Shown one piece after another: positions 1 to 64,000 of a stretch of 64,000 nucleotides of DNA. A program made the translations under genes and the position numbers. This DNA comes from an uncultured delta proteobacterium. Lineage in GTDB: Bacteria > Desulfobacterota > Binatia > DP-6. Every line of letters starts with the position of its first letter. Within the stretch, counting starts at the first letter, position 1. The notes below the pieces were generated by a model. That model was not told the DNA's origin. It was given only the letters and a program-made list of their open reading frames with translations, and made no database searches. The DNA lies in contig CAWESA010000011.1 in the NCBI GenBank assembly GCA_963811605.1, forward strand, positions 159,698 to 223,697. The letters are read 5' to 3'.

Positions 1-180
1 GTACGAGCGCACCCGCGCGCGCAGGTTCACCGCCTTGCCGACGTAGATCACCTTCCCGTGGCTGTCCTTCAAGAGGTACACGCCCGGCGACGGGGGCACG
101 GTGGCGATGCGCTCCTCCGGGGTCACTGTCGCCCGATCGGGCGCGGGGGAAGCTCCGTCCTCGGTGGACACGTGATTCAC
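1..180 (-). CDS. uvrC: excinuclease ABC subunit C (UvrC), N-terminal GIY-YIG fragment; gene runs off the left edge
   Basis: Minus-strand translation from the GTG at 178-180 gives [60 protein letters not shown]. This contains the GIY-YIG signature (GVYL.KD..G.VIYVGKA.NL..RV.SY) of the UvrC N-terminus. The start codon is uncertain (GTG). Confidence 0.6.
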
Positions 181-247
181 ATCCTATCGGGAGCGGGGCG
201 GGAACGGGAGGCTGCGACGGACGGCCAGGCGAGTCAACCGCCCGGGC

Positions 248-2278
248 TCAGACCGGCTCGCCTTCCGGCACCGCCACGCCCAGCAGCCGCTCCTCGAGCG
301 CCCGGATCTCGTCCCGCAGGGAGGCGGCCTGCTCGAACTCGAGCTGACGCGCCGCCTCGCGCATCTCGCCGCGCAGCGCGACGATGCGCCTGGCGAGCAC
401 CGCCGGGTCGACCGGAGCGTCGGCGGCCAGCGCGCCCCGGTCGACCGGGACGGTGACGTAGTCGCCCTCGCACGCCACGACCAGCGGATCGCCGATCGCC
501 TTCTGGATGCTCTGCGGCGTGATGCCGTGCGCCGCATTGTAGGCCCCCTGCACCTCGCGCCGGCGATTGGTCTCGCCGATCGCCTTCCGCATCGACTCGG
601 TGGTCACGTCGGCGTACATGAGCACGGTACCCTTCACGTTGCGCGCCGCCCGACCGATGGTCTGGATGAGGGAGCGCTCCGACCGCAGGTAGCCCTCCTT
701 GTCGGCGTCGAGGATGGCCACCAGCGACACCTCGGGCAGGTCGAGCCCCTCACGCAGCAGGTTGATCCCGACCAGGACGTCGAACGTGCCGCGCCGCAGC
801 TCCCGGATGATCTCGCTGCGCTCGATCGTGTCGATGTCGGCGTGGATGTAGCGCACGCGGATCCCGATGTCCTGCAGATAATCGGTCAGGTCCTCGGCCA
901 TCTTCTTGGTGAGCGTGGTCACCAGCACACGCTCCGACTCCGCCACGCGCACGCGGATCTCCTCCACCAGGTCGTCGACCTGGTGTCGCGCCGGCCGCAC
1001 GATCACCTCGGGGTCCGTGAGGCCGGTGGGCCGGATGAGCTGCTCGGCCACCCGGCCCTTCGCCATGCGCAGCTCCCAGTCGCCCGGCGTGGCCGAGACG
1101 TAGAGCGCCTGCGGGATGCGGAGCAGAAATTCCTCGAAGTTCAGCGGCCGGTTGTCGAGCGCCGACGGCAGGCGGAAGCCGAACTCGACCAGCGTCTCCT
1201 TGCGCGCCCGATCCCCGCGATACATGCCGCCGATCTGCGGCACGGTGACGTGGCTCTCGTCGATCACGAGCAGGAAGTCCTTCGGGAAGTAGTCGAGCAG
1301 CGTGAACGGCGGCTCGCCGGGCTGGCGCCCGTCGAGGTGCCGCGAGTAGTTCTCGATGCCCGGACAGAACCCCATCTCGGCGAGCAGCTCGAGGTCGTAG
1401 AGCGTGCGCTGCTCGAGCCGTTGCGCCTCGAGCAGCTTGCGCGCGTCGCGCAGCTCGTCGAGCCGGTCCTGCAGCTCGACCCGGATCCCGTCCACCGCCT
1501 TCTTGAGCGTCGGGGTCGTCGCCACGTAGTGGCTCGCCGGGTAGATCGCGATCTGGTCGATCCGCCGCAGCACCTTGCCGCGCAGCGGATCGATCTCGGC
1601 GATCGACTCCACCGTGTCGCCGAACAGCTCGACACGGATCGCGCGTCCTTCCTCGTAGGCCGGGTAGATCTCGATGACGTCGCCGCGGACCCGGAACGTG
1701 CCGCGATGAAAGTCGTAGTCGTTGCGCTGGTACTGCATGTCGACCAGCTTGCGCAGCACGCTGTCACGCTCGACGGTGTCGTTGCGCTCGAGCACGACCA
1801 GCATGTCGAAGTACGACGTCGGGGAGCCGAGACCGTAGATGCAGGAGACGCTCGCCACCACCAGGACATCGTTGCGTTCCAGCAGGGCCTTGGTGGCCGC
1901 GTGGCGCATCTTGTCGATCTCGTCGTTGATGGAGGCGTCCTTGGCGATGTAGGTGTCGCTCGACGGGACGTAGGCCTCGGGCTGGTAGTAGTCGTAGTAG
2001 CTGACGAAGTAGCGGACCGCGTTGTCGGGAAAGAAGGCCCGGAACTCGTGGAACAGCTGCGCCGCGAGCGTCTTGTTGGGCGCGATCACCAGCGTCGGCT
2101 TGTTCACCGCGGCCACCACCTCGGACACGGTGAACGTCTTGCCGCTGCCGGTCACCCCGAGCAGCACCTGATGGCGCTCACCCGCCTGCACGCCCGCCGC
2201 GAGGAGCCCGATGGCCTGCGGCTGGTCACCCTGGGGAGTGAAATCCGCACGGAGGCGGAACGAGCCTTCACGTCGCAT
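248..2278 (-). CDS. uvrB: excinuclease ABC subunit B (UvrB)
   Basis: 676 aa. Begins MRREGSFRL and contains the helicase motif [10 protein letters not shown]-terminus is UVR-domain-like ([18 protein letters not shown]). The start was mapped to the CAT at 2276-2278. The longer 1107-aa ORF call is an upstream artefact. Confidence 0.95.
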
Positions 2279-2386
2279 GGCGGTCGCCGAGCATAGCAGC
2301 GCGCGCCGGGCGACGCAGCCCGCGCGCGCGTTGCGCCGCGTGCTGCTGGTGTGGTTGAGCCGGACCAGCCCCACAGGAGGAGTCTG

Positions 2387-2752
2387 ATGCGACGATTCGC
2401 GATCGGCTTGGCGGTGGTGTCCGGCCTCACTCTCGCGACGGCCGCCCGGCGCGCGCACGCCGACGACATGAGCTTCACGGTGGTGAACGTCGAGTACGAG
2501 GGGACCAAGCTCTGGCTGCCTGGCACGCTCGTCGTGAAGAAGGGCTCGAAGGTCAAGATCAAGCTCGTCAACAACGTGCCGGGCGACCCCGCCCAGCACG
2601 GGTTCGCCATCCCGGCATACAACGTGGCCGAGATCGTCAACCGGGGAGAGCCCAGGCAGGTCGAGTTCACCGCCGGCAAGGAGGGCGTCTTCCCCATCAT
2701 CTGCCAGCTGCACCCGGCCCACGTGGGCGGCGAGCTGGTCGTCGTGCCGTGA
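2387..2752 (+). CDS. secreted cupredoxin-like (blue-copper-type) protein
   Basis: AGGAGG ribosome-binding site at 2374-2380, followed by ATG at 2387. Signal peptide [25 protein letters not shown]. His and Cys ligand-like motifs QHGFAIP and [17 protein letters not shown] are typical of the cupredoxin fold. No axial Met is visible. Confidence 0.55.
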
Positions 2753-2836
2753 GGACACCGGCAGCGTTGACACCCGGCACGGACGGAGGGTAAGGCTCCC
2801 GGCGCCACCCGCCAGCGCCCTCCGGAGACGTCCCGC

Positions 2837-4165
2837 ATGCGCATGCTGCTCGCTCTCGCCGCCCTCCTCCTCCTCCAGCCGCTGGCGCACGCGGAGGGGC
2901 TGGCCGTCCTCACCGAGGGCAAGGTGGCCGTGTTCAAGCACGGTGGCGGCACCGTACGGGTCGGCCGCGATCCGCAGCTCGCCAGCGCGCCCTCCCCGGC
3001 CTGCCCGACCGAGTCGGGCGTCGTCCTCTCGTCCTATCCCGAGCCCACCCAGCGCGTCGTCACGGCGACGACGGTCACGCTCGACTGCGCGCGGTGGAAG
3101 AAGAAGGGCAACGCCTTCGTCTACAACGACCCCGCCGCCACCGGGGGCGTGCGCGCGATCCGCTACGGTCGCAAGGGCCTGCGGATCCGCTTCGAGGGCA
3201 CCGCCCCCGCGGCACCGGCCGGCTATCTCCAGGCCTGGCTCACCGTCGGGTCCACCCGCTTCAACGCCCGCTTTCACAACTTCGTCCGCAACCAGCCCGG
3301 CGTCCTGATCACCCGCAAGCCATCTGCGGCGGCCGCCACCGGTGAGCGCGCCTTCTGGAGCGTGCTGCATCGCGACTGGAGCACCGCCTCGCAGAAGGCG
3401 GACCTCGAGCAGGTCGCGCTCGATTGCTTCACCCGCGCCGCCAGGCACGACAAGCGCGATGGCTGGTCCCGCTTTCTTCTCGGCATGACCCACCTGTATC
3501 GCTTCGGCCAGGCGATCGAGCGCTACGACGCCGTGAGCGACTTCGCGCGCGGCGAGATCGACGCCGCCCACGCCGCCTTCCAGGACGCCCTGCCGCTGGT
3601 CTGGAACGGCGCCACCGGCGATTCACGCGCGCCCGGCTTCGCCGCCGCCGGCACGTTTGTCCTGGGCGTCGTGCGCGACGATCCGGCTCTCCAGGCGCAG
3701 GGCCTCGAGGAGCTCGACGCCGCCTTCCGCGTGAATCCGTTCTTCAACGTCTTCGACTACATCCCCCTGGCGCAGGCGCTGCCGGCGTTCGATCCGCGCT
3801 TCCAGGGGGTGTTCGACAAGGTGAACGCTTACCTCACCGACCCGGCCACGCTGCAGTGCCTCGGCACCCAGCCGGAGATCTGCAACAACGACGGGTATGC
3901 GCCGCGCAACACGTCGGGCTCGCTGGCGCTCTTCGGCGACCTCGACGCCAAGGGCGGCGATGCGGTGGGCGCTCAGCGCTGGTACACCCTCGCGCTCGCC
4001 TACGGGCGCGGTGGCAGCCGGGCCTATCCCTTCCTGTCCGCGCTCGAGGCCCGCGTCACCTCGGTGCCCGAGCGGGTCGCCCTCTTCCGGGATGCCGACG
4101 CCTCCAACGACCCGACCGTCATCGGCGCCGGCCCGGAAGCCTGCTCCGCCTGTCACAACCGGTGA
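2837..4165 (+). CDS. secreted hypothetical protein (442 aa)
   Basis: N-terminal signal peptide [21 protein letters not shown]. Protein-like composition throughout. Ends CSACHNR. I do not recognise a family. Confidence 0.5.
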
Positions 4166-4168
4166 CGC

Positions 4169-4495
4169 TCAGCGGCCGCCACCGCGCTGCTTCCAGCGCC
4201 GGTACTTCTCGTTGAACTGCTCACGCATTGCCGGATCCTGGCGACGGTAGTTCTCGTAGTTCTGCCGCAGGCGCTCCTGCTCCTGCGGCGGCATGCCCTG
4301 GAAGCGCTGGAAGCGGTTCTCGTACATGTCGCGCCGTTGCTGCGGCAGCTGCTGGTAGTGACGGTAGTTGTCCCACGCGCGGCGCTTCTCCTCGGGCGAC
4401 AGCTGCTGCCAGTCACGGCCGGACCATTGCGCGGCCGCCGGCGCGACGGCCGCGAGACAGACGGCCAGAGCCAGCGCGCCGACTGCCGCTCTCAT
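4169..4495 (-). CDS. small periplasmic protein, DUF3106-like (ECF-sigma-associated)
   Basis: 108 aa with signal peptide MRAAVGALALAVCLAAVAPAAA. The remainder is charged repeats (QWSGRDWQQLSPEEKRRAWDNYRHYQQLP...RFQRFQGMPPQEQERLRQNYENYRR). It is the third gene after the sigma/anti-sigma pair on the same strand. Confidence 0.5.
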   Translation of the reverse strand: MRAAVGALALAVCLAAVAPAAAQWSGRDWQQLSPEEKRRAWDNYRHYQQLPQQRRDMYENRFQRFQGMPPQEQERLRQNYENYRRQDPAMREQFNEKYRRWKQRGGGR

Positions 4496-5115
4496 CCGTT
4501 CGACTGATCCCCCCGCTGCCCGTCGAGCGTGGTGGTCTCGATCGCGTCGTAGTGCTGGAGCTTGTCGAGATTGCGCAGCATGGGCAGGTTGATGAACAGA
4601 TCGGGCCGGGCCGCGAGCTCGGGGGGCGGATCGCTCGGCACCGTGCGACGACGCGGTGCCGGCGCATGCGGCGCGGGGGAGGGCGGCGGCGCGGGGGCGC
4701 GCCGCGTGACCTGCGCCAGCGCGTTCACTCGCGGGGCGGGCGGCGGCGGGGTCTTCGCTGCGGGCGCCGCCGGCATGTCCGGCGGCGCGCCGGCCTGCAG
4801 CGCGATCACGAGCGCGCCGGCCGCGGCCAGGGCCGGTGCAGCCACGAACACCCAGCGGCGACCCCGGCGTGGCTCGCTCCCGCCCGCCGCCACGCGCACC
4901 CGCCGCAGCGTGTCCTGCTCCAGGCGCGGAGACAGCGCCGCCGTCATCGGCAGCAGCCCCAGCGCGCGATCGAGCGCTGCGTACGCCGCCTGCTCGCGCC
5001 GACAGCCTTCGCAACGCTCGAGGTGCCGTTCGAGACGCGTCAGCCGGCGTGACGAGAGCTCGCCGGCGAGGCCCCGTGGAATCCAGCGTTGTGCCGTTCG
5101 GCATCGCATCTGCAT
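4492..5115 (-). CDS. anti-sigma factor with zf-HC2 zinc-finger
   Basis: Starts MQMRC at 5115. Motif RLERHLERCEGCRREQAAY (H-x3-C-x2-C) is the zf-HC2 anti-sigma signature. A predicted transmembrane segment (WVFVAAPALAAAGALVIAL) is followed by a Pro/Ala-rich periplasmic tail. It lies immediately downstream of the ECF sigma gene. Confidence 0.65.
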   Translation of the reverse strand: MQMRCRTAQRWIPRGLAGELSSRRLTRLERHLERCEGCRREQAAYAALDRALGLLPMTAALSPRLEQDTLRRVRVAAGGSEPRRGRRWVFVAAPALAAAGALVIALQAGAPPDMPAAPAAKTPPPPAPRVNALAQVTRRAPAPPPSPAPHAPAPRRRTVPSDPPPELAARPDLFINLPMLRNLDKLQHYDAIETTTLDGQRGDQSNG

Positions 5116-5134
5116 GACGGATCCTCCCTCGAAG

Positions 5135-5782
5135 CTACAGGAAATCGCGCAGCCTGTCCCGGAGCCCGTGGGTGGCCCGAAACAGCAGCGCCTTGACCGC
5201 GCCCTCGGTCGTTCCGAGCGCTTCGGCCACGTCGCGGTAGGCCATGCCGTCGAGCCGGGACAGCAGCAGCGCGGCGCGCTGCTTCGGCGGCAGCCCGGCC
5301 ACGGCGGTCTCGAGTGCACGGACCATCTCACGCCCCGCCGCACCTCGCTCCGGGTCGATGGCGGCCGGATCCGGCAGGGGCGGCTCCGCGGGCGCGGCGC
5401 CCGCCTCGGCCGCGCGCCCGTCCCAGAGATCGACCCGTAGCTGGTGCTCGGGCCGCCGGAGCTCGTTCAGGCAGAGGTTGGTCGCGATCGTGAATATCCA
5501 GGTCGAGAGTCGACTCTCCGGCCGGTAGCGGTCGCGAAAGCGGTACACCTGGACGAAGACGTCCTGGGTGATCTCCTCCGCGCGGGCCTCGGCGCCGACC
5601 AGTCGCCGGACGTACTGCAGCACCCGGGGCCCGAAGCGCTGGAACAGCACGGGGAACGCTTCCTCGTCGCCCTGCTGCACCCGGAGCATGAGCTGGACGT
5701 CGGGGTCGGCCGCAGCGGATTCCGGGATGGTGTCTCCGGGCCGCGCAGGCTGCGGGCGACCCGGGGGCCCGATCCGCGTCAT
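5135..5782 (-). CDS. ECF (sigma-70 family, RpoE-like) RNA polymerase sigma factor
   Basis: 215 aa. Region 2 (VFVQVYRFRDRYRPESRLSTWIFTIATNLCLNELRR) and region 4 (LPPKQRAALLLSRLDGMAYRDVAEALGTTEGAVKALLFRA) are recognisable. Start mapped to MTRIG at 5782. Confidence 0.85.
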   Translation of the reverse strand: MTRIGPPGRPQPARPGDTIPESAAADPDVQLMLRVQQGDEEAFPVLFQRFGPRVLQYVRRLVGAEARAEEITQDVFVQVYRFRDRYRPESRLSTWIFTIATNLCLNELRRPEHQLRVDLWDGRAAEAGAAPAEPPLPDPAAIDPERGAAGREMVRALETAVAGLPPKQRAALLLSRLDGMAYRDVAEALGTTEGAVKALLFRATHGLRDRLRDFL

Positions 5783-5830
5783 CGCGAGGGGGATTCTAGG
5801 CCAGGGGAGCGGAAGGGGATAGGCAGCCGC

Positions 5831-5846
5831 CGGCACGATCGCTGCA
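5831..5846 (+). promoter_or_regulatory. candidate sigma-54 (-24/-12) promoter upstream of the histidine kinase/NtrC operon
   Basis: cGGCACGatcgCTGCA compared with the consensus TGGCACG-N4-TTGCA. GG to GC spacing is exactly 12 nt. It sits about 65 nt upstream of the kinase start, in the divergent region shared with the ECF sigma operon. There are two mismatches to consensus. Confidence 0.3.
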
Positions 5847-5912
5847 ACACATCGCGTCCAGGGTGGTTGCGCGGCCTGGCCTGGCCCCCGGGAAGCTGCT
5901 AACGCCTGGCCC

Positions 5913-7517
5913 GTGACCGGCGGCCACCCCGACCCGTCCCTGGCAGCCCATCTCGCGCGCATCACGGCCTATAGCACCGGGACCGGGCTGGTGGATCCCC
6001 GGCTCGATCGAGCCGACCTGCGACGGGCTCTGGCCGCCTTCGTCACGCTCCGCGCCCCGGCCCTGCTGGATCGGTGGACCGCCGACCTCGGCTGTGGCCT
6101 CGGCCTGCCCGCGCACGAGTGGCCGCGCGTGAAGGCCGACCAGGAGGCCGCCCTCGTGCGCTGGGCCCGCCACGTGGCCGATCCGACCAACCTCGAGACC
6201 TACCTCTTTCTCCGCAGTCACACGCGGCGCGGCTTCATCGCCCAGTTTCCGGCATCGCGGTTTCTGGCCTCGCAGATGCGCTTCGTGCAGCTGCTCGCCG
6301 AGGACCTGCAGCGCGAATACGCGCACGACCCGGCCCGGGCGCGCGCCCTGACGGCGCTGCTGGAGCAGGAATTCGCCATCCGCATCCTCCACATCACCGA
6401 CTTCTTCGTCGAGGCGCGCGAGGATCTGCTGCTCGAGCAGGAGGCCAGCTACCGCCGGGCGATCGACCATGCGCCGGCGTGCATCTTCATGGCCGATGCG
6501 GCCGATGGACGCATCTTCACCGCCAACCAGGTGGCGGAACGCATGCTCGGCTTCCCCCACGCCGCGCTGGAGGGACGGCTGGTCGCGGAGCTGCACCCGC
6601 CCCCGGAGCGCGTCCGGGTCGCCACGCTGCTACGGACCGCGCAGGATCAGGGCCACGCGAGTCGGGACGATCTCCACCTGCTGACGCGCACGGGCCAACC
6701 GGTGCCGGTCTTCATCACCGCCGGCTTCATCGAGTACGGCGACCGGCACTGGCACCAGCTGATGTACGTCGACATCTCGGACCGCAAGCGCCTCGAAAGC
6801 CAGCTCATCCAGTCGGAGAAGCTGGCGGCCATCGGACAGCTCGCGGCAGGCATCGCGCACGAGCTGCGCAACCCGCTCGCGATCGTGATGAACGCGCTCT
6901 ACGACGTGCGCCAGGTGCTGGGCGCGGCGCCGCCGGAGGTCCTGGAAGACCTCCACATCGCGGAGGAAGAGATCAGCCGAGCCCAGGCGATCATCAAGAA
7001 CCTGCTGGAGTTCTCCCGCGAGTCGGGCGCGGACGTCGAGCACGTCGACGTCAACGACCTGGTCAGCCGGACCGTCCAGCTGATGCAGAAGTATCTCCAG
7101 AACGCCGGCGTCCGCGTCACGGCCGACCTGGGCGAGATCCCGGCCTGCGCCGTGAACCCGAACGCCATGCGCCAGATCCTCCTCAACCTGATCACCAACG
7201 CCGTCCAGGCGATGCCGAAGGGCGGCGAGCTCTTCGTGCGCACGGGGCGCGCCAACGGCGAGCGCGTTCTCCTCGAGGTCCGCGACACCGGCGTCGGCAT
7301 TCCGGCGGCCCACCTGCACGACATCTTCAACCCGTTCTACACCACGAAGGCGCCCGGCCAGGGCACCGGCCTCGGCCTCTCGGTGGTCCACTCGATCCTG
7401 CAGCGCTACCGCGGCGAGATCCGGGTGACCAGCGAGCTCGGCACCGGGACCACCTTCACCATCGAGTTACCCTGCCCCTGTCACGACGAGGCCGGGGGAG
7501 ACCTCACCACGACCTGA
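5913..7517 (+). CDS. PAS-domain sensor histidine kinase
   Basis: PAS region (AIDHAPACIFMADAADGRIFTANQVAERMLGF). HisKA H-box SEKLAAIGQLAAGIAHELRNPL. HATPase_c motifs (ILLNLITNAVQAM, RDTGVGI, GTGLGLSVV). Confidence 0.85.
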   Translation: MTGGHPDPSLAAHLARITAYSTGTGLVDPRLDRADLRRALAAFVTLRAPALLDRWTADLGCGLGLPAHEWPRVKADQEAALVRWARHVADPTNLETYLFLRSHTRRGFIAQFPASRFLASQMRFVQLLAEDLQREYAHDPARARALTALLEQEFAIRILHITDFFVEAREDLLLEQEASYRRAIDHAPACIFMADAADGRIFTANQVAERMLGFPHAALEGRLVAELHPPPERVRVATLLRTAQDQGHASRDDLHLLTRTGQPVPVFITAGFIEYGDRHWHQLMYVDISDRKRLESQLIQSEKLAAIGQLAAGIAHELRNPLAIVMNALYDVRQVLGAAPPEVLEDLHIAEEEISRAQAIIKNLLEFSRESGADVEHVDVNDLVSRTVQLMQKYLQNAGVRVTADLGEIPACAVNPNAMRQILLNLITNAVQAMPKGGELFVRTGRANGERVLLEVRDTGVGIPAAHLHDIFNPFYTTKAPGQGTGLGLSVVHSILQRYRGEIRVTSELGTGTTFTIELPCPCHDEAGGDLTTT

Positions 7518-7523
7518 CCCACG

Positions 7524-8873
7524 ATGCCGGCGCGCATCCTGCTCGTCGAGGACGAGCTCAACATGGCTCGCACGCTGGCCAAGAACCTGGAGCGCGCGGG
7601 GTACGACGTGGAGCATGCGCCGCACGGCGAGGCGGCGCTCGCCCGTCTCGGCAGCGTCACCTTCGACGTGGTGCTGACCGATCTCAAGATGCCCGTGATG
7701 GACGGCATGGATCTGCTGCGGGCGATGCACGAGCGCGAGATCGGCGCCGCGGCGGTGGTGCTCACGGGCTACGGCACCATCGAGTCGGCGGTGGAGGCGA
7801 TGAAGCTCGGCGCCGCCGACTACCTGATCAAGGATGCGCGGCCGCAGGAGATCCTGTTGACGCTCGAGCGGGTCCTCCGCCTGTCGTCGCTCAAGCGCGA
7901 GAACGAGCGCCTGCGGCGCGAGATCGGACGCCTGCGGGGCTTCGGCGAGCTGATCGGCGAGAGCGGCAGCATGCAGGGCGTCTATCGCCTGATCGACGCC
8001 GTCAGCCAGAACAAGAGCACCGTGCTGCTCACCGGGGAGAGCGGCACCGGGAAGGAGCTGGTGGCGCGGACGATCCATCAGCGCGGCATCCTGCGCGACG
8101 CGCCCTTCGTCGCGATCAACTGCGCGGGGCTCTCGGAGACGCTCCTCGACAGCCAGCTCTTCGGCCACCGTCGCGGCGCGTTCACCGGCGCCGTCGCCGA
8201 TCACGACGGCGTCTTCCGCGCCGCCACCGGCGGCACGCTGCTGCTCGACGAGGTGGCCGAGGTGCCGCTCGGCCTGCAGGCGAAGTTCCTGCGCGCCATC
8301 CAGGAGCGCGAGGTGACGCCGCTCGGTTCCAGCCGTCCGGTCGCCGTCGACGTCCGCCTGATCGCGGCCACCAACCGCGATCTCGAAGCCGAGGTCCGCG
8401 ACGGCCGCTTCCGCGCCGACCTGTTCTACCGTCTCAACGTCGTGCACATCGAGCTGCCGTCGCTGCGCGCCCGGCGCGACGACATTCCCCCGCTCGTGGA
8501 CCACTTCCTGGCACGCTACTCGGAGCAGTACCAGGTCGGGCCCAAGCGCCTGGCACCCGACGCCCTCGCCGCCCTGGTGGCCTTCGACTGGCCCGGCAAC
8601 ATCCGCCAGCTCCAGAACGCCATCGAGCGCGCCTTCGCCCTGTCGGCGGCGGACGTGGTGACGCTCGACGATCTCCCGCCGGCCATCCGCGGTGTCACGG
8701 CGGCGACGCCGGCGCCGGCGGCGACCGACACCGTCCTGCGCCTCGCCGATGCGGAGCGCACGCTCATCGAGGCCGCCCTCCGGAAGTCCGGCGGCAACAA
8801 GAACGAGGCGGCGCGGCTGCTCGGGATCGATCGCCAGCGGCTCTACCGCAAGATCGAGAAGTACCGTCTGTGA
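7524..8873 (+). CDS. sigma-54-dependent response regulator (NtrC family; REC + AAA+ sigma54-activator + Fis HTH)
   Basis: REC domain (ILLVEDELNMA...VLTDLKMPVMDG). Walker A GESGTGKE. GAFTGA motif. ESGTGKELVARTIH. C-terminal Fis-type HTH (NKNEAARLLGIDRQRLYRKI). Confidence 0.9.
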   Translation: MPARILLVEDELNMARTLAKNLERAGYDVEHAPHGEAALARLGSVTFDVVLTDLKMPVMDGMDLLRAMHEREIGAAAVVLTGYGTIESAVEAMKLGAADYLIKDARPQEILLTLERVLRLSSLKRENERLRREIGRLRGFGELIGESGSMQGVYRLIDAVSQNKSTVLLTGESGTGKELVARTIHQRGILRDAPFVAINCAGLSETLLDSQLFGHRRGAFTGAVADHDGVFRAATGGTLLLDEVAEVPLGLQAKFLRAIQEREVTPLGSSRPVAVDVRLIAATNRDLEAEVRDGRFRADLFYRLNVVHIELPSLRARRDDIPPLVDHFLARYSEQYQVGPKRLAPDALAALVAFDWPGNIRQLQNAIERAFALSAADVVTLDDLPPAIRGVTAATPAPAATDTVLRLADAERTLIEAALRKSGGNKNEAARLLGIDRQRLYRKIEKYRL

Positions 8874-9546
8874 GCGGCTGCGCGCCGGACCGGCGGATGG
8901 TGGAGAGCGCGATCGTCTCCCAGACGCCGTCGGCCGGGACGCGATGCGAGGTGGTGTCGACGCCCAGCCCGCACGCCGCGAGCTCGGGATAGAAGGCGCG
9001 CGTGTCGATCCGCCCGCCGTCGGCCAGGAGGGCGACGCCGCGCGGCGCGAGCAACGCCTCGATCGCGCGGGCGATGGCCGGAAACGCCGCACGGTCGTAG
9101 AGCACCTCGGCCAGGAGCACGAGGTCGAACCTGCCGCGGACGGCGCCGGCCGTCAGGTCTGTTTCGACCAGGTCGACGGCGCCGAGCCCGTTCGCCTGCG
9201 CACTGGCGCGCACGAAGACGAGCGGCGCGTGCTCGCGATCGACGAACGTCACCGTCGCACCGCGGCGCGCGGCGACCAGTCCGGGCAAGCCGAGGCCGCA
9301 GCCGAGCTCGATGGCGCGTCCGCCGCCGGCGGGCACGGCGGTCGCCAGCACGCGCGCACCCCTCCACAGGTGGGCCCAGTACGGCGGCTCGGGAGCGTCG
9401 TCGCCGGCGAGGAGCGCGCGGCGATCGACGTGACGCTCGAGGTCCGCGACCTGCCACAGCGCCACGCTCCCGTCGCCCGTCGCGACGGAGCCCAGTCTGG
9501 CGTCGAAACCGGCCAGCGTGCAGCTCCCTTCTCTATTGTCAGTCAT
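8764..9546 (-). CDS. class I SAM-dependent methyltransferase (3' end uncertain)
   Basis: Starts MTDNREGS at 9546. SAM-binding motif RAIELGCGLGLPGLVAARRGATVTFVDRE, followed by DLVLLAEVLYD. The called ORF runs 110 nt into the convergent response-regulator gene. Its Arg/Ser-rich tail may be an artefact. Confidence 0.6.
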   Translation of the reverse strand: MTDNREGSCTLAGFDARLGSVATGDGSVALWQVADLERHVDRRALLAGDDAPEPPYWAHLWRGARVLATAVPAGGGRAIELGCGLGLPGLVAARRGATVTFVDREHAPLVFVRASAQANGLGAVDLVETDLTAGAVRGRFDLVLLAEVLYDRAAFPAIARAIEALLAPRGVALLADGGRIDTRAFYPELAACGLGVDTTSHRVPADGVWETIALSTIRRSGAQPLTDGTSRSCGRAAGDRSRAAAPPRSCCRRTSGGRPR

Positions 9547-9746
9547 CGGGTCAGGTGCTATGGACGCGCCCGTTCGACACGGGCTGGGAGGGAGTCGATG
9601 GATGAGACGTCGCGGCTGACCGTTCAGATCGTCGATCCCGCAGGCCCGGTCAACCATCCGCACACGAAGTCGGATCCCCAGCCGGACGCGAGGTGCGTGC
9701 GCTCCTCGCGACTCGGGTGAGGGATCGGGCACGACGCGTTCCGCTC

Positions 9747-10238
9747 GTGCTCGGCCATCCGTCTCGCCTGCTCGGTCTCGCCGCGCTCGCGTTCGCACTC
9801 GCCGGCTGTGCCGGAAGCGGCTCCGACTCGGGCGGCGGTGGTGGCAACGGGGGCGGCGGGACCAACTGCAAGAATCCCCCGCCCCCGACCGTGTCCTTCG
9901 CTGGCAACATCCAGCCCATCTACAACCGCTCCTGCGCCACCTCGACGGCGTGCCACATCGGCCCCACCTCGGGGGCAGGGCTCCAGCTCCAGCAGGGCAT
10001 CGCGTACGGCGCGACGGTGAACGTGCCGTCGACGCAGCAGCCGAGGCAGCTCCTGGTGAAGCCGGGCGACCCGGACGCCAGCTATCTCCTGCGCAAGGTC
10101 GAGGGGAGCGCCGGGATCTCCGGCCTGCAGATGCCGCAGGGCTGTCCGGGCACGCCGCTGGGCGGCGCCGTCTGCCCCAGCCCGGACGAGATCACCGCCA
10201 TCCGGACCTGGATCATGGAATGCGCGCCGAACAACTGA
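9747..10238 (+). CDS. lipoprotein with a cytochrome-c-like Cys motif domain (PSCyt-like)
   Basis: With a GTG start at 9747 the lipoprotein signal is MLGHPSRLLGLAALAFALAGC, with a LAGC lipobox. A Gly-rich linker follows. The domain reads NIQPIYNRSCATSTACHIGPTSGAGLQLQQG...LLVKPGDPDASYLLRKVEG...MPQGCPG. Confidence 0.5.
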   Translation: MLGHPSRLLGLAALAFALAGCAGSGSDSGGGGGNGGGGTNCKNPPPPTVSFAGNIQPIYNRSCATSTACHIGPTSGAGLQLQQGIAYGATVNVPSTQQPRQLLVKPGDPDASYLLRKVEGSAGISGLQMPQGCPGTPLGGAVCPSPDEITAIRTWIMECAPNN

Positions 10239-11353
10239 TCTCCACCGCCGCCCTGCTGCTGGCGCTCGTGGCCACGCATGCCGCGGCCGAGCCCTACCTG
10301 GCGGTGCGGTCGGGCGCCAAGTGCAGCGACTGCCACACCAACCTCGACGGCGGCGGCAAGCGCACGGCGTTCGCCCACATCCACGCCCACGACATCCTCC
10401 ACGATCTGCGCATCCTCCCGCTCCCGAAGGGCGTCGAGAGCTTCAACGGCGAGATCAATCCCTACGTCTCCATCGGCGGCGATCTGCGCGTGCGGAGCAC
10501 GTCGACGTTCGATTCCGCCATCGACTCCGAGGGTCGCGTGCCCATGAACAGGGCCTTCCGGAGCCACTTCGCCTCCGAGGAGCTCGACGTCCAGGAGGCG
10601 CTCGGCTACATCCAGGTCGACCTCTGGCCCGACGTCCTCTCGCTGTACGGCGACTTCAACGCCGCCGGCGGCGGAGTCACCGCGCGCGAGACGTTCGCGC
10701 TGCTCAAGCTTCCCTGGGATACCTTCGTCAAGGGCGGCCGCTTCTTCCCGCCCTTCGGGCTCCGCATCTACGAGGATGCAGCCTACATCCGCACCGACAC
10801 CGGGTTCACGTTCCAGAATCCCGACGAGGGCATCGAGTTCGGGGCCATGCCGGGGCCGTTCTACATCGCCGCCTCGGTGACCAACGGCGCCGGCGGCGAT
10901 CGCGACGTGCTGACCTCGCTCAATGCCTACGGCATGTTCGAGGACGTTCCCGTGGTCCGGAACGTCCTCGTCGGCGCCTCGGTCGCGCGCCAGTCGAACA
11001 AGCGCACGGTGTCGGCGTTCTACGCCGGCGCGAACCTCTGGAAGTTCACCTATCTCGGCGAGTTCGACGTCTACGACGACCGCACCGTGCTGCCGCCCGA
11101 CACCGGCAGGGACCACTTCGCCTCCTACGCCGAGGTCAACCTCCTCCTCTTCGACTGGCTCAACCTGCGCGGCACGTTCGACTTCCTCAGGGTGTCGGGC
11201 AACCGCAACACGACGCGCTACACGATCGGCACCGAGCCGTTCATCGACCGGTTCTTCCAGCCCCGCCTCTACTACGTCATCAACAACGGGCCCGGGAACG
11301 AGCCGCAGCTCAACACGACGGCGATCGTGTTCGAGCTGCACTTCTTCTTCTAG
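10220..11353 (+). CDS. outer-membrane beta-barrel protein
   Basis: Starts MRAEQLISTAALLLALVATHAAA (signal peptide). Alternating amphipathic beta-strand pattern. C-terminal ...TTAIVFELHFFF (terminal Phe) is typical of OMPs. It overlaps the upstream lipoprotein gene by 19 nt, which suggests an operon. Confidence 0.5.
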   Translation: MRAEQLISTAALLLALVATHAAAEPYLAVRSGAKCSDCHTNLDGGGKRTAFAHIHAHDILHDLRILPLPKGVESFNGEINPYVSIGGDLRVRSTSTFDSAIDSEGRVPMNRAFRSHFASEELDVQEALGYIQVDLWPDVLSLYGDFNAAGGGVTARETFALLKLPWDTFVKGGRFFPPFGLRIYEDAAYIRTDTGFTFQNPDEGIEFGAMPGPFYIAASVTNGAGGDRDVLTSLNAYGMFEDVPVVRNVLVGASVARQSNKRTVSAFYAGANLWKFTYLGEFDVYDDRTVLPPDTGRDHFASYAEVNLLLFDWLNLRGTFDFLRVSGNRNTTRYTIGTEPFIDRFFQPRLYYVINNGPGNEPQLNTTAIVFELHFFF

Positions 11354-11355
11354 CG

Positions 11356-11709
11356 CTACTTCACGTCCTCGACGATCAAGCCGTTCACACCGCCCTGGGT
11401 CACCTTCTTCCCCTCCACCGTGATCGTCTTGGCGGCCGCCTCGAGCGCCGTCGCGTAGGCCTTCGGGTTCTCGTGATCCTCGAGCAGGAGAAATACCTGG
11501 CTGTCGTCGGTGAGGATGCCCATGGGCAGCCCCTTCTTGGCGCACGTCTCGGCGCACTTCTTGTGGCTCGGACCCTTGCTCGTCTCGGGGTGGTGCAGGT
11601 AGCAGGACATGTCGATCACTTCGCCGGTGACGCTGTCATCGGCTCGCGCCGTCACGATACCGCCCGCAAGCAGCGCCGCGGCCACGATCGTCGTTCGCAT
11701 CGCTCGCAT
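11356..11709 (-). CDS. small secreted protein, possible metal-binding (hypothetical)
   Basis: Signal peptide MRAMRTTIVAAALLAGGIVTARA. Cys/His cluster MSCYLHHPETSKGPSHKKCAETCAKKG. Protein-like composition otherwise. Confidence 0.4.
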   Translation of the reverse strand: MRAMRTTIVAAALLAGGIVTARADDSVTGEVIDMSCYLHHPETSKGPSHKKCAETCAKKGLPMGILTDDSQVFLLLEDHENPKAYATALEAAAKTITVEGKKVTQGGVNGLIVEDVK

Positions 11710-11735
11710 TTCGTCTTCCTCCTGACCTCTCCCGC

Positions 11736-12077
11736 CTAACGGCGGCCTCCCTTGGAGTCAACTTCGTGCTCCGGCACCAGGTCGGGGGCGTCGAGCGCCG
11801 GCGTGAACACCACCAGGGTCACGGCCGGCTCCGGGCCACGGCGGGCGAACCAGTGCACCCGATCGCGTGCCACCAGCATCGCGTCGCCGGGTCGGAGCTT
11901 GATCACCGAGCCGTCGAGCGTGAGCACCCCCTCCCCACGCAGCAGTGCTGGCGGTGGCGGTGCGTCCAGCCCCCCGGGCACGGCCCTGACCACCCGGGGC
12001 TCTGCCGGACGCATACAGGCGGCCGCGACGAGGCTCACCACGAGCGCCGCCACCCGGATCGGGATGCGCTGCGGCAT
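11736..12077 (-). CDS. secreted cupin-domain protein
   Basis: Signal peptide MPQRIPIRVAALVVSLVAAAC. Cupin-like beta pattern (GVLTLDGSVIKLRPGDAMLVARDRVHWFARRG). Confidence 0.45.
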   Translation of the reverse strand: MPQRIPIRVAALVVSLVAAACMRPAEPRVVRAVPGGLDAPPPPALLRGEGVLTLDGSVIKLRPGDAMLVARDRVHWFARRGPEPAVTLVVFTPALDAPDLVPEHEVDSKGGRR

Positions 12078-12456
12078 GAGACGTTCTGCTCTCCGGCATG
12101 GCCCCCGGCAAGGCCCCGCGACGCATCGCGACGCACGCTCGTCACACGACGATCGGCAAATTTTCAGTTGACGGCGGCGACCGACCTGCGCGAGGATGCG
12201 TTGCCATCACCGAGGGGGTACCACCAAGATGACCGGGATCGACGCCCTGTTCCTCGAACGACTCGTCATCGGCGGATTGCTGGCCGCGCTCGCAGTGTGT
12301 GTCGCATTCGGCCCCGAGCTCCGCCGCGCGCTGGCTCGCATCCGCCAACCCCGGACTGCCGACGAGCGGACCGCCATCGGCGTCGAGCCGACCGCGTCCT
12401 GACCTTCCCGCGTCCGCGAGTTTCGCCTCTGCGGCACCGCTGCTAGAGTCGCCGAC

Positions 12457-14841
12457 GTGGTGACCAGCCGCGCCCTGCCGCGCGGGGGGTGTCGCATCGC
12501 GACGACCGCGCTGATGGCGCTGGCCGCGGTGTTCGCCTGCCGCTCCGTACCTCCGCTCGCTGCCGCCCCGCCGGGAGCCACCGTGCCGCCGGTCGACGTG
12601 TCGCGGCTCCAGGTCCTGATGATCAACGGAGGCGGCAGCAAGAGCCAGAACTACCAATCCCATCTCCTGCACCTGCGCGGCCTGTACGACGTGCTGGAGC
12701 GCGCCGGCATTCCCGGCCCCATGATCTCGCTCTACGTCAGCGACGGGACCGATCCCGCACCGGACGTGGCCGTGCGCGAGGCCCAGCCAGAGGCGGACTT
12801 CTGGCTGCTCGAGGGTAGCCGCCTGGCGGGGCCACTGCGCACGCCCGTGGTGTACGAGAACACCGTCGTTCCCGGGGCGACGCTGTCGGCGGCGACGCGC
12901 GCCGCGCTCCAGCACTGGTTCGACACCACCGGGCGCACGATGCGTCCCGGCGACACCCTCCTGCTCTACGTGACCGATCATGGGGTGCGGAACAAGGAGG
13001 ATCCGAGCAACAACGCGATCACGTTGTGGGGCGACAACGAGCGCTTGTCGGTGAAGGACCTCACCGCCATGCTCGGGCAGCTCGACCCCGGCGTGCGCGT
13101 CGTCGCTCTCATGTCGCAGTGCTACTCGGGAGGCTTCGCGGAGCTCGCCCGTGTCCGCTCGACGGGCGCCCTGCCGGACGGCTCGACCTGCGGATACTTC
13201 TCGTCGACCCCCGATCGCCCCGCCTACGGCTGCTATCCGGAGAACCGCGGCCGCGACAACGTCGGGCACTCCTTCCACTTCATCGAGGCGATCGCCGAGG
13301 GTGGAGAGTTCCTCCGCGCGCATGAGGAGGTCCTGGTGCGCGACGCCAGCCCCGACGTCCCGCTGCGCACCTCCGACGTATTCCTCGGCCACCTCCTGCG
13401 CCGCGCCGCCGACTCGGCGAAGCAGGATCCGAGCGCCTTCGCCGATCGCTTCCTGCGTGCCGCCCGGGCCGATCCGGCATCGTTCGAGCCCGAGCTGCGC
13501 CTGCTCGATCGCATCGGACAGGCGTATGGATTCGCCGGCCCGCGGTCGCTGCACGAGCTCGATCAGCAAGCCGGTCGCGTGCCCGACCTGGCGGCGCAGC
13601 TGCGCACTCAGCACGCCGCGTGGGAGGCGGCCCTCGATTCCGCCGCCCGGGCCAATCTCGACCGCTTCCTCGAGCGCGAGCCGAGCTGGAAGACGCGCAC
13701 CGACGAGCAGACGCTGCGCAGCCTCACGCCGGCGGCCGCACGCACGCTGACCGGCGAGCTGCTGCGCGACCTCGGACCGTCGACCCGCGCCGATGCGAGC
13801 GTCGAGCACCGCCTGGAGGTGCTGCGATCGCGCACCGAGGAGTCCGGCGAGGTGGCCTATCGCATGGATGTCCGCGACGGCGTCCGGCTCCGGCTCCAGG
13901 CCCTCCTCACGACCGTCGCCGGGCGCGCCTATCTCGCCGAGCGCGGCACCCCGGAGGAACGCGCCGCCTACGAGGCCCTGCGCCGCTGCGAGGCGTTCGC
14001 GATCTCCCCCGTGCCGTTGCCACCGGAGCTGCAGCTGTCGCGTCCCGAGGCGTTTCCTGCCTTCGATGCCGATCTCGCGGCGGTCGCGCGCGTCACGCCC
14101 GGGTGGATGGGCATTCAATTTCGCCAGGCGTCGGACTCCGCACGCGCCGCCGCCGGCCTGTCGCCCGGCGCGGCGAGCGTCCTGTCGGTGTACGACGGCT
14201 CGCCCGCACGCCGGGCCGGCCTGCGCCCGGGCGACATCGTGCTCGGACCGCCGCATCTGCACTTCGCGGAGCGCGACCAGATCCGGGAGTGGACGATGCT
14301 GTCCGCGGTCGACGAGCCCGCCAGGTTGGACGTGCTGCGTGACGGGCGTCCGCTCGACGTCACGCTCACGCCGAAGCCGTTCCCGCAGAAGCTCCCGGCC
14401 CTCCCGGGCCCGCCCAAGGTCGGGAGCGCCGCCCCGCCGCTGCGGCTCGGCGCGTATCGCGGGACGCCGCCGCGCTCGCTCGCCACCGGCACGCCGCACC
14501 TCCTCTTCTTCTGGGCGACGTGGTGTGCCGTCTGCAAGTCCGCGCTTCCCGAGATCGTCGCCTTCGAGCACGACCGCCGAACACCGGTGGTGGCGATCAC
14601 CGACGAGGACACGAACCGGCTGGATCCGTTCTTCGCGCAGCACGTCGGCCCCTTCCCCGCCCTGGTGGCGACCGACGAGACCCGTCAGGCCTTCCTGACG
14701 TACGGCGTCAGCGGCATGCCCACCTTCGTGCTGGTCGACGGCAAGGGCATCGTCCGCGGCTACGCGACGGGCTACTCCCCGGCCAAAGGCCTCCCGCTCG
14801 ACGGCTGGCGCTGGGCCAAGGCGCCGGCGCCGAAGTCCTGA
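12457..14841 (+). CDS. secreted multidomain protein: caspase-fold peptidase (C13/legumain-like), PDZ, TlpA-like thioredoxin
   Basis: 794 aa with a signal peptide. Catalytic-dyad-like motifs LLLYVTDHGV and VVALMSQCYSGGF match the legumain/GPI8 spacing. PDZ domain (WMGIQFRQ...SVLSVYDGSPARRAGLRPGDIVLG). C-terminal redoxin domain with WATWCAVCKS (CxxC) and GMPTFVLVD. Confidence 0.75.
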   Translation: MVTSRALPRGGCRIATTALMALAAVFACRSVPPLAAAPPGATVPPVDVSRLQVLMINGGGSKSQNYQSHLLHLRGLYDVLERAGIPGPMISLYVSDGTDPAPDVAVREAQPEADFWLLEGSRLAGPLRTPVVYENTVVPGATLSAATRAALQHWFDTTGRTMRPGDTLLLYVTDHGVRNKEDPSNNAITLWGDNERLSVKDLTAMLGQLDPGVRVVALMSQCYSGGFAELARVRSTGALPDGSTCGYFSSTPDRPAYGCYPENRGRDNVGHSFHFIEAIAEGGEFLRAHEEVLVRDASPDVPLRTSDVFLGHLLRRAADSAKQDPSAFADRFLRAARADPASFEPELRLLDRIGQAYGFAGPRSLHELDQQAGRVPDLAAQLRTQHAAWEAALDSAARANLDRFLEREPSWKTRTDEQTLRSLTPAAARTLTGELLRDLGPSTRADASVEHRLEVLRSRTEESGEVAYRMDVRDGVRLRLQALLTTVAGRAYLAERGTPEERAAYEALRRCEAFAISPVPLPPELQLSRPEAFPAFDADLAAVARVTPGWMGIQFRQASDSARAAAGLSPGAASVLSVYDGSPARRAGLRPGDIVLGPPHLHFAERDQIREWTMLSAVDEPARLDVLRDGRPLDVTLTPKPFPQKLPALPGPPKVGSAAPPLRLGAYRGTPPRSLATGTPHLLFFWATWCAVCKSALPEIVAFEHDRRTPVVAITDEDTNRLDPFFAQHVGPFPALVATDETRQAFLTYGVSGMPTFVLVDGKGIVRGYATGYSPAKGLPLDGWRWAKAPAPKS

Positions 14842-14882
14842 TCTCGCACGCGGAGCTCCGCAGTTCCGTTGACCCGGCCTGC

Positions 14883-14896
14883 GTTAGCATGCTAAC
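14883..14896. promoter_or_regulatory. perfect 14-bp palindrome GTTAGCATGCTAAC upstream of the Cys-rich protein gene
   Basis: The sequence read directly is self-complementary. It lies about 30 bp upstream of the start at 14927 and could be a regulator-binding site. Confidence 0.25.
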
Positions 14897-14926
14897 TGCC
14901 GCCCGCTGGCAGCACCGCGTCCAGCC

Positions 14927-15859
14927 TTGCCTCGAGGAGACCAGCCCGTGCCGACCGCGCTCCGCTGCCTCACCTTGGTCCTCGCCGCCGTGCTCTGCGT
15001 GGGGGCCGCCCGCGCCCACGCGGACGGCTGCGGCGACGGCGTGCTCGATGCCGGCGAGACCTGTGACGACGGCTCGGCCAACGGGGCCTTCGTCTCGTGC
15101 TGTACGGCGACCTGCGCGCTGCGCGACGCCGGGGAGATCTGCCGCGCGTCCAGCGGCGCCTGCGACGTGCCCGAGACGTGCGACGGAACATCTCCGACCT
15201 GTCCCGCGGACATCGTCCTCCCGGACGGCGACGCCGACGGCATCTGCGACCCGTTCGATTCCTGCCCCTCGACACCCGACCCGGTTCAGGCCGACGACGA
15301 CGCAGATGGACTGGGCAACGCCTGTGATCCCTGCGCCAACGTCGTCCCCACCATCGTGCGGAAGGCCGTGCTGAAGATCTCGAAGCTGTTCACCGGACCG
15401 GGAGACGATCGCCTGAAGCTGAAGCTCACCGCCGAGGCCGTCCCGGCGCAGCCCGCACTCGATCTGACGGCGCAGGGCATCCGCTTCCTGCTCGCCGACG
15501 CCCTGGGCACCGTCATCATCGACGCGCGCCTGCCCGGCGGCCAGTACACCTCCAGCGTCCGCGCCGGGTGGAAGGGCAGCGGCTCCGGATGGAGCTACGC
15601 CAACGGAGGGCAAGTCCTGCCGCTCATCCAGGGCATCACGAAGGCCTCGGTCAAGGGACGCGCGTCCCGCCCGGGCACGTTCACCATCGCCGTGGTCGGC
15701 AAGAAGGGCAGCTACGGGGTCGTTCCCGGTGGCTTGCCGCTGTTCGCAACCGTGGTGCTGGACCCGCCCGTGGCAACCACGGGGCAGTGCGTCGAGGTGG
15801 CATTCGCCCCTCCGTCCGGCTGCTTTCTCTCCAGCAACGGGTCGGTCATCTGCAAGTGA
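14927..15859 (+). CDS. secreted cysteine-rich repeat protein (Myxococcus-type Cys-rich repeat + TSP3-like Asp-rich repeat + C-terminal domain shared with the next gene)
   Basis: Signal peptide. Cys-rich repeat DGCGDGVLDAGETCDDGSANGAFVSCCTATC. One CRASSGACDVPETCDGTSPTCPAD unit. Acidic repeat DGDADGICDPFDSCP...DDDADGLGNACDPC (thrombospondin type-3-like). The C-terminal 190 aa are paralogous to the C-terminus of the protein encoded at 15991-18465. Confidence 0.7.
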   Translation: MPRGDQPVPTALRCLTLVLAAVLCVGAARAHADGCGDGVLDAGETCDDGSANGAFVSCCTATCALRDAGEICRASSGACDVPETCDGTSPTCPADIVLPDGDADGICDPFDSCPSTPDPVQADDDADGLGNACDPCANVVPTIVRKAVLKISKLFTGPGDDRLKLKLTAEAVPAQPALDLTAQGIRFLLADALGTVIIDARLPGGQYTSSVRAGWKGSGSGWSYANGGQVLPLIQGITKASVKGRASRPGTFTIAVVGKKGSYGVVPGGLPLFATVVLDPPVATTGQCVEVAFAPPSGCFLSSNGSVICK

Positions 15860-15990
15860 GGCGGCCCGGGACGCAATTTTCTTGCCTGCTGTCGCGTTTT
15901 TCTTGACACGCACACCGGGGCTCGTGGTACCTCGCCCCCGCCAGACCCGGCTCGACTGGACGAGCGGGGCACACCAGAGGGGGGAACCGG

Positions 15991-18465
15991 ATGACCGGAG
16001 CACGTCGACGCACCATCGGCACGGGAATCGCCGCACTCGCGAGCCTCGTGCTCCTGTCCGCCGGCCCGGCCCGTGCGCAGTCGATCACGGGCCTCGCCGC
16101 GGTCAAGAACGCCGGTAACAACCCGGACAACTTCCAGGACGGCCTCACCGTCAGCTACCAGCGCACCAGCACCGTCGGCGTGCTGTCGAACAACGGCGTC
16201 GTGGCGCGCGTGCGCTACCAGGAAGCCGTCGGCGTCGACGTGGGCGCGTTCTCCTCGCAGAGCAACTCGCTCGCCAGCGATTACAACGTCAACTTCTCCG
16301 TCACGGCTCCGGGCGCCTACGACCTCAACATCACGACCAGCCTGAACGGCGCCTTCACGATCGAGGACGACGGCGACGGGCCGGGCACCGCCGACGCCAC
16401 CGGGGTCACCGGCACGCAGACGGGCGGCACGCTCGCCAGCGGCACGCTCAACCTCACCGATCCGGGTGGCCCGGTCACGTCGGGCAACGTCGGCTTCCTG
16501 CGCACGTCGGCAGCCACCATCCAGGGAACCAGCAACGGGTCGCCCATCGCGCACACGCTCCGCTTCACCTGGAGCGCGAGCTGCAGCAGCAGCAACGGCT
16601 TCGTCACCGGCGGCGACGAGTGCGCCGTGCGGCTTGGCCTGCCCATCACCTACTCGGGGCAGACGGCCGGCAACTACCCCGGCGTCGGCGGTCGCACTGC
16701 CGCCAACGACGGGCACTTCGTGACCATCTCGCTGGTGTCGCTGTGCGGCGACGGCGTGGCGCAGGGAGCGCGTGGCGAGCAGTGCGATCTCGGCGGCGGC
16801 CTCAACGGCATGCCGGGGACCTGCTGCTCCTCGAGCTGCCAGCTGGTCTCCAACGGCACGACCTGCCGGGCCGCGGCGGGTGACTGCGACCTGGCCGAGA
16901 CCTGCAACGGCTCGAGCCCGAACTGCCCGGCCGACCTCAAGAGCACCGCGCTCTGCCGTGCCGCGCCCGGGGTGTGCGACGTCGCCGAGTTCTGCAACGG
17001 CGTGAGCAACACCTGTCCGGCCGATGGCTTCGCACCGGCGAGCACCGTCTGCCGCGCCGCAGCGGGCAGCTGCGACGTGGCCGAGAACTGCACCGGCACG
17101 GGTCCGAACTGTCCCGCCGACGTCATCCGGTCGAACGGCTTCGTGTGCCGGGGCAGCGCCGGCGTGTGTGACGTCGCCGAGACCTGCAACGGCGTGAGCA
17201 CCGCCTGCCCGGCCGATGGCTTCCTCCCGTCCAGCACTTCGTGTCGCGCCGCCGCGGGCGATTGCGACGTCGCCGAGAACTGCACCGGCAGCGGGCCGGC
17301 CTGCCCGGCCGACGCCGTGGAGCCCAGCACGACCGTCTGTCGTCCCGCCAGCGGGGACTGCGACGAGGCGGAGCACTGCGACGGCGCCGGCGTCGCCTGT
17401 CCGCCGGACGCCTTCCTCGGCAGCACGAGCGGCTCGTTCGTGTGCCGGCCGTCGGCCGGCGCCTGCGACACGCAGGAAGTGTGCGACGGGTCGGGTCCGA
17501 ACTGTCCGCCGGATCTCGTCGCCGGTGCGGGGACCCCGTGCCGCGCCTCGGCGGGCGTGTGTGACCTGGCCGAGACCTGCGACGGCTCGAGCGCGGCGTG
17601 CCCGCCCGACGCCAAGAGCACCGGCGTCTGCCGGCCGGCTGCCGGTATCTGCGACGTGGCAGAAAGCTGCAACGGCGTGAGCAACACCTGCCCGGCCGAT
17701 GCCTTCGCCCCCGCCAGCACCGTGTGTCGTGCATCGACCGGCGCGTGTGACGTCGCCGAGAACTGCACCGGCTCGAGCGCATCCTGCCCGGCCGACACCG
17801 GCCTGCCCGACACCGACGGCGATACGGTGTGCGACGCCATCGACAACTGCATCTCGATCCCGAACGCGTCGCAGGCCAACAACGACAGCGACCCGCTCGG
17901 CGACGCGTGCGATCCCTGCACCAACATCGTTCCCACCGTGCAGGCCAAGGCCAAGCTCAGCATGACCAAGCTCCTGGCGCCGACGGGCGACGACAAGCTG
18001 ACCTTCTCGAGCTACTTCACCGGCGTGCCGGGCACCCCCACCGTCGATCCGATCACCAACGGCGCCCGCTTCATCGTCGTCGACTCCACCGGCGCATTCC
18101 CGGTCGACGTGACGATCCCGGGCGGCGCCTACAACACGGCCAACAAGGTCGGCTGGAAGGCCAACGGCAGCGGCACGTCCTTCACCTACAAGAACGCCGG
18201 CACCGTGGTCCCCCTGATCAACGGCATCAACAAGGTGCAGATCAAGGCCATCCCCTCGACCCCCGGGAAGTTCAAGACGTCGGTCAAGGGCAAGAACGGC
18301 ACCTATCCGGTGAACTCGGCGAACCTGCCGCTGGTCGGCACGATCGTGATCGATCCGCCGTTCGCCAGCACCGGTCAGTGCGGCGAGGCACAGTTCCCGG
18401 CCGCGCCGCCCGCCAAGCCCAGCTGCATCACCGTGGGCGCTGGCAAGACGGTCAAGTGCAAGTAG
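15991..18465 (+). CDS. large secreted cysteine-rich tandem-repeat protein (824 aa)
   Basis: Ribosome-binding site AGAGGGGGGAA. Signal peptide MTGARRRTIGTGIAALASLVLLSAGPARA. About ten tandem ~32-40 aa units with the pattern C[RP]xxxGxCDxAExCxGxxxxCPxD. A TSP3-like repeat (DTDGDTVCDAIDNC...NNDSDPLGDACDPC). The C-terminal domain is homologous to that of the 14927-15859 gene. Confidence 0.8.
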   Translation: MTGARRRTIGTGIAALASLVLLSAGPARAQSITGLAAVKNAGNNPDNFQDGLTVSYQRTSTVGVLSNNGVVARVRYQEAVGVDVGAFSSQSNSLASDYNVNFSVTAPGAYDLNITTSLNGAFTIEDDGDGPGTADATGVTGTQTGGTLASGTLNLTDPGGPVTSGNVGFLRTSAATIQGTSNGSPIAHTLRFTWSASCSSSNGFVTGGDECAVRLGLPITYSGQTAGNYPGVGGRTAANDGHFVTISLVSLCGDGVAQGARGEQCDLGGGLNGMPGTCCSSSCQLVSNGTTCRAAAGDCDLAETCNGSSPNCPADLKSTALCRAAPGVCDVAEFCNGVSNTCPADGFAPASTVCRAAAGSCDVAENCTGTGPNCPADVIRSNGFVCRGSAGVCDVAETCNGVSTACPADGFLPSSTSCRAAAGDCDVAENCTGSGPACPADAVEPSTTVCRPASGDCDEAEHCDGAGVACPPDAFLGSTSGSFVCRPSAGACDTQEVCDGSGPNCPPDLVAGAGTPCRASAGVCDLAETCDGSSAACPPDAKSTGVCRPAAGICDVAESCNGVSNTCPADAFAPASTVCRASTGACDVAENCTGSSASCPADTGLPDTDGDTVCDAIDNCISIPNASQANNDSDPLGDACDPCTNIVPTVQAKAKLSMTKLLAPTGDDKLTFSSYFTGVPGTPTVDPITNGARFIVVDSTGAFPVDVTIPGGAYNTANKVGWKANGSGTSFTYKNAGTVVPLINGINKVQIKAIPSTPGKFKTSVKGKNGTYPVNSANLPLVGTIVIDPPFASTGQCGEAQFPAAPPAKPSCITVGAGKTVKCK
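16861..17810 (+). repeat. in-frame tandem coding repeats (~100-120 nt units, ~10 copies) encoding the 4-Cys CxxxxGxCDxAExCxGxxxxCPxD module
   Basis: Repeated tgccg.gccgc...tgcgacgt.gccgagaactgcaccgg.....tgcccggccga nucleotide units are visible. The repeated peptide units are listed in the CDS entry for 15991-18465. Confidence 0.7.
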
Positions 18466-18550
18466 GGTAGCCGGGACCCACCCAGGCCGCGCACGACCAG
18501 CGCGGGCCCCGGTCGCCTCGGCGATCGGGGCCCGCCCGCGTCTCGAGGCG

Positions 18551-19139
18551 CTACTTCGAGTACTTCACCGAGCAGCCGTACGGCTTGGTCTCGGCCACCG
18601 CCACGGGCTTGCCCGCGGTGATCTCGTCGAGCGCCTCGCCGACGTAGTTGCGCGGGGAGTCGCTCGCGCCGGCGGCGTCATCGTCGATCGCGCCCTGGTA
18701 GACGACCGTGCCCGTCTTGTCGATGACGAACATGTGCGGCGTCGTCCTCGCGCCGTACGCGCCGCCCACGGCGCCCCCGCTGTCATCGAGGATCGGGTAC
18801 TTCATGGCCTGCTCGGCGTGCCAGGCGCGATCCTTGGCCGCGTCCATGTAGCTGGTGCTGTTGACCGCGAGCCACACGACGTCCTTGTCCTTGAAGCGAT
18901 CCGCGAGCGAGCTCATGGTCTTGGCGCGGTAGTGGCGCTGCACGAACGGACAGTCGGGATTCGTCCACTCGAGCACGACGATCTTGCCGCGCAGCTTCGC
19001 GAGGTCGACCTCGCGTCCGTCCTGATCCTTGGCCGTGAACTCCGGGCGCGGGCTGCCCCACGCTCACGGCCGCCCACGATGCGCCCGTCGCGGCAAGAGA
19101 CAGCGCTGCCGCCGCGAGCCACACGCTTCCTCGTGTCAT
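18551..19139 (-). pseudogene. TlpA/ResA-like thioredoxin-family (redoxin) protein with a +1 frameshift
   Basis: Frame A gives signal peptide MTRGSVWLAAAALSLAATGASWAAVSVGQPAP and then goes off-frame. Frame B continues EFTAKDQDGREVDLAKLRGKIVVLEWTNPDCPFVQRHY...HMFVIDKTGTVVYQGAIDDD. The sequence gcgcccgGagttcacggcc carries one extra base, around 19040-19050 on the plus strand. Confidence 0.6.
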
Positions 19140-19987
19140 CTAGGTCTCCTTTCCATCCAGGTCGATGGGAACGCGCAGGCCGTGGCGCGCGCCGTGCTCA
19201 TCGGTCCAGGCCACGACGCTCTCCAGCGTCGATCCCTCCGGGCGCTCGCCCGGCAGGCGCTTGGCGCGAAAGCTGAGCCGCGTCCGGGTTCCGTCGGTCT
19301 CGCTGCTCGCCGACTCGACCGTCAAGCGCCCGGTCGTCGGGTGGGAACCACTCGACGCTCGCGGGTGCCTCGCTTCCAGTCGACGGTCACGGTCACGTCG
19401 CCGACACTGCCGTCCGCCGGCACCGCGCCTCGTGCGTGAGCGTCGCGGGGCCGCCGGCGCCGGCCGCCTCGATCGGGAAGCGTGGAGCCCACTGCGTGAA
19501 GAGCGCGGGATCGGCCGCGGCCCCGTCGGCGCCGACGGTCAAGCTCCAGCGACTTCTTGCCCCGGATGCACAGGCGCTCGCACGCCAGCCAGCCGACCTC
19601 GGCGCGCAGCGCCACCGCGGTCGCGTCGGGGACCGCCGCCGGCGGGGTCACGGTCGCACGCAGGAGCACGACGTCATCGTAGCCGTAGCCGACGACTCCG
19701 CCGGGTTGCTGGAAGCGCCGCGGCACCGGCCAGGCGAGGGGACCGATGCGGTAGCCTTCCGGCGCCGTCCAGCGGACCGAGGTCGGCAGTCCGGAGTCTC
19801 CGGGGTTGAGCCAGTAGACGTGCCAGCCCGGCTGCATGCGAAGCACGACGCCGACATCGAACGGCTTCCCCGGCTCGACACGGGCCGTGCTCGCCACTGC
19901 CGTCGCCTCGACCGGCTGGACGGCCGGCGCCGCGACGGCACGCGCCGCTGCGAACGCGATGATCAATCCCCCGAACAGGCGCCGCAT
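19140..19987 (-). pseudogene. DsbD N-terminal (alpha) domain-like thiol:disulfide interchange protein, reading frame disrupted in its 3' half
   Basis: Signal peptide MRRLFGGLIIAFAAARAVAA. Hallmark PGWHVYWLNPGDSGLPTSVRWTAPEGY and the W..C....C motif (VGWLACERLCI). After about residue 150 the called frame becomes poly-Arg. Protein-like sequence continues in two other frames (LTVGADGAAADPALFTQWAPRFPIEAAG...; VTVTVDWKRG...; ...LESVVAWTDEHGARHGLRVPIDLDGKET ending at 19140). Confidence 0.5.
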
Positions 19988-20020
19988 CGGTCCTGGATCT
20001 GCTGCCTCGTCGATGCCGAC

Positions 20021-21312
20021 TCAACCCCAGACCAGCGGACCACGCAGCGCGACCGTGGGAACCTCGATCTCGCGCAGCCCCTCGCGGGCGAGGACCGCGT
20101 TGGCGGCGAGCCGGCCGCTCACCACGGCCGCCTCCATCAGAGCGGCGGGCACGTCGAGCCGCACGTGGTCACCGGCGAGGAAGAGGTTCGCTATCGCCGT
20201 CCGGGTGGCCGCCCGGTGGGCGTGATCACCCGGCGCCCAGCGCGTGAAGTCGTCGCGGCGCTGGAACTCCTGGTGCCGCACACGCGTCCCCGCCAGCTCG
20301 GGCACCAGTCGGCGCTGCTCGTCGATCAGCCCGCCGGCCACGTCGCCCGCCGCCGCCTCGGACGTCATCGCATAGGCGTGCACCTCCACCACCGCGCCGC
20401 GGGTCCGGCGCGCCCACGCCCGGAAGGGCTCCTGGAAGTGCGAGTAGATCGCGATCGAATCGGTGTAGCGGTAGCCGGACACGGTGGCGAATGCGTCGCG
20501 CACCGGCGCCACCGGGCGATCGAGCCAGAGTCGCAGCACGGCATACGGATCGGCCTCCCCCAGCCGGGCGATGCGATCCGCCAGCTCCGGCGTACCGAGC
20601 TCCGAGGCCGCGGCGAGGGCCCGCACCCCGCGCACGTCGCACGCCACGATGCAGTGGTCGCACGCCACCCGCTCCGTGCGCCGGCCGGCCGGTGCCGTCA
20701 CCACCACGTCGGCTCCCTCCAGTCGCGCGTCCAGCGCCGCCAGCGCCCGTCGAGCGCGATCGGGCCGCCGGCGGCGAGCGCGACGAACAGGGGCATGCCG
20801 CTCGATCCGGGGAGCGCACGCCGGCCGCTGGCCGGCAGGGAGCGGTGCGGCACGCGCGCCCCGGCGCCGGTCGTGGTGCGGCCGAAGCGTTCCGCGACCC
20901 GATCCCCGTAGGGCACGGGGTAGCCGGCCGACTCGATCAGGTCGCCGTCGGCGCCCGCTGCCGCCAGGAGCTGCGCGAGGCTGTAGTACTGGGCGAAGAA
21001 TCCGTGGAAGCCATGCTCCACGGGGAAATCCTCGCCGAGGGCGCGGACCTGCCAGCCGCCGAGCTTGCCGCCCAGCTCGGACCCCTGCTCCACCAGGGTC
21101 ACCTGGAAGCCACGGCCGGCCAGCTCGGAGGCGGCCGCGATGCCCGCCAGCCCGCCTCCGATCACGACCACGCGTCGGGGTGTCGGGACCCGCTCCGGCA
21201 GCCCGGCAGACTCGCCGGGCACGCGGCTCCGGCGCGGCTGGATCGCCGCCAGGCCCCCGGCGGCGACCAGCAGACTCGCGCCCACTCCGCTCAGGAAGCG
21301 CCGGCGGTGCAC
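20021..21312 (-). pseudogene. Tat-exported FAD-dependent oxidoreductase (amine-oxidase/phytoene-desaturase-like fold) with a frameshift
   Basis: N-terminal frame has a Tat-like RRRFLSGVGASLLVAAGG and the Rossmann motif VVVIGGGLAGIAAASELAGRGFQVTLVEQGSELGGK. C-terminal frame has ...ADVVVTAPAG...DSIAIYSHFQEPF...IANLFLAGDHVRLDVPAALMEAAVVSGRLAAN. The two parts are in different frames. The junction is at about 20780-20870. Confidence 0.6.
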
Positions 21313-21321
21313 CCGTCCAGA

Positions 21322-21690
21322 CTACCCGTCGCGGTGCACGCTGTCCGGCGAGAACGCGGGGAGGCAGACGGCGACGTACTCCGCCCCCTCCGCGTCCGGC
21401 GACGAGTAGCGCACCCATTCCCCGGCGCGGGCGATCACCGCCTGTCCGGCATGGACGTCCAGGGTGCCGTCCCGATGCGCCACCCGCAGCATGCCGCGCA
21501 GGACGATCGTGTACTCGTCGAACTCCGGAGTCTGTCCAGGCTCTTCCCATCCCGCGGGGCTGCGCATGTGCGCGATGCTCACCGCGGAGGTGCCGGAATT
21601 GACCCGCCCGACGAACTCGTCGATCGCCTTCGGCTTGTTGCCAGCTGCCACGACCCGGGTCGGCTGATCGACCAGTCTCGGCATGGCCAT
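21322..21690 (-). CDS. cupin-domain protein
   Basis: 122 aa. Cupin-like beta sandwich pattern (YTIVLRGMLRVAHRDGTLDVHAGQAVIARAGEWVRY). Confidence 0.55.
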   Translation of the reverse strand: MAMPRLVDQPTRVVAAGNKPKAIDEFVGRVNSGTSAVSIAHMRSPAGWEEPGQTPEFDEYTIVLRGMLRVAHRDGTLDVHAGQAVIARAGEWVRYSSPDAEGAEYVAVCLPAFSPDSVHRDG

Positions 21691-21737
21691 GAATTTAGTG
21701 TGTTGACAGGCCCTGATTCAACCGGAAGCTTTCCCGC

Positions 21738-22241
21738 ATGACTGGCACGCAGGAGATACGCTCAACGAATGGCACGTGGCAGGACTGGATGCGGAGCCTC
21801 GGCCGGCACACACGCCGCATGCGGGAGTTCCTCGGGCTGACGCAGGAGGAGCTCGGCCGCCGCGCCGGCGTGAGTCAGGGCGCGATCAGCCGGCTCGAGG
21901 CCGGCCGCGGGCTCGCGACGCCACTGCTGGTGGTGGTCAAGATCGCAGGCGCTCTGCAGCAGGCACTGTCGACGCTCGATCAGGCCTTGCTGTCGCCCGA
22001 GGCGAGACGCCTGGTCGAGGAGGGCATTCGCCTGACCCCTCCGGGAGGCGCCGATGCGCGCCGCGACTCGCCGCTCACGAGCGATCCGTCGCTCGAGGAA
22101 TACGTGCAGCTGTTCCATCGCGTTCCCGACAAGCGCCGCGCCACGTTCCTGGCCGTCGTGCGCGCCACGTCGGAGGCAGTGCGGCACCAGGACGTGAGCG
22201 ACGACCCGGTGGAGCGCGAGCCCGAACGAGTCAACCTCTGA
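21738..22241 (+). CDS. XRE-family helix-turn-helix transcriptional regulator
   Basis: HTH_XRE motif LGLTQEELGRRAGVSQGAISRLEAGR. It is divergent from the cupin gene, with a 47-bp intergenic region. Confidence 0.7.
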   Translation: MTGTQEIRSTNGTWQDWMRSLGRHTRRMREFLGLTQEELGRRAGVSQGAISRLEAGRGLATPLLVVVKIAGALQQALSTLDQALLSPEARRLVEEGIRLTPPGGADARRDSPLTSDPSLEEYVQLFHRVPDKRRATFLAVVRATSEAVRHQDVSDDPVEREPERVNL

Positions 22242-22256
22242 CGTGACCAGCGGCCA

Positions 22257-22517
22257 TCAGGCCAGCACCTCGCGCCATCGACTGGGTGCGCGCCGAAGCG
22301 TCGCCGGAAGCACCGCGAACGCCTGGCGACCGCGATGGGCGAAGGCCTTCAGGCGGCCCACGACGCCGAGCCCGCGGCGCTCCTCGGGCCCGATGCGCCC
22401 CATCGCGAAGACGTCGTATGGCCAGGCGCGGACGCAGTCCTCCTTGCCCTCGCAGCGGTTGCGGTCGATCACCGGTAGCATCGCCCCGGCGTCGTGCTTG
22501 CAGTCCGGCTCGCCCAT
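22257..22517 (-). CDS. small hypothetical protein (possible Cys-containing metal-binding motif)
   Basis: 86 aa. Contains CKHDAG...IDRNRCEGKEDCVRAWPYDVF. No family recognised. Confidence 0.3.
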   Translation of the reverse strand: MGEPDCKHDAGAMLPVIDRNRCEGKEDCVRAWPYDVFAMGRIGPEERRGLGVVGRLKAFAHRGRQAFAVLPATLRRAPSRWREVLA

Positions 22518-22518
22518 G

Positions 22519-23337
22519 TCACACCCGCGCCGGGAGTGGCATGAGTCCCGGAGTGTCCACGCTGGTCTCGAACACGGTCGCGCCGCGTTCGGGCTGCTCC
22601 GTGTTGTCGGTGGTCGTCACGTACAGCGTCCGGCCGCCGTCCCCGCCGAAGCAGAGACTGGTCACGAAGCGCGACGGCACGTCGAGCCTCTGATCGAGCG
22701 CACCGGCGGGCGTGAACCGCCCGACGCAGCCCGCGTCCCCCAGCGCTACCCACACGCCCCCCGCCTCGTCGACGGCGAGCCCGTCGGGATTGCCGTGTGG
22801 CACCCGCGCGAGCTGGCGGCGCGCGCCGGTCTCGGCGTCGATCGCCAGCACCTCGGCACCGCTGTAGTTCGACAGGTAGAGCGTGCGGCCGTCGGGGGCG
22901 AAGCCGCAGCCGTTCGGGAAGGCCACCCCGTCGCACACCTGGACGGCCGCACCGCTGGCGTCGACACGCCATAGCTCGCTCGGCACGCGATGCTCGACCT
23001 CCATGGCGCCCGACCGCATCGACCCGACGTAGACGCGGCCCTGCGCGTCGGTGGTCAGGTCGTTGAAACCGAGGGCTCCGTCGACGGTGAGCAGCTGGCG
23101 CGACTGGCCGTCGCGCACGTGGCACAGGTCGCGCCCCGAGACGACGAGTCCGCCGTCGGCGTGCAGCACGAGGCCGCCGACACCCCGCCGTTTCGGGATG
23201 ACGGTCGCGACCTCGGCGCCCGGCGTCCAGTGGTAGACGCCGCCGGCGATGATGTCGCTGAAGTACAGACCGCCCGCCGGGTCCCAGCGCGGCGCCTCCA
23301 GGAACGTGTAGCCCCACACGACCGGGGTCATGGTCAT
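22519..23337 (-). CDS. SMP-30/gluconolactonase/LRE-like (SGL) beta-propeller hydrolase
   Basis: 272 aa. Start MTMTP mapped to 23337. Contains LEAPRWDPAGGLYFSDI, NGCGFAPDGRTLYLSN and PDGLAVDEAGGVWVA, which are typical SGL propeller blades. Confidence 0.75.
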   Translation of the reverse strand: MTMTPVVWGYTFLEAPRWDPAGGLYFSDIIAGGVYHWTPGAEVATVIPKRRGVGGLVLHADGGLVVSGRDLCHVRDGQSRQLLTVDGALGFNDLTTDAQGRVYVGSMRSGAMEVEHRVPSELWRVDASGAAVQVCDGVAFPNGCGFAPDGRTLYLSNYSGAEVLAIDAETGARRQLARVPHGNPDGLAVDEAGGVWVALGDAGCVGRFTPAGALDQRLDVPSRFVTSLCFGGDGGRTLYVTTTDNTEQPERGATVFETSVDTPGLMPLPARV

Positions 23338-24347
23338 GCGTTCGAGCCTGGCTCGACCAGCGCATCGATGGCGCCGAGGTGGGCATCGGGGATGCGCACG
23401 TCCAGCGCACGCAGGGAGTCCTCCAGGTGCCGCATCTCGCGCACCCCGACGATCGCCGACGTCACGGCCGGGTTGCGCAGCACCCAGGCGGTCGCGTAGC
23501 GGGCCAGCGGCGCGTCGACCTCGGCGGCGAGGCGCGCGAGCTCCTCGACGATGTCGAGCCGCCGCGCTCCCGCCGGCGTGCTCATGTCGAAGCGGGGCGC
23601 CACGAAGGCTCCGAACTCGGTCTGGTTGCGTGCGCGAGAGTCCTCGGGAACGGGCTTGCCCTTGCGGTACCGGCCGGCGAGCCAGCCGCCCTCGAGCGGG
23701 CTCCACACGATGGCACCGAATCCGTGCGCCTGGCAGACCGGGAAGATCTCGCGCTCCGCCTCACGCGTGAAGATCGAGTAGGGCGGCTGCGTCGAGACGA
23801 AGCGCTCCAGGTTGCGGCGCTCGCTGATCCAGAGCGACTCGACCATGCGCCAGCCGCCGAAGTGCATGCCGCGCGACTCCGCGAGCGTCCCGGTCGAGAC
23901 TCCGAGGTAGCGGACCTTGCCCTGGTGGACGAGATCGGTGAACGCGCCGAGCGTCTCCTCGAGCGGCGTGTCCTTGTCGTGGCGATGGAGCTGGTAGACG
24001 TCGATCCAGTCGGTGCGCAGGCGGCGGAGACTCTCCTCGACCTGGAGCATGATGTGGCGGCGCGACGTGCCCCGGTCGAGCATGCCGCCTGGCCCTGGCA
24101 TGAAGACCTTGGTGGCGATCACCGCCTCGTCCCGCCGCCCCTCGAGGGCCTTGCCGACGATCTCCTCCGACTCGCCCATGCCGTAGCGATTGGCCGTGTC
24201 GAGGAACGTGACGCCTTCGTCGAGCGCGCGGCGAATGATGCGCGCGCAGTCGTCGTGATCCGTATTGCCCCAGCGGCCGAAGGTCATGGTGCCGAGGCAG
24301 AGCCGCGAGACGCGGAGCCCGCTGTGCCCGAGCCGGACGTACTCCAT
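23334..24347 (-). CDS. aldo/keto reductase
   Basis: MEYVRLGHSGLRVSRLCLGTMTFG...GVTFLDTANRYGMGESEEIVGKAL. Full-length AKR fold. Confidence 0.9.
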   Translation of the reverse strand: MEYVRLGHSGLRVSRLCLGTMTFGRWGNTDHDDCARIIRRALDEGVTFLDTANRYGMGESEEIVGKALEGRRDEAVIATKVFMPGPGGMLDRGTSRRHIMLQVEESLRRLRTDWIDVYQLHRHDKDTPLEETLGAFTDLVHQGKVRYLGVSTGTLAESRGMHFGGWRMVESLWISERRNLERFVSTQPPYSIFTREAEREIFPVCQAHGFGAIVWSPLEGGWLAGRYRKGKPVPEDSRARNQTEFGAFVAPRFDMSTPAGARRLDIVEELARLAAEVDAPLARYATAWVLRNPAVTSAIVGVREMRHLEDSLRALDVRIPDAHLGAIDALVEPGSNA

Positions 24348-24352
24348 GACGC

Positions 24353-24826
24353 CTACGCCGCCAGGGCGCCGTCGATCGCCCGTCGCAGCTCGCGGTCGCC
24401 GGGCGCCACGTTGCTCGGGAAGAAGGCGCGCACCTCACCGTCCTTGCCGACCAGGAACTTGCAGAAGTTCCAGTTCGGCACGTCACCCGAGCGGGTGAGG
24501 AAGGCGTACACCGGCGACTGTCCGGGGCCCGGCTTGGTCTCACCCTTGGCGAAGAGCGGGAAGGCGACGCCGTAGTTGCGCTCGCAGAACGTCTTGATCT
24601 GCTCGGCCGACCCGGGCTCCTGACCGCCGAACTCGTTGCTCGGGAACCCGAGCACCGCGAAGCCTTTCCCGGCCAGCTCGTCGTTGAGCGCCTGCAGGCC
24701 GGCATACTGCGGCGTGAAGCCGCACTCGCTGGCGACGTTGACCACCAGGGTGACCTTGCCGCGGAACTCGCCCAGATCGGCGGCGCTGCCGTCGAGACGC
24801 TGCGTCCTCAGATCGTACAATCCCAT
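24353..24826 (-). CDS. glutathione peroxidase
   Basis: VTLVVNVASECGFTPQY...LGFPSNEFGGQEPG...WNFCKFLV. Start taken at MGLYDL. Confidence 0.9.
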   Translation of the reverse strand: MGLYDLRTQRLDGSAADLGEFRGKVTLVVNVASECGFTPQYAGLQALNDELAGKGFAVLGFPSNEFGGQEPGSAEQIKTFCERNYGVAFPLFAKGETKPGPGQSPVYAFLTRSGDVPNWNFCKFLVGKDGEVRAFFPSNVAPGDRELRRAIDGALAA

Positions 24827-24833
24827 GGCGTTC

Positions 24834-25295
24834 CTATCGCCCGGTTCCTCGGCCTGCGGCAAGCCCCGCGGCCCGTCGCGCCAGCGCCTGGTTCATCGCC
24901 TCGTATGCCGGCAGCAGGGTACGCCGCATCCAGCCGTCGAGCAGCGCCAGCGACAGGCCGCCGAAGTCCTCGCCGTGCAGGAAGCGACACGAGCCCGGGC
25001 CCTCGGGCGCGACGCCGAAGAAGTGCTCGCCGCGAAAGACGACGCCCTTCCAGCGCGCGATCGGGCCCGCCCAGCGGAACTCCTGGCCCGGCAGCACCGC
25101 CAGCATGCGAGCGTCGAGCGGCACGTCACGACGGCCGAGACGGACCGTCATCGCCACCGGGGCGCCGGGAACGAGCCGGGTCTCGACGCGCACCAGAAAG
25201 GGATTCCACTCCGGATAGCGCGGGAAGTCGGTGAGGACGTCCCAGACCGCCTCCGCCGGCGCGTCGACCACCGTCTCGGTGCGGATCGCCCGCAT
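24834..25295 (-). CDS. SRPBCC (START/Bet v1-like, polyketide cyclase/dehydrase family) protein
   Basis: AEAVWDVLTDFPRYPEWNPFLVRVE, characteristic of the SRPBCC N-terminus. Confidence 0.7.
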   Translation of the reverse strand: MRAIRTETVVDAPAEAVWDVLTDFPRYPEWNPFLVRVETRLVPGAPVAMTVRLGRRDVPLDARMLAVLPGQEFRWAGPIARWKGVVFRGEHFFGVAPEGPGSCRFLHGEDFGGLSLALLDGWMRRTLLPAYEAMNQALARRAAGLAAGRGTGR

Positions 25296-25307
25296 CGCGC
25301 CGCGCCG

Positions 25308-26207
25308 TCAGCACATCGCCACGCGCGCAAACGCGCGCAGGGCATCGATGTATTCCGCCCGCGAGTCCCCGGCGACACCGACCGTGAGCCACGTGACGCC
25401 GAGCGCCTCGAGCGCCTGGACGCGGTCGCGAATGCTGGCGGCGTCGCGGGACTCGGGCGGCAGCAGGAGCGCGTAGCAGATGTCGAGGGACCCCTGCCGC
25501 GACACCGCCGCCGCGTGTGCGCGGGCGAACGCCACGCGCGCGGCGAGGTCGTCGAGCGTCTCCATCGCCGGCGTCCGGGTGAACTTCGCCATCGCCGCCG
25601 TGTTCGGAAACGGCACCCAGCCGTCGCCGAGCTCGACGGCGCGGCGGATGGCGCGGCGGCTGTTGCCGCCCACCCAGATGGGCGGATGCGGTCGCTGCAC
25701 CGGCCGGAAGCCCATGCTGTTGCCGATCGCCGTGAAGCCGCGGCCGTCGTAGCGCACGTCGTCTTCCGCCCAGGCGCGCTTCATGGCGCGGATGGCGTCG
25801 TCCGAGACGTCGTCACGCGCCTCGAAGTCGGCGCCGAGCGCCGCGAACTCGCCGCGCAGGTATCCGGCGGCCACGCCCAGCGTCACGCGGCCTCCGGACA
25901 GCACGTCGAGGCTCAGGATCGACTTCGCCGCCAGGAAGGGGTTGCGATACGGCAGCACCAGGATGTGCGTCTGGAGTCGCAGCCTCGTGGTCACGGCGGC
26001 GGCGAACGACAGGGCGACGAACGGATCGAGCGCGTGGTGGCCGCCGCCGTACAGCCAGCGATGGGGCGGGAACGGATGGTCGGTCACGTAGCAGGCGTCG
26101 AAGCCGGCCTCCTCGGCCGCCCGGGCGATCTCGCACACCGCGGCCTGGCTGACGAACTCGTCGGCGCGATCGATACGCTCGGTGGGGAGGGAGACGGAGA
26201 AGCGCAT
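25308..26207 (-). CDS. LLM-class (luciferase-like) F420-dependent oxidoreductase
   Basis: 299 aa. GFDACYVTDHPFPP...LQTHILVLPYRNPFLAAKSILSLDVLSGGRVTLGVAAGY resembles the luciferase-like monooxygenase fold. Confidence 0.8.
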   Translation of the reverse strand: MRFSVSLPTERIDRADEFVSQAAVCEIARAAEEAGFDACYVTDHPFPPHRWLYGGGHHALDPFVALSFAAAVTTRLRLQTHILVLPYRNPFLAAKSILSLDVLSGGRVTLGVAAGYLRGEFAALGADFEARDDVSDDAIRAMKRAWAEDDVRYDGRGFTAIGNSMGFRPVQRPHPPIWVGGNSRRAIRRAVELGDGWVPFPNTAAMAKFTRTPAMETLDDLAARVAFARAHAAAVSRQGSLDICYALLLPPESRDAASIRDRVQALEALGVTWLTVGVAGDSRAEYIDALRAFARVAMC

Positions 26208-26209
26208 GC

Positions 26210-27412
26210 TCAGTTCGGGTTCGGGGCGCGGAAGGTGAAGATCAAGCGCGAGCGGCGCGGGATCCCCTGCACCGCGCTGAGGCTGGTGACGTACTCGTTG
26301 CGCTCCGTGCGACGACGTCCCGGCGCGAGGTCATACGTTCCGAAGAGCGCGGAGCGATTCGGCCGCACCGAGACCAGCTTGAGATCGTCCCAGCGCAGCC
26401 GGATGGTCACCTTCCGCTGGGCGGCGCCGCCTGCCATGCCGACCGATGCCCGGCAGAACACCCGGCCTCCCGTGCAGTCGACGAGGACGCCGGAGCGCAC
26501 CGACTCGACGACGCGGCGGATGTTCCGGACCACCAGCGCCGGCTGATCGAGCTGGAGGTAGTCCGAGCTCCGTCTGGCGATCACGTGCCGCCCGCCTGCC
26601 GCGAGCGTCGCCAGCTCGGCCTGACCCGTGGCCCAGGCGTCCTCGAGGGCAGGCGAGAAGTCCGGCGGCACTCCGGCGGGAAGCTCTTCGGGAAGACCGC
26701 GCGAGAGGACGGCGTACGGGACGCGCCGCAGCGGCGAGCCGGCGGCGGCGGCGAGCATCGACGCCGCGGCGGCCTCGAGGTCGATGGTCTCCAGATCCGG
26801 CACGCCCTCGAGCCCGGCGGTGCTCTGCACGACCTGCTGGTAGATCGACCAGTTCGTCGGCCCGAGGAAGCTCTCGAGCCGTTCCGGCCAGGCGTCCACC
26901 AGGACCAACCCTGCGACCTCGCCGGGGTGGGCGCTGGTGAACAGGCGGGCGAACAATCCTCCCAGCTGATGCCCCGCGAGCACGTAGGGCCCCGGCACCT
27001 CCGCGACCCGCAGGAGCGCGTCGAGGTCGGCGACGATGTCGTCCGCGGTCCGCGGCATCGGCACGGGATCGCTGCGGCCGAGCTGCTGCTGGTCGAAGTA
27101 CGTTCCCGGTCGATCGTAGGTGCACACGCGGGTGAACTTGGCGACCTGAGCGGCCACCGGTACGCCGCGCGCCACGGGCCCCGCCCAGACGCGGCCGTCG
27201 TTGCGGTATCCCGACTCGAGGATCACCGTGGGGCCGCCGTTGCCGTGACACTCGAGGTAGAGACGACGCCCTCCCCCGATGTCGAAGAGCTCCCCGAAGT
27301 CGGCGGCGGAGGCCGCCGGCTCGCCGACCTGGGCGCGCGGCTCGCTGCTGGCGACGCCGATCGACCACACGATGAGCGCAACGGCAAGGCAAGCGCGGGC
27401 GACTCGGTGCAT
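26210..27412 (-). CDS. secreted alpha/beta hydrolase with a C-terminal extension
   Basis: Signal peptide MHRVARACLAVALIVWSIGVASS. Nucleophile-elbow-like GHQLGG (GxSxG position with Q), so the active site is atypical. The hydrolase core is followed by about 110 aa of extra C-terminal sequence. Confidence 0.65.
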   Translation of the reverse strand: MHRVARACLAVALIVWSIGVASSEPRAQVGEPAASAADFGELFDIGGGRRLYLECHGNGGPTVILESGYRNDGRVWAGPVARGVPVAAQVAKFTRVCTYDRPGTYFDQQQLGRSDPVPMPRTADDIVADLDALLRVAEVPGPYVLAGHQLGGLFARLFTSAHPGEVAGLVLVDAWPERLESFLGPTNWSIYQQVVQSTAGLEGVPDLETIDLEAAAASMLAAAAGSPLRRVPYAVLSRGLPEELPAGVPPDFSPALEDAWATGQAELATLAAGGRHVIARRSSDYLQLDQPALVVRNIRRVVESVRSGVLVDCTGGRVFCRASVGMAGGAAQRKVTIRLRWDDLKLVSVRPNRSALFGTYDLAPGRRRTERNEYVTSLSAVQGIPRRSRLIFTFRAPNPN

Positions 27413-27510
27413 GCGGCGTCCACCATTCATCTCCGGCCGCCGTCGCGTCAAGCAACACGGGCGAGCAGACCCCCTGGCGATTGGCAGGCGGCCGGGGCAT
27501 GAGTCCAGGT

Positions 27511-28447
27511 GCGATGCAGGCCGCTCGCGTCCACCGCTTCGGCTCGCCCGACGTCATCGCGATCGAGGACGTTCCTCGACCCGCACCCGGTACGGATGAG
27601 GTCCTCGTGCGCGTGCAGGCCGCCGGCGTCGGCCCGTGGGACGCCTGGATCCGAGCCGGCAGGAGCGTCCTGCCCCAGCCGCTGCCGCTGACTCTCGGCT
27701 CCGACCTCTCCGGCAGCGTGCAGGCCGTCGGCTCGGCGGTGAGGGGCTTCGCGCCGGGGGACCCGGTCTTCGGCGTCACCAATCCCCGCTTCACCGGCGC
27801 CTACGCGGAGTACGCGGTCGCCGTGAGCGGCATGATCGCGCGCCGACCCGCGCACGTGGATGCGGTCGAGGCGGCGGCGGTCCCCGTGGTTGCCGTCACC
27901 GCCTGGCAGATGTTGTTCGAGCGGGCGCGCGTGGGCGCCGGCACGACCGTCCTGGTCCACGGCGGCGGGGGGAGCGTGGGTAGCGATCGCCGTCCAGCTC
28001 GCGCGGCGCGAAGGCGCCAGCGTGATCGCGACGGCGGGTGCCGACGATGTCGACTACGTCAGGGGTCTCGGCGCCGCACTGGTCGTCGACCATCGCGCGG
28101 CACGCTTCGAGGAGGTCACCGGTCCGGTGGACGTCGTCATCGACACCGTCGGGGGCGACGTCCAGCGCCGTTCGTTCTCCGTCCTCGCGCGGGGCGGCGT
28201 GCTGGTCTCGATCGTCTCCGAGCCGGATGCCGGCGAGGCGGCGCGACACGGCGTGCACGCGACGTTCCTGCTCGTCAAGGTCACGACGGCGCACCTGGCA
28301 CGCATCGCCGCGCTGCTCGACGACGGCAGCCTCACGACGCGCATCGGCACGGTCCTGCCCCTGTCCGAGGCGCGGTCGGCACACGAGATGCTCGACGGGA
28401 GCCGTGCACGCCCGCGCGGGAAGATCGTCCTGCGCGCCCGGAGCTGA
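27511..28447 (+). pseudogene. NADPH:quinone oxidoreductase / zinc-type alcohol dehydrogenase (MDR family) with a +1 frameshift
   Basis: N-terminal frame MQAARVHRFGSPDVIAIEDVPRPAPGTDEVLVRVQAAGV...VLVHGGGGSVGS. The rest continues in the +1 frame: IAVQLARREGASVIATAGADDVDYVRGLGA...GKIVLRARS. There is an extra base in ggtagcGatcgcc, at about 27984-27988. Confidence 0.7.
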
Positions 28448-28483
28448 TCGCCCTCCGGGGCGAGCCGGCTCCGCACTGCCACG

Positions 28484-31400
28484 CTAGCTGCCGCAGAACC
28501 GTGCCGGCGGGATGGGCGTGTCGGCGCACGCGCCGAGCAGCTTCCCCTGTGCCCGGATCAAGGGGGCGTTCCAGCCCGGCGCGCTCTGGCGAATACATCC
28601 CGCCGGCGGGCCCAGGGGCCGGTGGTCCTGATCGTCGGCAACGAACTTCTCCGGGCCCGGGAATGTCACCCCGAAGCCGTACACGCCCCCGTCGGGCCAG
28701 TCGACGTCCTTGCCTGCCCATTGGCCGCAGAGGTCGTTGTCCTTGCAGATCTTCGCGAAGTCTCCGTCCTCGTTGCACACGCAGTCCTTCTTGCGGCTGC
28801 CCAGCGGGAGGTCGCGTGCCTTGCAGAAGCTCGCGGGCTGGCAGAAGTCCCGTTGCGCCTGCGCGAACTCGGTCTTGAACGTGTCGAACCCCATGTCGAC
28901 CGTGACGGTCAGGATGCCGGTGGTGGAATCGTACACGCGCAGCCATCCCTGTGGCCAGGTGTTGCGATCGTCGGTGAACTGGAAATGGCTGGAACCGGGG
29001 AACACGCGCGTCAGGAAGACGTTCGTCTCGGCGTAGCCCGGGTCGAGCCCCGCGCCGACGTAGAGCTGATACACCTGGTGGGTGGTCGGCGTCGCGTAGA
29101 TGAAGAGGACGTAGTACGTCCGGTCGGCCTCGAAGATGTTCTTGAACGGGCTGCTCGCCTGCTTCATGGGACCGGCGGCGGTGTCGATGTAGTAGATGCC
29201 GTTGTTCGCGGTGAGCGTGCTCCGCTGCCAGAGGTTCGCGCCCATCATCCGGATCGCCTGCGTGCCGCCGAACTGCTCCCCGCTGGTCAGTCCCTGCCGG
29301 TAGAGCGGAACCCCGTAGCACGTGCCGGTGGTGCAGTCGCTCCACCAGTTCGGGTTCTGGAGCGGCTCCGGCGTCACCGGGTCCGCCGGCAGGCGATAGC
29401 CGCAGGCCGGCCCCATCTCCGGCGGCTGGGGACCATTCAGCTGCGCACACGCCGGATAGACGACGGTCGTCAGGTACTCGTACGGGCTCGTCTTGGCCGT
29501 GCCCGCCGGAAAGTCCGCCGGCGGATTCGCGACGTCGGAGCCGCACTCGACCGCCTCGATCGGTGCGTCGAAGTAGCCATCGAAGTTGACCGAGATGGTC
29601 TCGCGCTCCGCCCCCTTCGCGCCGTCCGGATTCGCGATCAGTCCGGTGAGCGAGCCGTCGTCGTCGTTCAGCACCGTCTGCCGGTCGACGTCGGTGAACC
29701 CCTTGAAGAGACCCTGGGCCGGATCCACCGGGGTCGGATACGTGCAGTAGCGCTTCTCCACTCGTCCCTCGTCGGTGTTGAACGTGCCCGGAGCGAACTC
29801 CGGCTGGATCACGAAGTGACGGATGTCCGCCTTGTCGAAGTAGAGGTTCTGCGAGTGGAACGCCGGCGGGTAGAAGAACCCGTTCGGCTGCTTCCACCCG
29901 ATCGCGGCGTTCGGCAGGTAGCAGGTGCCGGTTGCGTCCTTCGGCATCCCTCCGAGGCGGCCGTACAGCTTCATCGCGCCGGGACATGCATTCCCCTGGG
30001 TCTTCTGACACTGCGACGCGAGGTCCGGGAGCCTCGCCGGCACGATGTCCAGGTAGGCGTTGGAATCCTGGTAGGAGGGTCCGTCGTAGATGCTGAACAG
30101 GCGCTGGTTGGTGGCGAAGTTCGCGACCTCGAAGTCGACCCCGTCGTCCGCAGCGATGCAGTGATTGGGGAGGGCGTTGAGCGTGGAGTCGTTGATCGGG
30201 CATTGCAGGCCCGAGTGCGGGTTGAACGGACCGACGTCCGCCGCATATGGATTCGCCTTCGGATCCTCGCTCACGTCCTTCTGGGTTCGGCCCACGAAGG
30301 CGCTCTTCGCCGCCACCGACCAGACCCCGTCGATGACCGAGGACCGGGTGTAGTCACCGCCGGTCACGAAGGTGAGGCCGCCGTTCTGCACATCGGTGAT
30401 CGCGCTGTTCGAGAGCACGTACCAGAACTGTCGCAGCCACACGGCCGCGAAGTTCGTATCGGCCCAGTTGAACGACGAGGTATAGCGATCGAGGACCGTG
30501 ACCATGCAGTTGGCGATCTGTCGATCCTCGGGCGGCGGCAGCGGAGCCGGTCCGTTGGCGCCGCACTTCTTGACCGTGGCGTCGTCCCCGCAGTCGAGGT
30601 CCGCCACCTTCTTCGGATCGGGGCCGCAGCGGGTCGCCGGACGCGACCCGCCCGCGACCACTCGTGGATAGTAGACTTCCAGATCGATGTTGCCCTGAAC
30701 GACCGGGGCGAGCGGGTTCGGGACGGGCGCCAGGTGCTCCTTGTCGCCGGGGTTGACGAGGGGCGCGACCCCGTTGCAGTCGGCGAACTGGCCGACGGTC
30801 TGGAACGAGTTCATCGCCGACGTGCACGTATTGCCGACGAAGTTCATCAGCGGCGTCGTTCCCGCGCGTCCGAGATTGCTCTGCATCGAGGCATAGCCCG
30901 TCCAGGCCATCTTCGAGTACGGCGCGCACATGAAGCCCTCGCCGCTCGACAGCTGGCACTCGGATTTCCCTTCTCGCGGCGGCGGCTGGTTGAGGCACGC
31001 GGCACCGCGCTTGCCGGTCGCCGGATCGTAGCAGGAGAACGAGTTCTCCCGGCCGCTGTTGTACCCGGGGAGGAGCCAGTAGCAGGCGCCGCAGCTCCCC
31101 GCGCCGGCGGCGAAGTTGTAGCGGAAATCGTTCCAGCCATTCATGATCCAGAACACGGTCGGGGTCTCGGAATCGGAGTGGTACGGCGAGTTGTGCTGAC
31201 GATCCGTGAAGGTCGCCGAGAGAATGCCGGGAACCTTGCGGGGATTCTGGCTGTTGTCGACCGCGGCGCGGGCGAGGATCCCGATGTTCGAGTACAGCTT
31301 GTTGTCCGTCTCCGTACCGTCCTCGATGTAGTAGCCATGGCCGATGGACATGTAGCCGACGTTGCGCGCGAGCAGGACGTCCTGGGTGGCGTGCAACGTG

Positions 31401-32707
31401 ATCCAGCGGGTCATCGAGTCGTGGATCGAGCAATCCTTCACGAAGGTGTTGTTCGGCGCGTTCCGGACCATGTGGAAGTGCACGGGATAGTGCCCGATCC
31501 GGCCGCCCTGCCCGGCCTGGTAGAGCTCGACGCCCTGCATCTGGTAGGCCCGGAAGCCCTGGCGCACCAGGGTGTGCGCGCCGTGCGAGTAGCCGGTCTT
31601 CGCATCCGGGAAGTCGGCGTCCCGCGTGTCACCGGCCGAGACGATGCGCACGCTACGCGTGAGCAACGCCACCGCGGCGCGGGTATCGACGGCGTCGATG
31701 TTGAGATCGAGCCGCTCGATTCCCGGATGGTCCTTCTTGCTGAGCGAGTACTGCTCTCCCTGATGATGGTACTCGACGCCGCACGACGGTGAGTCACCCG
31801 GCGGGCAGGTCGCCTTCGTGAAGTGGATCTTGGTTCGCTTCTTCGCCAGATTGACGAACGTTCCGGTGATGATCAGCTCCTCGGAGTGTCCCGGCAGGTA
31901 GTCGGTGGTGGTGACGACGATGTGATCGTCCTCGCGCCAGTCGACGATGCCGTCGACCACCAGCGTATCGTCGCCGGGTACGAGCGACTCGTCGAGTCGC
32001 CGCCAGCTCCGTCCCGAGTTGGACGGATCGTCGTCGCCGGACCCGTACAGCGCACCCCGCTTGCCGAAGATGCGTAGCGTGCCGCCGTAGGAGACCGCCA
32101 GCACCTTCGTTCCGAAGTAGCTGGGTGTGCCCTGCCCCTCGGTGAGCGGCATCACGTCGTAGTTGTAGAAGAAGTCCGGCCCGCCAGGGAGCTGCGACTT
32201 GACGGGCGGCTTGGTGGGATCGGCGTTGGAGTTCCAGATCACTGCCTCGACGCCGCAGGTCGGTCCCGACTTGCAGGCGATCGGCTCGTCGCCCTCGGCG
32301 CCGTACAGCCGGATCGTGAGCACCGATCCCTCCCGACGACCGATGGGCCGCGGTTTTCCATTCGTCATCGACGACCATCCTGCGAGCAGGAAGCCGTAGT
32401 TCTCGACCAGGATCGAGCGGGCCGAGAACGTGATCTTTGCATCCCTGAACTTCAAGGTGGCCGGCGTCTTGTCGGTGCCGAAGATGTTCACGTTGCCGTA
32501 GGAGTACGTGCCCGCGTCCACGACGCAGGTCCCGGTGACCTCCAGGTCCTGCCCGTCGCCGCCTTTCGGCAGCATCTGGCTTCCGCCCGACGGACACGTC
32601 ACCGCGAGAGCGTCGGGGGCCGCGGTGATCATGGTCACGACCAGCAACGCGGCCGCGGCAAGGCGGAGAAGGGTCGGGTGAGAGTCGTCAGCAGGCGTTC
32701 GAGGCAT
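28484..32707 (-). CDS. giant secreted right-handed beta-helix protein (1407 aa), possibly G8-domain / CEMIP-TMEM2-like
   Basis: Start MPRTPADD mapped to 32707. Signal peptide LLRLAAAALLVVTMITAAPDALA. Contains W..GD.IVV.TTDY (VDGIVDWREDDHIVVTTTDYLPGHSEELIITG) and GRIGHYPVHFHM. Cys-rich C-terminal region (CKARDLPLGSRKKDCVCNEDGDFAKICKDNDLCGQW). The 1513-aa ORF call includes an upstream artefact. Confidence 0.7.
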   Translation of the reverse strand: MPRTPADDSHPTLLRLAAAALLVVTMITAAPDALAVTCPSGGSQMLPKGGDGQDLEVTGTCVVDAGTYSYGNVNIFGTDKTPATLKFRDAKITFSARSILVENYGFLLAGWSSMTNGKPRPIGRREGSVLTIRLYGAEGDEPIACKSGPTCGVEAVIWNSNADPTKPPVKSQLPGGPDFFYNYDVMPLTEGQGTPSYFGTKVLAVSYGGTLRIFGKRGALYGSGDDDPSNSGRSWRRLDESLVPGDDTLVVDGIVDWREDDHIVVTTTDYLPGHSEELIITGTFVNLAKKRTKIHFTKATCPPGDSPSCGVEYHHQGEQYSLSKKDHPGIERLDLNIDAVDTRAAVALLTRSVRIVSAGDTRDADFPDAKTGYSHGAHTLVRQGFRAYQMQGVELYQAGQGGRIGHYPVHFHMVRNAPNNTFVKDCSIHDSMTRWITLHATQDVLLARNVGYMSIGHGYYIEDGTETDNKLYSNIGILARAAVDNSQNPRKVPGILSATFTDRQHNSPYHSDSETPTVFWIMNGWNDFRYNFAAGAGSCGACYWLLPGYNSGRENSFSCYDPATGKRGAACLNQPPPREGKSECQLSSGEGFMCAPYSKMAWTGYASMQSNLGRAGTTPLMNFVGNTCTSAMNSFQTVGQFADCNGVAPLVNPGDKEHLAPVPNPLAPVVQGNIDLEVYYPRVVAGGSRPATRCGPDPKKVADLDCGDDATVKKCGANGPAPLPPPEDRQIANCMVTVLDRYTSSFNWADTNFAAVWLRQFWYVLSNSAITDVQNGGLTFVTGGDYTRSSVIDGVWSVAAKSAFVGRTQKDVSEDPKANPYAADVGPFNPHSGLQCPINDSTLNALPNHCIAADDGVDFEVANFATNQRLFSIYDGPSYQDSNAYLDIVPARLPDLASQCQKTQGNACPGAMKLYGRLGGMPKDATGTCYLPNAAIGWKQPNGFFYPPAFHSQNLYFDKADIRHFVIQPEFAPGTFNTDEGRVEKRYCTYPTPVDPAQGLFKGFTDVDRQTVLNDDDGSLTGLIANPDGAKGAERETISVNFDGYFDAPIEAVECGSDVANPPADFPAGTAKTSPYEYLTTVVYPACAQLNGPQPPEMGPACGYRLPADPVTPEPLQNPNWWSDCTTGTCYGVPLYRQGLTSGEQFGGTQAIRMMGANLWQRSTLTANNGIYYIDTAAGPMKQASSPFKNIFEADRTYYVLFIYATPTTHQVYQLYVGAGLDPGYAETNVFLTRVFPGSSHFQFTDDRNTWPQGWLRVYDSTTGILTVTVDMGFDTFKTEFAQAQRDFCQPASFCKARDLPLGSRKKDCVCNEDGDFAKICKDNDLCGQWAGKDVDWPDGGVYGFGVTFPGPEKFVADDQDHRPLGPPAGCIRQSAPGWNAPLIRAQGKLLGACADTPIPPARFCGS

Positions 32708-33259
32708 CGTGCGCTCCTGGTTCAGATGACGGCGGCCACGTTCATACTCGCCGGGTCGATCGCGGCCAGCACCTGTCCGTTTCAACGATCCCGCCCCTTG
32801 CAGTCGTGTGGTGCTGCAGATGACTCCGGCATAGGCGGTTGTGGCGAGAGGAGCTTCCTGACGAAGCCGAGCAGCTCCGCGGCCGAGCCGAAGCGTGCGG
32901 CGACACCGGAGGCGATGTGCTCGGCGCGGCCGATGAAGAGGTCGCCGCCTGGGGTGCCCGGCGCCCGGAGCTGGATCACGAAGGCACGGTCGGGTGGAAG
33001 CGGCCCGTCCATGTCCACGACCCACGGTGGGTCGGCGCTGCGGTCGTCGGGTGCCATGGTCTTCCCCCTACCGCCCGAGCGACGCCCCGGTCCGTAAAGA
33101 ACGCGAAGAGTTCGCGTAAAATCGAGACTCCTCGGGGGACCTCAGTCGGGGCGAGGGGCAGGCGATGCGGCGGTCACTCGCCGTCGGATCACCGGGGCCT
33201 GTTGCGGCCCGTTGGAGCAAGCCGCCCGACACGGTATCTAGCCGATCACCCGATCGACC

Positions 33260-36159
33260 ATGCCACCGGAGGTCTCGACGTCCCCCCACGTGATCGCCTT
33301 TCCGCCCTTTCGAGCTGGACCTGCGGGCGGGGCTGCTTCGTCGAGGCGCCAGCCCGGTGCCCCTGCGGCCGAAGACCTTCGCCGTCCTGCAGTATCTCGC
33401 GGCGCACCCGGGCGACCTGATCTCGAAGCAGGCCTTGCTCGATGCGGTCTGGGGCGACGTGGCGGTCTCGGAGGACGTCGTCCGCCTGTCGATCGGCGAG
33501 CTGCGGGTGGCACTCGGCGACGACCGCGCCGCGGCCCGCTTCATCGAGACCGTTCCCCGGCGCGGATATCGCTTCACCGCCATCACGGAGACGGCGGGCC
33601 CCCCGCTGGACGGCCCGCCGGCGGCGACCGGCGTGGTGGTCGGCCGCGTGCGCGAGCGGGCCGCACTCGCCGACGCGTTCCGGCTGGCTGCCGCTGGCCG
33701 CCGGCAGCTGATGTTCGTCTCCGGGGAGGCGGGGATCGGGAAGACGACCCTCGTCGACACCGCGGTCGGCGAGCTCCTCCGCGCCTCGGGACCCCGGCCG
33801 CGCGTCGGGCGCGGCCACTGCGTCGAGCAGTACGGCGGGGGCGAGCCGTACCTGCCGATCCTCGAAGCGATCGCCGGCCTCAGTCGCGGTGCGGACGGTC
33901 CGGCGGTCCAGGAATCGCTGGAGCGGCACGCACCCGACTGGTTGCTGCGCGTGCTCGGGCTGCTTCCACCCGGCAGGTCCGCGGCGGCGGCCGGCACGCA
34001 GGAGCACACGCTGCACCGGCTCGCAGCCAGTCTCGACGCCCTCGCCACGGAGACGCCGCTCGTGCTGGTTCTCGAGGACGTGCAGTGGAGCGACTACGCG
34101 ACCCTCGACCTCCTCTCGGTCCTCGTCCAGCGCCGCGAGCCGGCGCGGCTGCAGCTCATCTGCACCCTGCGCCCGGCGGACGCGATCGTGCGCGCGCACC
34201 CGGTCTCACGCATGAAACGCGAGTTGCGGCGGAAGGACCTGTGCCGGGAGATCCTGCTCGGCGGCCTGTCGCCATCGGATGTCGCGAGCTACCTCGCGGC
34301 GCGCTTCGCGCAGCCCGACTTTCCCGACGCGCTGCTGCGCCTGTTCGTCGAACGCAGCGAGGGGAATCCGTTCTTCATGGTGGCGCTCGTCGACCACCTG
34401 CTCGCGGACGGGCTGCTCGTGCAGCGCGACGGACGATGGGAGGTCCAGGGCGACCTCGAGGCGCTCCGCACGGCGATCCCCGAGGGATCGCGTGCAGTCA
34501 TCGAGCCGCAGCTCGAGCGCCTCGGGGACGAGGAGCGTCACCTGCTCGAGGCGGCGAGCGTGGTGGGACTGGAGTTTCCGGCTCACGCCCTCGCCGCGGT
34601 CGCCGGCGACGGCGACCCGGCCGACGTCGAGCGCGTGGAGGCGGTGTGCGAGGCGCTCGTGCGCCGCCAGGAGATCCTGCGCGCGGCGGGCGAGAGCGCG
34701 TGGCCCGACGGCACGGCCGGCGCACGCTACGCCTTCCGGCACGCGCTGTACCGGCAGGTCGTCTACCAGCGGCTGTCGTCCTCGACCCGACGGCGCCTCC
34801 ACCAGGGCATCGGGGAGCGCATGGAGGCAGCATTCGGAGAGCGCATCTCGGAGATCGCGAGCGAGCTGGCGGCGCACTTCGAGCGCAGCGGCGACGTCGA
34901 GCGCGCGGTCCGCCACCACTGCGAGGCAGCGGCCCGCGCGGGGGCGCGGTTCGCCTACCAGGAGACCCGCCTCCACCTCGAGGCGGCGCTCGGTCTCATC
35001 CACGAGCAGCCGGAGACGCTACCCCGCCTGCGCCAGCAGCTCCCGCTGCTCGAGACCCTCGGCACGACCTTGTTCGCCACCCGGGGCTACGGCGACGAGG
35101 GTGCAGCGCAGGCGTTTGCACGCGTCCAGGAGATCGCCGAGCGGCTCGACGGCGCCGAGGCGCGGTTGCAGGCGATGGGGGGTCAGCTGATCGTGCACAC
35201 GATGCGTGCGGAGCTCACGACCGCGCGTGCCCTCGGCGAGGCGATGGTCGTCCTGGCCGAGCAGCTCGGGAAGCCGGCAGAGCTCGCCAGCGCCCACACC
35301 ATGCTGGCTGCGGCGCTGTTCGGCCTCGGCGAGGTCGAGGCGGCGCGACTCCACGCCGAGCGGGGACGGGCGCTGTTCGATCCCGGGGCTCCGCCGCTGC
35401 CGACGAACACCGGCGTGCAGAGCTCCATTCTCGTGGCGTCGGCATGCGGCTATCTCGGCCTCGTCGAGCAGGCATGGGCCATGAACCGCGACGCCCTGGC
35501 GCGTGCCGCGACGCTGGGCACCCCGTTTCATCGTGCCCTCGCGACCAACCTCGCGGCGCAGGTCTGCATGCTCCTCGACGACGCGAGCGGCGCGCACCCG
35601 CTGGCCGAGGAAGCCGAGCAGCTCGCCGCCGCCTACGACCTGGCCGTGTTCCGGCTCACCGCGACCATGGTGCGCGCCTGGTGCGAGGTCGCGCAGGGAC
35701 GCGTTCGGGACGGCCTCCCCCTCCTGCAAGACGCCTTCGACGAATACGGCACGACCGGGCAGCGCTTCGGCACCACCAGCTTCAGCATGATCCTGGCTCG
35801 GTCGCACCTGGCCGGCGACGACCCTGCACGCGCGGCTGCCGTCGCCGACGCCGCCCTGTCCTTCGCCGCCGAGACCGGTGAGCGTGTCTACGAGCCCGAG
35901 CTCCTTCGCTTGAAGGGCGAGTGCCTCCTCGCCAGCCTCCTCGTCCCGCGGCCGCAAGGACGCGACGACATGCTTCGAGCGGGCACTGGCGATCGCCGCC
36001 GACCGCAAGGCCCTGCTCTTCGAGCTCCGGGCCGCACTCAGCCTCCTGCGGCTCGGCGGGCACTCGGTGCGCGCGCGCGTCGTCCGCCTGGTGGACCGGT
36101 TCGCTACCGGGGCCGATTGCCTGGACCTGCGCGCAGCGCGGGCCCTGCTCTTCCGCTAG
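33260..36159 (+). CDS. STAND-type regulator: OmpR/PhoB-type winged-helix DNA-binding domain + P-loop NTPase + TPR (two apparent frameshifts)
   Basis: Winged helix: F(R)PFELDLRAGLLRRGASPVPLRPKTFAVLQYLAAHPGDLISKQALLDAVWGDVAVSEDVVRLSIGELRVALGDD...PRRGYRF. Walker A: VSGEAGIGKTTLVD. Walker B: LVLVLEDVQWSD. Long TPR-like tail. A TGA at 33291 precedes the domain, and the protein-like N-terminus MPPEVSTSPHVIAFPPF is in a different frame (shift near 33300-33315). The true C-terminus (...CFERALAIAADRKALLFELRAALSLLRLGG...LDLRAARALLFR*) is in another frame (shift near 35925-35950). The stop is at 36157-36159. Confidence 0.7.
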
Positions 36160-36333
36160 GCCGGCGCGCCGCGGTGGCGCGTCGAGACGTCGCATGCTCG
36201 CAGTCTCCAAGCGAGCACTGCCGGCTGCGAAGCGCGGCTATTCACTGAGGATTGACACGTTCGGGGACCGTCCACCGTCTCTTCCGGTATCTCGTTCCTC
36301 CGTACACATCGGCACGCCAAGGCATCACGCAGC

Positions 36334-38113
36334 ATGACTCTCGACTCGCGAGGGTCGGCCGGCGCTGCCTCTGCCGCCCGCGCTCGTGACTCCGCCACGC
36401 GGTCGCGGCGATCCGTTCCCGTTTCCCTGCTCCTGTGCGCCATCGCAGGGGCCACGGGATTCGGCCCGTCGCGGGACGCCCTGGCCGATCCCGCGGTCTC
36501 GTCACTCCAGCGCGTGCCGGTATGCGGCGATCAGGACGCCTCGTCGGTACAGCTCAAGTGCGCCGACTTCCTGCCCATCTCCGACATCGAGCTCTTCCGC
36601 GTTCCGGGCCAGGGCCCGGTGGACCTGACCTTCGACTTCGTCTTCGCCGAGGCAGCCGTCCCCAACGAGCTCGGCCTCTTCCGGGTCGACGCGATCGACG
36701 GCAGGATCGGGAACCTCAGTCCCGCCGAGCCGGGGTATCTCGCCGCCGCGCTTGCCCGCACGCAGACCATCTTTGCCTCGGGTTCGGATGCCTTCGTCGG
36801 CGACCGGATGGTCCAGCGTCGACGGCGGCGACCTCCTGGTCTTCCTCATCGTGCACGGCGGCAGCCTCGCGGAGCTGCGGGCGGCGAACCCGACCAACGA
36901 TCCCGCCATGACGCCGGTCGCCTTCTTCTCGCTCACGCGAATCAATCCCGATCCCGGCTCGCGCTACGGCGGCGACCATCTCGTCGGCTTCCAGAGCGCG
37001 TCGTCACCGCTCACCGAGTTCGCCTTCGAGGACACCGGTCTGTTCAGCGACTGGGACTTCGACGACGTCGTCTACACGGTCTCGGCACGCCTCGAGCGCC
37101 CCGCCTGCGACGGCCAGGACGGCGACGACGATGGCGTGGCCGACGTCTGCGACACCTGCCCGGCGGTCGCCAATCCCGATCAGCGCGACAGCGATGGCGA
37201 CCTGGTCGGCGACACGTGCGACAACTGCCTGCGGGTTCCGAACCTGGCGCAGACGGACTCCGACGGCGACGGCCGCGGGGACGCGTGCAGCCTCGAGGTG
37301 TGCGGGGACGGCCGCGACAACGACGGCAACGGCCTCGTCGATGCCGCCGACCCGTTGTGCCCGACCCTGCGGATCGAGAAGCTGGCGCAGCCGCTCAGCG
37401 GCGCCAGGATCGGCGCGACGGTCCGGGTGAAGGGACGGGGCTTCGGCACCACCCGCGGAGCCGTCGAGCTGGGCACGGAGGACGTCTCCGTCGACGGCTG
37501 GCGCGACAGGAAGGTCACCTTCTCGGTGCCGCCGCTGGCCGGCGGCGTCTATCTGGTGCGCGTGCTCCGGGGCGAGGCACGCAGCGAGCACGAGGCTCTG
37601 TTCGTGCCAGGGACGCCCGTCTACCGGAGGAAGGCCACGCTCCGGGCGCTCGCCGACGTGCTCGGCACGACGTCCTGGTGGCCGTACTACGACGGCCTGG
37701 CGCGCCGCGCGCCGGCGCTGGCGAATCCGTTCTGGCTGCACGACTCGCTGGTCTCCGATCCCGGCACCGCGGGCTTCGTGACCTCGGCCATCGCGTCCAT
37801 CGACGCCACGACCTACGGGAGGTCCGGACGGCAGCGCCGCCGCGCGGCCAAGACGTTCAGCGCGTGCGAGCGGCACTACCTCCGCCAGATGCCCGACGAG
37901 GTGCTCGATCGATACCTCGCCTGCGCCGCCTATCCGGGCCCCAAGAAGCGCTTCCGCGCGCTTCCCCCGGACGTGCAGCTGGCCATCCTCAATGCGGGCG
38001 CACCCGCAACCGGCAGATACTGCTTCGCGGGGTCGGCGTACCAGAGCGCGTGTCGCGACGTCCTGCGCGCCGGTGGCATCAGCGACGCCGCTCTCGCCAC
38101 GCTCGGGTTCTGA
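36334..38113 (+). CDS. secreted DUF4114 + thrombospondin type-3-like repeat protein (frameshift near 36805-36815)
   Basis: Frame A: signal peptide, then [23 protein letters not shown]...[12 protein letters not shown]. Frame B continues ...[58 protein letters not shown]...[19 protein letters not shown] (DUF4114-like). Then acidic TSP3-like repeats ([37 protein letters not shown]...[11 protein letters not shown]). Then an IPT/TIG-like segment and a C-terminal domain. Confidence 0.6.
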
Positions 38114-38201
38114 CGCCCGGACGCCGCCAGCCGGAAGCCCTGCGTCTCGGCTCGAAGGCGCCGCCGTCCGAGGCGCCGGACGAGCTGGTCGCGAGCGGCG
38201 G

Positions 38202-38765
38202 CTAGAGGAACGCCCCCGACGGGCTCGCGGGGCATCCCCCCTTCGGCGGGACGCACTTGAACACGAACACGTCGGTGTCCGCGCGATTGCTGACACTCGC
38301 CGGCGCCTTGACGCGGGAGGTGCAGCGGTCGCGCGCGGCCCGCCGCTTGGCCGAGCCCCTGAGCGCGACGTCGAAATCGACGAAGGCGCCGCACGCCGAG
38401 CCGGTCAGACGGGTGGGGGCCTCGAGCGGACAGCGCTTGTTGAGCTTCACGCTCTCGACCGAGGGGGGCGGCGTGCAGCCCGTCACTCCCGAGAGTCCCA
38501 GGCACAGCCGGGCGCGAAAGCGGCAGGTGCCGTTGCAGGAGCCGTCCTGGTCACAGGTCGGATCGCCATCGGTGCAGACGAGGTACTTCGCGTTGGTCAC
38601 CGCGTGCGTGCCCGCCGTGCTGGCGTAGGCGTAGCAGTCGACGAAGGGCGCATCCCCGTCGGGGAGCGGCCCTCCGCCCGGCATGGTGGACGCGCGGCTC
38701 ACCACCGCCGCCGCAACGATCAGACATCCCGCCGCGGCCGGCAGGACGATGGAACGAAGCCACAT
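38202..38765 (-). CDS. secreted cysteine-rich hypothetical protein
   Basis: Signal peptide MWLRSIVLPAAAGCLIVAAAVVSRAST. More than 14 Cys in about 160 mature residues (CTDGDPTCDQDGSCNGTCRFRARLC...). The start codon is uncertain. Confidence 0.45.
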   Translation of the reverse strand: MWLRSIVLPAAAGCLIVAAAVVSRASTMPGGGPLPDGDAPFVDCYAYASTAGTHAVTNAKYLVCTDGDPTCDQDGSCNGTCRFRARLCLGLSGVTGCTPPPSVESVKLNKRCPLEAPTRLTGSACGAFVDFDVALRGSAKRRAARDRCTSRVKAPASVSNRADTDVFVFKCVPPKGGCPASPSGAFL

Positions 38766-38914
38766 CGCGCATCGAGCAGGCAGCTGCATCCGACACCTCC
38801 GAGAAGGCGGGAGTGACCACCGCGCACGGCGTGTACCAAGGCTCACGCCCGCAGGTCAATCAGATCGCGCGACACGAGCAATAGACGCCGCGGGTCGCAG
38901 CATCCTACTCGAGC

Positions 38915-39562
38915 ATGGAGAATCGCGTGCACCCCCACCATCAACGAAGCTCGTCGCGCCGCCGGTTGATCTTCCTCGCGGCCCTTGCCCTCGCCTGCCT
39001 TCCCCGCCTGGCACGCGAGGCTCACGCGCACGACCCCGCTGCGCTGTCCGTCCCCGCCGGTCTCGAGGTACCCGCGGGCAACCGGCTGTTCCTCCTGGGA
39101 CACGCCGCCGGGACGCAGAACTACGTCTGTCTTCCCAGCGCGACTGCTCCCTCCGGATTCGCCTGGACCTTCTTCGCGCCGCAGGCCACCCTGTTCGGCC
39201 CGTTCGGACCCCAGATGATCACCCACTTCCTGAGCCCCAACCCCGACGAGGCTGGCACGCCACGCGCCACCTGGCAGAGCTCCCGGGACAGCAGCGCGGC
39301 CTGGGCCGTGGTGTTCAAGTCGTCCGCGGATCCCGAGTTCGTGGAGCCGGGCGCCGTTCCGTGGCTGCTGCTCGACGTCGTGGGCACCAGGCCGGGACCG
39401 ACGGGTGGCCGTGCGCTCGCCGCCACCACCTACGTCCAGCGCGTCCACACGTCGGGAGGCGTCGCGCCGGCGAGCGGATGCGGCGCGGCCACCGACGTCG
39501 GCGCCAAGACGCTCGTCCCCTACGTCGCCGACTACTACTTCTACCGGCACGGTCTGCGATAG
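38915..39562 (+). CDS. DUF3455-family secreted protein
   Basis: Signal peptide. Family-typical motifs GTQNYVC, AVPWLLLDVVG, YVQRVHTSGGVAPASGCG and PYVADYYFYR. Confidence 0.7.
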   Translation: MENRVHPHHQRSSSRRRLIFLAALALACLPRLAREAHAHDPAALSVPAGLEVPAGNRLFLLGHAAGTQNYVCLPSATAPSGFAWTFFAPQATLFGPFGPQMITHFLSPNPDEAGTPRATWQSSRDSSAAWAVVFKSSADPEFVEPGAVPWLLLDVVGTRPGPTGGRALAATTYVQRVHTSGGVAPASGCGAATDVGAKTLVPYVADYYFYRHGLR

Positions 39563-39698
39563 CCGCGGACACGGCGGGGCGCCGGTCAGCGTCGACGGCG
39601 CCGTCTGGCCGCACGGCGGACGGAGGTTTCCCCGGGCCTCCGCCTCCGCCGTGCGGCCGACGTCGTCACGCGCGCGACGATCTCCCGGGTCCGGGCGG

Positions 39699-40593
39699 TC
39701 ACGCGAGCCCGGTCTGCTCGCGGAAGAACTGGATCACCCGTTGCTCGGCGCGCTTGGTGGGTCCGGCGGGATCGTCGTCCTTCAGGTGGATGGTCAGCAC
39801 CGAGTGGGGAGCGGCACGCGGATCGTGCTGCGCCTGCGCGGGGTCGATCTCGATCGCCTCGAAGCGATCACGCGAAAATGCGCTTGTACGAGTCGAAGCG
39901 GGCATCGGGCACGGCGCGGTCGCCGAAGAAGCGGAGGCCGATCATCGAGAGGTCCTCGTTCTCGAAGCGACGCTTCGCGCAGGCGATCTCGTCCGGGGAG
40001 ACGCCGATCGCCACGCTGCGCCGCGCCCCCAGCGGGAGCGGGAGCGAGGGCTGCGACAGCACCGGCGCCACCACGGCGGGCTCCGTCATCATGGCGAGCG
40101 CGAAGCCGCCGGTGAAACACATGCCGACCGCCCCGACGCCTTTGCCGCCGCACTCGGCATGCGCGCGACGGGCCAGCGCGCGCAGCCAGTCCACGATCGG
40201 ACTCGACTCGTCGGTCGCCCAGGCCTTGAACTCGCGGCTGATGCAGAGTGTTCGGACCAGCGTACCGAGGACGTAGCCGATGCTCACCTCGCGGCCAGGT
40301 TCGCCGAACAAGCTCGGACAGAACGCCGTCATGCCCGCCGCGGCGACCCGGTTGGCGAACCGGATCACGAGCGGGTGCAGCCCCGGCATCTCGTGGATCA
40401 CGATCACCGCGGGGCCGGTCCCCTTGCGATACACGGGCCGCGTCCACGGGCCATCCTGGAACTCGAAGCGCTGGTAGCTCGCCAGCGGATCCGTCCCGGT
40501 CGCTCCGCCCGGCCCGCTCACCGGACCACCTCGCGCCAGGCCAGACGCGGCTGGATCGCGCAGCGGCGGCCGGTACCACGAACCCCGATACAA
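39699..40593 (-). pseudogene. dienelactone hydrolase family protein with a frameshift near its 3' end
   Basis: Main frame ...TGPAVIVIHEMPGLHPLVIRFANRVAAAGMTAFCPSLFG...GKGVGAVGMCFTGGFALAM...DARFDSYKRIFA. The conserved C-terminus (...RDRFEAIEIDPAQAQHDPRAAPHSVLTIHLKDDDPAGPTKRAEQRVIQFFREQ) lies in another frame, ending at 39699. The shift is at about 39880-39905. The N-terminal start is uncertain. Confidence 0.6.
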
Positions 40594-40990
40594 CAGATGG
40601 TCGAGAATCGCGTCACGCGCATCACGTTGGCCCTTTCGACGATCGCCCGGACCTCGGTCGGTCGAGCTCGGGTCCTAGTACGCGGCGTGTACCAGATCAC
40701 CTGGATGAAGTCGTCGCCTCGTCGTCGCCAGGGTGCGCGATGGGCGCGACGAGAGGCAAGTCGATCGTGGTGGCGCGGCGGCATCGTCACCGAGCTGCGC
40801 TCGCCCACTGTCGCCCGGCCCGCGCCGCGACAGCGTCCACCGGACGCGACGGGCTGTCCGGCGGTGGCGACACTCCCCGCGCGTGCGATGCCCGTGCCGG
40901 CGGGAAACGAGTCGCCCGAGCGTTGGCCGCGCTCTTGCTTGGGGGCCGATCGCTGGGCGTCCTGCCGCACGAGACGCCGGGAGGTATGCG

Positions 40991-43060
40991 ATGGCGGAAT
41001 GGAAGGCCGGTACGCGGCGGCGAGCCCGCTCCTGGTGGCTGCTCCTCGGGCTGGTCCTGGTCGCGCCCGGAGTCGCGGCCGGCCAGGCAACCACCGCCGT
41101 CACGGGACAGTTCGTCGTCTACTGGGTGGACGGCTTCTCGGACGGTGGAAGTCACCCGGCATACCGACTGCGCGAGACGGAGAGCGGCCGCAGCCTCGAG
41201 CTGATATTCGGCACGCCGCCCGCCGACCTGCGCAGCGGTGATCGCGTGGTCCTACACGGTGTCGAGTCTCCCGCCGGCGTCCTCCGCGTGGAGCGCTACG
41301 AACCAGCCGGCGCCGTGGCGGGAACCCCCTTCGCTGCCGCAAGCACGCCCGCCCCGCCCAGCGGCGAGCAACGAACGGCGATCCTGCTTCTCAACTTCCT
41401 CGACGCCACCCTCACCTGCACCACGGCCCAGATCGAGGACCGGCTGTTCGCTGCCGCCGACTCGGTCAGCCACGCATACGCGGAGACGTCGTCCGGCCGC
41501 GTCTGGTTCGGCGGAAAGGCGTTCGGCCCCTTCCTGATCAAGGACCGGCGCTCGGAGCACTGCGACCCGTTCGGCTGGGCGGCGCGGGCCGACCTGCTGG
41601 CCGCCACCTCCGGGATCGACCTGCGCTTCTACCCCCGCCGGCTGTACGTGGTCGCGACCAACCCGTCGTGGTCGTGCGGCTGGGGCGGCATCAGCGAGCT
41701 CGGCGTGACGCCCAGCGCATCCGTCGTCGAGGACTATGGCCGGTGCGGCTACGACCACGTCCACGCCCACGAGCTCGGACACGCCCTCGGCATGAGTCAC
41801 GCGGGCATCGACCCGGGCGACGTGGGCGAGCTCGCCGACGAGTACGGCGACGCCTCCGACTTCATGGGCGGGAGCTACCTCCCTCTCAGCCACACCAACG
41901 CCCCGCACAAGTTCCAGATGGGCTGGGTATCTCCCGAGGCGGCGCCCATCGTCGACCATAACGGGCGCTTTCCCCTCCGCCCGCTGGAGACACCGCTCGA
42001 TTCCCCGTGGTGGCCGGCGATGCTGCGCATCGCCCGGCCGGGATCCGAGGCCGCCTATTTCGTGTCGTTCCGTCGTCGCATCGGGTTCGACGCCAACCTC
42101 GACGACGTGTTCAGCGAGCACACCAGCATCCACCGCTGGGGAAACGACGAGGACGGCGGCCGCACGGCGCTCATCCGCACGCTGGGCGACGACGACACGT
42201 TCGCTGGCCCGGGCTTCGTCGTCTCGCAGCTCGATCGCTCGCCGGGCGGGGCCTTCGTCGAGGTGGCGTTCTCGTGCGAGCCGTTCGCTCCGCGCCTCGA
42301 CGCGTCTGCTCCATCACCGGACGGGCGCTCTCGCCTGCACGTCGACCTGGGGATCCGCAACGACGACACCGCCCTGTGTCCGCCCTCCTCGTTCTCGGTC
42401 GACGCCGTCGGACCGCCCGGCTGGTCGGTCACGGCATCCCCGCCGACGCTGGCGATCGGGGCCAAGGCTCGGGCCACCGCGACGCTGCAGATCGAGATGC
42501 CGGCCGGCACTCCGCCCGGGGCCTACGAGCTCACCGTCGCGGTGGCGGGCGCTGCGAGCACGCAGCACGCGCAGGTCGTGGTCCCGGTTCCGGTCAGCAC
42601 CCTGCCAGGCGGAGGGGGCGGGGGCGGTCAGCCCGGCGACGGCGGAGACGGCGGAAGCGGCGGGGGCGACTCCGAGGAGTGCACCGCCGCCTCGATCGCC
42701 CCGCTCGACCGTGCCCGCTGCCTCACCGCCCGGTTGCTCGCCGACGGTCCGTGCGCAGCGGACGGGTTGCGGCACACCGTCGCGGGGCGCCTGCGCAGGG
42801 ACGTCGAGACACTCGACCGTCTGCTCGGGAAGATCGCGCGGGCGAGTCGGCGGCGCGCTCACGTTCTCGCCGGGCGCGCCGCGAGGCTCGCGAACGGCCT
42901 GATGCGCTTCGTGCGCCGGCAGTCGGAGCGGAGGCGGATACCGGCGACATGCGCCAACCCCACGATAGCGACGGTCAATCAGCTTCGGCCGCTGCTTCAG
43001 GGCTTCGGGTCGGGAACGGCGAAGTCGGATCGAAGCGGCCCGGCGGGGTCGGGCGGCTAG
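40991..43060 (+). CDS. secreted zinc metalloprotease, M11 (gametolysin)-like metzincin, with Gly-rich linker and C-terminal helical domain
   Basis: Start MAEWKAG at 40991. Signal peptide WWLLLGLVLVAPGVAAG. Zinc site HAHELGHALGMSH (HExxHxxGxxH). Linker GGGGGGQPGDGGDGGSGGGD. The 775-aa ORF call includes an upstream artefact. Confidence 0.7.
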   Translation: MAEWKAGTRRRARSWWLLLGLVLVAPGVAAGQATTAVTGQFVVYWVDGFSDGGSHPAYRLRETESGRSLELIFGTPPADLRSGDRVVLHGVESPAGVLRVERYEPAGAVAGTPFAAASTPAPPSGEQRTAILLLNFLDATLTCTTAQIEDRLFAAADSVSHAYAETSSGRVWFGGKAFGPFLIKDRRSEHCDPFGWAARADLLAATSGIDLRFYPRRLYVVATNPSWSCGWGGISELGVTPSASVVEDYGRCGYDHVHAHELGHALGMSHAGIDPGDVGELADEYGDASDFMGGSYLPLSHTNAPHKFQMGWVSPEAAPIVDHNGRFPLRPLETPLDSPWWPAMLRIARPGSEAAYFVSFRRRIGFDANLDDVFSEHTSIHRWGNDEDGGRTALIRTLGDDDTFAGPGFVVSQLDRSPGGAFVEVAFSCEPFAPRLDASAPSPDGRSRLHVDLGIRNDDTALCPPSSFSVDAVGPPGWSVTASPPTLAIGAKARATATLQIEMPAGTPPGAYELTVAVAGAASTQHAQVVVPVPVSTLPGGGGGGGQPGDGGDGGSGGGDSEECTAASIAPLDRARCLTARLLADGPCAADGLRHTVAGRLRRDVETLDRLLGKIARASRRRAHVLAGRAARLANGLMRFVRRQSERRRIPATCANPTIATVNQLRPLLQGFGSGTAKSDRSGPAGSGG

Positions 43061-44283
43061 CTGCGTGGCACGGCGTGCGCGGGGCTGTCGGGCACGATCG
43101 CGGGGAGCCCGCCCGGGTCGTAGCCGTACTGCGCCACCGCACCCCGCTCCATCCAGCCGGGTGGACCGTAGCGCATCACGCCGTCGCGCAGCGCGACCAG
43201 CACGGGATGCTTCCAGAGACCCACGCGCCCCCACCAACGAGACATCCGCACCAGCTGCGCGGTGCGCCGCGAGCGATGCTCGTGAAAGCGTGTGAACGCG
43301 TCCTCGCAGTCTCGGGCCTCGACGACGGAGCGCGCCAGCACGATCGCGTCTTCGATCGCCATGCAGGCGCCCTGGCCGAGATTGGGCGTCGTCGGATGCG
43401 CCGCATCGCCGAGCAGGACGGCCCGTCCGCGATGCCATCGTGCGGCTGGCTTTCGATCGAAGATGTCGTTCTGCAGGATGCAGCGCTCCGGCGTCCTGGC
43501 GATGATCTCGGGAATGTCGAACGCCCAGCCCGCGAATGCCTCTTCGAGATAGGTGCGCCTCCCGGGCTGCGGGATGTCCGTCCCTCGAGCGAGCGGGGCC
43601 GTGGCCCACCAGTAGACGCGTCCCGTGCCCAGGTCATAGTAGGCGGCACGCCGCCCGGCACCGAACAGCTCGCGACTGGTCTCGGGCCGCTTCAAGGTGA
43701 AGTCGCTGATGCCGCGGAAGATCGTCTCGCCCGCGTAGCGCGGTGGACCGTCGCCGAGCACTCGCCCGCGAACCACGGAGTGCAAGCCATCGGCGCCGAC
43801 CAGGAGGTCGCCCGCGATCGCCGTCGATTGGTCTCGCAGGCGCACCCGCACCTCGCCGCTCGTCTCCTCCATCGAGACGACCTCGGAGCCCGTCCGAATC
43901 GCATGCCGCGGCACGCGGGCGGCCAGCGCGGCGTGGAGCGCGCCGCGATGGAGCACGTATCCCGGGCACCCTACCCGTTCGAAGATCCGCGTGAAGCTCA
44001 CCTCCGCAAGCTCCTGGCCGCGGCTCGAGCACACGACGAACCGGCGAAACGGCGCCCCACGCGCGAACAGCTCCTCGCCGACGCCGAGCGTTCCGAGGGC
44101 TCGAACCGCCCCGGGCAACACACCCAGGCCCGATCCGACCTCGCCGAGCTCCGGAGCGCGTTCGAGCAGGACGAACGGCAGACGGAGCCGTGCCAGGGCC
44201 GCGGCGAACGCCATGCCGCCGATGCCACCGCCGACGATGATGATCCGCCCGGGGTTCACGGGAAGCCCCCGGTCGGCCGCCAC
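43057..44283 (-). CDS. FAD-dependent aromatic-ring monooxygenase (salicylate/2-polyprenyl-phenol hydroxylase-like)
   Basis: RIIIVGGGIGGMAFAAALARLRLPFVLLER (dinucleotide-binding fold). DG motif GADGLHSVVR. RAVLLGDAAHPTTPNLGQGACMAIEDA. Confidence 0.85.
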   Translation of the reverse strand: MAADRGLPVNPGRIIIVGGGIGGMAFAAALARLRLPFVLLERAPELGEVGSGLGVLPGAVRALGTLGVGEELFARGAPFRRFVVCSSRGQELAEVSFTRIFERVGCPGYVLHRGALHAALAARVPRHAIRTGSEVVSMEETSGEVRVRLRDQSTAIAGDLLVGADGLHSVVRGRVLGDGPPRYAGETIFRGISDFTLKRPETSRELFGAGRRAAYYDLGTGRVYWWATAPLARGTDIPQPGRRTYLEEAFAGWAFDIPEIIARTPERCILQNDIFDRKPAARWHRGRAVLLGDAAHPTTPNLGQGACMAIEDAIVLARSVVEARDCEDAFTRFHEHRSRRTAQLVRMSRWWGRVGLWKHPVLVALRDGVMRYGPPGWMERGAVAQYGYDPGGLPAIVPDSPAHAVPRS

Positions 44284-44440
44284 CCCGAGCGTCCCGACCG
44301 AGCCTCGCGCGCTCGCGGCAGCATCGCCTCCTCATAGTCGTCGACGCGCCGGTCTGGGAAGTCGCCTGGCCGCACGCTACCGGCCTCAGGCGGGAGCATG
44401 TCGCCGGAGCCCCGGCGAGGTGCCCGACCGGAGCGCGCGC

Positions 44441-47400
44441 TCAGACGGAGAGCTCCCGCAGCAGCGCTCTCGCCTCTCGGAGATCGCGGGTGTCGCAAGC
44501 CGCCGGGAACCAGCCGCAGACGTCGCCGAGGTGCCGCCGGGCCTCGTCGGAACGCCGAGAAGCCTCGAGCCAGCGGGCATAGCTGGTGGCCGCCCGCAGC
44601 TCGAGCGAGCGAGCCGTCTGGTGGCGCGCCAGCTCGAGCGCGTCGCGGAAAGCCGCCTCGACCCGTCCCGGATCCGCTCCGCGCCGGACGAGCAGCTCGG
44701 CACGCAGACGATGCAGCTCGGGTTCGAACAGGCGCTCGTCGGTCGCCATGGCGAGGGCCTCCTCCACCGTGGCGGTCGCCTCCTCGATCGCGCCCGCGTC
44801 GGCGTACGCCTGCGCCAGCCAGGAGAGATAGAGACGGTGCGAAACCCGCTGGCCAGTGGCACGGAAGATGGCGAGCCCCTTGCGGAGCTCGTCGAGGGCC
44901 TCCTCGCACCGGCCGTCCTCGGAGAGGGCGGCTCCGCGCACGATCGTCGCCAGGCCAACGAAGAGCGGGAACTGATGCTCGCTGGAGAGCGCGATCAGCG
45001 GGTCGACGTGCTCGAGCGACCGGCGAGGCTCCCGCAGGAAGACGTGGAGTGCGGCCGTGAAGAAACCGGCCCAGGCGACCGCGAGCGGGTTGCGCAGGTG
45101 TTCCGCCAGCTCCAGCGACGCGCGGCTGTGCTCGCGTGCCTCGTCGACGAGCCCGAGCGTCCACGAGTTGACCGTCGCGTAGCTGAGCGCCATGATCCCG
45201 GGATCGGACGGGCTCGCGGGTCGCTCGACCTCCCGGTAGAGGACGACGACCTGGGCGAGGTGTTCTCGTGCCGCCGCCGCGTCGCCGAGCGAGTAATGAT
45301 TGATCCCGTGGGCCAGGTGTCCCCAGACCATCTCGCTGCGCCTCCCGGCCTGATCCGCCGCCACCAGAAGCTCGTCCGCCAGGTCGCGGGCGACGCGCAG
45401 CTCCCCCTGTCCGGCGATCGAGGTCCAGAGACCGAACAGCACCGAGAGGAGCTCGGGCGTGCCGCCGACTCGCCGGGCGAGCTCTCGTGCGCGGGCAAAG
45501 GCGTCGGTCACCTCGCGTGCCCCGTAGCCCTTGGTCGCCGCCAGCGCCTGGCCGAGAAGAATCTGCAGGTTCAGAGCCTGCTGGGGTCGAGCCGGTGCGT
45601 CCGGGAGCATGGCGAGCACCCGCAGCGCCGTCGCGAAGTGACCGGCGGCTTCGCGCAGGGCCGAGCGTGCGACGGCGAGCTCCCCCGCGCGTTGCCACGC
45701 TCGCCAGGCGGTCTCGAGCTCGCTCGCTTCCGTGTAGTGGTGCGCGAGCAGCTCCGGCATCGCCTCCGCGGTCTCCGGGAAGCGCTCGGTCAGGGCGCGG
45801 GCGATGGCTAGGTGCAGCTCACGGCGGCGCCTCTTGAGGAGCGAGCCGTACGCCGCATCGCGGATGAGCGCGTGCTTGAAGACGTAGGTCGCCTCCGGCG
45901 GAAAGCCTCGCGCGTAGAGCAGCTCGGCGGTGGCAAGGCGCGCGAGCGCAGCGTCGAGGTCCGGCATCGGCGATCCGGCGACCGCCTCCAGCAGGCCGTA
46001 CGAGAAGTCGCGCCCGATCGCCGCTCCGATCTGCGCGATCCGTCGCGCCGAGCCGAGGCGGTCCAGGCGCGCTGCCAGCAGATCCTGGAGCGTCGCCGGG
46101 ATCTGGCCCTGCGCCACGCGCCCGATCTCGTCGGTCATGAGGCGCGTCAGCTCTTCCGCGAAGAGCGGTACGCCGTCGCTGCGCGCGACCAGCATCTCCA
46201 CCAGCTCCGGCAGCGCGCTCGTCATCATCTGGCGCACCTGCTGCTGGCTGAGCCGGTCGAGGGTGGCCACCGTGAAGTTCGACCGCGGCGGCCACGTGCA
46301 CCGGAACTCGGGGCGGGCCGTGCACAGCATCAGCACCGGCGCCGTCGCCGCCTGCTGTCCGATGAGCTCGAGAAGCTCGATCGTCGAGGGATCGGCCCAC
46401 ATCAGATCCTCGACGACCAGCACCACCGGTTGGATGGCAGCCGCCCCCAGGAGCCACCTGACCAGCGTCGTCATCAACCGCTGCCGCTGCTGCCCCGGGG
46501 AGCCGACGAGCGTCGGCGAGCGGTCGGGCGGCAACGTGAGGCCGATCAGCTCCGCCACGCACGGCGCTGCCTCGTCCGGATCCAGCCCGGCCGTCGCGAG
46601 CGCGCGGTCGAGCAGCAGGAGCCGCTGATCCGTCGCTTCACCGCACTGCTTGGCGAGTGCCTGCTGGAGCATCTCGATCACACAGAAGAAGGGCGTGTTC
46701 GGGTGATAGGAGGACGCAGCGCACTCGATCCAGGTGTGGTCACGGTCGGCGATGTCACCCCGGAAGACCTCCAGCAGCCGTGACTTGCCGATCCCGGGCT
46801 CGCCACTGATCAGGAACACTTGACCCTCGCCCCCCTGCACGCGCTCCCATCGGCTGAGCAGGAGCGCACGCTCCGCCTCGCGACCGACGAAGGGCGTCAG
46901 CCCGTGCGCGCCGGCGGCCTGCAACCGGCCCCGCGCTCCGCTCGGCTGCAGCACGCGGTAGAGCGCCACGGGCTCCGGGATGCCCCGCAGGACATGGGCG
47001 CCACGCTCCTCCACCAGGAAGAGCCCGGCGACGAGGCGGCGCGTGCTCTCGGTGATCAGGACTTCGTTCGACCCGGCGATCTGCTGGACCCGTGCAGCCA
47101 GGTGAACCGCTTCGCCGAACACATCGGTCTCGTTCCCGCCCCCCTCGCCGATCACCACCTCGCCGGTGTGGACCCCGACCCGGACCGCGAGCTGGACCCC
47201 GTACTGCTTCTCGAGACGCTCGTTGAGCGCCGCCAGCGCGTCGAGGATCGCGATCCCCGCCCGCACGCCGCGTTCCGGGCTGTCATCGTGAACCGTCGGG
47301 TAGCCGAAGTAGGTGAGGAAACCATCTCCCAGAAACCTGGCGATGAAGCCCCCGAAGCGCTCGACGGCCTCCGTGCCGCACCGCTGATACTGTGCGTTGA

Positions 47401-47694
47401 TCGCCTGCCAGTCCTCCGGATCGAGCCGCGCCACCAGCTCCGTCGACCCCACGATGTCGCAGAACAGCACGGTCAGCTGCCGGCGTTCTCCGCCCAGGCG
47501 ATCCGCGGCGGACGCCTCCCCGGGCTCGATCGCTGCCGTGCCGGCGGCGAGCCGCCCGCCGCAGGCGCTGCAGAACTGCGCCTCCGAGCCGTTCGCATGG
47601 CTGCACGTCAGGCAGATCCGCTCCAACCCGACGCCGCAGCCGCTGCAGAAGCGAGCTCCGGCCAGGTTGTCGAAGCTACATGCGGCGCAGCGCA
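44441..47694 (-). CDS. double zinc-ribbon + class III adenylyl/guanylyl cyclase + AAA ATPase + TPR signalling protein
   Basis: GTG start at about 47694 (VRCAACSFDNLAGARFCSGCG...CLTCSHANGSEAQFCSACG). Cyclase homology domain (RRQLTVLFCDIVGSTEL...FLGDGFLTYFGYP...VGVHTGEVVIGE). Walker A FLISGEPGIGKSRLLE. Walker B VVLVVEDLMWAD. Long TPR region. Normal C-terminus ...LLRELSV*. Confidence 0.85.
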
Positions 47695-47807
47695 CGCGGC
47701 GCCCTCCTCCGCGCCCCGCCGGACGTGGGCGGCCCGGACCGCGGGGCCGACGTCGCCACCGGCAGTCTTTGCGAAGCCCGATCGACGCCGGTAAGTGCAC
47801 GAGGCCG

Positions 47808-48665
47808 ATGACGCTCGACGACGCGCGCACACTGGCTTGTCCGGCATGCCGCGGGCCGCTCGAGTTCGAGGGCACGCTCGCCGACGACGAGCTCTCGAGT
47901 GGCGCGCTCTGCTGCACGCGCTGCGTGCGTCGCTGGCCGGTGCGCGACGGTCTGCCGCGTCTGGTCGACGAGGCCCGGGTTCCGCGCGCCGACCGCTTCA
48001 TGCGGGCGCTGTACGACTGGCTCGCCCCGCTGCACGACCCGATCACGCGCGCGCTCTTTCCACCGCTCCAGGGCACGTCGGAGCGCGCCGCGCGCGACGG
48101 ATACATGCCGCGCCTCGCCCTCGGCGATCTCCGCCCTCCCGATGGCGGCGAGCCCCTGCGCGTCCTGGAGGTCGGGGTCGGCGCCGGCGCGAACCTGCCG
48201 CTCCTCGAGCGCGATCTGCCCCGGGACCTCGACGTCGAGCTGTGGGGTCTCGACCTGAGCGATGGGATGCTCGGCCGCTGCCGCCGTCGCCTCGCCCACC
48301 ACCCGGGTCGCCCGATGCGCCTGCTGGTTGCCGACGCGCACGTCCTCCCGTTCCCGGACGCCTCCTTCGACCGCGTCTTCCACGTCGGCGGCATCGGCGG
48401 GTACGGCGACCCGCGCCGGGGCCTGGCGGAGATGGCGCGGGTCGCACGGCCCGACACGCCCATCGTCGTCGTCGACGAGCAGCTCGACCCCGCGCATCGC
48501 GATTCGTCGTTCCACCGCGTGGCGTTCCGTGTGCTCACCTTCTACAGTGCCGCATCGATCAGCCCCGTCGCCCAGCTGCCCCCCGGCGCCACCGCCGTGG
48601 TGTCGGAGCAGGTGAGCCGCTACTATTACTGTCTCACCTTTCGCATGCCGCGGCCCGCGGCGTGA
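47808..48665 (+). CDS. Trm112-like zinc-ribbon + class I SAM-dependent methyltransferase
   Basis: N-terminus MTLDDARTLACPACRGPLEFEG...LCCTRCVRRWPVRDGLPRLV (Trm112 fold). Methyltransferase motif I VLEVGVGAGANL. FHVGGIGGYGD. Confidence 0.8.
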   Translation: MTLDDARTLACPACRGPLEFEGTLADDELSSGALCCTRCVRRWPVRDGLPRLVDEARVPRADRFMRALYDWLAPLHDPITRALFPPLQGTSERAARDGYMPRLALGDLRPPDGGEPLRVLEVGVGAGANLPLLERDLPRDLDVELWGLDLSDGMLGRCRRRLAHHPGRPMRLLVADAHVLPFPDASFDRVFHVGGIGGYGDPRRGLAEMARVARPDTPIVVVDEQLDPAHRDSSFHRVAFRVLTFYSAASISPVAQLPPGATAVVSEQVSRYYYCLTFRMPRPAA

Positions 48666-48679
48666 GAGCCGGCGGTCGT

Positions 48680-49156
48680 TCACGGCGGGCTCGGCGGCGG
48701 CCTGAAGGCTGCCATCAGGTCGGAGACGACCTGGCTGACGGTACAGGATGGCGGGGAAACCGCCGCGCAGGCGAGCACCCCGAGCGTCCTCATCTCGGCG
48801 GCGAGACCGTCGCTGATGCGATCCACCCCCGTGTAGATGCCGCCGAGGAAGATGACGTCGGCGATCTCCTGCGGCGAGAGACCCTCCATCAATCCGCAAT
48901 AGACGTGCAGCGCGAGGTTGAGACCCGCGTCCCGTGAAGCGAGGATCGCGATGAGACAACGCTCGCGGTCCTTCGCCGACATGCTCTCGGCGCTCCCGTC
49001 GTAGAAGGCCTTCCGGATCGCGGCGATGAAGTCGGCCGTCCTGTCGTCGAGGCCCGGTATGCCGCTGCTCAGGAGCCCGACCATGTCCTCCTCGAAGTAC
49101 GCGCGCCGCAGCGTGTCGAGCTGTGCGCTCGAGAGCACGCTATCGATCTTGCCCAT
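48680..49156 (-). CDS. carboxymuconolactone decarboxylase (CMD/AhpD-like) family protein
   Basis: Starts MGKIDSVLSS. The helical CMD-like core is ...CLIAILASRDAGLNLALHVYCGLMEGLSPQEIADVIFLGGIYTGVDR. Confidence 0.55.
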   Translation of the reverse strand: MGKIDSVLSSAQLDTLRRAYFEEDMVGLLSSGIPGLDDRTADFIAAIRKAFYDGSAESMSAKDRERCLIAILASRDAGLNLALHVYCGLMEGLSPQEIADVIFLGGIYTGVDRISDGLAAEMRTLGVLACAAVSPPSCTVSQVVSDLMAAFRPPPSPP

Positions 49157-49182
49157 CCGGATGACCTCCTTCGCCCCCGACC

Positions 49183-50010
49183 TCACTCGGGTCGCAGGAT
49201 GATGTCGAGGAGCCGCAGCGTCATGCCCCCCGTGTAGTCGATGGTCGCTCCGTTGAACCACCCGCCCTCGTCACGCGCAAGGAACCCGACGATGCGGCCG
49301 ACGTCCTCGAACGTGCACGAGCGACCGGCCGGGATCATCTCGCGGACCGACGCCTCGAGCCGCGCGACGCCGGCGGGGCCGAGCATGCGCGCCAGGGCCG
49401 GCGTGACGACGGAGCCGAACTTGAGCAGGTTGACGCGATGGCCGTACGGTCCGAGCTCGAGCGCGAGGTGCCGCACGTACATCTGGAGGGCGGCCTTCGC
49501 CGCCGCGATCAGACCACAGTTGTGGAGCAGGGAGTCGTGCAGGAGGTTGGTCAGCCCGAGGAGCCGGGCCCCCGGCGCGAGGAGGTCGAGCGCGTGGAGC
49601 GCCCGTGCCCAGTACACGAAGGAATGCGCGAGGTAGTTGAACGTCTTCTCGAACTGCCGGGGATGGAGCTCCGCGCCCTCGGTGGCGAGAAAGTGTCCGA
49701 GCGACGCGCCACTCAGCGCGTGCACCATGAGCGCGACGCTGCGAGGCCCGGCCACCTCGCGGAGGCGCGTCGCGCCGGCGAGCGCACCGTCCGCATCGCC
49801 CGCATCGCCGATGTGCATGGCGACCCGGCGGCCGGTGGCACGCACCTCGTCCTCGAGGGCCCTGGCCTCGTCGGCGAAATGACCCCGGTGGATGCCGTAG
49901 ACGTGCAACCCGGGATCACGCGCCACGGCCCGGGCGATGGCCGCGCCGGTGCCGGTCGACGCCCCGAGGATGAGCGCCCACCGTGCGCCGCCGTCCTCAG
50001 GCTGCGTCAT
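49183..50010 (-). CDS. short-chain dehydrogenase/reductase (SDR; enoyl-reductase-like, atypical)
   Basis: ALILGASTGTGAAIARAV (Gly-rich NAD(P)-binding motif). 275 aa. Start MTQPEDGG mapped to 50010. Confidence 0.75.
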   Translation of the reverse strand: MTQPEDGGARWALILGASTGTGAAIARAVARDPGLHVYGIHRGHFADEARALEDEVRATGRRVAMHIGDAGDADGALAGATRLREVAGPRSVALMVHALSGASLGHFLATEGAELHPRQFEKTFNYLAHSFVYWARALHALDLLAPGARLLGLTNLLHDSLLHNCGLIAAAKAALQMYVRHLALELGPYGHRVNLLKFGSVVTPALARMLGPAGVARLEASVREMIPAGRSCTFEDVGRIVGFLARDEGGWFNGATIDYTGGMTLRLLDIILRPE

Positions 50011-50782
50011 GCCGTCGCGTGTCCTCCGTCGCCCCGGGACCCCCTCCACGCGCACGGTCGAGCAGCTCCTGCACGGCGCCCTGGACGACGCCGTGGAGGC
50101 GCAGCAGGCCCGGGCGGTCGTCGAGAGCGATGTCCCCGTCGCGACGGGGATCGATGGGCTCGCCGACGAGCTGCCGCATGCGGACGGGAAAGGGCGGCGA
50201 GAGCGGGTAGGGTCCGAGCGGACCGAGACCGAGCCACGGAAGCCAACTCCAGTCGCGCGGCAGCCCGAGCCGCCGCCCGAGCCGATCGGCGTCGTTGAGC
50301 CCGATGTACGCCCCGTCGGCGCCCGCCGCCGCCACCGGGACGATGGGCAGCCGGTGGCGCAGCGCGAGGCGGAGATAGCCGACGCGGCCTCCCCAGTCGA
50401 CGCGATAGCGGCTCCGGAGGCCGCGGCATCCCTCGCGCGCACCGCCGGGGGTCACCATGATGTGCTCGCCACGCGCCACGGCCCGGGCAACGTCGTCGTC
50501 GTCGCCGGTCAGGAAGCCGAGGCCGTCGACCAGCCATCGCAGCACCGGAAGCTGCTTCATCCCCCGATGCACGAAGCCGTGCGGCAGGTAGCCCAGCCGC
50601 TCGTAGAGGGCCACGGTGAGCATGCACATGTCGTACGCGAACGGACGCCCGTGGTAGCCGACGATCAGCGCCGCGCATGCACCGTCGAGGTGCGCGAGCC
50701 CTTCCACGGTGTAGCGGTGATAGCGCCGGAGCACTCGCCAGTACGCCAGCCAGAGACGCAGCGGGACCCGGCTCGCCGCCAT
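49997..50782 (-). CDS. lysophospholipid acyltransferase (PlsC/LPLAT family)
   Basis: Acyltransferase motifs VGYHGRPFAYDM (motif I-like) and HIMVTPGGAREG (motif III-like). The start overlaps the upstream gene's stop (ATGA at 50780-50784). The 3' end overlaps the SDR start by 14 nt. Confidence 0.7.
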   Translation of the reverse strand: MAASRVPLRLWLAYWRVLRRYHRYTVEGLAHLDGACAALIVGYHGRPFAYDMCMLTVALYERLGYLPHGFVHRGMKQLPVLRWLVDGLGFLTGDDDDVARAVARGEHIMVTPGGAREGCRGLRSRYRVDWGGRVGYLRLALRHRLPIVPVAAAGADGAYIGLNDADRLGRRLGLPRDWSWLPWLGLGPLGPYPLSPPFPVRMRQLVGEPIDPRRDGDIALDDRPGLLRLHGVVQGAVQELLDRARGGGPGATEDTRRHDAA

Positions 50783-51774
50783 CACGCCGCCCGGAGGAGC
50801 GTCGCCCCCGAGGAGAGGCCCGCACCCACGCCGACCATGAGGATGCGATCGCCGGCACGGACGCGCCCGGAGGACATCAGCCGGTCGAGGCTGATCGGGA
50901 TCGAGGCCGCACCCACGCTGCCGGTCTCGTGGACCACGGGGACGACCCGCTCCGCGGCGACGCCGAGCGTGCGCACGAACGCGTCCAGCATGACGCCGTT
51001 CGGCTGATGCGGCAGGACCCACTCGACGTCGGCGAGGCGCAGTCCCGCCTGCGCGAGCACCGTGTCGGTGCTGTCCCGCACGAGCTCGAGCGCGAGGTCG
51101 AGCATGCGCGCATTCGGCTTCGTGAAGCGAATCGTCTCGCGTGTCGCGGTGTGCCCTGGATGAGCGAGCGTCACCCCGCCGGCGTTTCCCGGCTCGTTCC
51201 GCAGGACGGAGCCGAGGATGCCCTCGCCGTCCCGACCTTCCGTCACGATGACGGCCGCGGCCCCGTCTCCGAAGACGAAGAACGGCCGCGGATCGTCGGG
51301 CGTGATGAATCGCGATCCGAGCTCCGCAACGACGATCGCGACGGCTTGCTGTCCCGTGGCCACCCCGCGCGCCGCGACGTCGAGGGCCGAGAGGAAGCCC
51401 AGGCAGGCGTTGTTCAGGTCGAAGCAGTCGCAGCCATGCGTGATCCCGAGCGCACCCATGACGTCGTTGGCCGTCGCGGGAATCAGCCGGTCGCCGCCGA
51501 GCGAGTCGACGAAGATGATGCGCGTCAACGCGTCGGCCGGCAGGCGGGCGGCGTCGAGCGCGATCCGCAGCGCGGCGGCGCCGAGCCCGGCTGCGGTGGT
51601 GCCGGGCGCGACGAAGTGCCGCACCGCGATGCCGGTGCGAGTCTCGATGCGCGCCGCGTCCCACGTTCCCGGCACCTGCGCGACCAGCTCTGCGGTCGTG
51701 ACGGACCGCTCGGGCATGACGCTGCCGGTTCCGGCGATGCGCACGCAGAGTCCCGTCTTTCTGCGGTCGGTCAC
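50782..51774 (-). CDS. 3-oxoacyl-ACP synthase III (FabH-like KAS III)
   Basis: 330 aa. MPERSVTTAELVAQ... Active-site Cys region DLNNACLGFLSAL. HQPNGVMLD and VHETGSVGAASIPISL (His/Asn triad region). Confidence 0.85.
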   Translation of the reverse strand: MTDRRKTGLCVRIAGTGSVMPERSVTTAELVAQVPGTWDAARIETRTGIAVRHFVAPGTTAAGLGAAALRIALDAARLPADALTRIIFVDSLGGDRLIPATANDVMGALGITHGCDCFDLNNACLGFLSALDVAARGVATGQQAVAIVVAELGSRFITPDDPRPFFVFGDGAAAVIVTEGRDGEGILGSVLRNEPGNAGGVTLAHPGHTATRETIRFTKPNARMLDLALELVRDSTDTVLAQAGLRLADVEWVLPHQPNGVMLDAFVRTLGVAAERVVPVVHETGSVGAASIPISLDRLMSSGRVRAGDRILMVGVGAGLSSGATLLRAA

Positions 51775-51892
51775 AGCGCGCTTGCTCTACCGCCCGGTAG
51801 ACAGCGGGGTCAACCTCCTGGACGAGCACCGTCTTGCCTTCCCCCCGTCGCACACGCTGGCGTATAAGCATCGCGCGACGAGCCCGACGCCG

Positions 51893-54715
51893 ATGAATCC
51901 GCTGCCGATCGATCCGTGGGATTTCGAGCTGCCCGAGTACCTTCGTCGGGTCGGCGTTGCCCCGAGCGATCTCCATCCGCACTACGCCACCCTCGACCCG
52001 CTGCGCGACTTCGGCGATCGATACTACCAGGACGATCGGCACATCACGGGGGCGGCGCTGCCGCTCCATCCGCTCCTCGGCACCGAGACGCAGCGGGCGG
52101 TCTACGCCGTCCTGTCGGGCATGCACGACTGGCCCTCGGGCACGCGGTTCACCGAGCTGGACACGAGCACGGACCCGGCGATCCACCTCCTCATCCGGGG
52201 TCGCGCCCGGCTCGTCGCCACGCTGTGCGCGACCGGGACGGTGCGCCGGTGGGTGGTCGCGCAGTACCGGACCGGGCAATGGATCGGCCTGCCCCGCCTG
52301 CTCCGCGAGTACGATCGCACCGCGCGCCCGTGCGCGGAGTGGCCCGACGGACGCGTCCGTCTCGAGGTGGAGGCGCTGGGTCCCGTGCGCACCCAGTGCC
52401 TGCGCCTCGACGATGCCCTCTCGCTCGTGCGCACCTCGTCGGACTTCCGTCGTTTCGTCGAGCACCACGTGGCGGTGCGCTTCGCCCGGCGGCGTGAGGT
52501 GCTCCGGCGTCTGGACGCGAATCCGCTCTTGCGCCTCTTGAACCCGGCCGACCGCGAGTATCTGCTCCAGCTCGGCGCCATCGTCGCGGTCGGGAACGAC
52601 GTCTCCGCGCCCTATCTTGCCTCCGGACCCCCCGCGCGCCGGGCCGCGCTCCTGCTCCGGGGAGAAGGCGGGCTGCTCGTGTCCGGCACGGGAGACGTGC
52701 GCCGCTACGGCGCCGCGCTCCGCCCCGGAGACCTCGTCGGTCACGAGGGTCTGGTGATGGACGCCGAGCTTCAGAGCCCGCCTGCGGACCGCTTCGACAT
52801 CGTCGAGCCGCCTCGCACGACCGAGGTACGGCTCGCGCCCGGGACACAGCTGCTGCAGTTCTACTGGTACGCGCTGCGCTGGGTGCTGGACGATCGAGCC
52901 TCGGTGTGGGAGCGGGTGAAGCGCATCATGTCGGGCGATCCCGCCGACATCACCGCGCCGATGCCGACCATCGTCAGCTTCCACGCTGGCCGCGCGGGAC
53001 TCGGCACCACCCTCCTGGCGTACGGCACCGGCGCCGAGCTCGCGCGCGCGGGGAGCCGGTCCGTCTCCGTGATCGACCTGCAGGGCCCGGAGAACTTCAC
53101 GGCGCGCTGGAAGGATCGCGGCTTCGCGGTGAAGGATGCCGCCATCCCCCTCCAGGTCGGCCCGCGCATGCTGCGCGCGGAAGGACGTCGCACCACGCTC
53201 GACTGCCATGTCCTGGTGCCGCCGTCGGACGCCGCGTGGCCAACGGGACTGGAGATCGCGTGGCCGGTGGCCACCGACCCGGACGCCGTCGAGGACCTCG
53301 TGGACGCCCTCGAGATGCGGGAGGACGTCAGCCACGTCGTCGTGGCGGGAAGCGGCGCCGAACCGCACGGCCTCATGAGCCAGGTGCTCGACCGGCTCCA
53401 TGGTCGCTGCAGCGCGGTGTTCTGGGTGTCCGACGACGGGGCCGCCGCCTACCCGCGGGCCGAGCCGGAGCACCTCACGTGGGTCTACCGCATGACGCCC
53501 GCGTACCGGGCCTCCGAGGCGCGCCAGGCGAGACGCGTCTGGTTCGACTGGCTCTTCGCCGGGGTGATCGACGCCACCTCGACCCCCGTGCACGATGCGA
53601 TCGAGAGCCTGCTCGGCTACAGCCCCGGCTCGGAGCTGGAGCGCGAGTCGGTCGAGGGGCCCCGGCGAACGGTCCGGGTCCCGGACGATCCGATCGGCGC
53701 CCGGATGTTCGATCAGGGTGGACTCGGGACGCTCGTGGGCCCGGATGCGCAGCGCCTCCCGCTGGGACGCGCCGTGGGGCGGCTGGCCCGCGTCGTCGAC
53801 CGACGGACGGTGGGCCTGGCGCTGGGCGGCGGAGGCGCATGGGGATTCTCCCACGTTGCCCTCCTCCGCAACCTGGAAGCGCAGGGCGTTCCGATCGACT
53901 ATATCGCGGGCACCTCGTTCGGTGCGGTGGTGGGCGGCCTCTACGCGGCCGGCGGCATGCCGGCCCTGGAGCGCCTCGTGGACGAGAACTCGGCGACGAG
54001 CCCGGGGATCGGCTCGTCGCTCCGCGCGATCGTCACGGGCAGCCTGAACCGGGCCCTGTTCATCGCTCCGCTCTCGTCGGCGGCGGTGGAGACCTTCGTG
54101 CACGGTGAGCTGCGCGCCGTCGGCGCCGGCGATCCGCCCTGCCTGGGCACGACGGAGATTCCCTTCTATCCCGTCGGCACCAACCTCGGCACGCATGAGC
54201 CCCTCGCCCTGCCGCACGCGACGGTGGGCTGGGGCGTGCGCATGTCGGGGAGTCTCCCGCCGATCTTCCCGACACTCCTGCGAGGCGACGACCGCGTCGC
54301 CGACGGCGCCTTCATCGCCAACGTGCCGTCGCGCGTTGTGCGCGAGATGGGAGCGCACTTCGTGATCGCGGCCAACGTCGTGCCGCCGCCGCCCACGTCC
54401 ACGCCGCCCAGCTTCGACCCGAGGAGCCTCGCGACCTGGCTGCCGCGCAGGCTCGTCGAGCGGCTCGAGGACTCGGTACGCGGCCTCTTCGTGCTCGCGT
54501 GGAAGGCGGGCCAGGACCAGGGCGCGCTGGCGGCCGACTACCGCCTCGATCTCCGTCCGACGGTGGCAAACCTGTTCGAGATGTGGCGCGGGCGCGACAT
54601 CGTGGAGGAGATCGAGGCCAAGCACTTCACGGGCGCGAACGAGCCGCGGATTCGCCACGCCTGGGACCGCTTCCGCGGAAACGGCGCGCGGCGAGCCCGC
54701 TGGACGGTCGACTGA
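51893..54715 (+). CDS. NTE-like phospholipase: cyclic-nucleotide-binding-like domains + patatin domain
   Basis: 941 aa. cNMP-binding-like segments (GAALRPGDLVGHEGLVMD and others). Patatin motifs LALGGGGAWGFSHVALLRNLEAQGVPIDYIAGTSFGAVVGGLYAAG (GGGxxG...GxSxG) and the catalytic Asp region DGAFIANVP. Confidence 0.8.
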   Translation: MNPLPIDPWDFELPEYLRRVGVAPSDLHPHYATLDPLRDFGDRYYQDDRHITGAALPLHPLLGTETQRAVYAVLSGMHDWPSGTRFTELDTSTDPAIHLLIRGRARLVATLCATGTVRRWVVAQYRTGQWIGLPRLLREYDRTARPCAEWPDGRVRLEVEALGPVRTQCLRLDDALSLVRTSSDFRRFVEHHVAVRFARRREVLRRLDANPLLRLLNPADREYLLQLGAIVAVGNDVSAPYLASGPPARRAALLLRGEGGLLVSGTGDVRRYGAALRPGDLVGHEGLVMDAELQSPPADRFDIVEPPRTTEVRLAPGTQLLQFYWYALRWVLDDRASVWERVKRIMSGDPADITAPMPTIVSFHAGRAGLGTTLLAYGTGAELARAGSRSVSVIDLQGPENFTARWKDRGFAVKDAAIPLQVGPRMLRAEGRRTTLDCHVLVPPSDAAWPTGLEIAWPVATDPDAVEDLVDALEMREDVSHVVVAGSGAEPHGLMSQVLDRLHGRCSAVFWVSDDGAAAYPRAEPEHLTWVYRMTPAYRASEARQARRVWFDWLFAGVIDATSTPVHDAIESLLGYSPGSELERESVEGPRRTVRVPDDPIGARMFDQGGLGTLVGPDAQRLPLGRAVGRLARVVDRRTVGLALGGGGAWGFSHVALLRNLEAQGVPIDYIAGTSFGAVVGGLYAAGGMPALERLVDENSATSPGIGSSLRAIVTGSLNRALFIAPLSSAAVETFVHGELRAVGAGDPPCLGTTEIPFYPVGTNLGTHEPLALPHATVGWGVRMSGSLPPIFPTLLRGDDRVADGAFIANVPSRVVREMGAHFVIAANVVPPPPTSTPPSFDPRSLATWLPRRLVERLEDSVRGLFVLAWKAGQDQGALAADYRLDLRPTVANLFEMWRGRDIVEEIEAKHFTGANEPRIRHAWDRFRGNGARRARWTVD

Positions 54716-55595
54716 CGTCGCACCGACGACGCGGGAGACGTGACGTCTCCCGCGAGATCGTGTCACGGAGCTCCGACAAGAGGCGCCGGTTGTCGAGGTG
54801 CCGCCACGGATGGAAATCCGGCCGATGATAGGCGGCGATGGCGCGCCATCCACCCCGCAGCACGCCGCCACGCCCGAAGACAAAGCGGAGGAGGCGTCGT
54901 CCCGCGTGGAGGTCCCGCGCCGCGCCCGCGCTGGCAAGGATGCGGTACGAGACCGACGGGACCGCGAGGGCGACGAGCACGACGGCGATCCACAGGCCGG
55001 CGATGCGAACGGCGTAGGTGTAGAGCCCGTGGCCGCGGACAGCGTGGAACGCGTCGAAGAGCACCGCCTTGTGCTCCACCTCCTCGTAGCCGTGCCACCG
55101 GAACAGGCGGGCGATGCGCGGGTCGACGTCGTCGAGCAGCTCGGACCGCGAGAGGATCACGTTGCCGAGCTCGCCGAGGAAGTGCTCTCCTGCGATGGCG
55201 ACGGCGCTCCTGAGATCGCTCGAGGTCCAGTCGACGATGGCGAGCCATCGCAGGACGGAATCGGCGGCGGCGTCGGTCGGCACGCCCCACCGCATGAGCA
55301 CCCGGTTGAACGCGGCGTGCATGTTGGCGTGCGCCGCCTCCTGGCGAAGGAAGGCATCGACCTCTGCGCGCGACCCCGCTTCGGCGATGCGCGGCAGGAG
55401 GCGACGGGCATCGTCGATGACGAAGACCTCCACCACCGGCGCGAGCACCGAGAGCGCCTCGAGAAACGCCGTGGGCCCGATGCCGGCCGGATGCCAGGCG
55501 CGCGGCACTTCGTGCTCGAGGCCATCGAAGTCGAAGCCGGGCCGCCTCGGCGTCACGGTGATGCCAAGCCTGCGGGTGGAGGTCGAATCCGACAT
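54627..55595 (-). CDS. predicted metal-dependent hydrolase (PF10118-like)
   Basis: FLRQEAAHANMHAAFN and WHGYEEVEHKAVLFDAFH match the E..H / EE.EHK signature. Start MSDSTST at 55595. The basic tail overlaps the convergent patatin gene by 89 nt, so the 3' end is uncertain. Confidence 0.6.
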   Translation of the reverse strand: MSDSTSTRRLGITVTPRRPGFDFDGLEHEVPRAWHPAGIGPTAFLEALSVLAPVVEVFVIDDARRLLPRIAEAGSRAEVDAFLRQEAAHANMHAAFNRVLMRWGVPTDAAADSVLRWLAIVDWTSSDLRSAVAIAGEHFLGELGNVILSRSELLDDVDPRIARLFRWHGYEEVEHKAVLFDAFHAVRGHGLYTYAVRIAGLWIAVVLVALAVPSVSYRILASAGAARDLHAGRRLLRFVFGRGGVLRGGWRAIAAYHRPDFHPWRHLDNRRLLSELRDTISRETSRLPRRRCDVSRPSSGLAARRFRGSGPRRGESAARSRP

Positions 55596-55693
55596 GGCTT
55601 CTTGATCCACCTTCTCCGAACCAGCGCGCGTCGGCAAGAGACGATGCACCCGACACGTTCACGCGCCAGGCGAATCGGCTCCCCGGTCGACCA

Positions 55694-56794
55694 TCATTCG
55701 GCGGGACGCCACACACCGATGCGGTCGTCGAAGACGGCGCCGAGATAGAACCGGCCGTCGAGCTCTGCCGCCGAGGCGACGGCTCCGACGAGCTGCCCGT
55801 CGTGCCGGAGCAGCACCGTCGTGTCGAGCGTCATCGGATCGATCTCGACGATCGACCACGCGCTGCGGCACGGACGAGCGACCAGGCACGCGAGGAGCCC
55901 GGCGTCCCCCGTGTGAACGCCCGCGAGGAGCGTCTTGCGGGAGCTCCAGGAGAGATTGTCCGGATGGCCGCCCGTGGGGGCGACGTCGGGCACGACTCCG
56001 GCGGGAAGACTTGCGAGTGGCAGGCGGGCGACCCGCCCCGCGCCTGTCTCGGCATAGAAGAGCGTCGTCCCGTCGGGCGACACGGCGACGCCGTTCGCAC
56101 CGGCGGCCGAGGTGCCGGGCACGTGGTGCCAGCCCTCGCCCGCGCGCCACACGATCACGTCGCCCGTCGGCCACCCGAGTCCGGAGCGCACCATGTGGTA
56201 GGCGCCTCGCAGCCCGCTCATGGTCGGCTGGAAATTCGACACGACGACGTCGCCGGCGAGCGTGAGCACGACGTCGTTACCCACTTCGTCGGGCGGCAGC
56301 GGGACGCAGCCACGCCAGGTGAGCCGGGCCAGGTTGCCGGTCCCCACCAGGTCGAAGAGCTCGACCGCCTCCCGCACTCCGTGGCCGACGGCAGCGATGT
56401 GCACGAGCCCGCGCACGGTGGTCTGCACCGACGCGATTCCATGCGGGGCGAAGCCGTCCGACGGCGGCGGAGCGGTGCAGGTGGGATCGCCAGCCGGTGG
56501 TCCCGCGCCCACGTCGCGCCCGGTGTCACCCGTCGGCCAGAGCGGGCGGGGCGTGGTGAGCGGCGGGACGAGCGTGACGAGTCGACCTCCGGCACCGTCG
56601 CGCCCACGCATCTCGCTCACGATGAGCAGCCCGGCCGCCGGCACCGCCTCGACGTCTTCGGGGTTGGTGAACCCGCAGATCGTCCCGAGGCTCCCGAGCG
56701 GAGGCACGGGCTCACACGCACCGCGGAGATGCGAGTCGCAACCGAGGGTGAGGACGACGAGCGGAAGAAGGGTTGGCCAGAGGCGACGCCGCAT
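55694..56794 (-). CDS. lipoprotein with an SGL/arylesterase-like beta-propeller
   Basis: Lipobox LVVLTLGCDS. Propeller-like repeats (PDGTTLFYAETGAGRV, GANGVAVSPDG). Confidence 0.55.
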   Translation of the reverse strand: MRRRLWPTLLPLVVLTLGCDSHLRGACEPVPPLGSLGTICGFTNPEDVEAVPAAGLLIVSEMRGRDGAGGRLVTLVPPLTTPRPLWPTGDTGRDVGAGPPAGDPTCTAPPPSDGFAPHGIASVQTTVRGLVHIAAVGHGVREAVELFDLVGTGNLARLTWRGCVPLPPDEVGNDVVLTLAGDVVVSNFQPTMSGLRGAYHMVRSGLGWPTGDVIVWRAGEGWHHVPGTSAAGANGVAVSPDGTTLFYAETGAGRVARLPLASLPAGVVPDVAPTGGHPDNLSWSSRKTLLAGVHTGDAGLLACLVARPCRSAWSIVEIDPMTLDTTVLLRHDGQLVGAVASAAELDGRFYLGAVFDDRIGVWRPAE

Positions 56795-57003
56795 CGTGTG
56801 CGCCGAACAGACTCCCGGGGGGCGGTGCGACGCAAGAGACAGGCCCCGGGGCGGTGACGCGGCGAGTCGGATGGCACCCCCGACGAAAGACAGCTCGACG
56901 GCACTTTTGGTTTCACGCCGCGTCGGCCCCGTGGTAGCCCCTCTCGTGCCGTCCGGATCTGCAGCTCCGCGCGGACACGAAGAGCGGCGGCTCGGGAGCG
57001 CTG

Positions 57004-60000
57004 ATGTCGAACAGCTGGAAGACGGTGATCGGCCTCTTGATCCTCTGTTCCGCGCCGCCGGCCGCGCGCGGCGCCGGGCCGCTCTGCCCCGCGGGCGAGA
57101 GCACCCTCGGCCCCGGAACGCTGCACGCCATCCGTCGTGGCGCCGGCGCGGGCAAGGTGACGAGCACGCACGCGACCTTCGTCCTCCCGACCGGCATCGC
57201 GATCGTTCCGGACGGCCAACCGCTCGTGTTCGCGATCGAGGCCGACCGTCACCCGATCGGGAAGGTCACGCTGGACGCCGGCGCCCTCGTCTCCTACCGG
57301 GGCGGGAAGCACTTCGCGTACCGCAACGGCGCGTCGAGACTGTCTCTCGGCCATGCGCGTGGCGGCTACCGGCTGGCGGCGACCTTCGACGACTTCGATC
57401 TGACGGCCCTCGATCTCGTCCACCCGCCGCGGTTCATGAAGCAGATCCTGAAGATCGGCGACGCCTGCTTCTCCTCCGTGCTGGCATGCACCGGCAAGCC
57501 GAAGGGGGTCGTGTGCAAGCCCGAGCGCACCGTGTTGCTGGCCGGGCGCGTCGAGCGATCGGGGCACGTGCCGCTGTCCGGGACGATGGTGACCCTGATC
57601 GACGACCAGCGCCTCGAAACCGTCTCGGTCTTCGCCAAGGAGGACGGGCGCTACGTGTTTCCGCGCCAGCGTCCCGGGACCTACAGGCTGCGGGCGCGGC
57701 TCATCGGCTACGAGGACGCGGTGCAGCCCGACGTGGTGGTGGCGAAGAACCGTGCGACGCGCGTCGCGTTCACGATGGTGCCGACCGCGAACACGAACGA
57801 CCAGCTCCCCGCGAGCGCCTGGTTCTCGCTCATCCTCGACAAGTGGCCGGATCCCAAGATCCGCGGAGACTTCACGCTCTCGTGCGGCAACTGCCATCAG
57901 ATCGCCAGCTACCGCTTCCGGCGCGCCAAGACCGAGGAGCAGTGGCGCAGCGTCCTGACGCGCATGATGACGAACCTGCCGCCATACTTCCAGGAGACGC
58001 GCGAGCTCCTGGTCAAGAACGTGATCGATACCTACGGACCGAACGCCACCTATCCTACCCTGCCGATCCCGCCGCCGCCGTCGGGCGACGTCCTGAACGC
58101 CGTCATCTACGAGTACATCCTCGGCACTCAGACCAGCAGCCCCGGCTGCCACGACCTCGAGCTCGGGGCCGACGACCGCGTGTACGCGGACGCCGGCTTG
58201 CGCTGGATCGATCCGCGCACGAGCGAGCGCGGCGTGTACCCGTTCGTCGGCGGCTCGCACTCCATCGAGCGGGGCCCGGACGGCAACATGTGGATCACGC
58301 AGGCGGGCAGTGACAGCCTCGCCGAGGTCTATGTCGACGGATCCGCTCCGCGCTACTTCTCGCTGCCGAGGATCGGAGACGACCAGGGTGCATATCCCCA
58401 CACGCTGCGCTTCAACTCCCAGCATCAGATATGGATGACCATGACGAAGTCGAACCACATCGCGCTGTTCGACCCGCCGACGGCGGCGTGGACCTACCAC
58501 CGCTTGCCGGAGGCGGACCCTGCCGAGGTGGGCCTATCCATCCCGGTCGCGTATGGCTGCGACACCGCACCCGACGACACCGTCTGGTGGTCGCAGCTCT
58601 TCGGCGACCGCATCGGACACTATGACCCTGCCACCGACACCCTGAAGGCCTGGCGGCCTCCCTTCTACGGGCCGCGGCGACTCGCCGCGGATCAGGACGG
58701 CATCGCCTGGGTTCCCGGCTACGGCTCCGGCGTGCTCGGCCGCTTCGACCCGACGACCGAGCGCTGGAAAGTCTACCCCATGCCCACCGGGATTCCCGGC
58801 CCGCCGGGCTTCGGAACCTCGGAGACGCCCTACAACCTGAACGCCAACCGGCAGACCGGCCAGGTGTGGATCAACGGCTCCAATTCCGACACCCTGATTC
58901 GCTACGACCCGCAGAGCGCGCGCTTCACGGCCTTTCCGCTCCCGACTCGCGCCAGCTTCACCCGCGAGATCGAGTTCGACGCGGACAACAACGTCTGGAC
59001 CTGTACCTCCAACGAGCCGCCGGGGCCGGACGAGCGCGGGCAAGGCAAATTCGTGAAGCTCGAGCTGCCGCCGCCGGGCGCCGAATGCGGCAACGGCCGG
59101 CTCGAGCTGGGCGAGGAATGCGACGACGGCAACGCGACCGACTGCGACGGGTGCAGCACGGACTGCCGCGCCGAGACCGGATGCGGCGACGGCGTGCGCT
59201 GCGGCGGCGAGCAGTGCGACGACGGCAACACCGACGACTGCGACGGGTGCTCGGCGACGTGTCATGGCGAGACCGGTCTTCTCTGCGGCGACGGGATCGT
59301 CAACACGGACTGCGGCGAGGAGTGCGAGCCGCCCGGGGCAGCGGGATGCAGCCTCCAGTGCGCGTACGTGGTCGGCTGCGGCAACGGCATCGTCGAGGCC
59401 GGCGAGGCGTGTGACGACGGGAACACCGACGAGTGCGACGGGTGCACGTCGAAGTGCACCGTCACCGCGGGCTGCGGCGACGGCGTCCGCTGCGGGTCCG
59501 AGGAGTGCGATGACGGCAACACGACGAGCTGCGACGGCTGCTCGAGCATGTGCGTCAAGGAGGAAGGGGCCATCTGCGGCGATGGCGTCGTGAACTCGAC
59601 CTGCGGCGAGGAGTGCGATCCGCCCCAGCCGGGAACGTGCGCATACAACTGCCGCACGGGCGCCGCGACGCCGCTCGGAACTCGCCACTTCTCGTTCGGC
59701 GGGGCTCTCTACTCCTCCGCACTGGGCACCGGTGTGCCGCTCGGGCTCCCCGCGGGTGCCCTCGACCTCGCGGCCGATGCTCCGGATGCCGCCGGGAGCG
59801 CGACCGTCAGCGTCGCCGGTCCGGTGTACTTCAGCATCCCGATCCTCGACGGCGCGTTCGGCTACTTCTGCGGCCGGATCTCGTCGTGCACCGGTCACGT
59901 CTACTGCAACGGCGGGCCGCCCGCCGACGTGCTCGTCGAGCAGGACAGCGCCGGGCCTGGCCGCCAGGGAAACCCCGTCATCACCACCACGGGTCTCGGC

Positions 60001-60315
60001 TCCGACAGCGGGCCGGGCACCGTCGTCCTCACGTGCGATCAGTCGACGATCCAGGTGAGTCCGCCGGCACCCGACTGCACGACGCAGGCCTATCCTGCCG
60101 ATCAGCCGTTGGTGTACACGAGCGGGTCGGTGACCGGCGACTACCTCAACGGCGACCCACGCATCGGCAACGGGCAGATCACGGTCGCGGGCGAGCCCTT
60201 CGTCTGTGCGCAGTGGACGATCGAAGACGGCCCGGGAATCCTCGCGGGCTCGTTCCTCCAGGAGGCGGATCCGCAGGCCGGGGACACGGCGAACGGCCTG
60301 CGGCTCGACGACTGA
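57004..60315 (+). CDS. large secreted multidomain protein: carboxypeptidase-regulatory-like domain + single CxxCH haem-binding motif + Vgb-lyase-like beta-propeller + six Myxococcus-type Cys-rich repeats + C-terminal domain
   Basis: Signal peptide MSNSWKTVIGLLILCSAPPAARG. CarbopepD_reg-like LLAGRVERSGHVPLSGTMVTLIDDQRLETVSVFAKEDGRYVF. LSCGNCHQIASY. Propeller repeats (GPDGNMWITQAGSDSLAEV; IWMTMTKSNHIALFDP; TVWWSQLFGDRIGHYDP; GIAWVPGYGSGVLGRFDP; QVWINGSNSDTLIRYDP; NNVWTCTS). Repeats CGNGRLELGEECDDGNATDCDGCSTDC (x6). Confidence 0.8.
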   Translation: MSNSWKTVIGLLILCSAPPAARGAGPLCPAGESTLGPGTLHAIRRGAGAGKVTSTHATFVLPTGIAIVPDGQPLVFAIEADRHPIGKVTLDAGALVSYRGGKHFAYRNGASRLSLGHARGGYRLAATFDDFDLTALDLVHPPRFMKQILKIGDACFSSVLACTGKPKGVVCKPERTVLLAGRVERSGHVPLSGTMVTLIDDQRLETVSVFAKEDGRYVFPRQRPGTYRLRARLIGYEDAVQPDVVVAKNRATRVAFTMVPTANTNDQLPASAWFSLILDKWPDPKIRGDFTLSCGNCHQIASYRFRRAKTEEQWRSVLTRMMTNLPPYFQETRELLVKNVIDTYGPNATYPTLPIPPPPSGDVLNAVIYEYILGTQTSSPGCHDLELGADDRVYADAGLRWIDPRTSERGVYPFVGGSHSIERGPDGNMWITQAGSDSLAEVYVDGSAPRYFSLPRIGDDQGAYPHTLRFNSQHQIWMTMTKSNHIALFDPPTAAWTYHRLPEADPAEVGLSIPVAYGCDTAPDDTVWWSQLFGDRIGHYDPATDTLKAWRPPFYGPRRLAADQDGIAWVPGYGSGVLGRFDPTTERWKVYPMPTGIPGPPGFGTSETPYNLNANRQTGQVWINGSNSDTLIRYDPQSARFTAFPLPTRASFTREIEFDADNNVWTCTSNEPPGPDERGQGKFVKLELPPPGAECGNGRLELGEECDDGNATDCDGCSTDCRAETGCGDGVRCGGEQCDDGNTDDCDGCSATCHGETGLLCGDGIVNTDCGEECEPPGAAGCSLQCAYVVGCGNGIVEAGEACDDGNTDECDGCTSKCTVTAGCGDGVRCGSEECDDGNTTSCDGCSSMCVKEEGAICGDGVVNSTCGEECDPPQPGTCAYNCRTGAATPLGTRHFSFGGALYSSALGTGVPLGLPAGALDLAADAPDAAGSATVSVAGPVYFSIPILDGAFGYFCGRISSCTGHVYCNGGPPADVLVEQDSAGPGRQGNPVITTTGLGSDSGPGTVVLTCDQSTIQVSPPAPDCTTQAYPADQPLVYTSGSVTGDYLNGDPRIGNGQITVAGEPFVCAQWTIEDGPGILAGSFLQEADPQAGDTANGLRLDD
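59080..59640 (+). repeat. six in-frame tandem ~90-100 nt coding repeats (CGDG...CDDGN...CDGCS..C)
   Basis: Recurring tgcggcgacggc....gagtgcgacgacggcaac.....tgcgacgggtgc units seen directly in the sequence. Confidence 0.7.
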
Positions 60316-60406
60316 ATCCGCGTCGGACTGCCGGCGATTCCTCCTGGCGCGCCGGGCGCCCGGCGTCCACCGCCACGTGGACACGCCGAACCGGGGGCAC
60401 TGCCCT

Positions 60407-62455
60407 TCATCGGCGGGACCGGGTCGGCGGGGCGATGAAGCGCGCGCTGGCCGAGGCCGTCGCGGTCGTGCGCGACGACGCCTCGCCGGAGCCTTCTTCG
60501 CCGAGCGCGACCCGCTTCTCCACGTACTGCAGCACCACGCGCACGAAGGCGGAGTGGCTCCAGGTGAGCGGTGACACGGACAGCGGGGCGCCGGTCACGG
60601 GATGCACCTGCTCCGCCAGCACGCCAGAGGGAAGCGCGTTTCGCGCGCACCACTCGAGATGCGGCAGGGCGTCGTGGAGCTCCGCCACGTTCTCCGCACG
60701 CGCGATGAGGTACTCCCCCAGCCACAGCGTCGCGATGAACCACGGATTGCCGGGCACATCCGCCGGAACGTCCTCGTCCCATTGATACCGATCACCCCGA
60801 TATCTGGCCACACCTCCCACCGCCGTCTCGAGCGACAGCTCGCGGCGCACCGCCTCCACGGTCTCCACGACCCGTGTATCCTTCAGAGGCAAGACCCCGA
60901 GGGTCGCGAGGCCGAGCAGGCTGACGTCGATCACCTCGTCGAGGCGGTATCCCGCCTCCGTGCGGTAACCCGAGCGCGCATACCGCCGGAGCGCGGGGTG
61001 ATAGAGATGCCTCTCGATGCCGACGACCATCTGACCGGCCGCCGTCTCGTAGGTCTCGGCGCGTGCCGCATCGTGAAACAGCCGCGCGAACCGGGCCGCG
61101 CCACGAAGCCCCGCAACGACGGACGCCACCGTATACGTGTGGACACCGTGGCGCTCCTCCCAGAGGTCATACGACGGCAGGGGGAGGAGAGTCTCGGGAT
61201 CGCGATGCGTCACCAGAAAGTCAGCCGCCTTCAGGATGAGCGGCTCGTACAGCGGCCGGATGAACTCCACGTCCCGAGCGCACTCGTAGTGGATCCAGAG
61301 CGCCCACAGGATCAGCGCGGTCGAGTCTTCCTGGATCGGCAGGACCTGCTTTCCGTCCAGCAACCACGGGTGCCAGTTGCTGGCCAGCGATCCATCCGGG
61401 TTGTAGTGCTGGAAGAGGTACCCCTCCTCCGACAGCACCTTGTTGCAGAATTCAAAGAACGTCCGGCACAGCGCCGAGTATCCGGCCTGCTCCAGCGCGG
61501 CAGCGACGAACGCACCGTCACGCCCCCACATGTAGGAATAGGTGTCACCGTGGAACCGGATGATGTCCGAGTCGTTTGCCGCGACGATGGCGCCCCGGTT
61601 GTCGATCTGGCTTCTGAGGACGAGGAGACTTCGGTTGAAGACGTCGGTGACGATGTCCGGGAGGTCCGTGAAGGCTCTCGATTCCTTTCCGACCCAGGCG
61701 CGCCAGTAGTCCGCGGTTCGTTCGATCAGCCCGGCGGGGGTCTTCTCGGCCACGATCCGGTTGAGGTGCGCCACCTCCCCGTAGTGCGTGCCTGCGGCCA
61801 CCCAGTACGAGGCGACCGCCCGGCCACCGGGAGGGAGACGGAGATGCACCCCGACGGTGGACTCCGCAAAGCCCCACGCGATCGGGCTCCCGATGAGCTC
61901 CCCATCCTCCGCGTCTTTCCACGATGGCTCTCTCCCGGGTGTCGCCCTGACACCGCAGGAGAATGCGTCGGCCACCGTTCCATCGGGGCCGCAGCAGCCG
62001 ACGAGAAAGTACCGGTTGATCTTGTAGTGCACTATGCAGTGGGTGCGCGGATCGAAATATGCCGTGTCGCCGACCTCGTTGCCGTAGAGTCGGAAATCGT
62101 GGCCGAAGAACAGGCGGACATCTCGTGCCCTGTCCTCCAGATCGATGACCTCGACGAGCCTCACATAGACGTTCAGGTTGACGTCGACGGCGTCCTGGCA
62201 CCGAAGCTCCAGTCCGAGCGCCACGTTCGTGAGAGTCACCTGCGTGACGAGGGTGTCATCGCGGTACCGGAGGTCGATGTCCCAGTCCGGTCCCATCCAG
62301 GAGAAGCGACCGTCCGCCCAGATGCCGAAGCGAAACTCGTGCCCCCCGCCGTGGTTCTCCTGGCCAACCCAGGGGAAGTAGACATCACGAATCCGGTAGT
62401 GCAGGTCGAAGTTGAGGAGCAGGTTGCCGTTGCCTACCGGGATGTCTTTGGGCAT
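60407..62455 (-). CDS. glycoside hydrolase family 15 (glucoamylase/glucodextranase-like)
   Basis: 682 aa. (alpha/alpha)6-barrel motifs: IRFHGDTYSYMWGRDGAF, WHPWLLDGKQVLPIQEDSTALILWALWIHY, YDLWEERHGVHTYT. The Ala/Ser/Thr-rich C-terminal tail may not be real. Confidence 0.85.
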   Translation of the reverse strand: MPKDIPVGNGNLLLNFDLHYRIRDVYFPWVGQENHGGGHEFRFGIWADGRFSWMGPDWDIDLRYRDDTLVTQVTLTNVALGLELRCQDAVDVNLNVYVRLVEVIDLEDRARDVRLFFGHDFRLYGNEVGDTAYFDPRTHCIVHYKINRYFLVGCCGPDGTVADAFSCGVRATPGREPSWKDAEDGELIGSPIAWGFAESTVGVHLRLPPGGRAVASYWVAAGTHYGEVAHLNRIVAEKTPAGLIERTADYWRAWVGKESRAFTDLPDIVTDVFNRSLLVLRSQIDNRGAIVAANDSDIIRFHGDTYSYMWGRDGAFVAAALEQAGYSALCRTFFEFCNKVLSEEGYLFQHYNPDGSLASNWHPWLLDGKQVLPIQEDSTALILWALWIHYECARDVEFIRPLYEPLILKAADFLVTHRDPETLLPLPSYDLWEERHGVHTYTVASVVAGLRGAARFARLFHDAARAETYETAAGQMVVGIERHLYHPALRRYARSGYRTEAGYRLDEVIDVSLLGLATLGVLPLKDTRVVETVEAVRRELSLETAVGGVARYRGDRYQWDEDVPADVPGNPWFIATLWLGEYLIARAENVAELHDALPHLEWCARNALPSGVLAEQVHPVTGAPLSVSPLTWSHSAFVRVVLQYVEKRVALGEEGSGEASSRTTATASASARFIAPPTRSRR

Positions 62456-62470
62456 CAGGCGCTCCCGATG

Positions 62471-63727
62471 TCAGGACGCGCCGACACGGTTGCTCGTGGC
62501 ACGAGGCGACTGGAGGAAGGGCTGCGCGCTGCGATATGGACGGTTTCGGGCCAGCGACCGGTACAGGGCCGCATATCGCGCGGACATCCTCTCGACGGAG
62601 AACCGCGCGGCCACGTCCGCGCGGCACGCACGACGATCGATCTGCTCGACGAGCGCCACCGCCGCGACCATGTCGGCGCGCGATGCGACGACGAAACCCG
62701 TCGCCCCGTGCGTCACGATCTCCGGGACGGCGCCTTCACCGAACGCGACGATGGGGGTTCCACACGCCATCGACTCGATCAGGACCATCCCGAAGGGCTC
62801 GCCCCAGCGGACCGGAAACAGCGTCGCCTTCGCGTGGCGATACCAGTGCTTCTTGGCTTCGCTGTCGACCTCGCCGATGTAGATGATCTGCCGGTCACAC
62901 GACAGGATCGGCTTCATCACCTTGTCGTAATAGGCGTCGTCAACCGGCTGGCGACTGACGTCGACCACGAGATCGACGCGGCGCTTGATCTCCTCGAAGA
63001 ACACCCTGTCGTCCGTCTTGTCCTGGACGCACCCCGCGAGGATCAGCTTCGAGCCGGACGCACGCGCGACTTCAATGGCCGTATCCTGCCCTTTGACGCG
63101 GGTGATCCGCGCGATCGCGAACAGGTAGCTCGCCGCGTCGACCTCGTCCTGCACGGGATAGCCCGCAAGGTCGAGGCCGTGTGGGACGATCTTCGCGATC
63201 GGCACGAGATCGGCGTATTGCCGCCGCTGGTAGTCGCTGATCGCGGCGAAGTGGATGGCGGCTGGCATCAGCGTCGCCGGAGCGCGACGCGCCAATCCGC
63301 TGTCGGAAGCGGGCACGTGGAGGGTCATCACGATCGGCAGCTGTGGATTGAAGCTGCCGTCGTCGACGTGCTCCAGCCATTCGTGCATGTGCACGATGTC
63401 GATGTCGCCCATCGTGGCCCGCGCGAGCGTTTTCGAGAGGTGGAGAGCGACCGTGGCCTGCGCGCCCGGCGTACCCCCACGGCAGTAGTCGCCCAGACTC
63501 CTGGCGACCGTCGTGTGCGTGCGGCCAGCAACGACGGAGTCGGCCGAGCATGCGACGATCGACTGATGACCGAGGGCGGTGAGGCCCTTGTGGATGTTGC
63601 CGATGACCGTTTCGATCGGCCCGTATCCGAGATGCGGGGTGATCGGCTTGTTGAGCGTCGCGACGTGGAGAATCTTCAGCGGCCTGTCGATCGCGGACGT
63701 CGCCAGCGAAGGCTCGCGCAGGGACAC
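62471..63727 (-). CDS. family 4 (GT-B) glycosyltransferase
   Basis: LKILHVATLNKPITPHLGYGPIETVIGNIHKGLTALGH... Retaining GT4 C-terminal motif RWGEPFGMVLIESMACGTPIVAFGEGAVPEIVTHGATGFVV (E-x7-E). Confidence 0.85.
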   Translation of the reverse strand: MSLREPSLATSAIDRPLKILHVATLNKPITPHLGYGPIETVIGNIHKGLTALGHQSIVACSADSVVAGRTHTTVARSLGDYCRGGTPGAQATVALHLSKTLARATMGDIDIVHMHEWLEHVDDGSFNPQLPIVMTLHVPASDSGLARRAPATLMPAAIHFAAISDYQRRQYADLVPIAKIVPHGLDLAGYPVQDEVDAASYLFAIARITRVKGQDTAIEVARASGSKLILAGCVQDKTDDRVFFEEIKRRVDLVVDVSRQPVDDAYYDKVMKPILSCDRQIIYIGEVDSEAKKHWYRHAKATLFPVRWGEPFGMVLIESMACGTPIVAFGEGAVPEIVTHGATGFVVASRADMVAAVALVEQIDRRACRADVAARFSVERMSARYAALYRSLARNRPYRSAQPFLQSPRATSNRVGAS

Positions 63728-64000
63728 GCCCCCCCGAGACGTCGGGAGCGATCAAGGTCCCAGCCGGGACGCGCGGGCGGCCGCCTCGCGCTGCCCCTCG
63801 CGCAGCTCGGCCCAGAAGCGCGCGCGCGAGCCGGCGCGTCCCGTGCGGTCCTCCGTGTCGAGCGCCGGGCCGCCGGCAGGAGCCCGCCGGCGTCGGAGCC
63901 ATCGCCCGACCGTTTCCCACAGACGATGCAGGGGTCCAGGCATCCTACTCGACTCCCGGGACATCGGACGGTCGCCGTCGCAGGCGGCAACGGCGATCGT

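Follow-up and report, generated by a model that had tools for sequence, protein, structure and literature searches.

A gene at positions 12457..14841 (+ strand, like all features described below) of the window, the 64,000-nucleotide stretch of DNA analyzed here, encodes a predicted 794-aa lipoprotein in which a legumain-like peptidase is followed by a helical domain, a PDZ domain, and a thioredoxin. Its coordinates were verified as one ORF ending in a TGA stop codon (14839-14841). The first-pass annotation had proposed that a C13/caspase-fold peptidase, a PDZ, and a TlpA-like thioredoxin with a CxxC are combined in a single exported polypeptide; domain searches bear this out, and the identities of the three domains (C13-like, PDZ, and thioredoxin) are assigned with high confidence. 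Judged from the sequence record, this architecture is real and common in uncultured Binatia, though unstudied in the searchable literature.

The legumain (C13)-like cysteine peptidase domain, assigned to clan CD, spans aa 50-270 (12604..13266) and has the caspase/haemoglobinase alpha/beta fold. As in C13 peptidases, a His-Gly...Cys dyad appears to follow hydrophobic strands in the proper order, accompanied by an apparent equivalent of legumain Asn42. The predicted catalytic residues His175 in YVTDHG (12979..12981) and Cys222 in MSQCYSGGF (13120..13122) correspond by alignment to legumain His148 and Cys189, and they also align to the His-Gly and the catalytic Cys of GSU0716 and metacaspase-4. 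Similarly, hhalign places Asn65 (12649..12651) at legumain Asn42, the third catalytic residue, and His69 (12661-12663) at the S1 residue His45. The His/Cys dyad previously noticed in a legumain-like context is intact, His175 and Cys222 being invariant in 38/38 family members and in 99/99 divergent representatives, while N65 and H69 are each found in 97/99 of the latter, the remaining two being gaps. Additionally, a segment that includes the substrate-binding strand, CGYFSSTPDRPAYGC (13189..13233, from the alignment), is bounded by Cys245 and Cys259, which are kept in 98/99 and 99/99 divergent representatives, respectively; the legumain residue aligned to Cys259 is Cys219. Conservation across the protein is highest at Asn65, His175, and Cys222 and in the motifs around them, exceeding that of the CxxC. 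A pseudoenzyme reading was rejected on the grounds of conservation and recurrence.

Profile searches place the domain in the same family. The protein itself scores 21.4 bits (E = 2e-4) against Peptidase_C13 (PF01650), marginally missing the gathering cutoff of 22.8 bits, and relatives such as P0150 (32.1 bits), P0238 (30.6 bits), and P0247 (28.1 bits) exceed it. Peptidase_C13 matches are found in 38/38 family members at E <= 0.01, the best at 2e-8, which makes the similarity of the N-terminal region to the C13/caspase clan significant at the family level; the Pfam scan returned no match to Peptidase_C14 (PF00656) at E <= 1.

The Asn/Asp specificity of legumain arises from a zwitterionic S1 pocket formed by Arg44, His45, Ser216, and Asp231 (PMC4357240). 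Three of these four residues are replaced here and His45 alone is kept, as H69: R44 becomes Q67, at a position that varies across the family (Q/L/R/A/H/F), S216 becomes A256, and D231 becomes H271, which is present in 97/99 divergent representatives. The zwitterionic pocket of the legumain family is absent, and, on the residues aligned to it, the label “asparaginyl endopeptidase” should not be used for this protein.

The peptidase leads into a family-specific, all-helical domain (aa 271-545; 13267..14091), which begins at His271, the place of legumain Asp231, contains the invariant Cys511 (13987-13989), and has no Pfam match, no PDB sequence match, and no fold relative. The C-terminal activation peptide and five-helix, death-domain-like LSAM prodomain of legumain are not found. 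An HtrA-like PDZ domain then occupies aa 546-640 (14092..14376), between peptidase and thioredoxin as originally read, with a Pfam PDZ_2 score of 34.0 bits against a cutoff of 27. It is found in 38/38 family members, matches the PDZ domains of AlgW, DegQ, MucD, and HtrA by Foldseek and phmmer, and carries a conserved G-I-Q-F loop (14110-14121) located where PDZ domains have their carboxylate-binding loop; W550, G552, I553, and F555 are invariant.

Beyond a linker at aa 640-655, the C-terminal aa 655-780 (14419..14796) form a thioredoxin-fold domain of the TlpA/CcmG/ResA type, with a CxxC of Cys690-Ala-Val-Cys693 (14524-14535) and Pro755 (14719-14721) in the cis-Pro position. Fold, CxxC, and cis-Pro loop agree with the TlpA-like thioredoxin superfamily, whose Pfam cutoffs are passed, confirming the earlier identification of a TlpA-like redoxin with an intact CxxC. 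This domain yields the strongest single-sequence matches of the whole protein. The middle residues of the CxxC differ among homologues (AV, GI, AP, GP, and others), a variation that sets no limit on the redox potential and hence none on the reductase role. About 70% of family clusters carry the thioredoxin as a C-terminal fusion, and about a quarter of the clusters have no thioredoxin domain at all and keep the peptidase residues. These complete natural variants, one of them 637 aa long, identify the thioredoxin as an accessory to a conserved core of C13, helical, and PDZ domains. Following Rosetta-stone logic, we looked for a separate redoxin gene beside thioredoxin-less forms and found none in four loci. 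No core position co-varies with the presence or absence of the thioredoxin, which leaves a dedicated intramolecular docking surface without support.

The N-terminus (12457..12540) is a signal peptide ending in the lipobox A-V-F-A-C, with Cys28 (12538-12540) as the predicted lipidation site. This cysteine is kept in 33/33 homologues having a full N-terminus, where the lipoboxes are canonical (LAGC, VAAC, ATGC, VVGC, and others) and are followed by a Pro/Ala-rich linker; in the lipobox here, V-F-A-C28, the Phe at position -2 is atypical. The combination of signal peptide and lipobox ([LVI][ASTVI][GAS]-C) points to a bacterial lipoprotein, most likely anchored by lipid in the cell envelope and, by its inferred topology, facing the periplasm.

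Homologues number more than 1000 in databases, the full-length ones at 51-82% identity, and the family is found in at least 217 species-level genomes, the majority labeled Binatia or bearing older names. To our knowledge, Binatia are a widespread lineage of soil and sediment without any cultured member; the fusion family is a possible marker for this lineage, and its envelope function is likely a housekeeping one. Databases list these proteins as “redoxin family protein,” “redoxin domain-containing protein,” “thiol-disulfide isomerase/thioredoxin,” or “hypothetical protein.” The redoxin-type names arise because only redoxin models pass automated cutoffs; since automated annotation names the redoxin part alone, the peptidase goes unrecognized. 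The initial impression that no such architecture had been described stands for the searchable literature, where searches for C13, PDZ, and thioredoxin in combination found nothing relevant, and fails for the sequence databases, where the architecture is abundant under redoxin names.

The gene neighborhood offers little that is conserved. Directly upstream, a gene for a 57-aa single-pass membrane peptide (12229..12402) is a possible companion within one subclade, kept at the same position in 13/86 scanned sequences (HMM, E = 1e-19 to 2e-29) and without a Pfam match. When all coding-like ORFs of >=70 aa in the fetched loci were clustered, no conserved operon partner emerged; the top cluster, a generic PAS histidine kinase, reached 24/77 loci. 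With no conserved adjoining gene, no substrate is nominated. Here and in close relatives, the neighbors include secreted proteins (18 and 54 cysteines) that bear disintegrin-like repeats, to which the first-pass annotation had tentatively tied the enzyme; synteny does not sustain this tie, since such neighbors occur in 6/77 loci, all from close relatives, and the downstream context has already changed in relatives at 55-59% identity. Redoxin and DsbD_N neighbors are likewise confined to close relatives: 4.5 kb downstream there is a DsbD_N-only gene, which is linked in 5/77 loci, and no gene for a DsbD/CcdA transmembrane electron donor occurs within about 5 kb. The neighboring redoxin gene in the window carries a frameshift. 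A sigma-54 activator gene is also located nearby; no sigma-54 promoter was detected upstream at 12078-12456, and matches across the window equal chance expectation.

Our preferred reading, to which we assign a probability of roughly 0.4 as a full mechanism, runs from PDZ capture through C13 cleavage to thioredoxin reduction in cis. A C13 core with intact Asn65, His175, and Cys222 is packed against the helical domain and followed by the HtrA-type PDZ, which would recruit the substrate by capturing an envelope or secreted protein at its C-terminus or by an exposed tail. Cleavage of the captured protein by the C13 domain would then follow, at a residue other than the Asn used by legumain; this is predicted because two invariant histidines lie at the center of the rebuilt S1 pocket, for which an acidic or small P1 residue is possible. 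Reducing power would come in cis from the thioredoxin module, electrons presumably flowing from it to its putative target; it would serve mainly to hold the catalytic thiol in, or return it to, the reduced form in an oxidizing compartment, perhaps along with the three other invariant cysteines, and opening substrate disulfides would be a second possible role. A self-reducing, redox-regulated peptidase, as first suggested, is plausible. Extending this, we can speculate, while thinking it improbable, that the family is an unrecognized class of redox-gated, legumain-fold transpeptidases or processing proteases of the bacterial envelope. In such enzymes a thiol switch would be built from C245, C259, and C511, either together with Cys222 or surrounding it; set by the fused thioredoxin, the switch would couple the maturation or anchoring of Binatia envelope proteins to redox state, and the helical domain would be autoinhibitory, like LSAM in prolegumain.

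Several other explanations were weighed against cleavage with protection of the catalytic thiol. The thioredoxin could instead act chiefly on substrates, opening disulfides so that the PDZ-tethered chain enters the C13 active site, as a reduce-and-cleave machine. The lysosome pairs the thiol reductase GILT with asparaginyl endopeptidase in an analogous manner; here both activities would reside in one polypeptide. The position of the thioredoxin straight after the substrate-binding PDZ agrees with this idea, as does the adjoining of the gene, here and in close relatives, to the cysteine-rich disintegrin-like proteins, and the thioredoxin-less, paralogue-like forms could take disulfide-free substrates. 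However, the limited occurrence of these neighbors, the change of context at 55-59% identity, and the failure of our search to find a substrate signature weigh against it, and we regard it as a tentative and somewhat unlikely alternative. By analogy with the C13 enzymes GPI8 (GPI transamidase) and the plant peptide asparaginyl ligases, the enzyme might also be a sortase-like transpeptidase or ligase instead of a hydrolase, in which the PDZ would read a C-terminal sorting signal and cleavage would be followed by transfer of the protein to an acceptor (lipid, glycan, or peptide) at the membrane that holds the enzyme's anchor. This we consider doubtful: no candidate substrate family with a common C-terminal signal and no conserved neighbors were found, the fold matches legumain better than GPI8, and the vicinity of the gene showed no homologues of the remaining subunits of the GPI transamidase.

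The redoxin-type or “hypothetical protein” names given by every source, together with the dominance of the thioredoxin in single-sequence matches, could suggest that the protein is mainly a specialized thiol-disulfide oxidoreductase, with the C13-like, helical, and PDZ domains serving as a non-catalytic substrate-binding scaffold. Such a role is very improbable, given that the catalytic residues (Asn, His, and Cys) and their motifs (99/99) are better conserved than the CxxC and that the clusters without thioredoxin retain the peptidase residues. The possibility that misassembly, a missed stop codon, or a frameshift has artificially joined two or three genes deserves mention, as the DNA probably comes from a metagenome-assembled genome and a frameshift does affect the nearby redoxin gene. 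Its probability is negligible: one uninterrupted ORF with C13, PDZ, and thioredoxin was found again in 77 of the loci taken from other assemblies, the fused architecture persists down to ~30% identity among the more than 1,000 database proteins (range 30-82%), GC3 stays uniformly high throughout the ORF (0.90), and the predicted structure of the full protein packs its domains confidently (pTM 0.87). Recurrence across assemblies thus rules out misassembly.

Cysteine peptidases are rare in the oxidizing bacterial envelope, and we know of no characterized bacterial C13-type enzyme. This family may represent one evolutionary answer to oxidation, in which a legumain-fold protease on a lipid anchor is equipped with a dedicated thioredoxin and a PDZ tether. 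With the peptidase recognized, the legumain family, which in plants supplies valued peptide ligases, gains a bacterial branch whose S1 pocket and helical domain are both new. Setting the fusion beside its naturally occurring thioredoxin-less variants also offers a ready comparison of how periplasmic thiol enzymes are protected.

Among known systems, legumain/asparaginyl endopeptidase (MEROPS C13, PF01650; human legumain PDB 4aw9) shares ~18% identity with this protein. The helical region of about 275 aa is unlike the five-helix LSAM domain; this protein is a predicted bacterial lipoprotein with PDZ and thioredoxin added, and nothing in it suggests autoactivation at acid pH. Legumain proper is a closer match than GPI8/PIG-K or the plant peptide asparaginyl ligases (OaAEP1, butelase); the S1 pocket differs from those of the latter two and, in contrast to GPI8/PIG-K, neither partner subunits nor substrates with a C-terminal signal were found. 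The bacterial caspase-like proteins and metacaspases (C14; GSU0716, PDB 3bij; metacaspase-4 and -9) are similar at the clan level only, whereas both the N-terminal N-Y-x-x-H motif and the alignment as a whole agree with C13.

With TlpA, CcmG (DsbE), and ResA the protein shares the thioredoxin fold, W-C-x-x-C, the Pro at the cis-Pro position, and a predicted envelope location, and the best sequence and fold matches of the domain are 3gl3, 1kng, ResA, and TlpA. However, it is here a C-terminal accessory domain on a peptidase, and its scores lie far under all NCBIfam equivalog and subfamily cutoffs (DsbE, 40.7 vs 123.15 bits; ResA, 36.2 vs 170; MauD, 32.6 vs 188.6; TlpA, 24.6 vs 230; StoA, 23.7 vs 210), which indicates that it is not an orthologue of cytochrome-c or copper-site maturation factors. 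HtrA/DegP/DegQ and Ctp/Prc likewise join an envelope protease to a PDZ that binds substrate C-termini, a binding mode proposed here by analogy; the PDZ most resembles HtrA PDZ1, but the protease is a caspase-fold cysteine peptidase rather than a serine protease and carries an extra thioredoxin. In E. coli, the periplasmic reductases DsbG/DsbC keep the single catalytic cysteine of L,D-transpeptidases reduced. There, a separate, general, and non-homologous reductase acts in trans, whereas here a dedicated thioredoxin would act in cis, and DsbG/DsbC can serve as a conceptual precedent for the putative protective role of the fused domain.

The gene at 12457-14841 (+) encodes a 794-aa lipoprotein that combines a legumain-like C13 peptidase, a helical domain, a PDZ domain and a thioredoxin. 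Its 794 codons run from a GTG start to a TGA stop without interruption. At ~71% GC, the window contains long spurious ORFs in all frames; the target ORF has GC1/2/3 of 0.73/0.54/0.90, a codon-position profile typical of genuine genes, and an 833-aa minus-strand ORF overlapping it fails the codon-position filter. The motifs that the first-pass annotation had quoted when proposing a peptidase, PDZ and TlpA-like thioredoxin fusion lie where expected (YVTDHG spans aa 171-176, MSQCYSGGF aa 219-227 and WATWCAVCKS aa 686-695), and all three domains proved real. Pfam places PDZ_2 at aa 550-637 and Thioredoxin_8, AhpC-TSA and Redoxin at aa 655-777, all above their curated cutoffs, and Peptidase_C13 at aa 156-262, at the edge of its cutoff (E = 2e-4; 21.4 bits, just under 22.8). 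At the family level, PF01650 is matched by all 38 aligned homologues (best E = 2e-8), and more distant relatives pass the C13 cutoff outright. A profile of the N-terminal domain aligned with the human legumain protease domain over 191 columns (92.5% probability, E = 4.9e-7), and the PDZ domain resembles those of AlgW, DegQ, MucD and HtrA.

Homologues number more than 1,000 in the databases, and the best 120 are full-length (~740-840 aa) and 51-82% identical to the target. An exhaustive HMMER search with the peptidase and helical part only as query returned 1,248 clusters (clustered at 50% identity) with E <= 1e-3, of which 227 reach E <= 1e-30. The family is present in 217 of the 185,579 genomes scanned, one per species. 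Its host organisms are uncultured: among the matches listed, 80 of 80 records are uncultured MAGs, mostly labeled Candidatus Binatia or carrying older names, including Deltaproteobacteria, Myxococcales and Thermodesulfobacteriota. Five homologue loci (L018, L026, L037, L070 and L079) come from MAG records titled Enterobacteriaceae, Klebsiella pneumoniae or Nitrosopumilus; over this high-GC, Binatia-type gene, such titles almost certainly reflect wrong taxonomy or bin contamination in the public databases. Even members that share only 30-35% identity keep the four-part layout, and some of them are extended by 100-150 aa at the N-terminus; the single-ORF form recurs in 77 of the fetched loci. 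Misassembly is thus excluded as the source of the fusion, and the chance that it is an artefact is negligible.

The legumain catalytic residues are kept in the target as N65 (N42), H175 (H148) and C222 (C189). In an alignment of 99 divergent representatives, each 600 aa or longer, N65, H69, H175, G176, S220, C222 and H271 are conserved at 97-100%. A remodeled S1 pocket accompanies this catalytic core, a feature that the first-pass annotation overlooked. According to a clan CD review, legumain Asn/Asp specificity is set by Arg44, His45, Ser216 and Asp231, of which only the His45 equivalent is retained (His69, in 97 of 99 representatives, the remaining two being gaps). Arg44 corresponds to Gln67, which varies in the family (Q/L/R/A/H/F), Ser216 to Ala256, invariant in the 38-sequence alignment, and Asp231 to His271 (97/99), where the family-specific helical domain (aa 271-545) begins. 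Ser220 occupies, in 99 of 99 representatives, the position of legumain Glu187, another residue of the S1 pocket. This remodeling rules out the name asparaginyl endopeptidase. Three extra cysteines are equally conserved: C259 (99/99), the counterpart of legumain C219 on the strand that binds substrate; C245 (98/99), in an insertion just ahead of the preceding strand; and C511 (99/99), in the helical domain. One of them could pair with Cys222 as a redox switch.

The N-terminus, also overlooked at first, is a lipoprotein signal, with a hydrophobic segment ending in A-V-F-A-C28 and followed by a Pro/Ala-rich linker. Every one of the 33 homologues whose N-terminus is complete has C28, mostly within a canonical lipobox (LAGC, VAAC, ATGC). 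Thioredoxin residues are absent from the alignment in ~27 of the 99 representatives. Four such forms (636-648 aa), checked on their contigs, are complete genes ending a few residues past the PDZ domain, and none of these four contigs has a redoxin gene beside them. Where the thioredoxin is present (~72 representatives), C690 is found in 68 and C693 in 66, with Ser replacing C693 (CxxS) in four. Presence or absence of the thioredoxin is not matched by a systematic difference at any core position. Alignment conservation and the complete thioredoxin-less genes together establish lipobox, C13, helical and PDZ domains as the conserved unit and the thioredoxin as a frequent accessory.

Upstream of the target lie a PAS histidine kinase and a sigma-54-dependent response regulator (5913-8873, +; syntenic in closer relatives), a methyltransferase, and a small conserved gene set (9693-12077) encoding a 181-aa Cys-containing lipoprotein, a ~378-aa protein without Pfam match, a 117-aa secreted Cys-containing protein and a cupin; this set accompanies the target in some 7-10 loci. 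No sigma-54 (-24/-12) promoter was found ahead of the target. Directly upstream, 12229-12402 (+) encodes a 57-aa single-pass membrane peptide (…LERLVIGGLLAALAVCVAFGPELRR…) without Pfam match, conserved at this location in 13 of 86 sequences scanned, all of one closer subclade; perhaps it is a small partner protein in the membrane, or else a co-transcribed gene. Downstream, two Cys-rich secreted proteins (14927-15859 and 15991-18465, both +) contain 18 and 54 cysteines, carry Pfam Disintegrin repeats, of which the larger has 10 stretches, and share a C-terminal domain of ~260 aa (45% identity). Such repeats are unusual in themselves in a bacterium. Beyond them, on the opposite strand, an apparently frameshifted redoxin gene (~18551-19139, -; signal peptide in the frame of ORF 18783-19139, thioredoxin-fold domain in the open frame 18554-19057) adjoins a stand-alone DsbD_N (DsbD alpha-domain-like) protein (19322-19987, -). 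The redoxin orthologue in homologue locus L001 (12884-13474) is an intact 196-aa gene, and the frameshift marks an assembly error or else a pseudogene. About 5 kb around is devoid of DsbD/CcdA transmembrane modules, so the redoxin and DsbD_N genes together resemble an orphaned thiol relay of the periplasm.

Shared gene context is lost rapidly with divergence: the whole neighborhood is common to a homologue of 67% identity, only the upstream genes to one of 59%, and nothing to one of 55%. Clustering all coding-like ORFs in the flanks of the 77 loci revealed no conserved partner: no cluster exceeds 24 loci, and the one reaching 24 consists of generic histidine kinases. Disintegrin-like proteins accompany the target in 6 of the 77 loci, and redoxin and DsbD_N in 5 each. 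The earlier suggestion that the enzyme could serve its Cys-rich neighbors reflects local synteny rather than a family trait, and the gene behaves as a stand-alone unit.

What the protein does we infer throughout. Our preferred reading (probability about 0.4) is an envelope cysteine peptidase whose substrate tails would be tethered by the PDZ domain, as in HtrA and Ctp proteases. The C13 domain would cut at a site other than Asn, dictated by the His69/His271 pocket, and the attached TlpA-like thioredoxin would keep or restore the catalytic thiol in an oxidizing compartment. DsbG and DsbC rescue periplasmic L,D-transpeptidases, a precedent for such thiol protection, and the thioredoxin-less forms agree with an auxiliary, protective role. 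That the thioredoxin instead opens substrate disulfides, making the protein a reduce-and-cleave machine, seems rather unlikely to us, and a sortase-like transpeptidase or ligase, conceivable by analogy with GPI8 and plant ligases, appears improbable. A protein acting mainly as an oxidoreductase, with the rest as a non-catalytic scaffold, is contradicted by the conservation pattern and is very hard to sustain.

Public names of the family are “redoxin family protein,” “redoxin domain-containing protein,” “thiol-disulfide isomerase/thioredoxin” and “hypothetical protein”; the finding, solid and widespread, corrects this annotation and is relevant to specialists in protease and envelope redox biology. 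The searchable literature yielded no published description of the C13, helical, PDZ and thioredoxin architecture; its parts are known, except the helical domain, and their combination is undescribed. The thioredoxin domain falls in the TlpA-like superfamily but is no orthologue of CcmG, ResA, TlpA, MauD or StoA, its scores all lying far below the NCBIfam cutoffs. The target has the predicted fold and catalytic residues of clan CD C13-type peptidases but lacks the S1 pocket and LSAM prodomain that define legumain. Within the legumain family, the target and its homologues form a divergent bacterial branch.

Follow-up and report, generated by a model that had tools for sequence, protein, structure and literature searches.

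The Cys-rich exported protein family of Binatia and its redox-gene neighbours: one dedicated system or separate units

The window analyzed here, a stretch of DNA of 64,000 nucleotides from an uncultured soil bacterium (Binatia), carries two genes for Cys-rich secreted proteins flanked by genes for extracytoplasmic redox proteins, an arrangement that the initial annotation had suggested to be a dedicated folding, maturation or processing module. The domains, the size of the family, the synteny counts and the frame breaks observed here favor a different reading, to which a probability of about 0.5 is given: the region would consist of three separate units that are neighbours in one Binatia lineage, not of one dedicated system. 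Of greater interest is the C-terminal domain common to the two Cys-rich proteins, which was found in some 2,000 protein clusters, in every case at the very C-terminus and behind many different passengers.

The ORF listing of the window placed the five ORFs where they had been annotated, with the Cys-rich genes lying between the three redox genes as described. The order is the peptidase-PDZ-thioredoxin fusion (12457..14841, plus strand), the small Cys-rich family member (14927..15859, plus strand), the large Cys-rich family member (15991..18465, plus strand), the redoxin gene (18551..19139, minus strand) and the DsbD-alpha-like gene (19140..19987, minus strand). All five products are extracytoplasmic as judged from their N-termini. 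A small predicted membrane ORF (12229..12402, plus strand; ORF call) lies just upstream of the fusion, and ORFs of 45-58 aa hold the same slot in related fusion loci (L084, L086, L087, L088 and L090). The redoxin gene is convergent with the large Cys-rich gene, and their 85-nt spacer contains a GC-rich hairpin with a 15-bp stem (18502..18535), likely a bidirectional terminator (RNA fold, -58.6 kcal/mol; z = -3.6 on the plus strand and -1.95 on the minus strand). No comparable structure was found by RNA fold in the fusion/small and small/large spacers (z = +0.5 and +1.1, respectively). Because no hairpin separates them, the fusion and the two Cys-rich genes probably form one transcription unit in the window.

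The two Cys-rich proteins are paralogous and carry Sec-type signal peptides, in agreement with the initial annotation. BLASTP aligned them with an E value of 3e-72 and 45% identity over 264 aa, a stretch that takes in a Cys module and the TSP3 motifs as well as the C-terminal domain (about 170 aa), which is thereby confirmed as common to both. The small protein has 310 aa if read from a TTG start and 303 aa if read from ATG 14948, the start used in database entry P0001. It begins with a signal peptide; residues 35-95 form one complete disintegrin-like domain, 99-140 hold TSP3-like motifs and 141-310 make up the C-terminal beta domain. Its AlphaFold model has a pLDDT of 81, exceeding 90 in the C-terminal domain. 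The large protein (824 aa) also starts with a signal peptide. A head domain (~31-250) precedes residues 252-602, which comprise a disintegrin-like domain and nine additional 4-Cys modules; TSP3 motifs lie at 606-648 and the C-terminal beta domain at 649-824. The earlier description of dozens of Cys in repeated modules holds for the large protein, with 54 Cys and 10 copies of the unit CRxxxGxCDxxExCxGxxxxCPxD, and fails for the small one, with 18 Cys (16 without the signal peptide) and a single copy; by these Cys counts, 27 and 8 disulfides are needed, respectively. Against a cutoff of 35.1 bits, Pfam Disintegrin gave 204.7 bits for the large protein, in 10 stretches, and the small protein reached 36.9 bits. 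Within the large gene, Tandem Repeats Finder detected a tandem DNA repeat (16863..17314, plus strand) with a period of 96 nt, equal to one 32-aa module, and a 192-nt two-module unit with 82% identity. Searches with the head domain of the large protein returned no significant Pfam match (one below cutoff) and no PDB match; the same head was found again in loci L009, L011, L013, L016, L087, L088, L093, L099, L110 and L157.

In Cys spacing and motifs, the Cys modules resemble the disintegrin-like (D) domains of ADAM and snake-venom proteins (PF00200), with which they have in common CGDG..GE.CD.G ... CC..C.L..G..CR...G.CD..E.C.G.S..CP.D. The module of the small protein matched the disintegrin-like domains of snake-venom metalloproteinases and ADAM22 (Foldseek, probability 1.0), and phmmer searches of PDB with the large protein matched those of RVV-X, bothropasin and VAP2, the identities of the Cys-rich proteins to these domains being 30-40%. 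Unlike ADAM proteins, they have a bacterial host, lack the reprolysin metalloprotease domain and the RGD loop, and amplify the C-terminal hairpin half of the disintegrin domain in tandem (10 copies here, ~61 at most in relatives). Between stalk and C-terminal domain lie DxDxDGxxDxxDxC motifs as in COMP/TSP type-3 repeats (PF02412), and the large protein matched the TSP3 repeats of COMP (phmmer, E = 4.8e-8); unlike in COMP/TSP, there are only two motifs, and Pfam scores them below its cutoff (17.5 vs 25). The overall plan, with signal peptide, head, Cys-rich repeats and a C-terminal module common to many paralogues, recalls TraA of Myxococcus xanthus, which has a PA14 head, Cys-rich tandem repeats (TIGR04201) of variable length proposed to act as a rigid stalk, and a MYXO-CTERM tag (PMC3325183). 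The Cys-rich proteins differ from TraA in having disintegrin-like repeats, no PA14 and, as C-terminal module, a 170-aa globular beta domain; an NCBIfam search of them detected neither MYXO-CTERM nor any other short TM-helix tag.

With a threshold of E<=1e-3, a profile of the C-terminal domain matched 2,082 clusters (50% identity), of which 1,461 also passed E<=1e-10. Almost all of the best 150 matches end at the last residue or at most 4 residues before it. In 47 ORFs taken from fetched loci, the domain is followed by 0 to 3 residues; these ORFs encode between 0 and 61 modules and between 3 and 252 Cys. The domain has three conserved Cys, and its tail ends in a conserved C-[K/R]. When 67 members were scanned for passengers, Disintegrin was present in 48, and the other passengers included DUF5122 and Sortilin/BNR propellers, Receptor-L, beta-helix, COesterase, PETase-like and lectin domains; the C-terminal domain itself is covered by no Pfam family in these 67, nor did any solved structure match it. 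All 27 well-matching genome loci (27/27) belong to MAGs labelled Binatia or bearing older delta-proteobacterial or Polyangiaceae labels. The family is very large and Binatia-restricted, and its Sec-exported members are probably extracellular or located at the surface.

In the 794-aa fusion, a C13-type, legumain/GPI8-like cysteine peptidase domain spans residues ~48-300 and is followed by a helical domain (300-512) and a PDZ domain (545-640); the thioredoxin domain, of CcmG/ResA/TlpA type with WCAVC, occupies 650-790. The identity of the protein as a peptidase-PDZ-thioredoxin fusion was corroborated by Pfam and fold: PDZ_2, Thioredoxin_8, AhpC-TSA and Redoxin scored above cutoffs, and Pfam Peptidase_C13 stayed just under its cutoff (21.4 vs 22.8 bits). 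In the AlphaFold model (pLDDT 88.9), the N-terminal domain shares the fold of legumain and of the GPI transamidase subunit GPI8/PIGK (C13, clan CD; Foldseek E = 2e-7, probability 1.0), albeit at 15-17% identity and in a bacterial, periplasmic setting; HtrA/DegQ PDZ domains were matched as well. The thioredoxin domain has the fold and WCxxC of TlpA, CcmG (DsbE) and ResA (TM-scores 0.66-0.76 to DsbE, CcmG and ResA), whereas the fusion differs from these in its additional C13-like peptidase, helical and PDZ domains and falls below the NCBIfam equivalog cutoffs for this group (40.7 vs 123 bits). More than 1,000 homologues were found at E<=1e-5. The best 120 are all near full length with at least 51% identity; in them His175 (YVTDHG) and Cys222 (MSQCxSG), both as in C13 peptidases, and Cys690 never vary, and 97.5% retain Cys693. 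A lipobox-like VFAC was recognized by eye, with Cys28 kept in 76% of homologues; the fusion is a conserved periplasmic enzyme, probably lipid-anchored. A literature search found no paper on such a fusion.

Of the two convergent genes, the first encodes a periplasmic Trx-fold protein of the AhpC-TSA/Redoxin type (Pfam) with a conserved C-terminal PYGCSVKY motif. The label "TlpA-like" given to it earlier is only loosely right, since a lone active-site Cys (WTNPDCPFV) takes the place of CxxC. The second was correctly assigned as DsbD-alpha-like (Pfam DsbD_N, 63 bits, E = 3.5e-17); when repaired it encodes 281 aa, including a signal peptide and the conserved CxxxC motif LACERLC, whose Cys pair is shared with the DsbD alpha domain and standalone DsbD_N proteins. 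It differs from these in an extra C-terminal half of ~130 aa and in a gene that is frame-broken here, and no DsbD membrane or gamma domains were found among the neighbouring genes examined.

Synteny was analyzed from the fusion side in ~85 non-redundant loci with fusions of 44-81% identity; these metagenome loci, like those counted from the Cys-rich side, are phylogenetically non-independent. A family member lies downstream of the fusion in 6/40 loci with a flank of at least 3 kb, 7/33 with at least 5 kb and 5/21 with at least 9 kb. It is on the same strand 3' of the fusion, often immediately, in L086, L090, L093, L099, L110 and L112, in two different upstream gene contexts, and by neighbour clustering is the sole recurrent downstream neighbour (11 loci). 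Chance placement of a multi-copy family beside the fusion was estimated at ~2%, and the observed adjacency is higher. Two genomes carry both fusion and family, GCA_026129405.1 (L003, L088) and GCA_964432595.1 (L016, L087). The redoxin/DsbD_N pair was near the fusion only in the immediate clade with fusions at least 67% identical (window, L084/L085, L086 and L091). Of the gene order, the step from fusion to family member recurs and the pair is confined to the closest relatives. The five-gene order is kept in L086, where the large Cys-rich protein is conserved to the same degree as the fusion (70% and 67% identity, respectively, to those of the window). In L084/L085/L091 it persists as a remnant, with the two Cys-rich genes reduced to C-terminal remnants and fusion, redoxin and DsbD_N intact; the window shows the reverse, intact Cys-rich genes and two frame-broken small redox genes.

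From the Cys-rich side, the 10-kb flanks of 28 loci carrying the C-terminal domain in other Binatia MAGs, usually on proteins of 700 to >2,100 aa in tandem arrays, contained no fusion, PDZ domain or DsbD_N (0/28). A redoxin-like ORF was present in two, both resembling ordinary AhpC/TSA peroxiredoxin genes. The redox HMMs were built from the window's lineage and could miss very divergent Trx-fold genes, and with them the Cys-rich proteins of most genomes are encoded far from redox genes, 26/28 loci having no Trx-fold gene, contrary to what a module would predict.

These data largely refute, by synteny, the proposal that fusion, redoxin and DsbD-alpha-like protein form a module dedicated to the two Cys-rich proteins, which is now very improbable. 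Extracytoplasmic location of all five products, the gene order in L086 with its remnants, and the demand for 8 and 27 disulfides speak for it; the confinement of the pair to one clade, its convergent position behind the hairpin, the redoxin without CxxC, the opposite patterns of decay and the empty flanks of the other family loci speak against it. Since only the fusion recurs beside such proteins in relatives, a dedicated three-gene folding machine is not supported, and since same-strand adjacency occurs in two upstream contexts above the chance estimate, a general, non-dedicated functional link of the family to the fusion alone is plausible.

A first alternative would be a sorting system, in which the C-terminal beta domain is the signal and the fusion lipoprotein the processing enzyme, its PDZ domain binding the conserved tail and its C13 domain cleaving or transferring the passenger. 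It would resemble eukaryotic GPI8 or PorU, the clan-CD peptidase of type IX secretion. The domain always stands at the end, closes with the conserved C-[K/R] and follows very diverse passengers, enzymes among them, which is a hallmark of a sorting or anchoring module, and the match to PIGK in addition to legumain, the invariant His-Cys dyad, the adjacency in two contexts and the co-occurrence in two genomes are in line with it. We nevertheless consider it rather doubtful, given that no cleavage-site motif was identified, that a signal of 170 aa containing three conserved Cys would be large, that the thioredoxin domain has no obvious sorting role, and that a family member is absent from the vicinity of most fusion loci. 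Less improbable, yet still unlikely, is neighbourhood by descent: the true partners of the fusion would be an upstream block of a Cyc2-like haem porin, a lipoprotein and a 117-aa Cys protein, with the Cys-rich genes filling a variable downstream slot and the CcmG/TlpA-type thioredoxin holding CxxCH cysteines in the reduced state for the attachment of haem. The thioredoxin domain is indeed most closely related to the cytochrome-maturation reductases DsbE/CcmG/ResA/CycY, the block, including a conserved CxxCH protein, is present in 12 of the 41 loci whose upstream flank is at least 3 kb long, and the region 3' of the fusion varies (TPR proteins, 2OG oxygenase and other genes). However, the fusion occurs equally often without the block (L086, L089 and L093; 14/29 loci with both flanks of at least 3 kb have neither block nor Cys-rich neighbour), a family member also follows it in the block-less ACS-CysRS-DUF4124 context (L093), and to our knowledge no known cytochrome-maturation reductase has a peptidase or PDZ domain.

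In the preferred reading of three separate units, the two Cys-rich genes would be tandem members of a surface or extracellular protein family with a common plan: a variable head or enzyme domain, a disintegrin-like 4-Cys stalk (0 to ~61 copies), two Ca-binding TSP3 motifs and the C-terminal beta domain. The 4-Cys modules may serve as a rigid, disulfide-stapled spacer of adjustable length, and the C-terminal domain may attach or sort the protein at the cell surface. The fusion would act generally in the envelope, in the maturation or quality control of disulfide-rich exported proteins, which it might reduce or isomerise and then clip; adjacent family members may be some of its substrates, not the sole ones. 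The same-strand adjacency in two upstream contexts could also mean a tighter coupling than that of a general factor.

The redoxin/DsbD-alpha-like pair would be an independent, convergent two-gene unit whose position beside the other genes arose only among close relatives of the window, with no demonstrable tie to the Cys-rich genes. Both genes are frame-disrupted, as initially annotated. Alignment to the intact orthologues in L084 and L086 (194-196 aa) located one +1 indel (an extra base) near 19043 in the redoxin gene; the repaired protein is 74% identical to L084 and 65% to L086 (L084 vs L086, 70%). In the DsbD_N gene, alignment to the 281-aa orthologues and three-frame translation revealed four frame-changing indels near 19535, 19433, 19371 and 19313-19330, spanning ~220 nt, and the repaired protein is 59% identical to L084 and 57% to L086 (L084 vs L086, 55%). 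These breaks may be assembly errors. Non-redox genes are also split, namely the adjacent amine-oxidase-like gene (20024-21321), a Zn-dehydrogenase gene (27481-28444) and probably a regulator near 35.9 kb.

The C-terminal domain shared by the two cysteine-rich proteins is a larger finding of this analysis than the redox neighbourhood in which their genes lie. Both genes, at 14927-15859 (+; small, 310 aa, 303 aa in the database entry) and 15991-18465 (+; large, 824 aa), were confirmed as open reading frames encoding paralogs (small versus large, E 3e-72), as the initial annotation had stated. The shared domain (residues 141-310 of the small and 649-824 of the large protein) was modelled by AlphaFold as an all-beta unit of ~170 aa with pLDDT >90. 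A domain-only profile, from which the thrombospondin-type-3 (TSP3) motifs were left out, matched 2,082 clusters at 50% identity, 1,461 of them at E<=1e-10. Nearly all of the best 150 profile matches reached the last residue or stopped no more than 4 residues short of it, and the tail is conserved, with three Cys and an end reading ...C-[K/R]. Pfam and NCBIfam scans of residues 141-310 and 649-824 gave no match covering the domain, the 25 Pfam families seen most often in 67 longer family members all leave it uncovered, and the type IX secretion CTD, PEP-CTERM and other curated sorting-signal models did not match it. No solved structure emerged as a convincing relative. Very common, strictly C-terminal and without a Pfam family or solved structural relative, the domain is uncharacterised.

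Disintegrin arrays were found in 48 of the 67 longer members scanned; the other passengers included DUF5122 and Sortilin/BNR propellers, Receptor-L domains, beta-helices, a carboxylesterase, a PETase-like hydrolase and lectins. Such a terminal module, common to very different passengers and usually standing behind a Cys-rich spacer, fits the expectation for a sorting or anchoring domain. All well-matching domain loci in species-representative genomes were in MAGs labelled Candidatus Binatia or bearing older names such as "Deltaproteobacteria bacterium" and "Polyangiaceae bacterium UTPRO1", which points to a Binatia-type bacterium as the source of the window; proteins of the window are 100% identical to entries of a 234-kb contig in the NCBI and ENA collections. 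At the loci of other MAGs, members ranged from ~150 aa to >2,177 aa, frequently in tandem arrays of two to four; such arrays also accompany the giant members (L009 3-6533; L016 5129-10630; L013 163-10642). The largest is a partial ORF of at least 2,177 aa with 252 Cys and ~61 four-Cys modules, and a second giant has 1,834 aa and 183 Cys. One gene directly 3' of a fusion homologue (locus L099, 2599-4710) encodes the family head domain and disintegrin modules with Pfam DUF7450 at its end, indicating that the C-terminal module is exchangeable.

The description of both proteins as carrying dozens of cysteines in 4-Cys modules holds for the large protein, with 54 Cys, but not for the small one, which has 16 Cys in its mature form and a single complete disintegrin-like domain. 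The large protein consists of one complete ADAM-like disintegrin domain and nine extra copies of its C-terminal 4-Cys hairpin, CRxxxGxCDxxExCxGxxxxCPxD. Disintegrin (PF00200) scored 204.7 bits over 10 stretches in the large and 36.9 bits in the small protein, both above the Pfam gathering cutoff of 35.1, and reached 289 and 365 bits in the members at loci L088 and L090 of relatives, respectively. Foldseek comparison of the model with VAP2, K-like SVMP, bothropasin and ADAM22 gave a probability of 1.0 and E values of 1.7e-3 to 2e-2, with 30-40% identity over 68-101 columns, and phmmer against PDB likewise placed the modules on the disintegrin-like domains of snake-venom metalloproteinases and ADAM22 at 30-40% identity. 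Inspection of the modules revealed no RGD or KGD loop, the loop reading (A/S)xGxCD, and the Pfam scan of the Cys-rich proteins detected no reprolysin metalloprotease domain. The modules belong to the disintegrin fold, but ADAM-type function cannot be assumed.

Two TSP3 motifs follow the modules (COMP match in phmmer, E 4.8e-8), on which NCBIfam returned only below-cutoff Omp28_seleno and MtsC; DUF4215 is present in some relatives only. By inspection, the signal peptides of both proteins are of the Sec type, with ends reading ARA|HA and ARA|QS, and no lipobox is present in either. The closest described architecture is that of TraA of Myxococcus (PMC3325183), in which a PA14 head is joined to a Cys-rich stalk and a MYXO-CTERM tag; the Binatia family differs from it entirely in the type of its C-terminal tag. 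The myxobacterial repeat and tag models TIGR02232, TIGR04201 and TIGR03901 had no NCBIfam match in the Cys-rich proteins, and a literature search for Binatia together with disintegrin returned nothing relevant.

The peptidase-PDZ-thioredoxin fusion proposed at 12457-14841 (+) proved to be a four-part protein of 794 aa, comprising peptidase C13-like, helical, PDZ and thioredoxin parts (AlphaFold pLDDT 88.9). Domain-wise Foldseek matches were to legumain and the GPI-transamidase subunit PIGK (E 2e-7), to HtrA/DegQ PDZ domains and to DsbE/CcmG/ResA. The fold of the N-terminal domain is caspase-like, and its catalytic His-Cys pair, the clan-CD dyad His175 and Cys222, is invariant in the best-scoring 120 homologues, as is Cys690; Cys693 is conserved in 97.5% of them. 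Peptidase_C13 (PF01650) fell just short of its cutoff in the fusion of the window (21.4 versus 22.8 bits) and is listed in precomputed annotation for many homologues. The thioredoxin domain (residues 650-790) is extracytoplasmic, carries WCAVC at 690-693, exceeds the Pfam cutoffs and has TM-scores of 0.66-0.76 to DsbE/CcmG/ResA; the fusion reached none of the NCBIfam equivalog cutoffs for thiol-disulfide oxidoreductases. The fusion family has >1,000 members at E<=1e-5, the best 120 of which are near full length and at least 51% identical. A literature search for a C13-PDZ-thioredoxin fusion returned nothing relevant, and no characterised example turned up. A small hydrophobic ORF (12229-12402, +) lies directly 5' of the fusion, and in several distant relatives this position is likewise taken by an ORF of 45-58 aa.

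Gene order was examined from both sides. Starting from the Cys-rich genes, a C-terminal-region profile identified 27 well-matching loci in other MAGs, and one more was added by exact look-up; their 10-kb flanks were scanned with HMMs for the C13, helical, PDZ and thioredoxin parts of the fusion, the redoxin and DsbD_N. Apart from two ordinary-looking peroxiredoxin genes, none of these was detected in those flanks, and the members of this multi-copy family mostly lie apart from redox genes. From the fusion side, ~85 non-redundant loci were collected by exact look-ups and a metagenome scan. A family member was present in the available downstream flank at 6 of 40 loci with at least 3 kb, 7 of 33 with at least 5 kb and 5 of 21 with at least 9 kb of sequence, and was the sole recurrent downstream neighbour of the fusion. 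Assuming 10-20 members per ~6 Mb genome, chance placement within 5 kb would be ~2%. Clustering of stop-to-stop ORFs around the fusion found no universal neighbour; it was used solely to confirm this absence, as it is noisy owing to wrong-frame ORFs in high-GC DNA. In a neighbour-joining tree of the fusions, the positive loci fell into the clade of the window and one smaller clade, most clades having none. Among 29 loci with 3 kb or more on each side of the fusion, 14 lacked both the Cys-rich gene and the upstream block (the genes preceding the fusion, described below).

The arrangement is retained in close relatives: L001 carries the fusion together with the small gene and the beginning of the large gene, and L086 has the fusion, one 819-aa family member and the redoxin/DsbD_N pair. 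At L084, L085 and L091, the fusion and redoxin/DsbD_N genes are intact, but between them one or both Cys-rich genes are reduced to C-terminal remnants. In L084 (12504-13260) and L085 (5770-6526) these comprise the final 138 aa of the small protein and the final 52 aa of the large one, and in L091 (~1619-2065) a single C-terminal piece of 119 aa is left. These remnants are independent evidence that the Cys-rich genes can disappear without loss of the redox genes beside them. In L090, a member of 1,328 aa with 124 Cys lies directly 3' of the fusion, and in L088 a distance of 5.7 kb separates the fusion from downstream members of 1,161 and 787 aa. A same-strand family member was found 3' of the fusion in two settings, behind the Cyc2-like upstream block and in an unrelated ACS-CysRS-DUF4124 context (L093). 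In more distant relatives, a conserved minus-strand set downstream (L088 12367-17875; L090 16777-22355; L087 12379-16697), encoding a 2OG-Fe(II) oxygenase, two large TPR proteins and a ~275-aa protein, is another recurrent fusion neighbour.

The gene-order test proposed in the initial annotation did not show conserved co-localisation of the Cys-rich genes with all three redox genes across relatives: only the fusion recurs with the family (at 7 of the 33 loci that have 5 kb or more of downstream sequence), and the redoxin/DsbD_N pair was found at only four non-redundant loci, all of the window's own clade. A dedicated three-gene redox module for folding the Cys-rich proteins failed this test for two of its three genes and for most family members; the data would accommodate a looser association of the family with the fusion. 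By analogy, the domain might be the recognition module of an undescribed Binatia surface-display or secretion pathway, with the upstream lipoprotein fusion as its processing enzyme; we give this reading a probability of roughly one in eight, and its processing step draws on analogy and partial synteny only. If it were true, the fusion would be a bacterial, disulfide-aware analogue of GPI transamidase or PorU. A link between domain and fusion would mean a new bacterial way to mature or display disulfide-rich surface proteins; if the two are not linked, the apparent "redox operon" would for the most part be genes that happen to be neighbours in one lineage. The components are new combinations and new families of known kinds. 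Binatia are abundant, uncultured bacteria of soil and sediment, and through this family they encode large proteins, with as many as 252 Cys, made from disintegrin-like and thrombospondin-type modules such as occur in animal ADAM and extracellular-matrix proteins.

The redoxin (18551-19139, -) had been called TlpA-like; it has a thioredoxin fold and matches the AhpC-TSA/Redoxin Pfam models, but lacks CxxC, its active-site region reading WTNPDCPFV with a single Cys in the window, L084 and L086. The adjacent gene (19140-19987, -) was verified as DsbD-alpha-like (PF11412, 63 bits against a cutoff of 25), with a conserved Cys pair (LACERLC/LACEKIC). Both genes are indeed frame-disrupted: alignment to the intact L084 and L086 orthologues placed a single indel near 19043 in the redoxin gene and another four between 19313 and 19535 in the DsbD_N gene, comprising four single-base indels and one 5-nt gap. 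Selenocysteine or programmed recoding was rejected as their source because the breaks are small indels placed by alignment to intact orthologues.

Real pseudogenisation of the pair would fit the clustering of four indels within 220 nt beside 6 kb of clean sequence, an odd pattern which, together with 17 clean syntenic genes, also argues against a simple error model. Pseudogenisation is nevertheless not favoured: the out-of-frame segments each still encode conserved protein, the repaired proteins are full length and no further from L084 and L086 than L084 is from L086, the copies in all relatives are intact, and unrelated genes of the window are split too. At least two and probably three such genes were found (amine-oxidase-like, Zn-dehydrogenase and probably a regulator), their frame changes lying at 20600-20900, ~27900 and ~35900, respectively, and P0033, a homologue from another long contig, reads as a similarly frame-shifted product. 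The ADH_N and ADH_zinc_N halves of the Zn-dependent dehydrogenase (27481-28444, +) are in separate frames, and the C-terminal end of the AAA_16/Trans_reg_C regulator (33294-36245 / 35914-36156, +) is probably in another frame, indicating that frameshifts are scattered through the contig. The breaks are thus probably not biology, and we caution against reading them as such. The amine-oxidase/FAD-type gene (20024-21321, -), with a TAT-like N-terminus, is split between two frames and lacks its middle part; neither L084 nor L086 has it at this position, their DsbD_N genes directly adjoining a 120-aa cupin gene.

A fusion-small-large operon is plausible, and the redoxin/DsbD_N pair is a separate transcription unit. 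The fusion/small (85 nt) and small/large (131 nt) spacers folded no better than shuffles; the convergent large/redoxin spacer (85 nt) contains a 15-bp GC hairpin (z = -3.6). The scan for sigma-70 promoters and T-tract terminators was uninformative at the GC content of the window (71%).

The upstream block, found 5' of the fusion at 12 of 41 loci, had no match in Pfam or NCBIfam. Its 378-aa protein (10217-11353, +) combines a signal peptide and a conserved CxxCH motif (GAKCSDCH) with ...ELHFFF at the C-terminus, and looks like a Cyc2-type fused monohaem cytochrome-porin. The gene is flanked by those for a lipoprotein (9693-10238, +) with a LAGC lipobox and an IQPIxNRSC...ACH motif, and a 117-aa periplasmic protein (11356-11709, -) with three Cys. 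The window is rich in extracellular proteins, and two further large secreted-type proteins are encoded at 28487-33067 (-; ~1,400 aa, CEMIP beta-helix and below-cutoff G8) and 36629-38110 (+; DUF4114, TSP3 repeats and below-cutoff TIG).

Follow-up and report, generated by a model that had tools for sequence, protein, structure and literature searches.

Frame-broken genes clustered in a 64-kb metagenomic window: probable uncorrected insertions alongside a probably degraded FAD/Rieske oxidoreductase gene

We analysed a 64-kb stretch of metagenomic DNA, referred to here as the window, in which alignment to intact orthologues or homologues identifies seven conserved genes that are broken in frame between 19.0 and 39.9 kb. 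These genes and their unbroken neighbours are listed in Table 1. An earlier reading of the bare sequence (the sequence-only reading) had flagged this region for frame-broken genes at or near the same positions, and the comparison with other loci bears it out: every break in the seven genes is spanned without interruption by an intact single-frame orthologue or homologue, and these are not split at the same points. Nine of the lesions are single-base events (eight insertions and one deletion) and one removes 2 nt; the others are two large deletions. Eight of the ten small lesions are +1. The earlier description of the lesions as single-base frameshifts thus applies to the +1 and −1 sites of six genes, but not to the FAD oxidoreductase gene, which has lost 465 and 121 nt, nor to the −2 lesion of the DsbD_N-like gene. 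In six of the seven genes the homologues are continuous across each break with no other defect, and both halves of the broken genes keep their GC3 coding signal.

Table 1. Genes of the flagged region, with positions counted from the first nucleotide of the window
Feature	Position	Strand	Remarks
TlpA/AhpC-type redoxin gene	18551..19139	-	One extra base at ~19047
DsbD_N-like gene	19140..19987	-	Four lesions: -2 at ~19531, -1 at ~19436, +1 at ~19371, +1 at ~19322
Tat-signal FAD oxidoreductase remnant with inserted Rieske domain (CrtU-like)	20021..21312	-	465-nt and 121-nt deletions
Cupin, HTH, SMP-30/SGL, aldo-keto reductase, glutathione peroxidase, SRPBCC, luciferase-like oxidoreductase and alpha/beta hydrolase genes	21322..27415		Unbroken
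MDR (zinc-type) quinone oxidoreductase gene	27499..28447	+	Extra G at 27985, AGC[G]ATC
Secreted 1407-aa protein gene, CEMIP beta-helix domain (PF24606)	28484..32707	-	Intact single ORF
OmpR-type wHTH/AAA_16/TPR regulator gene	33260..36159	+	Two net +1 breaks
Secreted DUF4114/TSP3-repeat protein gene	36334..38113	+	Extra base at ~36815, GGTCC[A]GCGTC; only lesion
Dienelactone hydrolase (DLH) gene	39699..40521	-	GTG start at 40521 after GAGGTGG; extra base at ~39872

In the redoxin gene, the signal peptide and the sequence up to ...VGQPAP lie in one frame, and the sequence from EFTAKDQDG... to the stop codon, a C-terminal piece matching Pfam AhpC-TSA/Redoxin, lies in the next. At the break the aligned orthologues read GCCGC-TCCGGAG and the window reads CCCGCGCCCGGAG. 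Translated searching agrees: the 196-aa redoxin orthologue of locus L082 is matched in two different frames (residues 1–32 to 19139–19044 and residues 28–196 to 19057–18554), and tblastn reads the DsbD_N-like gene, whose N-terminal piece matches Pfam DsbD_N, in three. The latter gene had been credited with apparently two shifts. Four lesions were placed by aligning it with MAFFT to the orthologues of L081 and L082, which are intact at 282 aa; of these lesions, the −2 and −1 total −3, so that the frame is regained after 95 nt. The two genes together therefore show a mixed indel spectrum (−2, −1, +1, +1, +1).

The FAD oxidoreductase gene had been described as otherwise intact, with a one-base break at ~20800, and this description does not hold. 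A 465-nt deletion at 20873|20874 is in frame, and a 121-nt deletion at 20746|20747, which changes the frame, takes away the Rieske Cys/His motifs that hold the [2Fe-2S] ligands. Residues 1–148, 304–345 and 383–625 of the homologue P0001 map onto the window gene, with clean alignment at about 80% amino-acid identity flanking each deletion. Residues 149–303 and 346–382 are missing, the second segment including the Rieske ligands CTHLGC...CPCH. What remains is about 430 codons in two frames, compared with about 625 aa for the complete protein, and lacks the Rieske CxH...CxxH pattern; all 120 homologues among the matches listed are 571–653 aa long and carry PF00355 (Rieske). The 121-nt deletion is bounded by an imperfect direct repeat (GCGCTCGACGG / GCGCTGGCGG), and a loss between such short repeats looks like genuine decay. 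We conclude that the FAD/Rieske gene is probably truly decayed, possibly along with its operon.

Outside the FAD operon, five net +1 single-base events account for all the damage to the four broken genes. In the MDR gene, the Pfam domains ADH_N and ADH_zinc_N/ADH_zinc_N_2 occupy successive frames, and the protein P0122 crosses the break with residues 385–558 and 551–708 in different frames. The position of this break is fixed by the homologue motif GGVGSIAAQLAK, and the nearby G6 run at 27967–27972 is not the insertion site. The extra base of the DLH gene lies near its 3′ end, in TTCG[C]GTGAT or alternatively in the adjoining T4 run at 39875–39878; the homologue motif ...LGDRF...EID was used here, and residues 584–779 and 787–838 of P0121 align in different frames to 40485–39892 and 39869–39714, respectively. 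P0121 and P0122 were among six hits obtained with a concatenated MDR, DLH and DUF4114 query, which favoured long multidomain proteins. The regulator, which matches Pfam Trans_reg_C and AAA_16, is broken at 33308–33311 (CCCTTTC|GAG) and within ~35932–35952. P0208 (974 aa, 62% identical) aligns to it from 33260, then over 33300–35966 and then over 35890–36156, in three frames; P0209 likewise aligns in three successive frames, and a paralogue elsewhere in the window is continuous across the C-terminal break. For the DUF4114 protein, residues 6–121 of P0127 (84% identical) stop at 36816 and residues 122–552 begin at 36818, and nucleotide alignment to L083 and L084 requires a single 1-nt gap. A public gene call, P0128 (441 aa), is identical to window positions 36788–38110, although the protein should be about 590 aa. 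Besides this call, which is the source contig's own, no near-identical independent sequence was found, the closest relatives being 79–84% identical.

The lesions are unevenly distributed. No further frame break was found elsewhere in the window, the apparent frame switches at ~4.5, ~10.2, ~14.9 and 48.7–51.7 kb being ordinary operon gene boundaries. Seven of about 19 genes are broken in the flagged region, compared with none of about 30 in the flanks. All 11 frame-changing lesions are confined to 20.8 of the 64 kb (P = 1.5 × 10⁻⁴), at about 0.5 per kb of the flagged region; four are packed into 210 nt (P = 7 × 10⁻⁵), and half of the small ones share an operon with the deleted FAD/Rieske gene. 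None falls within the 53% of the flagged region that is filled by intact genes (P = 2 × 10⁻⁴ per event, 5 × 10⁻³ per gene). The unbroken genes at 21322–27415 provide an internal control, from which the lesions are seen to be specific to certain genes. Their Pfam coverage is nearly complete (SGL 3–245 of 246, AKR 1–290 of 291, GSHPx 1–107 of 108 and Polyketide_cyc2 1–141 of 142), and the cupin is 90% identical to that of L082 in a single frame. The intact 1407-aa gene has 178 related loci, the best of them 84% identical over residues 20–1405; among the 80 loci retrieved with it none is syntenic beyond the gene itself, so the breaks were not resolved by synteny.

The sequence-only reading had placed several of the breaks in G/C runs, but the association is weak: two of the nine single-base sites have a run of at least 3 within 3 nt, compared with a background of 18%, and no site is in a G/C run of at least 4. 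We therefore reject a homopolymer origin. No motif is common to the break sites, and a recurrent AGCG at the insertion sites is not significant relative to background. Lesion clustering, the sparing of intact genes and this lack of homopolymer association together contradict a simple uniform error model.

We compared the window with the 80 loci retrieved with the 1407-aa gene, and these were sorted into long-read and short-read by contig name alone. In coding sequence, one detector found 30 frame breaks across ~150 kb of long-read-style high-GC loci, none across ~64 kb of short-read loci and three in the window. The difference between the two classes is significant (P = 2 × 10⁻⁵, or 6 × 10⁻³ without L089), and 24 of the 30 control breaks (12 of 13 without L089) are net +1. 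The lesion rate of the flagged region exceeds that of most control loci except L089. The 1407-aa central gene itself is broken in four of ~30 MFD loci, compared with one of ~50 others; three of these four breaks are +1 and outside homopolymers, and the 9-mer GGTCCAGCG is common to one of them and the window's 36815 site. Thus, breaks in these high-GC long-read-style soil MAG contigs are mostly net +1, patchy between contigs and, at the few base-resolved sites, outside homopolymers. The genomes closest to the window are MFD-LR MAGs, which are Nanopore-only assemblies given one Medaka round, with signs of error in those of lower coverage (PMC12313526). P0128 is public in NCBI/ENA on a contig of 234,396 nt, a size typical of long-read soil MAGs.

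The broken genes contain no in-frame stop codons. Window-branch dN/dS is 0.16 for the FAD gene and 0.18 for the DsbD_N-like gene, compared with 0.16 and 0.09 for the intact HTH and cupin genes, a comparison that has little power for very recent inactivation. Diverse lesions or lost motifs, as expected of pseudogenes, were found in the FAD/Rieske gene and partly in the DsbD_N-like gene, but not in the MDR, regulator, DUF4114 or DLH genes.

We consider it reasonably probable that the FAD/Rieske gene is genuinely degraded and that the isolated +1 insertions arose as consensus errors left uncorrected in a long-read metagenome assembly. The errors would include the isolated single-base insertions of the MDR, regulator (two), DUF4114 and DLH genes, and probably those of the redoxin and DsbD_N-like genes. 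A Nanopore-type consensus with one base too many would cause a functional gene to be read as two ORFs, and such errors could be concentrated locally by a patchy error rate, where coverage falls or where read alignment is confused by strain microdiversity. A mechanism is documented whereby variants induce INDEL errors in a collapsed long-read consensus, internal length variation creating frameshifts (PMC8445201). The 121-nt loss in the FAD gene would be a slippage deletion between the imperfect direct repeats. Its operon partners, the DsbD_N-like and redoxin genes, may be co-decaying, which would explain why the indels there are of mixed types. The sequence-only reading likewise preferred assembly indel errors; for the isolated +1 insertions the control comparison, the dN/dS values and the lack of stop codons support that preference, but it fails for the FAD gene and cannot take the form of a uniform error rate.

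The lesions could instead all be genuine, with seven accessory genes in 21 kb recently inactivated through relaxed selection or a local mutational burst, and with the FAD/Rieske, DsbD_N and regulator genes struck earlier and so bearing several lesions each. We regard this as unlikely, but as deserving of serious consideration. Real pseudogenes would give the gene-specific, multi-hit pattern, with interleaved genes spared, without further assumptions. Lesions in the operon of the unmistakably deleted FAD gene are a coincidence under a pure error model, unless structural heterogeneity of the locus caused both. The lesions are also not bound to homopolymers, and every broken gene has a dispensable accessory function. 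However, the pseudogene density implied by the contrast with the unbroken flanks is far above that usual in free-living bacteria, and small indels seldom arise naturally in an 8:2 ratio of insertions to deletions (P = 0.012–0.055). This insertion bias matches breaks that we found only in long-read-style assemblies; nonsense codons and raised dN/dS are missing, and the genes outside the operon show their net +1 events with no other defect. That a Binatia-like soil bacterium has very recently lost seven unrelated genes in 21 kb, nearly all to +1 insertions plus two deletions and with the neighbours untouched, strikes us as slightly more doubtful again.

It is improbable that everything, including both large deletions, is an artefact of strain mixture or mis-joined reads at a heterogeneous locus in an organism whose seven genes are intact. 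The densest cluster of small lesions (19.0–19.5 kb) does adjoin the large deletions (20.7–20.9 kb), as in a single messy consensus patch, and collapsed alleles of differing internal length do make frameshifts (PMC8445201). The clean alignment on both sides of each deletion, the exactly in-frame 465-nt loss and the repeat-bounded 121-nt loss, a natural deletion signature, argue against it. No consensus polisher known to us deletes hundreds of bases. Breaks programmed for expression through ribosomal frameshifting or recoding would suit the near-universal net +1 and the open downstream frames with their coding character. We reject this explanation as wildly improbable, as the orthologues or homologues of every gene are single-frame at the breaks and thus have no conserved shift site; in addition, the sites have no motif in common, one gene would need four shifts within 210 nt and seven unrelated genes would need recoding.

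These results matter mainly in practice. The public annotation mislabels at least seven genes in the window as truncated or split, and by extension others along the remainder of the 234-kb contig, P0128 being an example. The earlier warning about interpreting ORFs here therefore stands: any analysis of gene content, pathways or pseudogenes in the source MAG should be frame-aware or follow re-polishing. The controls further yield a simple diagnostic for these long-read-style soil MAG contigs, in breaks that are mostly net +1 and patchy between contigs. If the lesions were real, they would form an unusually dense, young pseudogene cluster, and if all were genuine they would point to a localized insertion-biased mutational process or to coordinated relaxation of selection on a 21-kb stretch.

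Among known systems, prfB-type programmed +1 frameshifting resembles the window in needing a net +1 shift into an open downstream frame, but the window shifts are not conserved, share no motif and fall in unrelated genes, several of them in one gene. Bacterial pseudogenes and operon decay are matched by the FAD/Rieske deletions relative to intact syntenic orthologues and by the disruption of both downstream operon partners with mixed indels, but not by the lack of nonsense mutations or raised dN/dS, nor by the exclusively +1 lesions outside the operon. Indel errors in long-read (Nanopore or PacBio) assemblies and MAGs differ from the window lesions in that classic Nanopore errors lie in long homopolymers, and the window lesions do not and are clustered and gene-specific. 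They resemble the window in that single-base indels divide conserved genes between neighbouring ORFs of different frame, in the truncated public call P0128, and in that breaks of this kind, likewise mostly +1, occur in related long-read-style contigs but in no short-read ones. Gene-fragmenting indel errors of this kind are already known.

The window has a GC content of ~71% throughout, so long spurious ORFs are common in it and coding frames need to be read from third-position GC (GC3). We used a GC3 frame plot together with a simple seven-state frame model to define the coding segments. These are clean by both approaches, with several same-strand frame switches that have no nearby stop codon. 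The frame model was misled by a long, high-GC3, opposite-strand shadow ORF at 16677-18011, which arises from the repeats in Cys-rich proteins. Three secreted Cys-rich repeat proteins are encoded on the forward strand, at 14888-15856, 15907-18462 (five disintegrin-like repeats, PF00200) and 56938-60312 (DUF4215 repeats with Vgb_lyase-like and CarboxypepD_reg domains).

Alignment of homologues across the breaks bears out the claim of the sequence-only reading that genes at 18551-39905 are frame-broken. Seven genes between 19047 and 39872 are affected. Their single-base lesions number nine (eight +1, one -1), alongside one deletion of 2 nt and two large ones. In the redoxin gene the frame used by the signal peptide and ...VGQPAP gives way to the next one for EFTAKDQDG...; residues 1-32 and 28-196 of the intact 196-aa orthologue at the related locus L082 fall in different window frames. 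In the DsbD_N-like gene, where two shifts had been suspected, there are four lesions: -2 at ~19531, -1 at ~19436, +1 at ~19371 and +1 at ~19322. The first two, 95 nt apart, total -3 and regain the original frame, whether by compensation or by coincidence. The original frame is open for 232 codons, with 32 residues scrambled between 19531 and 19436 (reverse strand).

Homologues span the other small lesions in the same way. The ADH_N and ADH_zinc_N domains of the MDR oxidoreductase sit in different frames, and the homologue P0122 runs unbroken over the site; the G6 run adjoining this break is ruled out as the insertion site by the homologue motif. For the regulator, whose best representative is P0208 (974 aa, 62% identical), MPPEVSTSPHVIAFPPF joined across the break to ELDLRAGLL matches P0208 and a second homologue, P0209, residue for residue, and the C-terminal break is also spanned by a paralogue within the window. 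Nucleotide alignment of the DUF4114 gene shows a single 1-nt gap (GGTCC-GCGTC versus GGTCCAGCGTC) and no other defect. In the dienelactone hydrolase gene, for which the GTG at 40521 is a good start codon, residues 584-779 and 787-838 of the homologue P0121 are in different frames around 39880. The frame breaks are present in the public record: P0128, a 441-aa gene call listed by NCBI and ENA for a contig of 234,396 nt, matches window 36788-38110 exactly; it represents the C-terminal part of the DUF4114 gene, truncated and starting from an internal ATG.

Positions of the frame-broken genes and of the segments aligned to their homologues
Feature	Window position	Strand	Observation	Basis
Redoxin gene	18551-19139	-	one extra base at ~19047	alignment
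DsbD_N-like gene	19140-19987	-	four lesions; three frames used	intact 282-aa orthologues
FAD oxidoreductase, P0001 residues 1-148	21312-20869			P0001 (625 aa)
FAD oxidoreductase, P0001 residues 304-345	20868-20743		same frame as residues 1-148	P0001
FAD oxidoreductase, P0001 residues 383-625	20752-20024		another frame	P0001
MDR oxidoreductase	27985		extra base, AGC[G]ATC	homologue motif GGVGSIAAQLAK
Regulator	from 33260; 33300-35966; 35890-36156		three successive frames; breaks at ~33309 and ~35942	P0208 alignment
DUF4114/TSP3 protein	36816; 36818		P0127 residues 6-121 end at 36816, residues 122-552 begin at 36818	P0127 (84% identical)
Dienelactone hydrolase	~39872		extra base, TTCG[C]GTGAT, or possibly in adjacent T4 run	

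The FAD oxidoreductase had been taken for a gene with a one-base frameshift, but mapping to P0001 instead reveals two large losses. The window copy lacks 465 nt in frame and a further 121 nt whose loss shifts the frame and takes out the Rieske Cys/His ligands; all 120 homologues listed are 571-653 aa long with a Rieske domain. Imperfect direct repeats, GCGCTCGACGG and GCGCTGGCGG, bound the 121-nt deletion and are a signature of natural slippage. On the two short-read contigs L081 and L082 the whole operon is intact and syntenic, comprising HTH, cupin, FAD/Rieske (625 aa), DsbD_N (282 aa) and redoxin (196 aa) genes. This conserved cluster (L081 2589-5856, L082 2169-5903, window 18551-22238) encodes a regulator of the HTH_31 type and a Tat-signal FAD oxidoreductase into which the Rieske domain is inserted, together with the cupin, DsbD_N-like protein and redoxin. 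The JGI label for the FAD oxidoreductase family, 'isorenieratene synthase / carotenoid phi-ring synthase', may be an over-annotation, given the periplasmic redox partners.

We estimated window-branch dN/dS from a three-way alignment with L081 and L082. Values for the FAD (0.16) and DsbD_N (0.18) genes compare with 0.16 for HTH and 0.09 for cupin, their intact neighbours, and there are no in-frame stops in the sequence tested. With neither raised dN/dS nor in-frame stops, the lesions are therefore very recent or not biological.

The distribution of lesions is far from random. All 11 frame-changing lesions lie within 20.8 kb (P = 1.5e-4), four of them inside 210 nt (P = 7e-5), and intact genes, 53% of the region, carry none (P = 2e-4 per event, 5e-3 per gene). 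Interleaved genes within the span are complete, including SGL (3-245/246), AKR (1-290/291) and GSHPx (1-107/108), and a 1407-aa gene in mid-span is unbroken. Outside 19047-39872 we found no true break, every apparent frame switch there being an ordinary gene boundary, and wherever a gene has a Pfam match the domains are essentially complete. The 1407-aa product (28484-32707, reverse strand) is secreted and carries a CEMIP beta-helix domain (PF24606). Its gene has a GC content of 65-68%, below the surroundings, and its 178 related loci (40-84% identity) come from Binatia, Acidobacteriota, Thermodesulfobacteriota, Thiocapsa, Methylotetracoccus and others. A small ferredoxin-like ORF at 22260-22520 (reverse strand; MLPVIDRNRCEGKEDCVRAWPYDVF...) has Trp in the position where a C-x5-C-x3-C-P motif would have its last Cys. 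It lacks a Pfam match, and a second cluster motif is absent from all frames; either further gene degradation or mere family divergence could account for this.

Among public genomes the nearest are Binatia-like soil MAGs. Many belong to the 'MFD' set, assembled with Flye from Nanopore reads alone and polished once with Medaka (PMC12313526). We ran the same frame-switch detector on other high-GC loci, classed by contig name as short-read (k141 or NODE) or long-read-style (MFD contig_N, a tig name and ENA contig_N). The detector, which is blind to breaks near gene ends and to closely spaced breaks, found three breaks in the window. Short-read contigs (~64 kb of coding sequence) yielded no candidates and long-read-style contigs (~150 kb) yielded 30, 17 of them from L089 alone (P = 2e-5; 6e-3 without L089). 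Net +1 breaks account for 24 of the 30 (12 of 13 without L089), a bias that matches that of the window. L089 (ENA ERZ25039457 contig_81921) is an extreme case of frame-breaking in a long-read-style contig, with its 17 candidates in 16 kb of coding sequence and its gene calls shredded (HMG-CoA reductase as 104-aa and 51-aa pieces, DUF72 as a 61-aa call); L088, which comes from a sister assembly, has one candidate only.

Homologues of the large central gene are frame-broken in 4 of ~30 MFD loci versus 1 of ~50 others, and three of the four broken MFD copies have +1 insertions outside homopolymers. One MFD break, in GGTCCAG[C]GGCG, has a 9-mer in common with the window site at 36815. This 9-mer, GGTCCAGCG, holds two independent breaks, in different genes and contigs (locus L005 ~10783-10788, window 36810-36818), and could mark a k-mer-specific consensus error, or, with two cases only, chance. 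The placement of several changes in G/C runs by the sequence-only reading is not upheld, and the lesions show no association with homopolymers: a run of at least three lies within 3 nt at two of nine sites versus an 18% background, and at least two insertions (27985, 19371) do not copy an adjoining base, the others being ambiguous.

Assembly error had been the preferred explanation for the breaks. It fits the isolated +1 insertions, which would be consensus errors because such breaks, among related organisms, occur only in long-read-style assemblies. For a complex soil community, a contig as long as 234 kb suggests long-read assembly. Assembly error does not fit the FAD/Rieske gene, whose large deletions make it improbable that every lesion is an artefact. 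This gene is different in kind, and would most simply be a genuine pseudogene. We consider it probable that both processes contributed, with consensus-error +1 insertions alongside a genuine FAD/Rieske pseudogene. Clustering could then result from a locally raised error rate, through a coverage dip or microdiversity. Patchy indel errors with no homopolymer tie have a mechanism on record, in that nearby variants in collapsed heterogeneous haplotypes misalign reads in long-read consensus, and the INDEL errors truncate ORFs (PMC8445201). The DsbD_N and redoxin genes, with their mixed spectrum (-2, -1, +1, +1, +1), may be decaying with the FAD gene or may share with it a stretch of badly resolved consensus.

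The strongest point against this mixed account is that a gene-specific, multi-hit lesion pattern is expected of real pseudogenes without further assumptions. Among the ten small lesions eight are insertions, an unusual proportion if the indels were natural (P = 0.012-0.055), and we regard it as unlikely that all the lesions are genuine. Programmed frameshifting is excluded because the orthologues are single-frame.

The warning that the breaks affect ORF interpretation was sound, and the value of the result is mainly practical: the ORFs of this contig have to be interpreted with frame-aware methods. Gene-fragmenting indel errors of long-read assembly cover one component here and ordinary gene decay the other; both are well-known categories, and no new kind of system is needed.

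Follow-up and report, generated by a model that had tools for sequence, protein, structure and literature searches.

The closest described relatives of the protein analyzed here are the animal proteins TMEM2 (CEMIP2) and CEMIP (HYBID, KIAA1199), for which both the cleavage of hyaluronan and the location of the active site are disputed (PMC10206443, PMC10474455, PMC12423501, PMC13113925). One group saw no hyaluronidase activity for TMEM2 and was unable to assign it an active site (PMC10206443), whereas the purified ectodomain was intrinsically active in the assay of another group (PMC10474455). In animals, the mutations that eliminate hyaluronan degradation lie in the GG-1 domain, where the CEMIP deafness mutations R187C/H abolish activity (PMC12423501). 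No characterized bacterial CEMIP-like or G8 protein was found in the literature searched, in agreement with the initial annotation of this DNA, which had described the bacterial members as essentially uncharacterized.

The window, a 64,000-nucleotide stretch of DNA from an uncultured delta proteobacterium of the Binatia, encodes on its minus strand a bacterial member of the CEMIP/TMEM2 (G8 plus CEMIP beta-helix) superfamily with a fold like that of the TMEM2 ectodomain (Table 1). The gene extends from an ATG at 32707 to a stop codon at 28484 to 28486. Its 1,407-residue product matches a database protein (P0001) at 100% identity, and more than 1,000 homologues align along its entire length. This start is preferred over an upstream GTG at 33025 because it is preceded by a Shine-Dalgarno sequence. 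The N terminus, MPRTPADDSHPTLLRLAAAALLVVTMITAAPDALA, reads as a signal peptide, and comparable signal peptides occur across the family, with a conserved cysteine a few residues past their end. The open reading frame, start, and signal peptide all agree with the secreted protein of 1,407 residues that had been annotated at this position. A lipoprotein can be ruled out, since neither the protein nor its homologues contain a canonical lipobox. Some members of the family carry RTX, SLH, or pentapeptide extensions at the C terminus. The dip in G+C content at 28 to 32 kb does not mark a horizontally transferred island: the GC3 of the gene (0.87) resembles that of neighboring genes, and the dip therefore stems from codon positions 1 and 2.

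Table 1. Features of the beta-helix gene and its neighbors, with positions in the window
Feature	Coordinates	Strand	Evidence and remarks
Zn-dependent alcohol dehydrogenase gene	27514..28447	+	Pfam ADH_zinc_N on 3' half; frameshift at G6 run near 27985
Gene for 1,407-aa CEMIP/TMEM2-like exported beta-helix protein	28484..32707	-	Open reading frame and translation; stop codon included
C-terminal region, aa 960-1407	28487..29830	-	No Pfam match; AlphaFold mean pLDDT 85.3, pTM 0.88
CEMIP beta-helix domain, aa 375-545	31073..31585	-	Pfam PF24606, E=5.9e-45, 154 bits against a 27.3-bit cut-off
SCGACYW, aa 538-544	31076..31096	-	Invariant CxxC, in the bacterial family only; not in TMEM2
Candidate active-site rungs: RIGHYPVHFHM (aa 403-413), TRWITLH (433-439), SIGHGYYIEDGTETDN (454-469)	31301..31501	-	Conserved polar residues
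WREDDHIVVTTTDY motif, aa 257-270	31898..31939	-	W257, T268, and D269 invariant in the family; W, T, D, and Y common to TMEM2
G8 match (borderline), aa 58-114	32366..32536	-	Pfam PF10162, 22.2 bits against a 22.9-bit cut-off, E=1.3e-4
Putative Sec-type signal peptide, aa 1-35	32603..32707	-	Read from the sequence; cleavage likely after ALA
Shine-Dalgarno AGGAG	32714..32718	-	6 nt upstream of the ATG at 32707; read directly from the sequence
Conserved 91-aa open reading frame	32782..33057	-	74 nt upstream of the beta-helix gene, 202 nt from the regulator start
wHTH (OmpR/CadC-type), AAA_16, and helical-repeat STAND regulator gene	33260..36159	+	Broken as assembled; frame changes near 33305 and 35944

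Membership in the superfamily is evident from both sequence and structure. The CEMIP beta-helix and G8 models are the sole Pfam matches of the protein at E<=1, and a scan against NCBIfam yielded no match. The CEMIP beta-helix domain was found in all 35 family members scanned, and this region aligns with residues 378 to 608 of the TMEM2 chain. The proposed G8 domain falls just short of its cut-off in this protein but is matched in 34 of the 35 members (E<=0.01; best E, 1.8e-12); the alignment of the family profile to the G8 region of TMEM2 is weak. In a sequence search of the PDB, TMEM2 (8c6i) was the only match, with an E value of 2e-24 for the single protein and 3e-41 for the family profile. 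The AlphaFold model of residues 30 to 1229 (pLDDT, 83.9; pTM, 0.89) likewise had TMEM2 as its best Foldseek match (E=2.9e-24 over 1,355 columns), and TMEM2 (8c6i_A) was the only significant match to the model of residues 960 to 1407 (E=7.2e-6, 388 aligned columns). These results bear out the early guess of a G8/CEMIP-TMEM2-like beta-helix, which structure prediction had been proposed to check.

The bacterial protein and the TMEM2 ectodomain can be aligned over most of the bacterial sequence, beginning at the G8 region and extending to the C terminus. They are of similar size (about 1,300 to 1,400 residues in both), are both extracytoplasmic, and share the same order of parts: the helix opens with G8 (a borderline match in the bacterial protein), and the CEMIP beta-helix core and a C-terminal region follow. 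They also share the core residues W/TDY, YPVHFH, SR.IT.H, GH...EDG.E..N, and FW, although identity in the Foldseek structural alignment is 14%. A lectin-like GG-1 is present in TMEM2 but missing from the bacterial protein: residues 160 to 319 of the TMEM2 chain correspond to just 6 positions of the family profile. The GG/PANDER (ILEI/GG) domain that was suggested as a further check was not matched by Pfam models in the protein (E<=1) or in the 35 members (E<=0.01). For GG-2 (lectin-like domain 2), the protein gave no Pfam match, but the confident model of its C-terminal region matches TMEM2. TMEM2 is held by a type II membrane anchor, whereas the bacterial protein has a cleavable signal peptide, additional Cys-rich loops (profile positions 124 to 173, 513 to 655, and 719 to 895), and the invariant CGAC. 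CEMIP, compared here by description, resembles the bacterial protein in being secreted by way of a signal peptide and in having G8 (borderline in the bacterial protein) and a CEMIP_beta-hel helix. Of the GG-1 and GG-2 domains that CEMIP possesses (PMC12423501), GG-1 is missing from the bacterial protein.

After TMEM2, the next-best fold matches are depolymerizing enzymes with a parallel beta-helix, including beta-helix capsule lyases such as the Klebsiella K1 capsule lyase (7w1c), GH110 alpha-galactosidases, GH87 alpha-1,3-glucanases, phage tailspike depolymerases, and chondroitinase B (E of 2e-6 to 1e-3). The right-handed parallel beta-helix matches 7w1c, 9beh, 4ru4, 7jw4, and 6k0v have E values ranging from 2e-6 to 2e-2. 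The bacterial protein has no detectable sequence similarity to these enzymes and two to three times their length, and the query-normalized TM-scores are low (0.1 to 0.16). No signature of a GH or PL family (GH28, GH87, GH110, PL1, PL6, and similar) was detected with Pfam (E<=1) or NCBIfam.

Of the approximately 170 invariant columns in the alignment of the family, many are occupied by His, Glu, Asp, or Arg. Invariant histidines are H274, H315, H410, H412, H439, and H964, and H378, H406, H457, and H951 are nearly so. Both motifs singled out initially are present: RIGHYPVHFHM is exact (31469 to 31501), and W..GD.IVV.TTDY is recognizable at residues 257 to 270, but the protein has D where that pattern and the family consensus have G. 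Of the polar residues of the candidate active site, H410, H412, R434, H439, E462, E466, and N469 occur in all 75 aligned sequences, H457 in 74, and D463 in 68. By profile alignment, TMEM2 carries the same polar residues, and in the AlphaFold model they lie on or beside the predicted strands 409 to 412, 436 to 439, and 459 to 461. We infer that these residues form an active site on successive rungs, an argument based on the one-dimensional positions of predicted strands and not on proximity in three dimensions. The CGAC motif is not a heme c site, as the residue that follows is Tyr and not His.

The bacterial family is strongly conserved and occurs in 488 species genomes, with about 45% identity over more than 1,200 residues among Acidobacteriota, Binatia, Thermodesulfobacteriota, Gammaproteobacteria, Betaproteobacteria, and Spirochaetia. 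The protein is thus an ordinary new addition to a bacterial family already recognized in databases. Its relatives occur in phototrophs and methanotrophs, among other organisms, and these hosts are not known as polysaccharide degraders; cultured hosts include Thiocapsa, Paludibaculum, Sorangium, and Methylotetracoccus. Among 50,697 phage records, there was no homologue.

Gene neighborhoods were compared by all-against-all BLASTP and clustering of six-frame open reading frames from 81 homologous loci and the window. No neighbor family was common to the 81 homologous loci, and no glycan-related, redox, or metal-handling neighbors were conserved across them; the largest non-self cluster, a generic ABC ATPase, included 12 of the 82 sequences compared. 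The beta-helix gene stands alone, without a conserved partner. Some neighbors recur within sub-branches of the family: an NHL/propeller protein in 8 loci of one and, in 6 loci of another, an FAD amine-oxidase/GLF-like gene and, after it, a PMT_2 glycosyltransferase gene. Distant relatives do show a glycan context: a Haloferax G8 protein is situated amid genes for a sugar ABC transporter, NagZ, and a PIG-L deacetylase, and in Croceibacterium a TonB-dependent receptor gene lies between the genes for two G8 proteins.

The regulator was initially described as convergent with the beta-helix gene and, on that ground, as sharing no promoter with it. In fact, the two genes diverge, with their 5' ends facing each other, and the argument from convergence falls with the orientation. 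The reported separation of about 550 bp is correct, but it is the distance between start codons (553 bp) and contains the 91-aa open reading frame. The true convergent neighbor of the beta-helix gene is the alcohol dehydrogenase gene, with 36 nt between the stop codons. The 91-aa open reading frame has G+C contents of 0.75/0.57/0.79 by codon position and five homologues at 61 to 73% identity (E down to 1e-18) but no Pfam match; it is missing from the 81 family loci and elsewhere sits in unrelated contexts. The gap between the beta-helix gene and the regulator contained no Rfam match at E<=0.1 and no sigma-70-like promoter site, in a scan that is weakly informative at 70% G+C. The suggestion that the pairing be sought in other genomes had a negative outcome: no homologue of the regulator occurs within 10 kb on either side of the beta-helix gene in the 81 other loci, apart from one locus (L005) in which a STAND gene of different architecture lies about 4 kb away. 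A conserved pair can thus be ruled out, and the regulator is an unrelated divergent neighbor, not a partner.

Considered as a whole, the evidence makes it probable that the protein is an extracytoplasmic glycan-cleaving enzyme of the CEMIP/TMEM2 superfamily, encoded by a stand-alone gene to which the regulator is unlinked. The gene encodes an exported, cysteine-rich, single-chain protein, folded as a right-handed parallel beta-helix, that would cleave a polysaccharide outside the cytoplasm. The invariant H410/H412, R434/H439, and H457/E462/D463/E466, common to TMEM2, probably form a groove that is either catalytic or substrate binding. The substrate is perhaps an exopolysaccharide of the host itself or of a neighbor rather than hyaluronan; to our knowledge, hyaluronan is not to be expected in the soil and sediment bacteria of this family. 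Signs of an enzyme are the identity maintained across phyla, the invariant His, Glu, Asp, and Arg residues, and the polar residues common to TMEM2 on successive predicted strands. Counting against an enzyme are the missing GH or PL signature, the lack of conserved glycan-related neighbors, and hosts that are not known degraders, together with the absence of GG-1, on which hyaluronan degradation depends in animals, and the one report of TMEM2 as inactive and without an assignable active site (PMC10206443). A bolder version, which we put forward tentatively as possible, is that the bacterial family keeps the ancestral CEMIP/TMEM2 catalytic core without GG-1 and that the ladder of His, Glu, Asp, and Arg common to bacteria and humans (YPVHFH, IT.H, GH..EDG.E..N) is the long-sought active site, maybe metal dependent, in a new family of carbohydrate-active enzymes that act on bacterial exopolysaccharides.

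Alternatively, the protein could be a noncatalytic beta-helix of the surface or periplasm that serves in glycan binding, adhesion, or scaffolding, a role that resembles the view of human TMEM2 and CEMIP as regulating hyaluronan breakdown without cleaving. We regard this as unlikely, even though no GH or PL signature is matched in Pfam, some members bear SLH, RTX, or pentapeptide extensions of a kind usual in surface proteins, soluble TMEM2 lacked hyaluronidase activity and an assignable active site in the hands of one group (PMC10206443), and a review refers to work in which human TMEM2 is argued to be noncatalytic (PMC12423501). Intrinsic activity was nonetheless measured for the purified TMEM2 ectodomain by another group (PMC10474455), and every one of the nearest folds below TMEM2 is that of a depolymerizing enzyme. 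The pattern of conservation also argues against a noncatalytic role: adhesins and scaffolds usually evolve fast, whereas this family maintains about 45% identity and some 170 invariant columns across phyla, with clustered His, Glu, Asp, and Arg. A different chemistry on the same fold, either that of a metal-dependent modifier (an epimerase, esterase, or oxidoreductase) or that of a NosD-like maturation factor, is doubtful to a greater degree. Under this alternative, the invariant histidines and the CxxC would be metal or redox ligands, and the unusually large number of such histidines, the CGAC not found in TMEM2, and the hosts not known as polysaccharide degraders are all in its favor. A mannuronan C-5 epimerase does appear among the fold matches, but weakly, at rank 38 and far below the lyases and hydrolases. 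NosD, Beta_helix, and epimerase models of Pfam are unmatched in the protein at E<=1, the Tyr after CGAC precludes a heme c site, and conserved redox or metal partner genes are missing nearby.

Least probable among these alternatives, and in our view very unlikely, is a local regulatory unit in which the STAND regulator would control the beta-helix gene, together with the 91-aa open reading frame, from the shared 202-bp region. In its favor, regulators and their targets often lie head to head, as here, the regulator has a DNA-binding winged helix, and the 91-aa open reading frame and the beta-helix gene are placed on the same strand, 74 nt apart. Against such a unit, the regulator has no homologue beside the beta-helix gene in the 81 family loci, even in those with orthologues that are 86%, 77%, and 66% identical, and the 91-aa open reading frame is likewise missing from them. 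Moreover, the regulator is readable only with two frame repairs, the gap has no promoter-like site or Rfam element, and the further STAND genes present in the window make adjacency by chance plausible.

Although the locus itself is ordinary, consisting of a single stand-alone gene, the value of the protein is that it offers a tractable model in bacteria for the active site over which CEMIP and TMEM2 are disputed. A family that has the beta-helix core of TMEM2 and its polar residues, without GG-1, constitutes a simple, nonglycosylated system for the question of whether the helix is catalytic. If it is, soil and peat organisms would have yielded a new class of bacterial enzymes that act on polysaccharides.

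The regulator itself resembles known wHTH-STAND regulators in having an OmpR/CadC-type winged helix (Trans_reg_C, E=1.5e-16), an AAA_16 domain (E=2.1e-25) with the Walker A motif GEAGIGKT, and a long region of TPR-like helical repeats that aligns with the STAND part of TIGR03903. Lacking a BTAD domain, the regulator cannot be classed as a SARP. The architecture initially proposed is therefore correct, but the gene is not the single open reading frame that was assumed and, unlike other such regulators, carries two frameshifts as assembled. Short homopolymer runs occur at both sites, and the frame changes could reflect sequencing error or a pseudogene. The matches to TIGR03903 and PhoB/CadC reach both ends of the models only once the frames are repaired, with gains of 9.7 bits for TIGR03903 and 6.7 bits for PhoB, and positions 479 to 1264 of the 1,267-position TIGR03903 model are then matched. 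The frame changes are also indicated by tblastn when a paralogue encoded in the window serves as the query.

The large beta-helix gene adds a member to a family that databases already annotate but that experiments have left untouched. Its frame remains open upstream as far as position 33025 in the window (G+C content, ~71%), and the ATG at 32707 is supported as the start by an AGGAG sequence ahead of the gene and by a signal-peptide-like N terminus (MPRTPADDSHPTLLRLAAAALLVVTMITAAPDALA, then VTC). The mature protein contains 39 cysteines. RIGHYPVHFHM, reported in the initial annotation, occurs exactly at aa 403 to 413; the second reported motif, W..GD.IVV.TTDY, is present at aa 257 to 270 as WREDDHIVVTTTDY, with D at the fourth position, where the reported pattern and the family consensus have G.

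The original guess of a G8/CEMIP-TMEM2-like beta-helix, made from the sequence alone, was correct. Pfam places CEMIP_beta-hel (PF24606) at aa 375 to 545 (E = 5.9e-45), and the TMEM2 ectodomain (8c6i) is the sole match among all PDB sequences (E = 2e-24 for the protein as query, 3e-41 for a profile of 75 family sequences). Of the other domains sought in Pfam, G8 (PF10162, aa 58 to 114) scores 22.2 bits, slightly below the 22.9-bit cutoff, and GG/ILEI has no match in the 1407-aa protein or in 35 family members. CEMIP_beta-hel and G8 are the only Pfam matches in the protein at E <= 1, and no NCBIfam model matches it. Structure prediction, also suggested at the outset, agrees: an AlphaFold model of aa 30 to 1229, built on the family alignment, is confident (mean pLDDT, 83.9; pTM, 0.89), and its top PDB match in Foldseek is TMEM2 (E = 2.9e-24; TM-score, 0.47; 1355 aligned columns), followed by Klebsiella K1 capsule lyase, GH110, GH87 and phage tailspike depolymerases, all of them beta-helix depolymerizing enzymes. 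TMEM2 is also the sole significant fold match (E = 7.2e-6) of a model of aa 960 to 1407 (pLDDT, 85.3). Since the sequence and both models match TMEM2, the protein aligns with its ectodomain over most of its length.

When the family profile is aligned to TMEM2, profile positions 62-124, 173-206, 212-513, 655-719 and 895-914 pair with TMEM2 chain residues 64-128, 128-160, 319-609, 701-765 and 863-882, respectively, leaving TMEM2 residues 160-319 without a counterpart in the bacterial family. The lectin-like GG-1 domain of TMEM2 is inserted into the helix at this position (PMC10206443), and its absence is important, since GG-1 harbors the substitutions that eliminate hyaluronan breakdown by CEMIP and TMEM2 (PMC10206443, PMC12423501). 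A GG-1-less counterpart of the CEMIP/TMEM2 helix is widespread in bacteria. The bacterial proteins differ further in their longer Cys-rich insertions and in an invariant CGAC (aa 539 to 542), which is absent from TMEM2.

More than 1177 database proteins match the 1407-aa protein, many named "G8 domain-containing protein," and full-length identity is 43 to 53% across unrelated phyla. When 1.84 billion cluster representatives were searched exhaustively with HMMER, 415 clusters passed E <= 1e-30 and 2539 passed E <= 1e-10, and a relative is encoded at 488 loci among 185,579 species genomes. The nearest relatives, at 86% and 77% identity, come from MAGs labeled "uncultured delta proteobacterium," and the next, at 66%, from a Binatia MAG; remoter carriers include Acidobacteriota, Binataceae, Thermodesulfobacteriota, Thiocapsa, Methylotetracoccus, Competibacteraceae, Burkholderiales, Dadabacteria, Spirochaetia and Paludibaculum. 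Among 35 members searched with Pfam, CEMIP_beta-hel is found in all 35 and G8 in 34, with occasional C-terminal pentapeptide, RTX or SLH extensions. The homologs have N-terminal signal peptides and no lipobox. Some MAGs hold two family copies on different contigs (locus pairs L038/L043, L028/L074 and L009/L034). As the initial annotation had supposed, bacterial members are essentially uncharacterized, there being no paper characterizing one in the literature searched.

About 170 alignment columns are invariant in the family. The residues that all 75 aligned sequences share with TMEM2 are W257, T268, D269, E276, H315, R343, Y407, H410, H412, S431, R434, H439, G456, E462, E466, N469, D512, F519 and W520; H378, P408, H457, G464 and D463 are near-invariant (68 to 74 of 75) and likewise shared. 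In the AlphaFold model, H410/H412, H439 and E462-E466 lie on or directly after strands 409-412, 436-439 and 459-461, one per rung on three successive rungs ~27 residues apart, and this one-dimensional periodicity of predicted strands suggests that they may cluster. The catalytic groove of beta-helix polysaccharide enzymes is usually placed at such a rung-strand position (PMC10206443). Where the active site lies is disputed, and the invariant polar ladder common to the family and TMEM2 is a specific candidate that can be tested. This shared ladder and the GG-1-less bacterial counterpart, both properties of the family, are the most useful results.

The favored role of the 1407-aa protein would be that of an exported glycan-cleaving enzyme: it carries an export signal, is strongly conserved between phyla and has an enzyme-only list of fold neighbors. 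Hyaluronan is an unlikely substrate for soil or sediment bacteria. Distant G8 proteins (~27% identity over the core) occur on plasmids: on pHME322 of the archaeon Haloferax mediterranei (L087), a shorter one lies amid sugar ABC transporter, NagZ and PIG-L deacetylase genes, and on a Croceibacterium atlanticum plasmid (L086), two shorter G8 genes flank a TonB-dependent receptor and a MarR regulator. These glycan-uptake-like contexts lend weak support to a glycan-cleaving role.

Features of the window discussed in the text
Feature	Position	Strand	Remarks
852-aa disintegrin protein	15907-18465	plus	
Zn-dependent alcohol dehydrogenase gene	27514-28447	plus	converges on 3' end of beta-helix gene
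1407-aa ORF	ATG 32707 to stop 28484-28486	minus	from translation
AGGAG	32714-32718	minus	from sequence reading
91-aa ORF	32782-33057	minus	74 nt upstream of beta-helix gene, 202 nt from regulator ATG
STAND regulator	33260-36159	plus	
Thrombospondin type 3 repeats, DUF4114	36629-38113	plus	
Gametolysin M11 peptidase, NPCBM_assoc	40709-43060	plus	
Second STAND protein	44441-48541	minus	double zinc ribbon, adenylate/guanylate cyclase, AAA_16, TPR
CarboxypepD_reg, Vgb-lyase-like propeller, DUF4215	56938-60315	plus	

The beta-helix gene and the neighboring STAND regulator had been described as convergent, which is wrong: the former is on the minus strand and the latter on the plus strand, head-to-head, with start codons 553 bp apart. 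The gap between them holds the 91-aa ORF, and a search of it found neither an Rfam element nor a sigma-70-like promoter. A pairing of the two genes was also unsupported in other genomes. We took 81 loci encoding homologs, each extended by 10 kb on either side, together with the window (82 sequences), and clustered their six-frame ORFs by all-against-all BLASTP; apart from the beta-helix gene, the most widespread cluster was a generic ABC ATPase (12 of 82 sequences). The regulator ORF had no match in any of the 81 loci at 1e-15, and the neighbors of an 84%-identical ortholog are wholly different from those in the window, so the pairing was rejected. A looser search by tblastn turned up a single partial match: a differently built STAND gene in L005, ~4 kb from the family homolog there. 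Because the regulator lacks a counterpart beside the homologs and the window holds another STAND gene (27% identity over the STAND part of the regulator), their adjacency is best read as coincidence.

Two gene associations recur in parts of the family. At six loci (L017, L020, L041, L052, L057 and L065), a FAD amine-oxidase/UDP-galactopyranose-mutase-like gene and then a PMT_2 (GT-C) glycosyltransferase gene lie downstream; this sub-branch, from Thermodesulfobacteriota, Dadabacteria and Spirochaetia, has beta-helix proteins with C-terminal pentapeptide repeats, and for it alone these neighbors are a possible glycan link. At eight loci of Binataceae and "delta proteobacterium" MAGs (L024, L025, L031, L035, L036, L046, L058 and L072), a ~680-aa secreted NHL/beta-propeller (Vgb-lyase-like) protein is encoded a few kilobases from the beta-helix gene.

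The regulator contains Trans_reg_C and AAA_16 (Pfam), and the rest aligns to the STAND/TPR part of TIGR03903 (NCBIfam), but no single frame holds all of it. The longest (33357-36248) begins inside the winged helix and runs out in nonsense rich in Arg and Pro; the N-terminal winged-helix strands (FELDLRAGLLRRGASP) lie upstream in the same frame without a start codon, the sole ATG (33260) is in a different frame, and the expected C terminus (CFERALAIA...DLRAARALLFR; stop, 36157-36159) is in the third. When the frames are joined at ~33305 and ~35944, matches reach both ends: the TIGR03903 match extends from model positions 479-1229 (of 1267; 239.9 bits) to 479-1264 (249.6 bits), and the PhoB match from 155-225 (31.3 bits) to 130-225 (38.0 bits). 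A further frameshift, at a G6 run near 27985, breaks the alcohol dehydrogenase gene. With three breaks in 8.4 kb, all at short homopolymer runs, these look more like long-read assembly (homopolymer indel) errors than three separate pseudogenes.

The 91-aa ORF is a real small gene, judging from five homologs (75 to 157 aa) at 61 to 73% identity. The ORF carries the motif LPPDRAFVIQLR...G.LFVGR.EHI.SG...RF.S..EL..F and matches nothing in Pfam. It is absent from the 81 family loci; one homolog, on metagenome contig L082, has unrelated neighbors, with a PHO4 phosphate transporter gene on one side and STAS/chemotaxis genes on the other.

Elsewhere in the window, the 852-aa protein matches Disintegrin (PF00200) in 10 stretches (E = 4e-61); this domain is familiar chiefly from animal ADAMs and from snake venoms. 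The proteins of 36629-38113, 40709-43060 and 56938-60315 look secreted, and their domains are characteristic of eukaryotic extracellular matrix or of Cys-rich repeat proteins. Counting those for the CEMIP-like and disintegrin proteins, the window abounds in genes of this sort.
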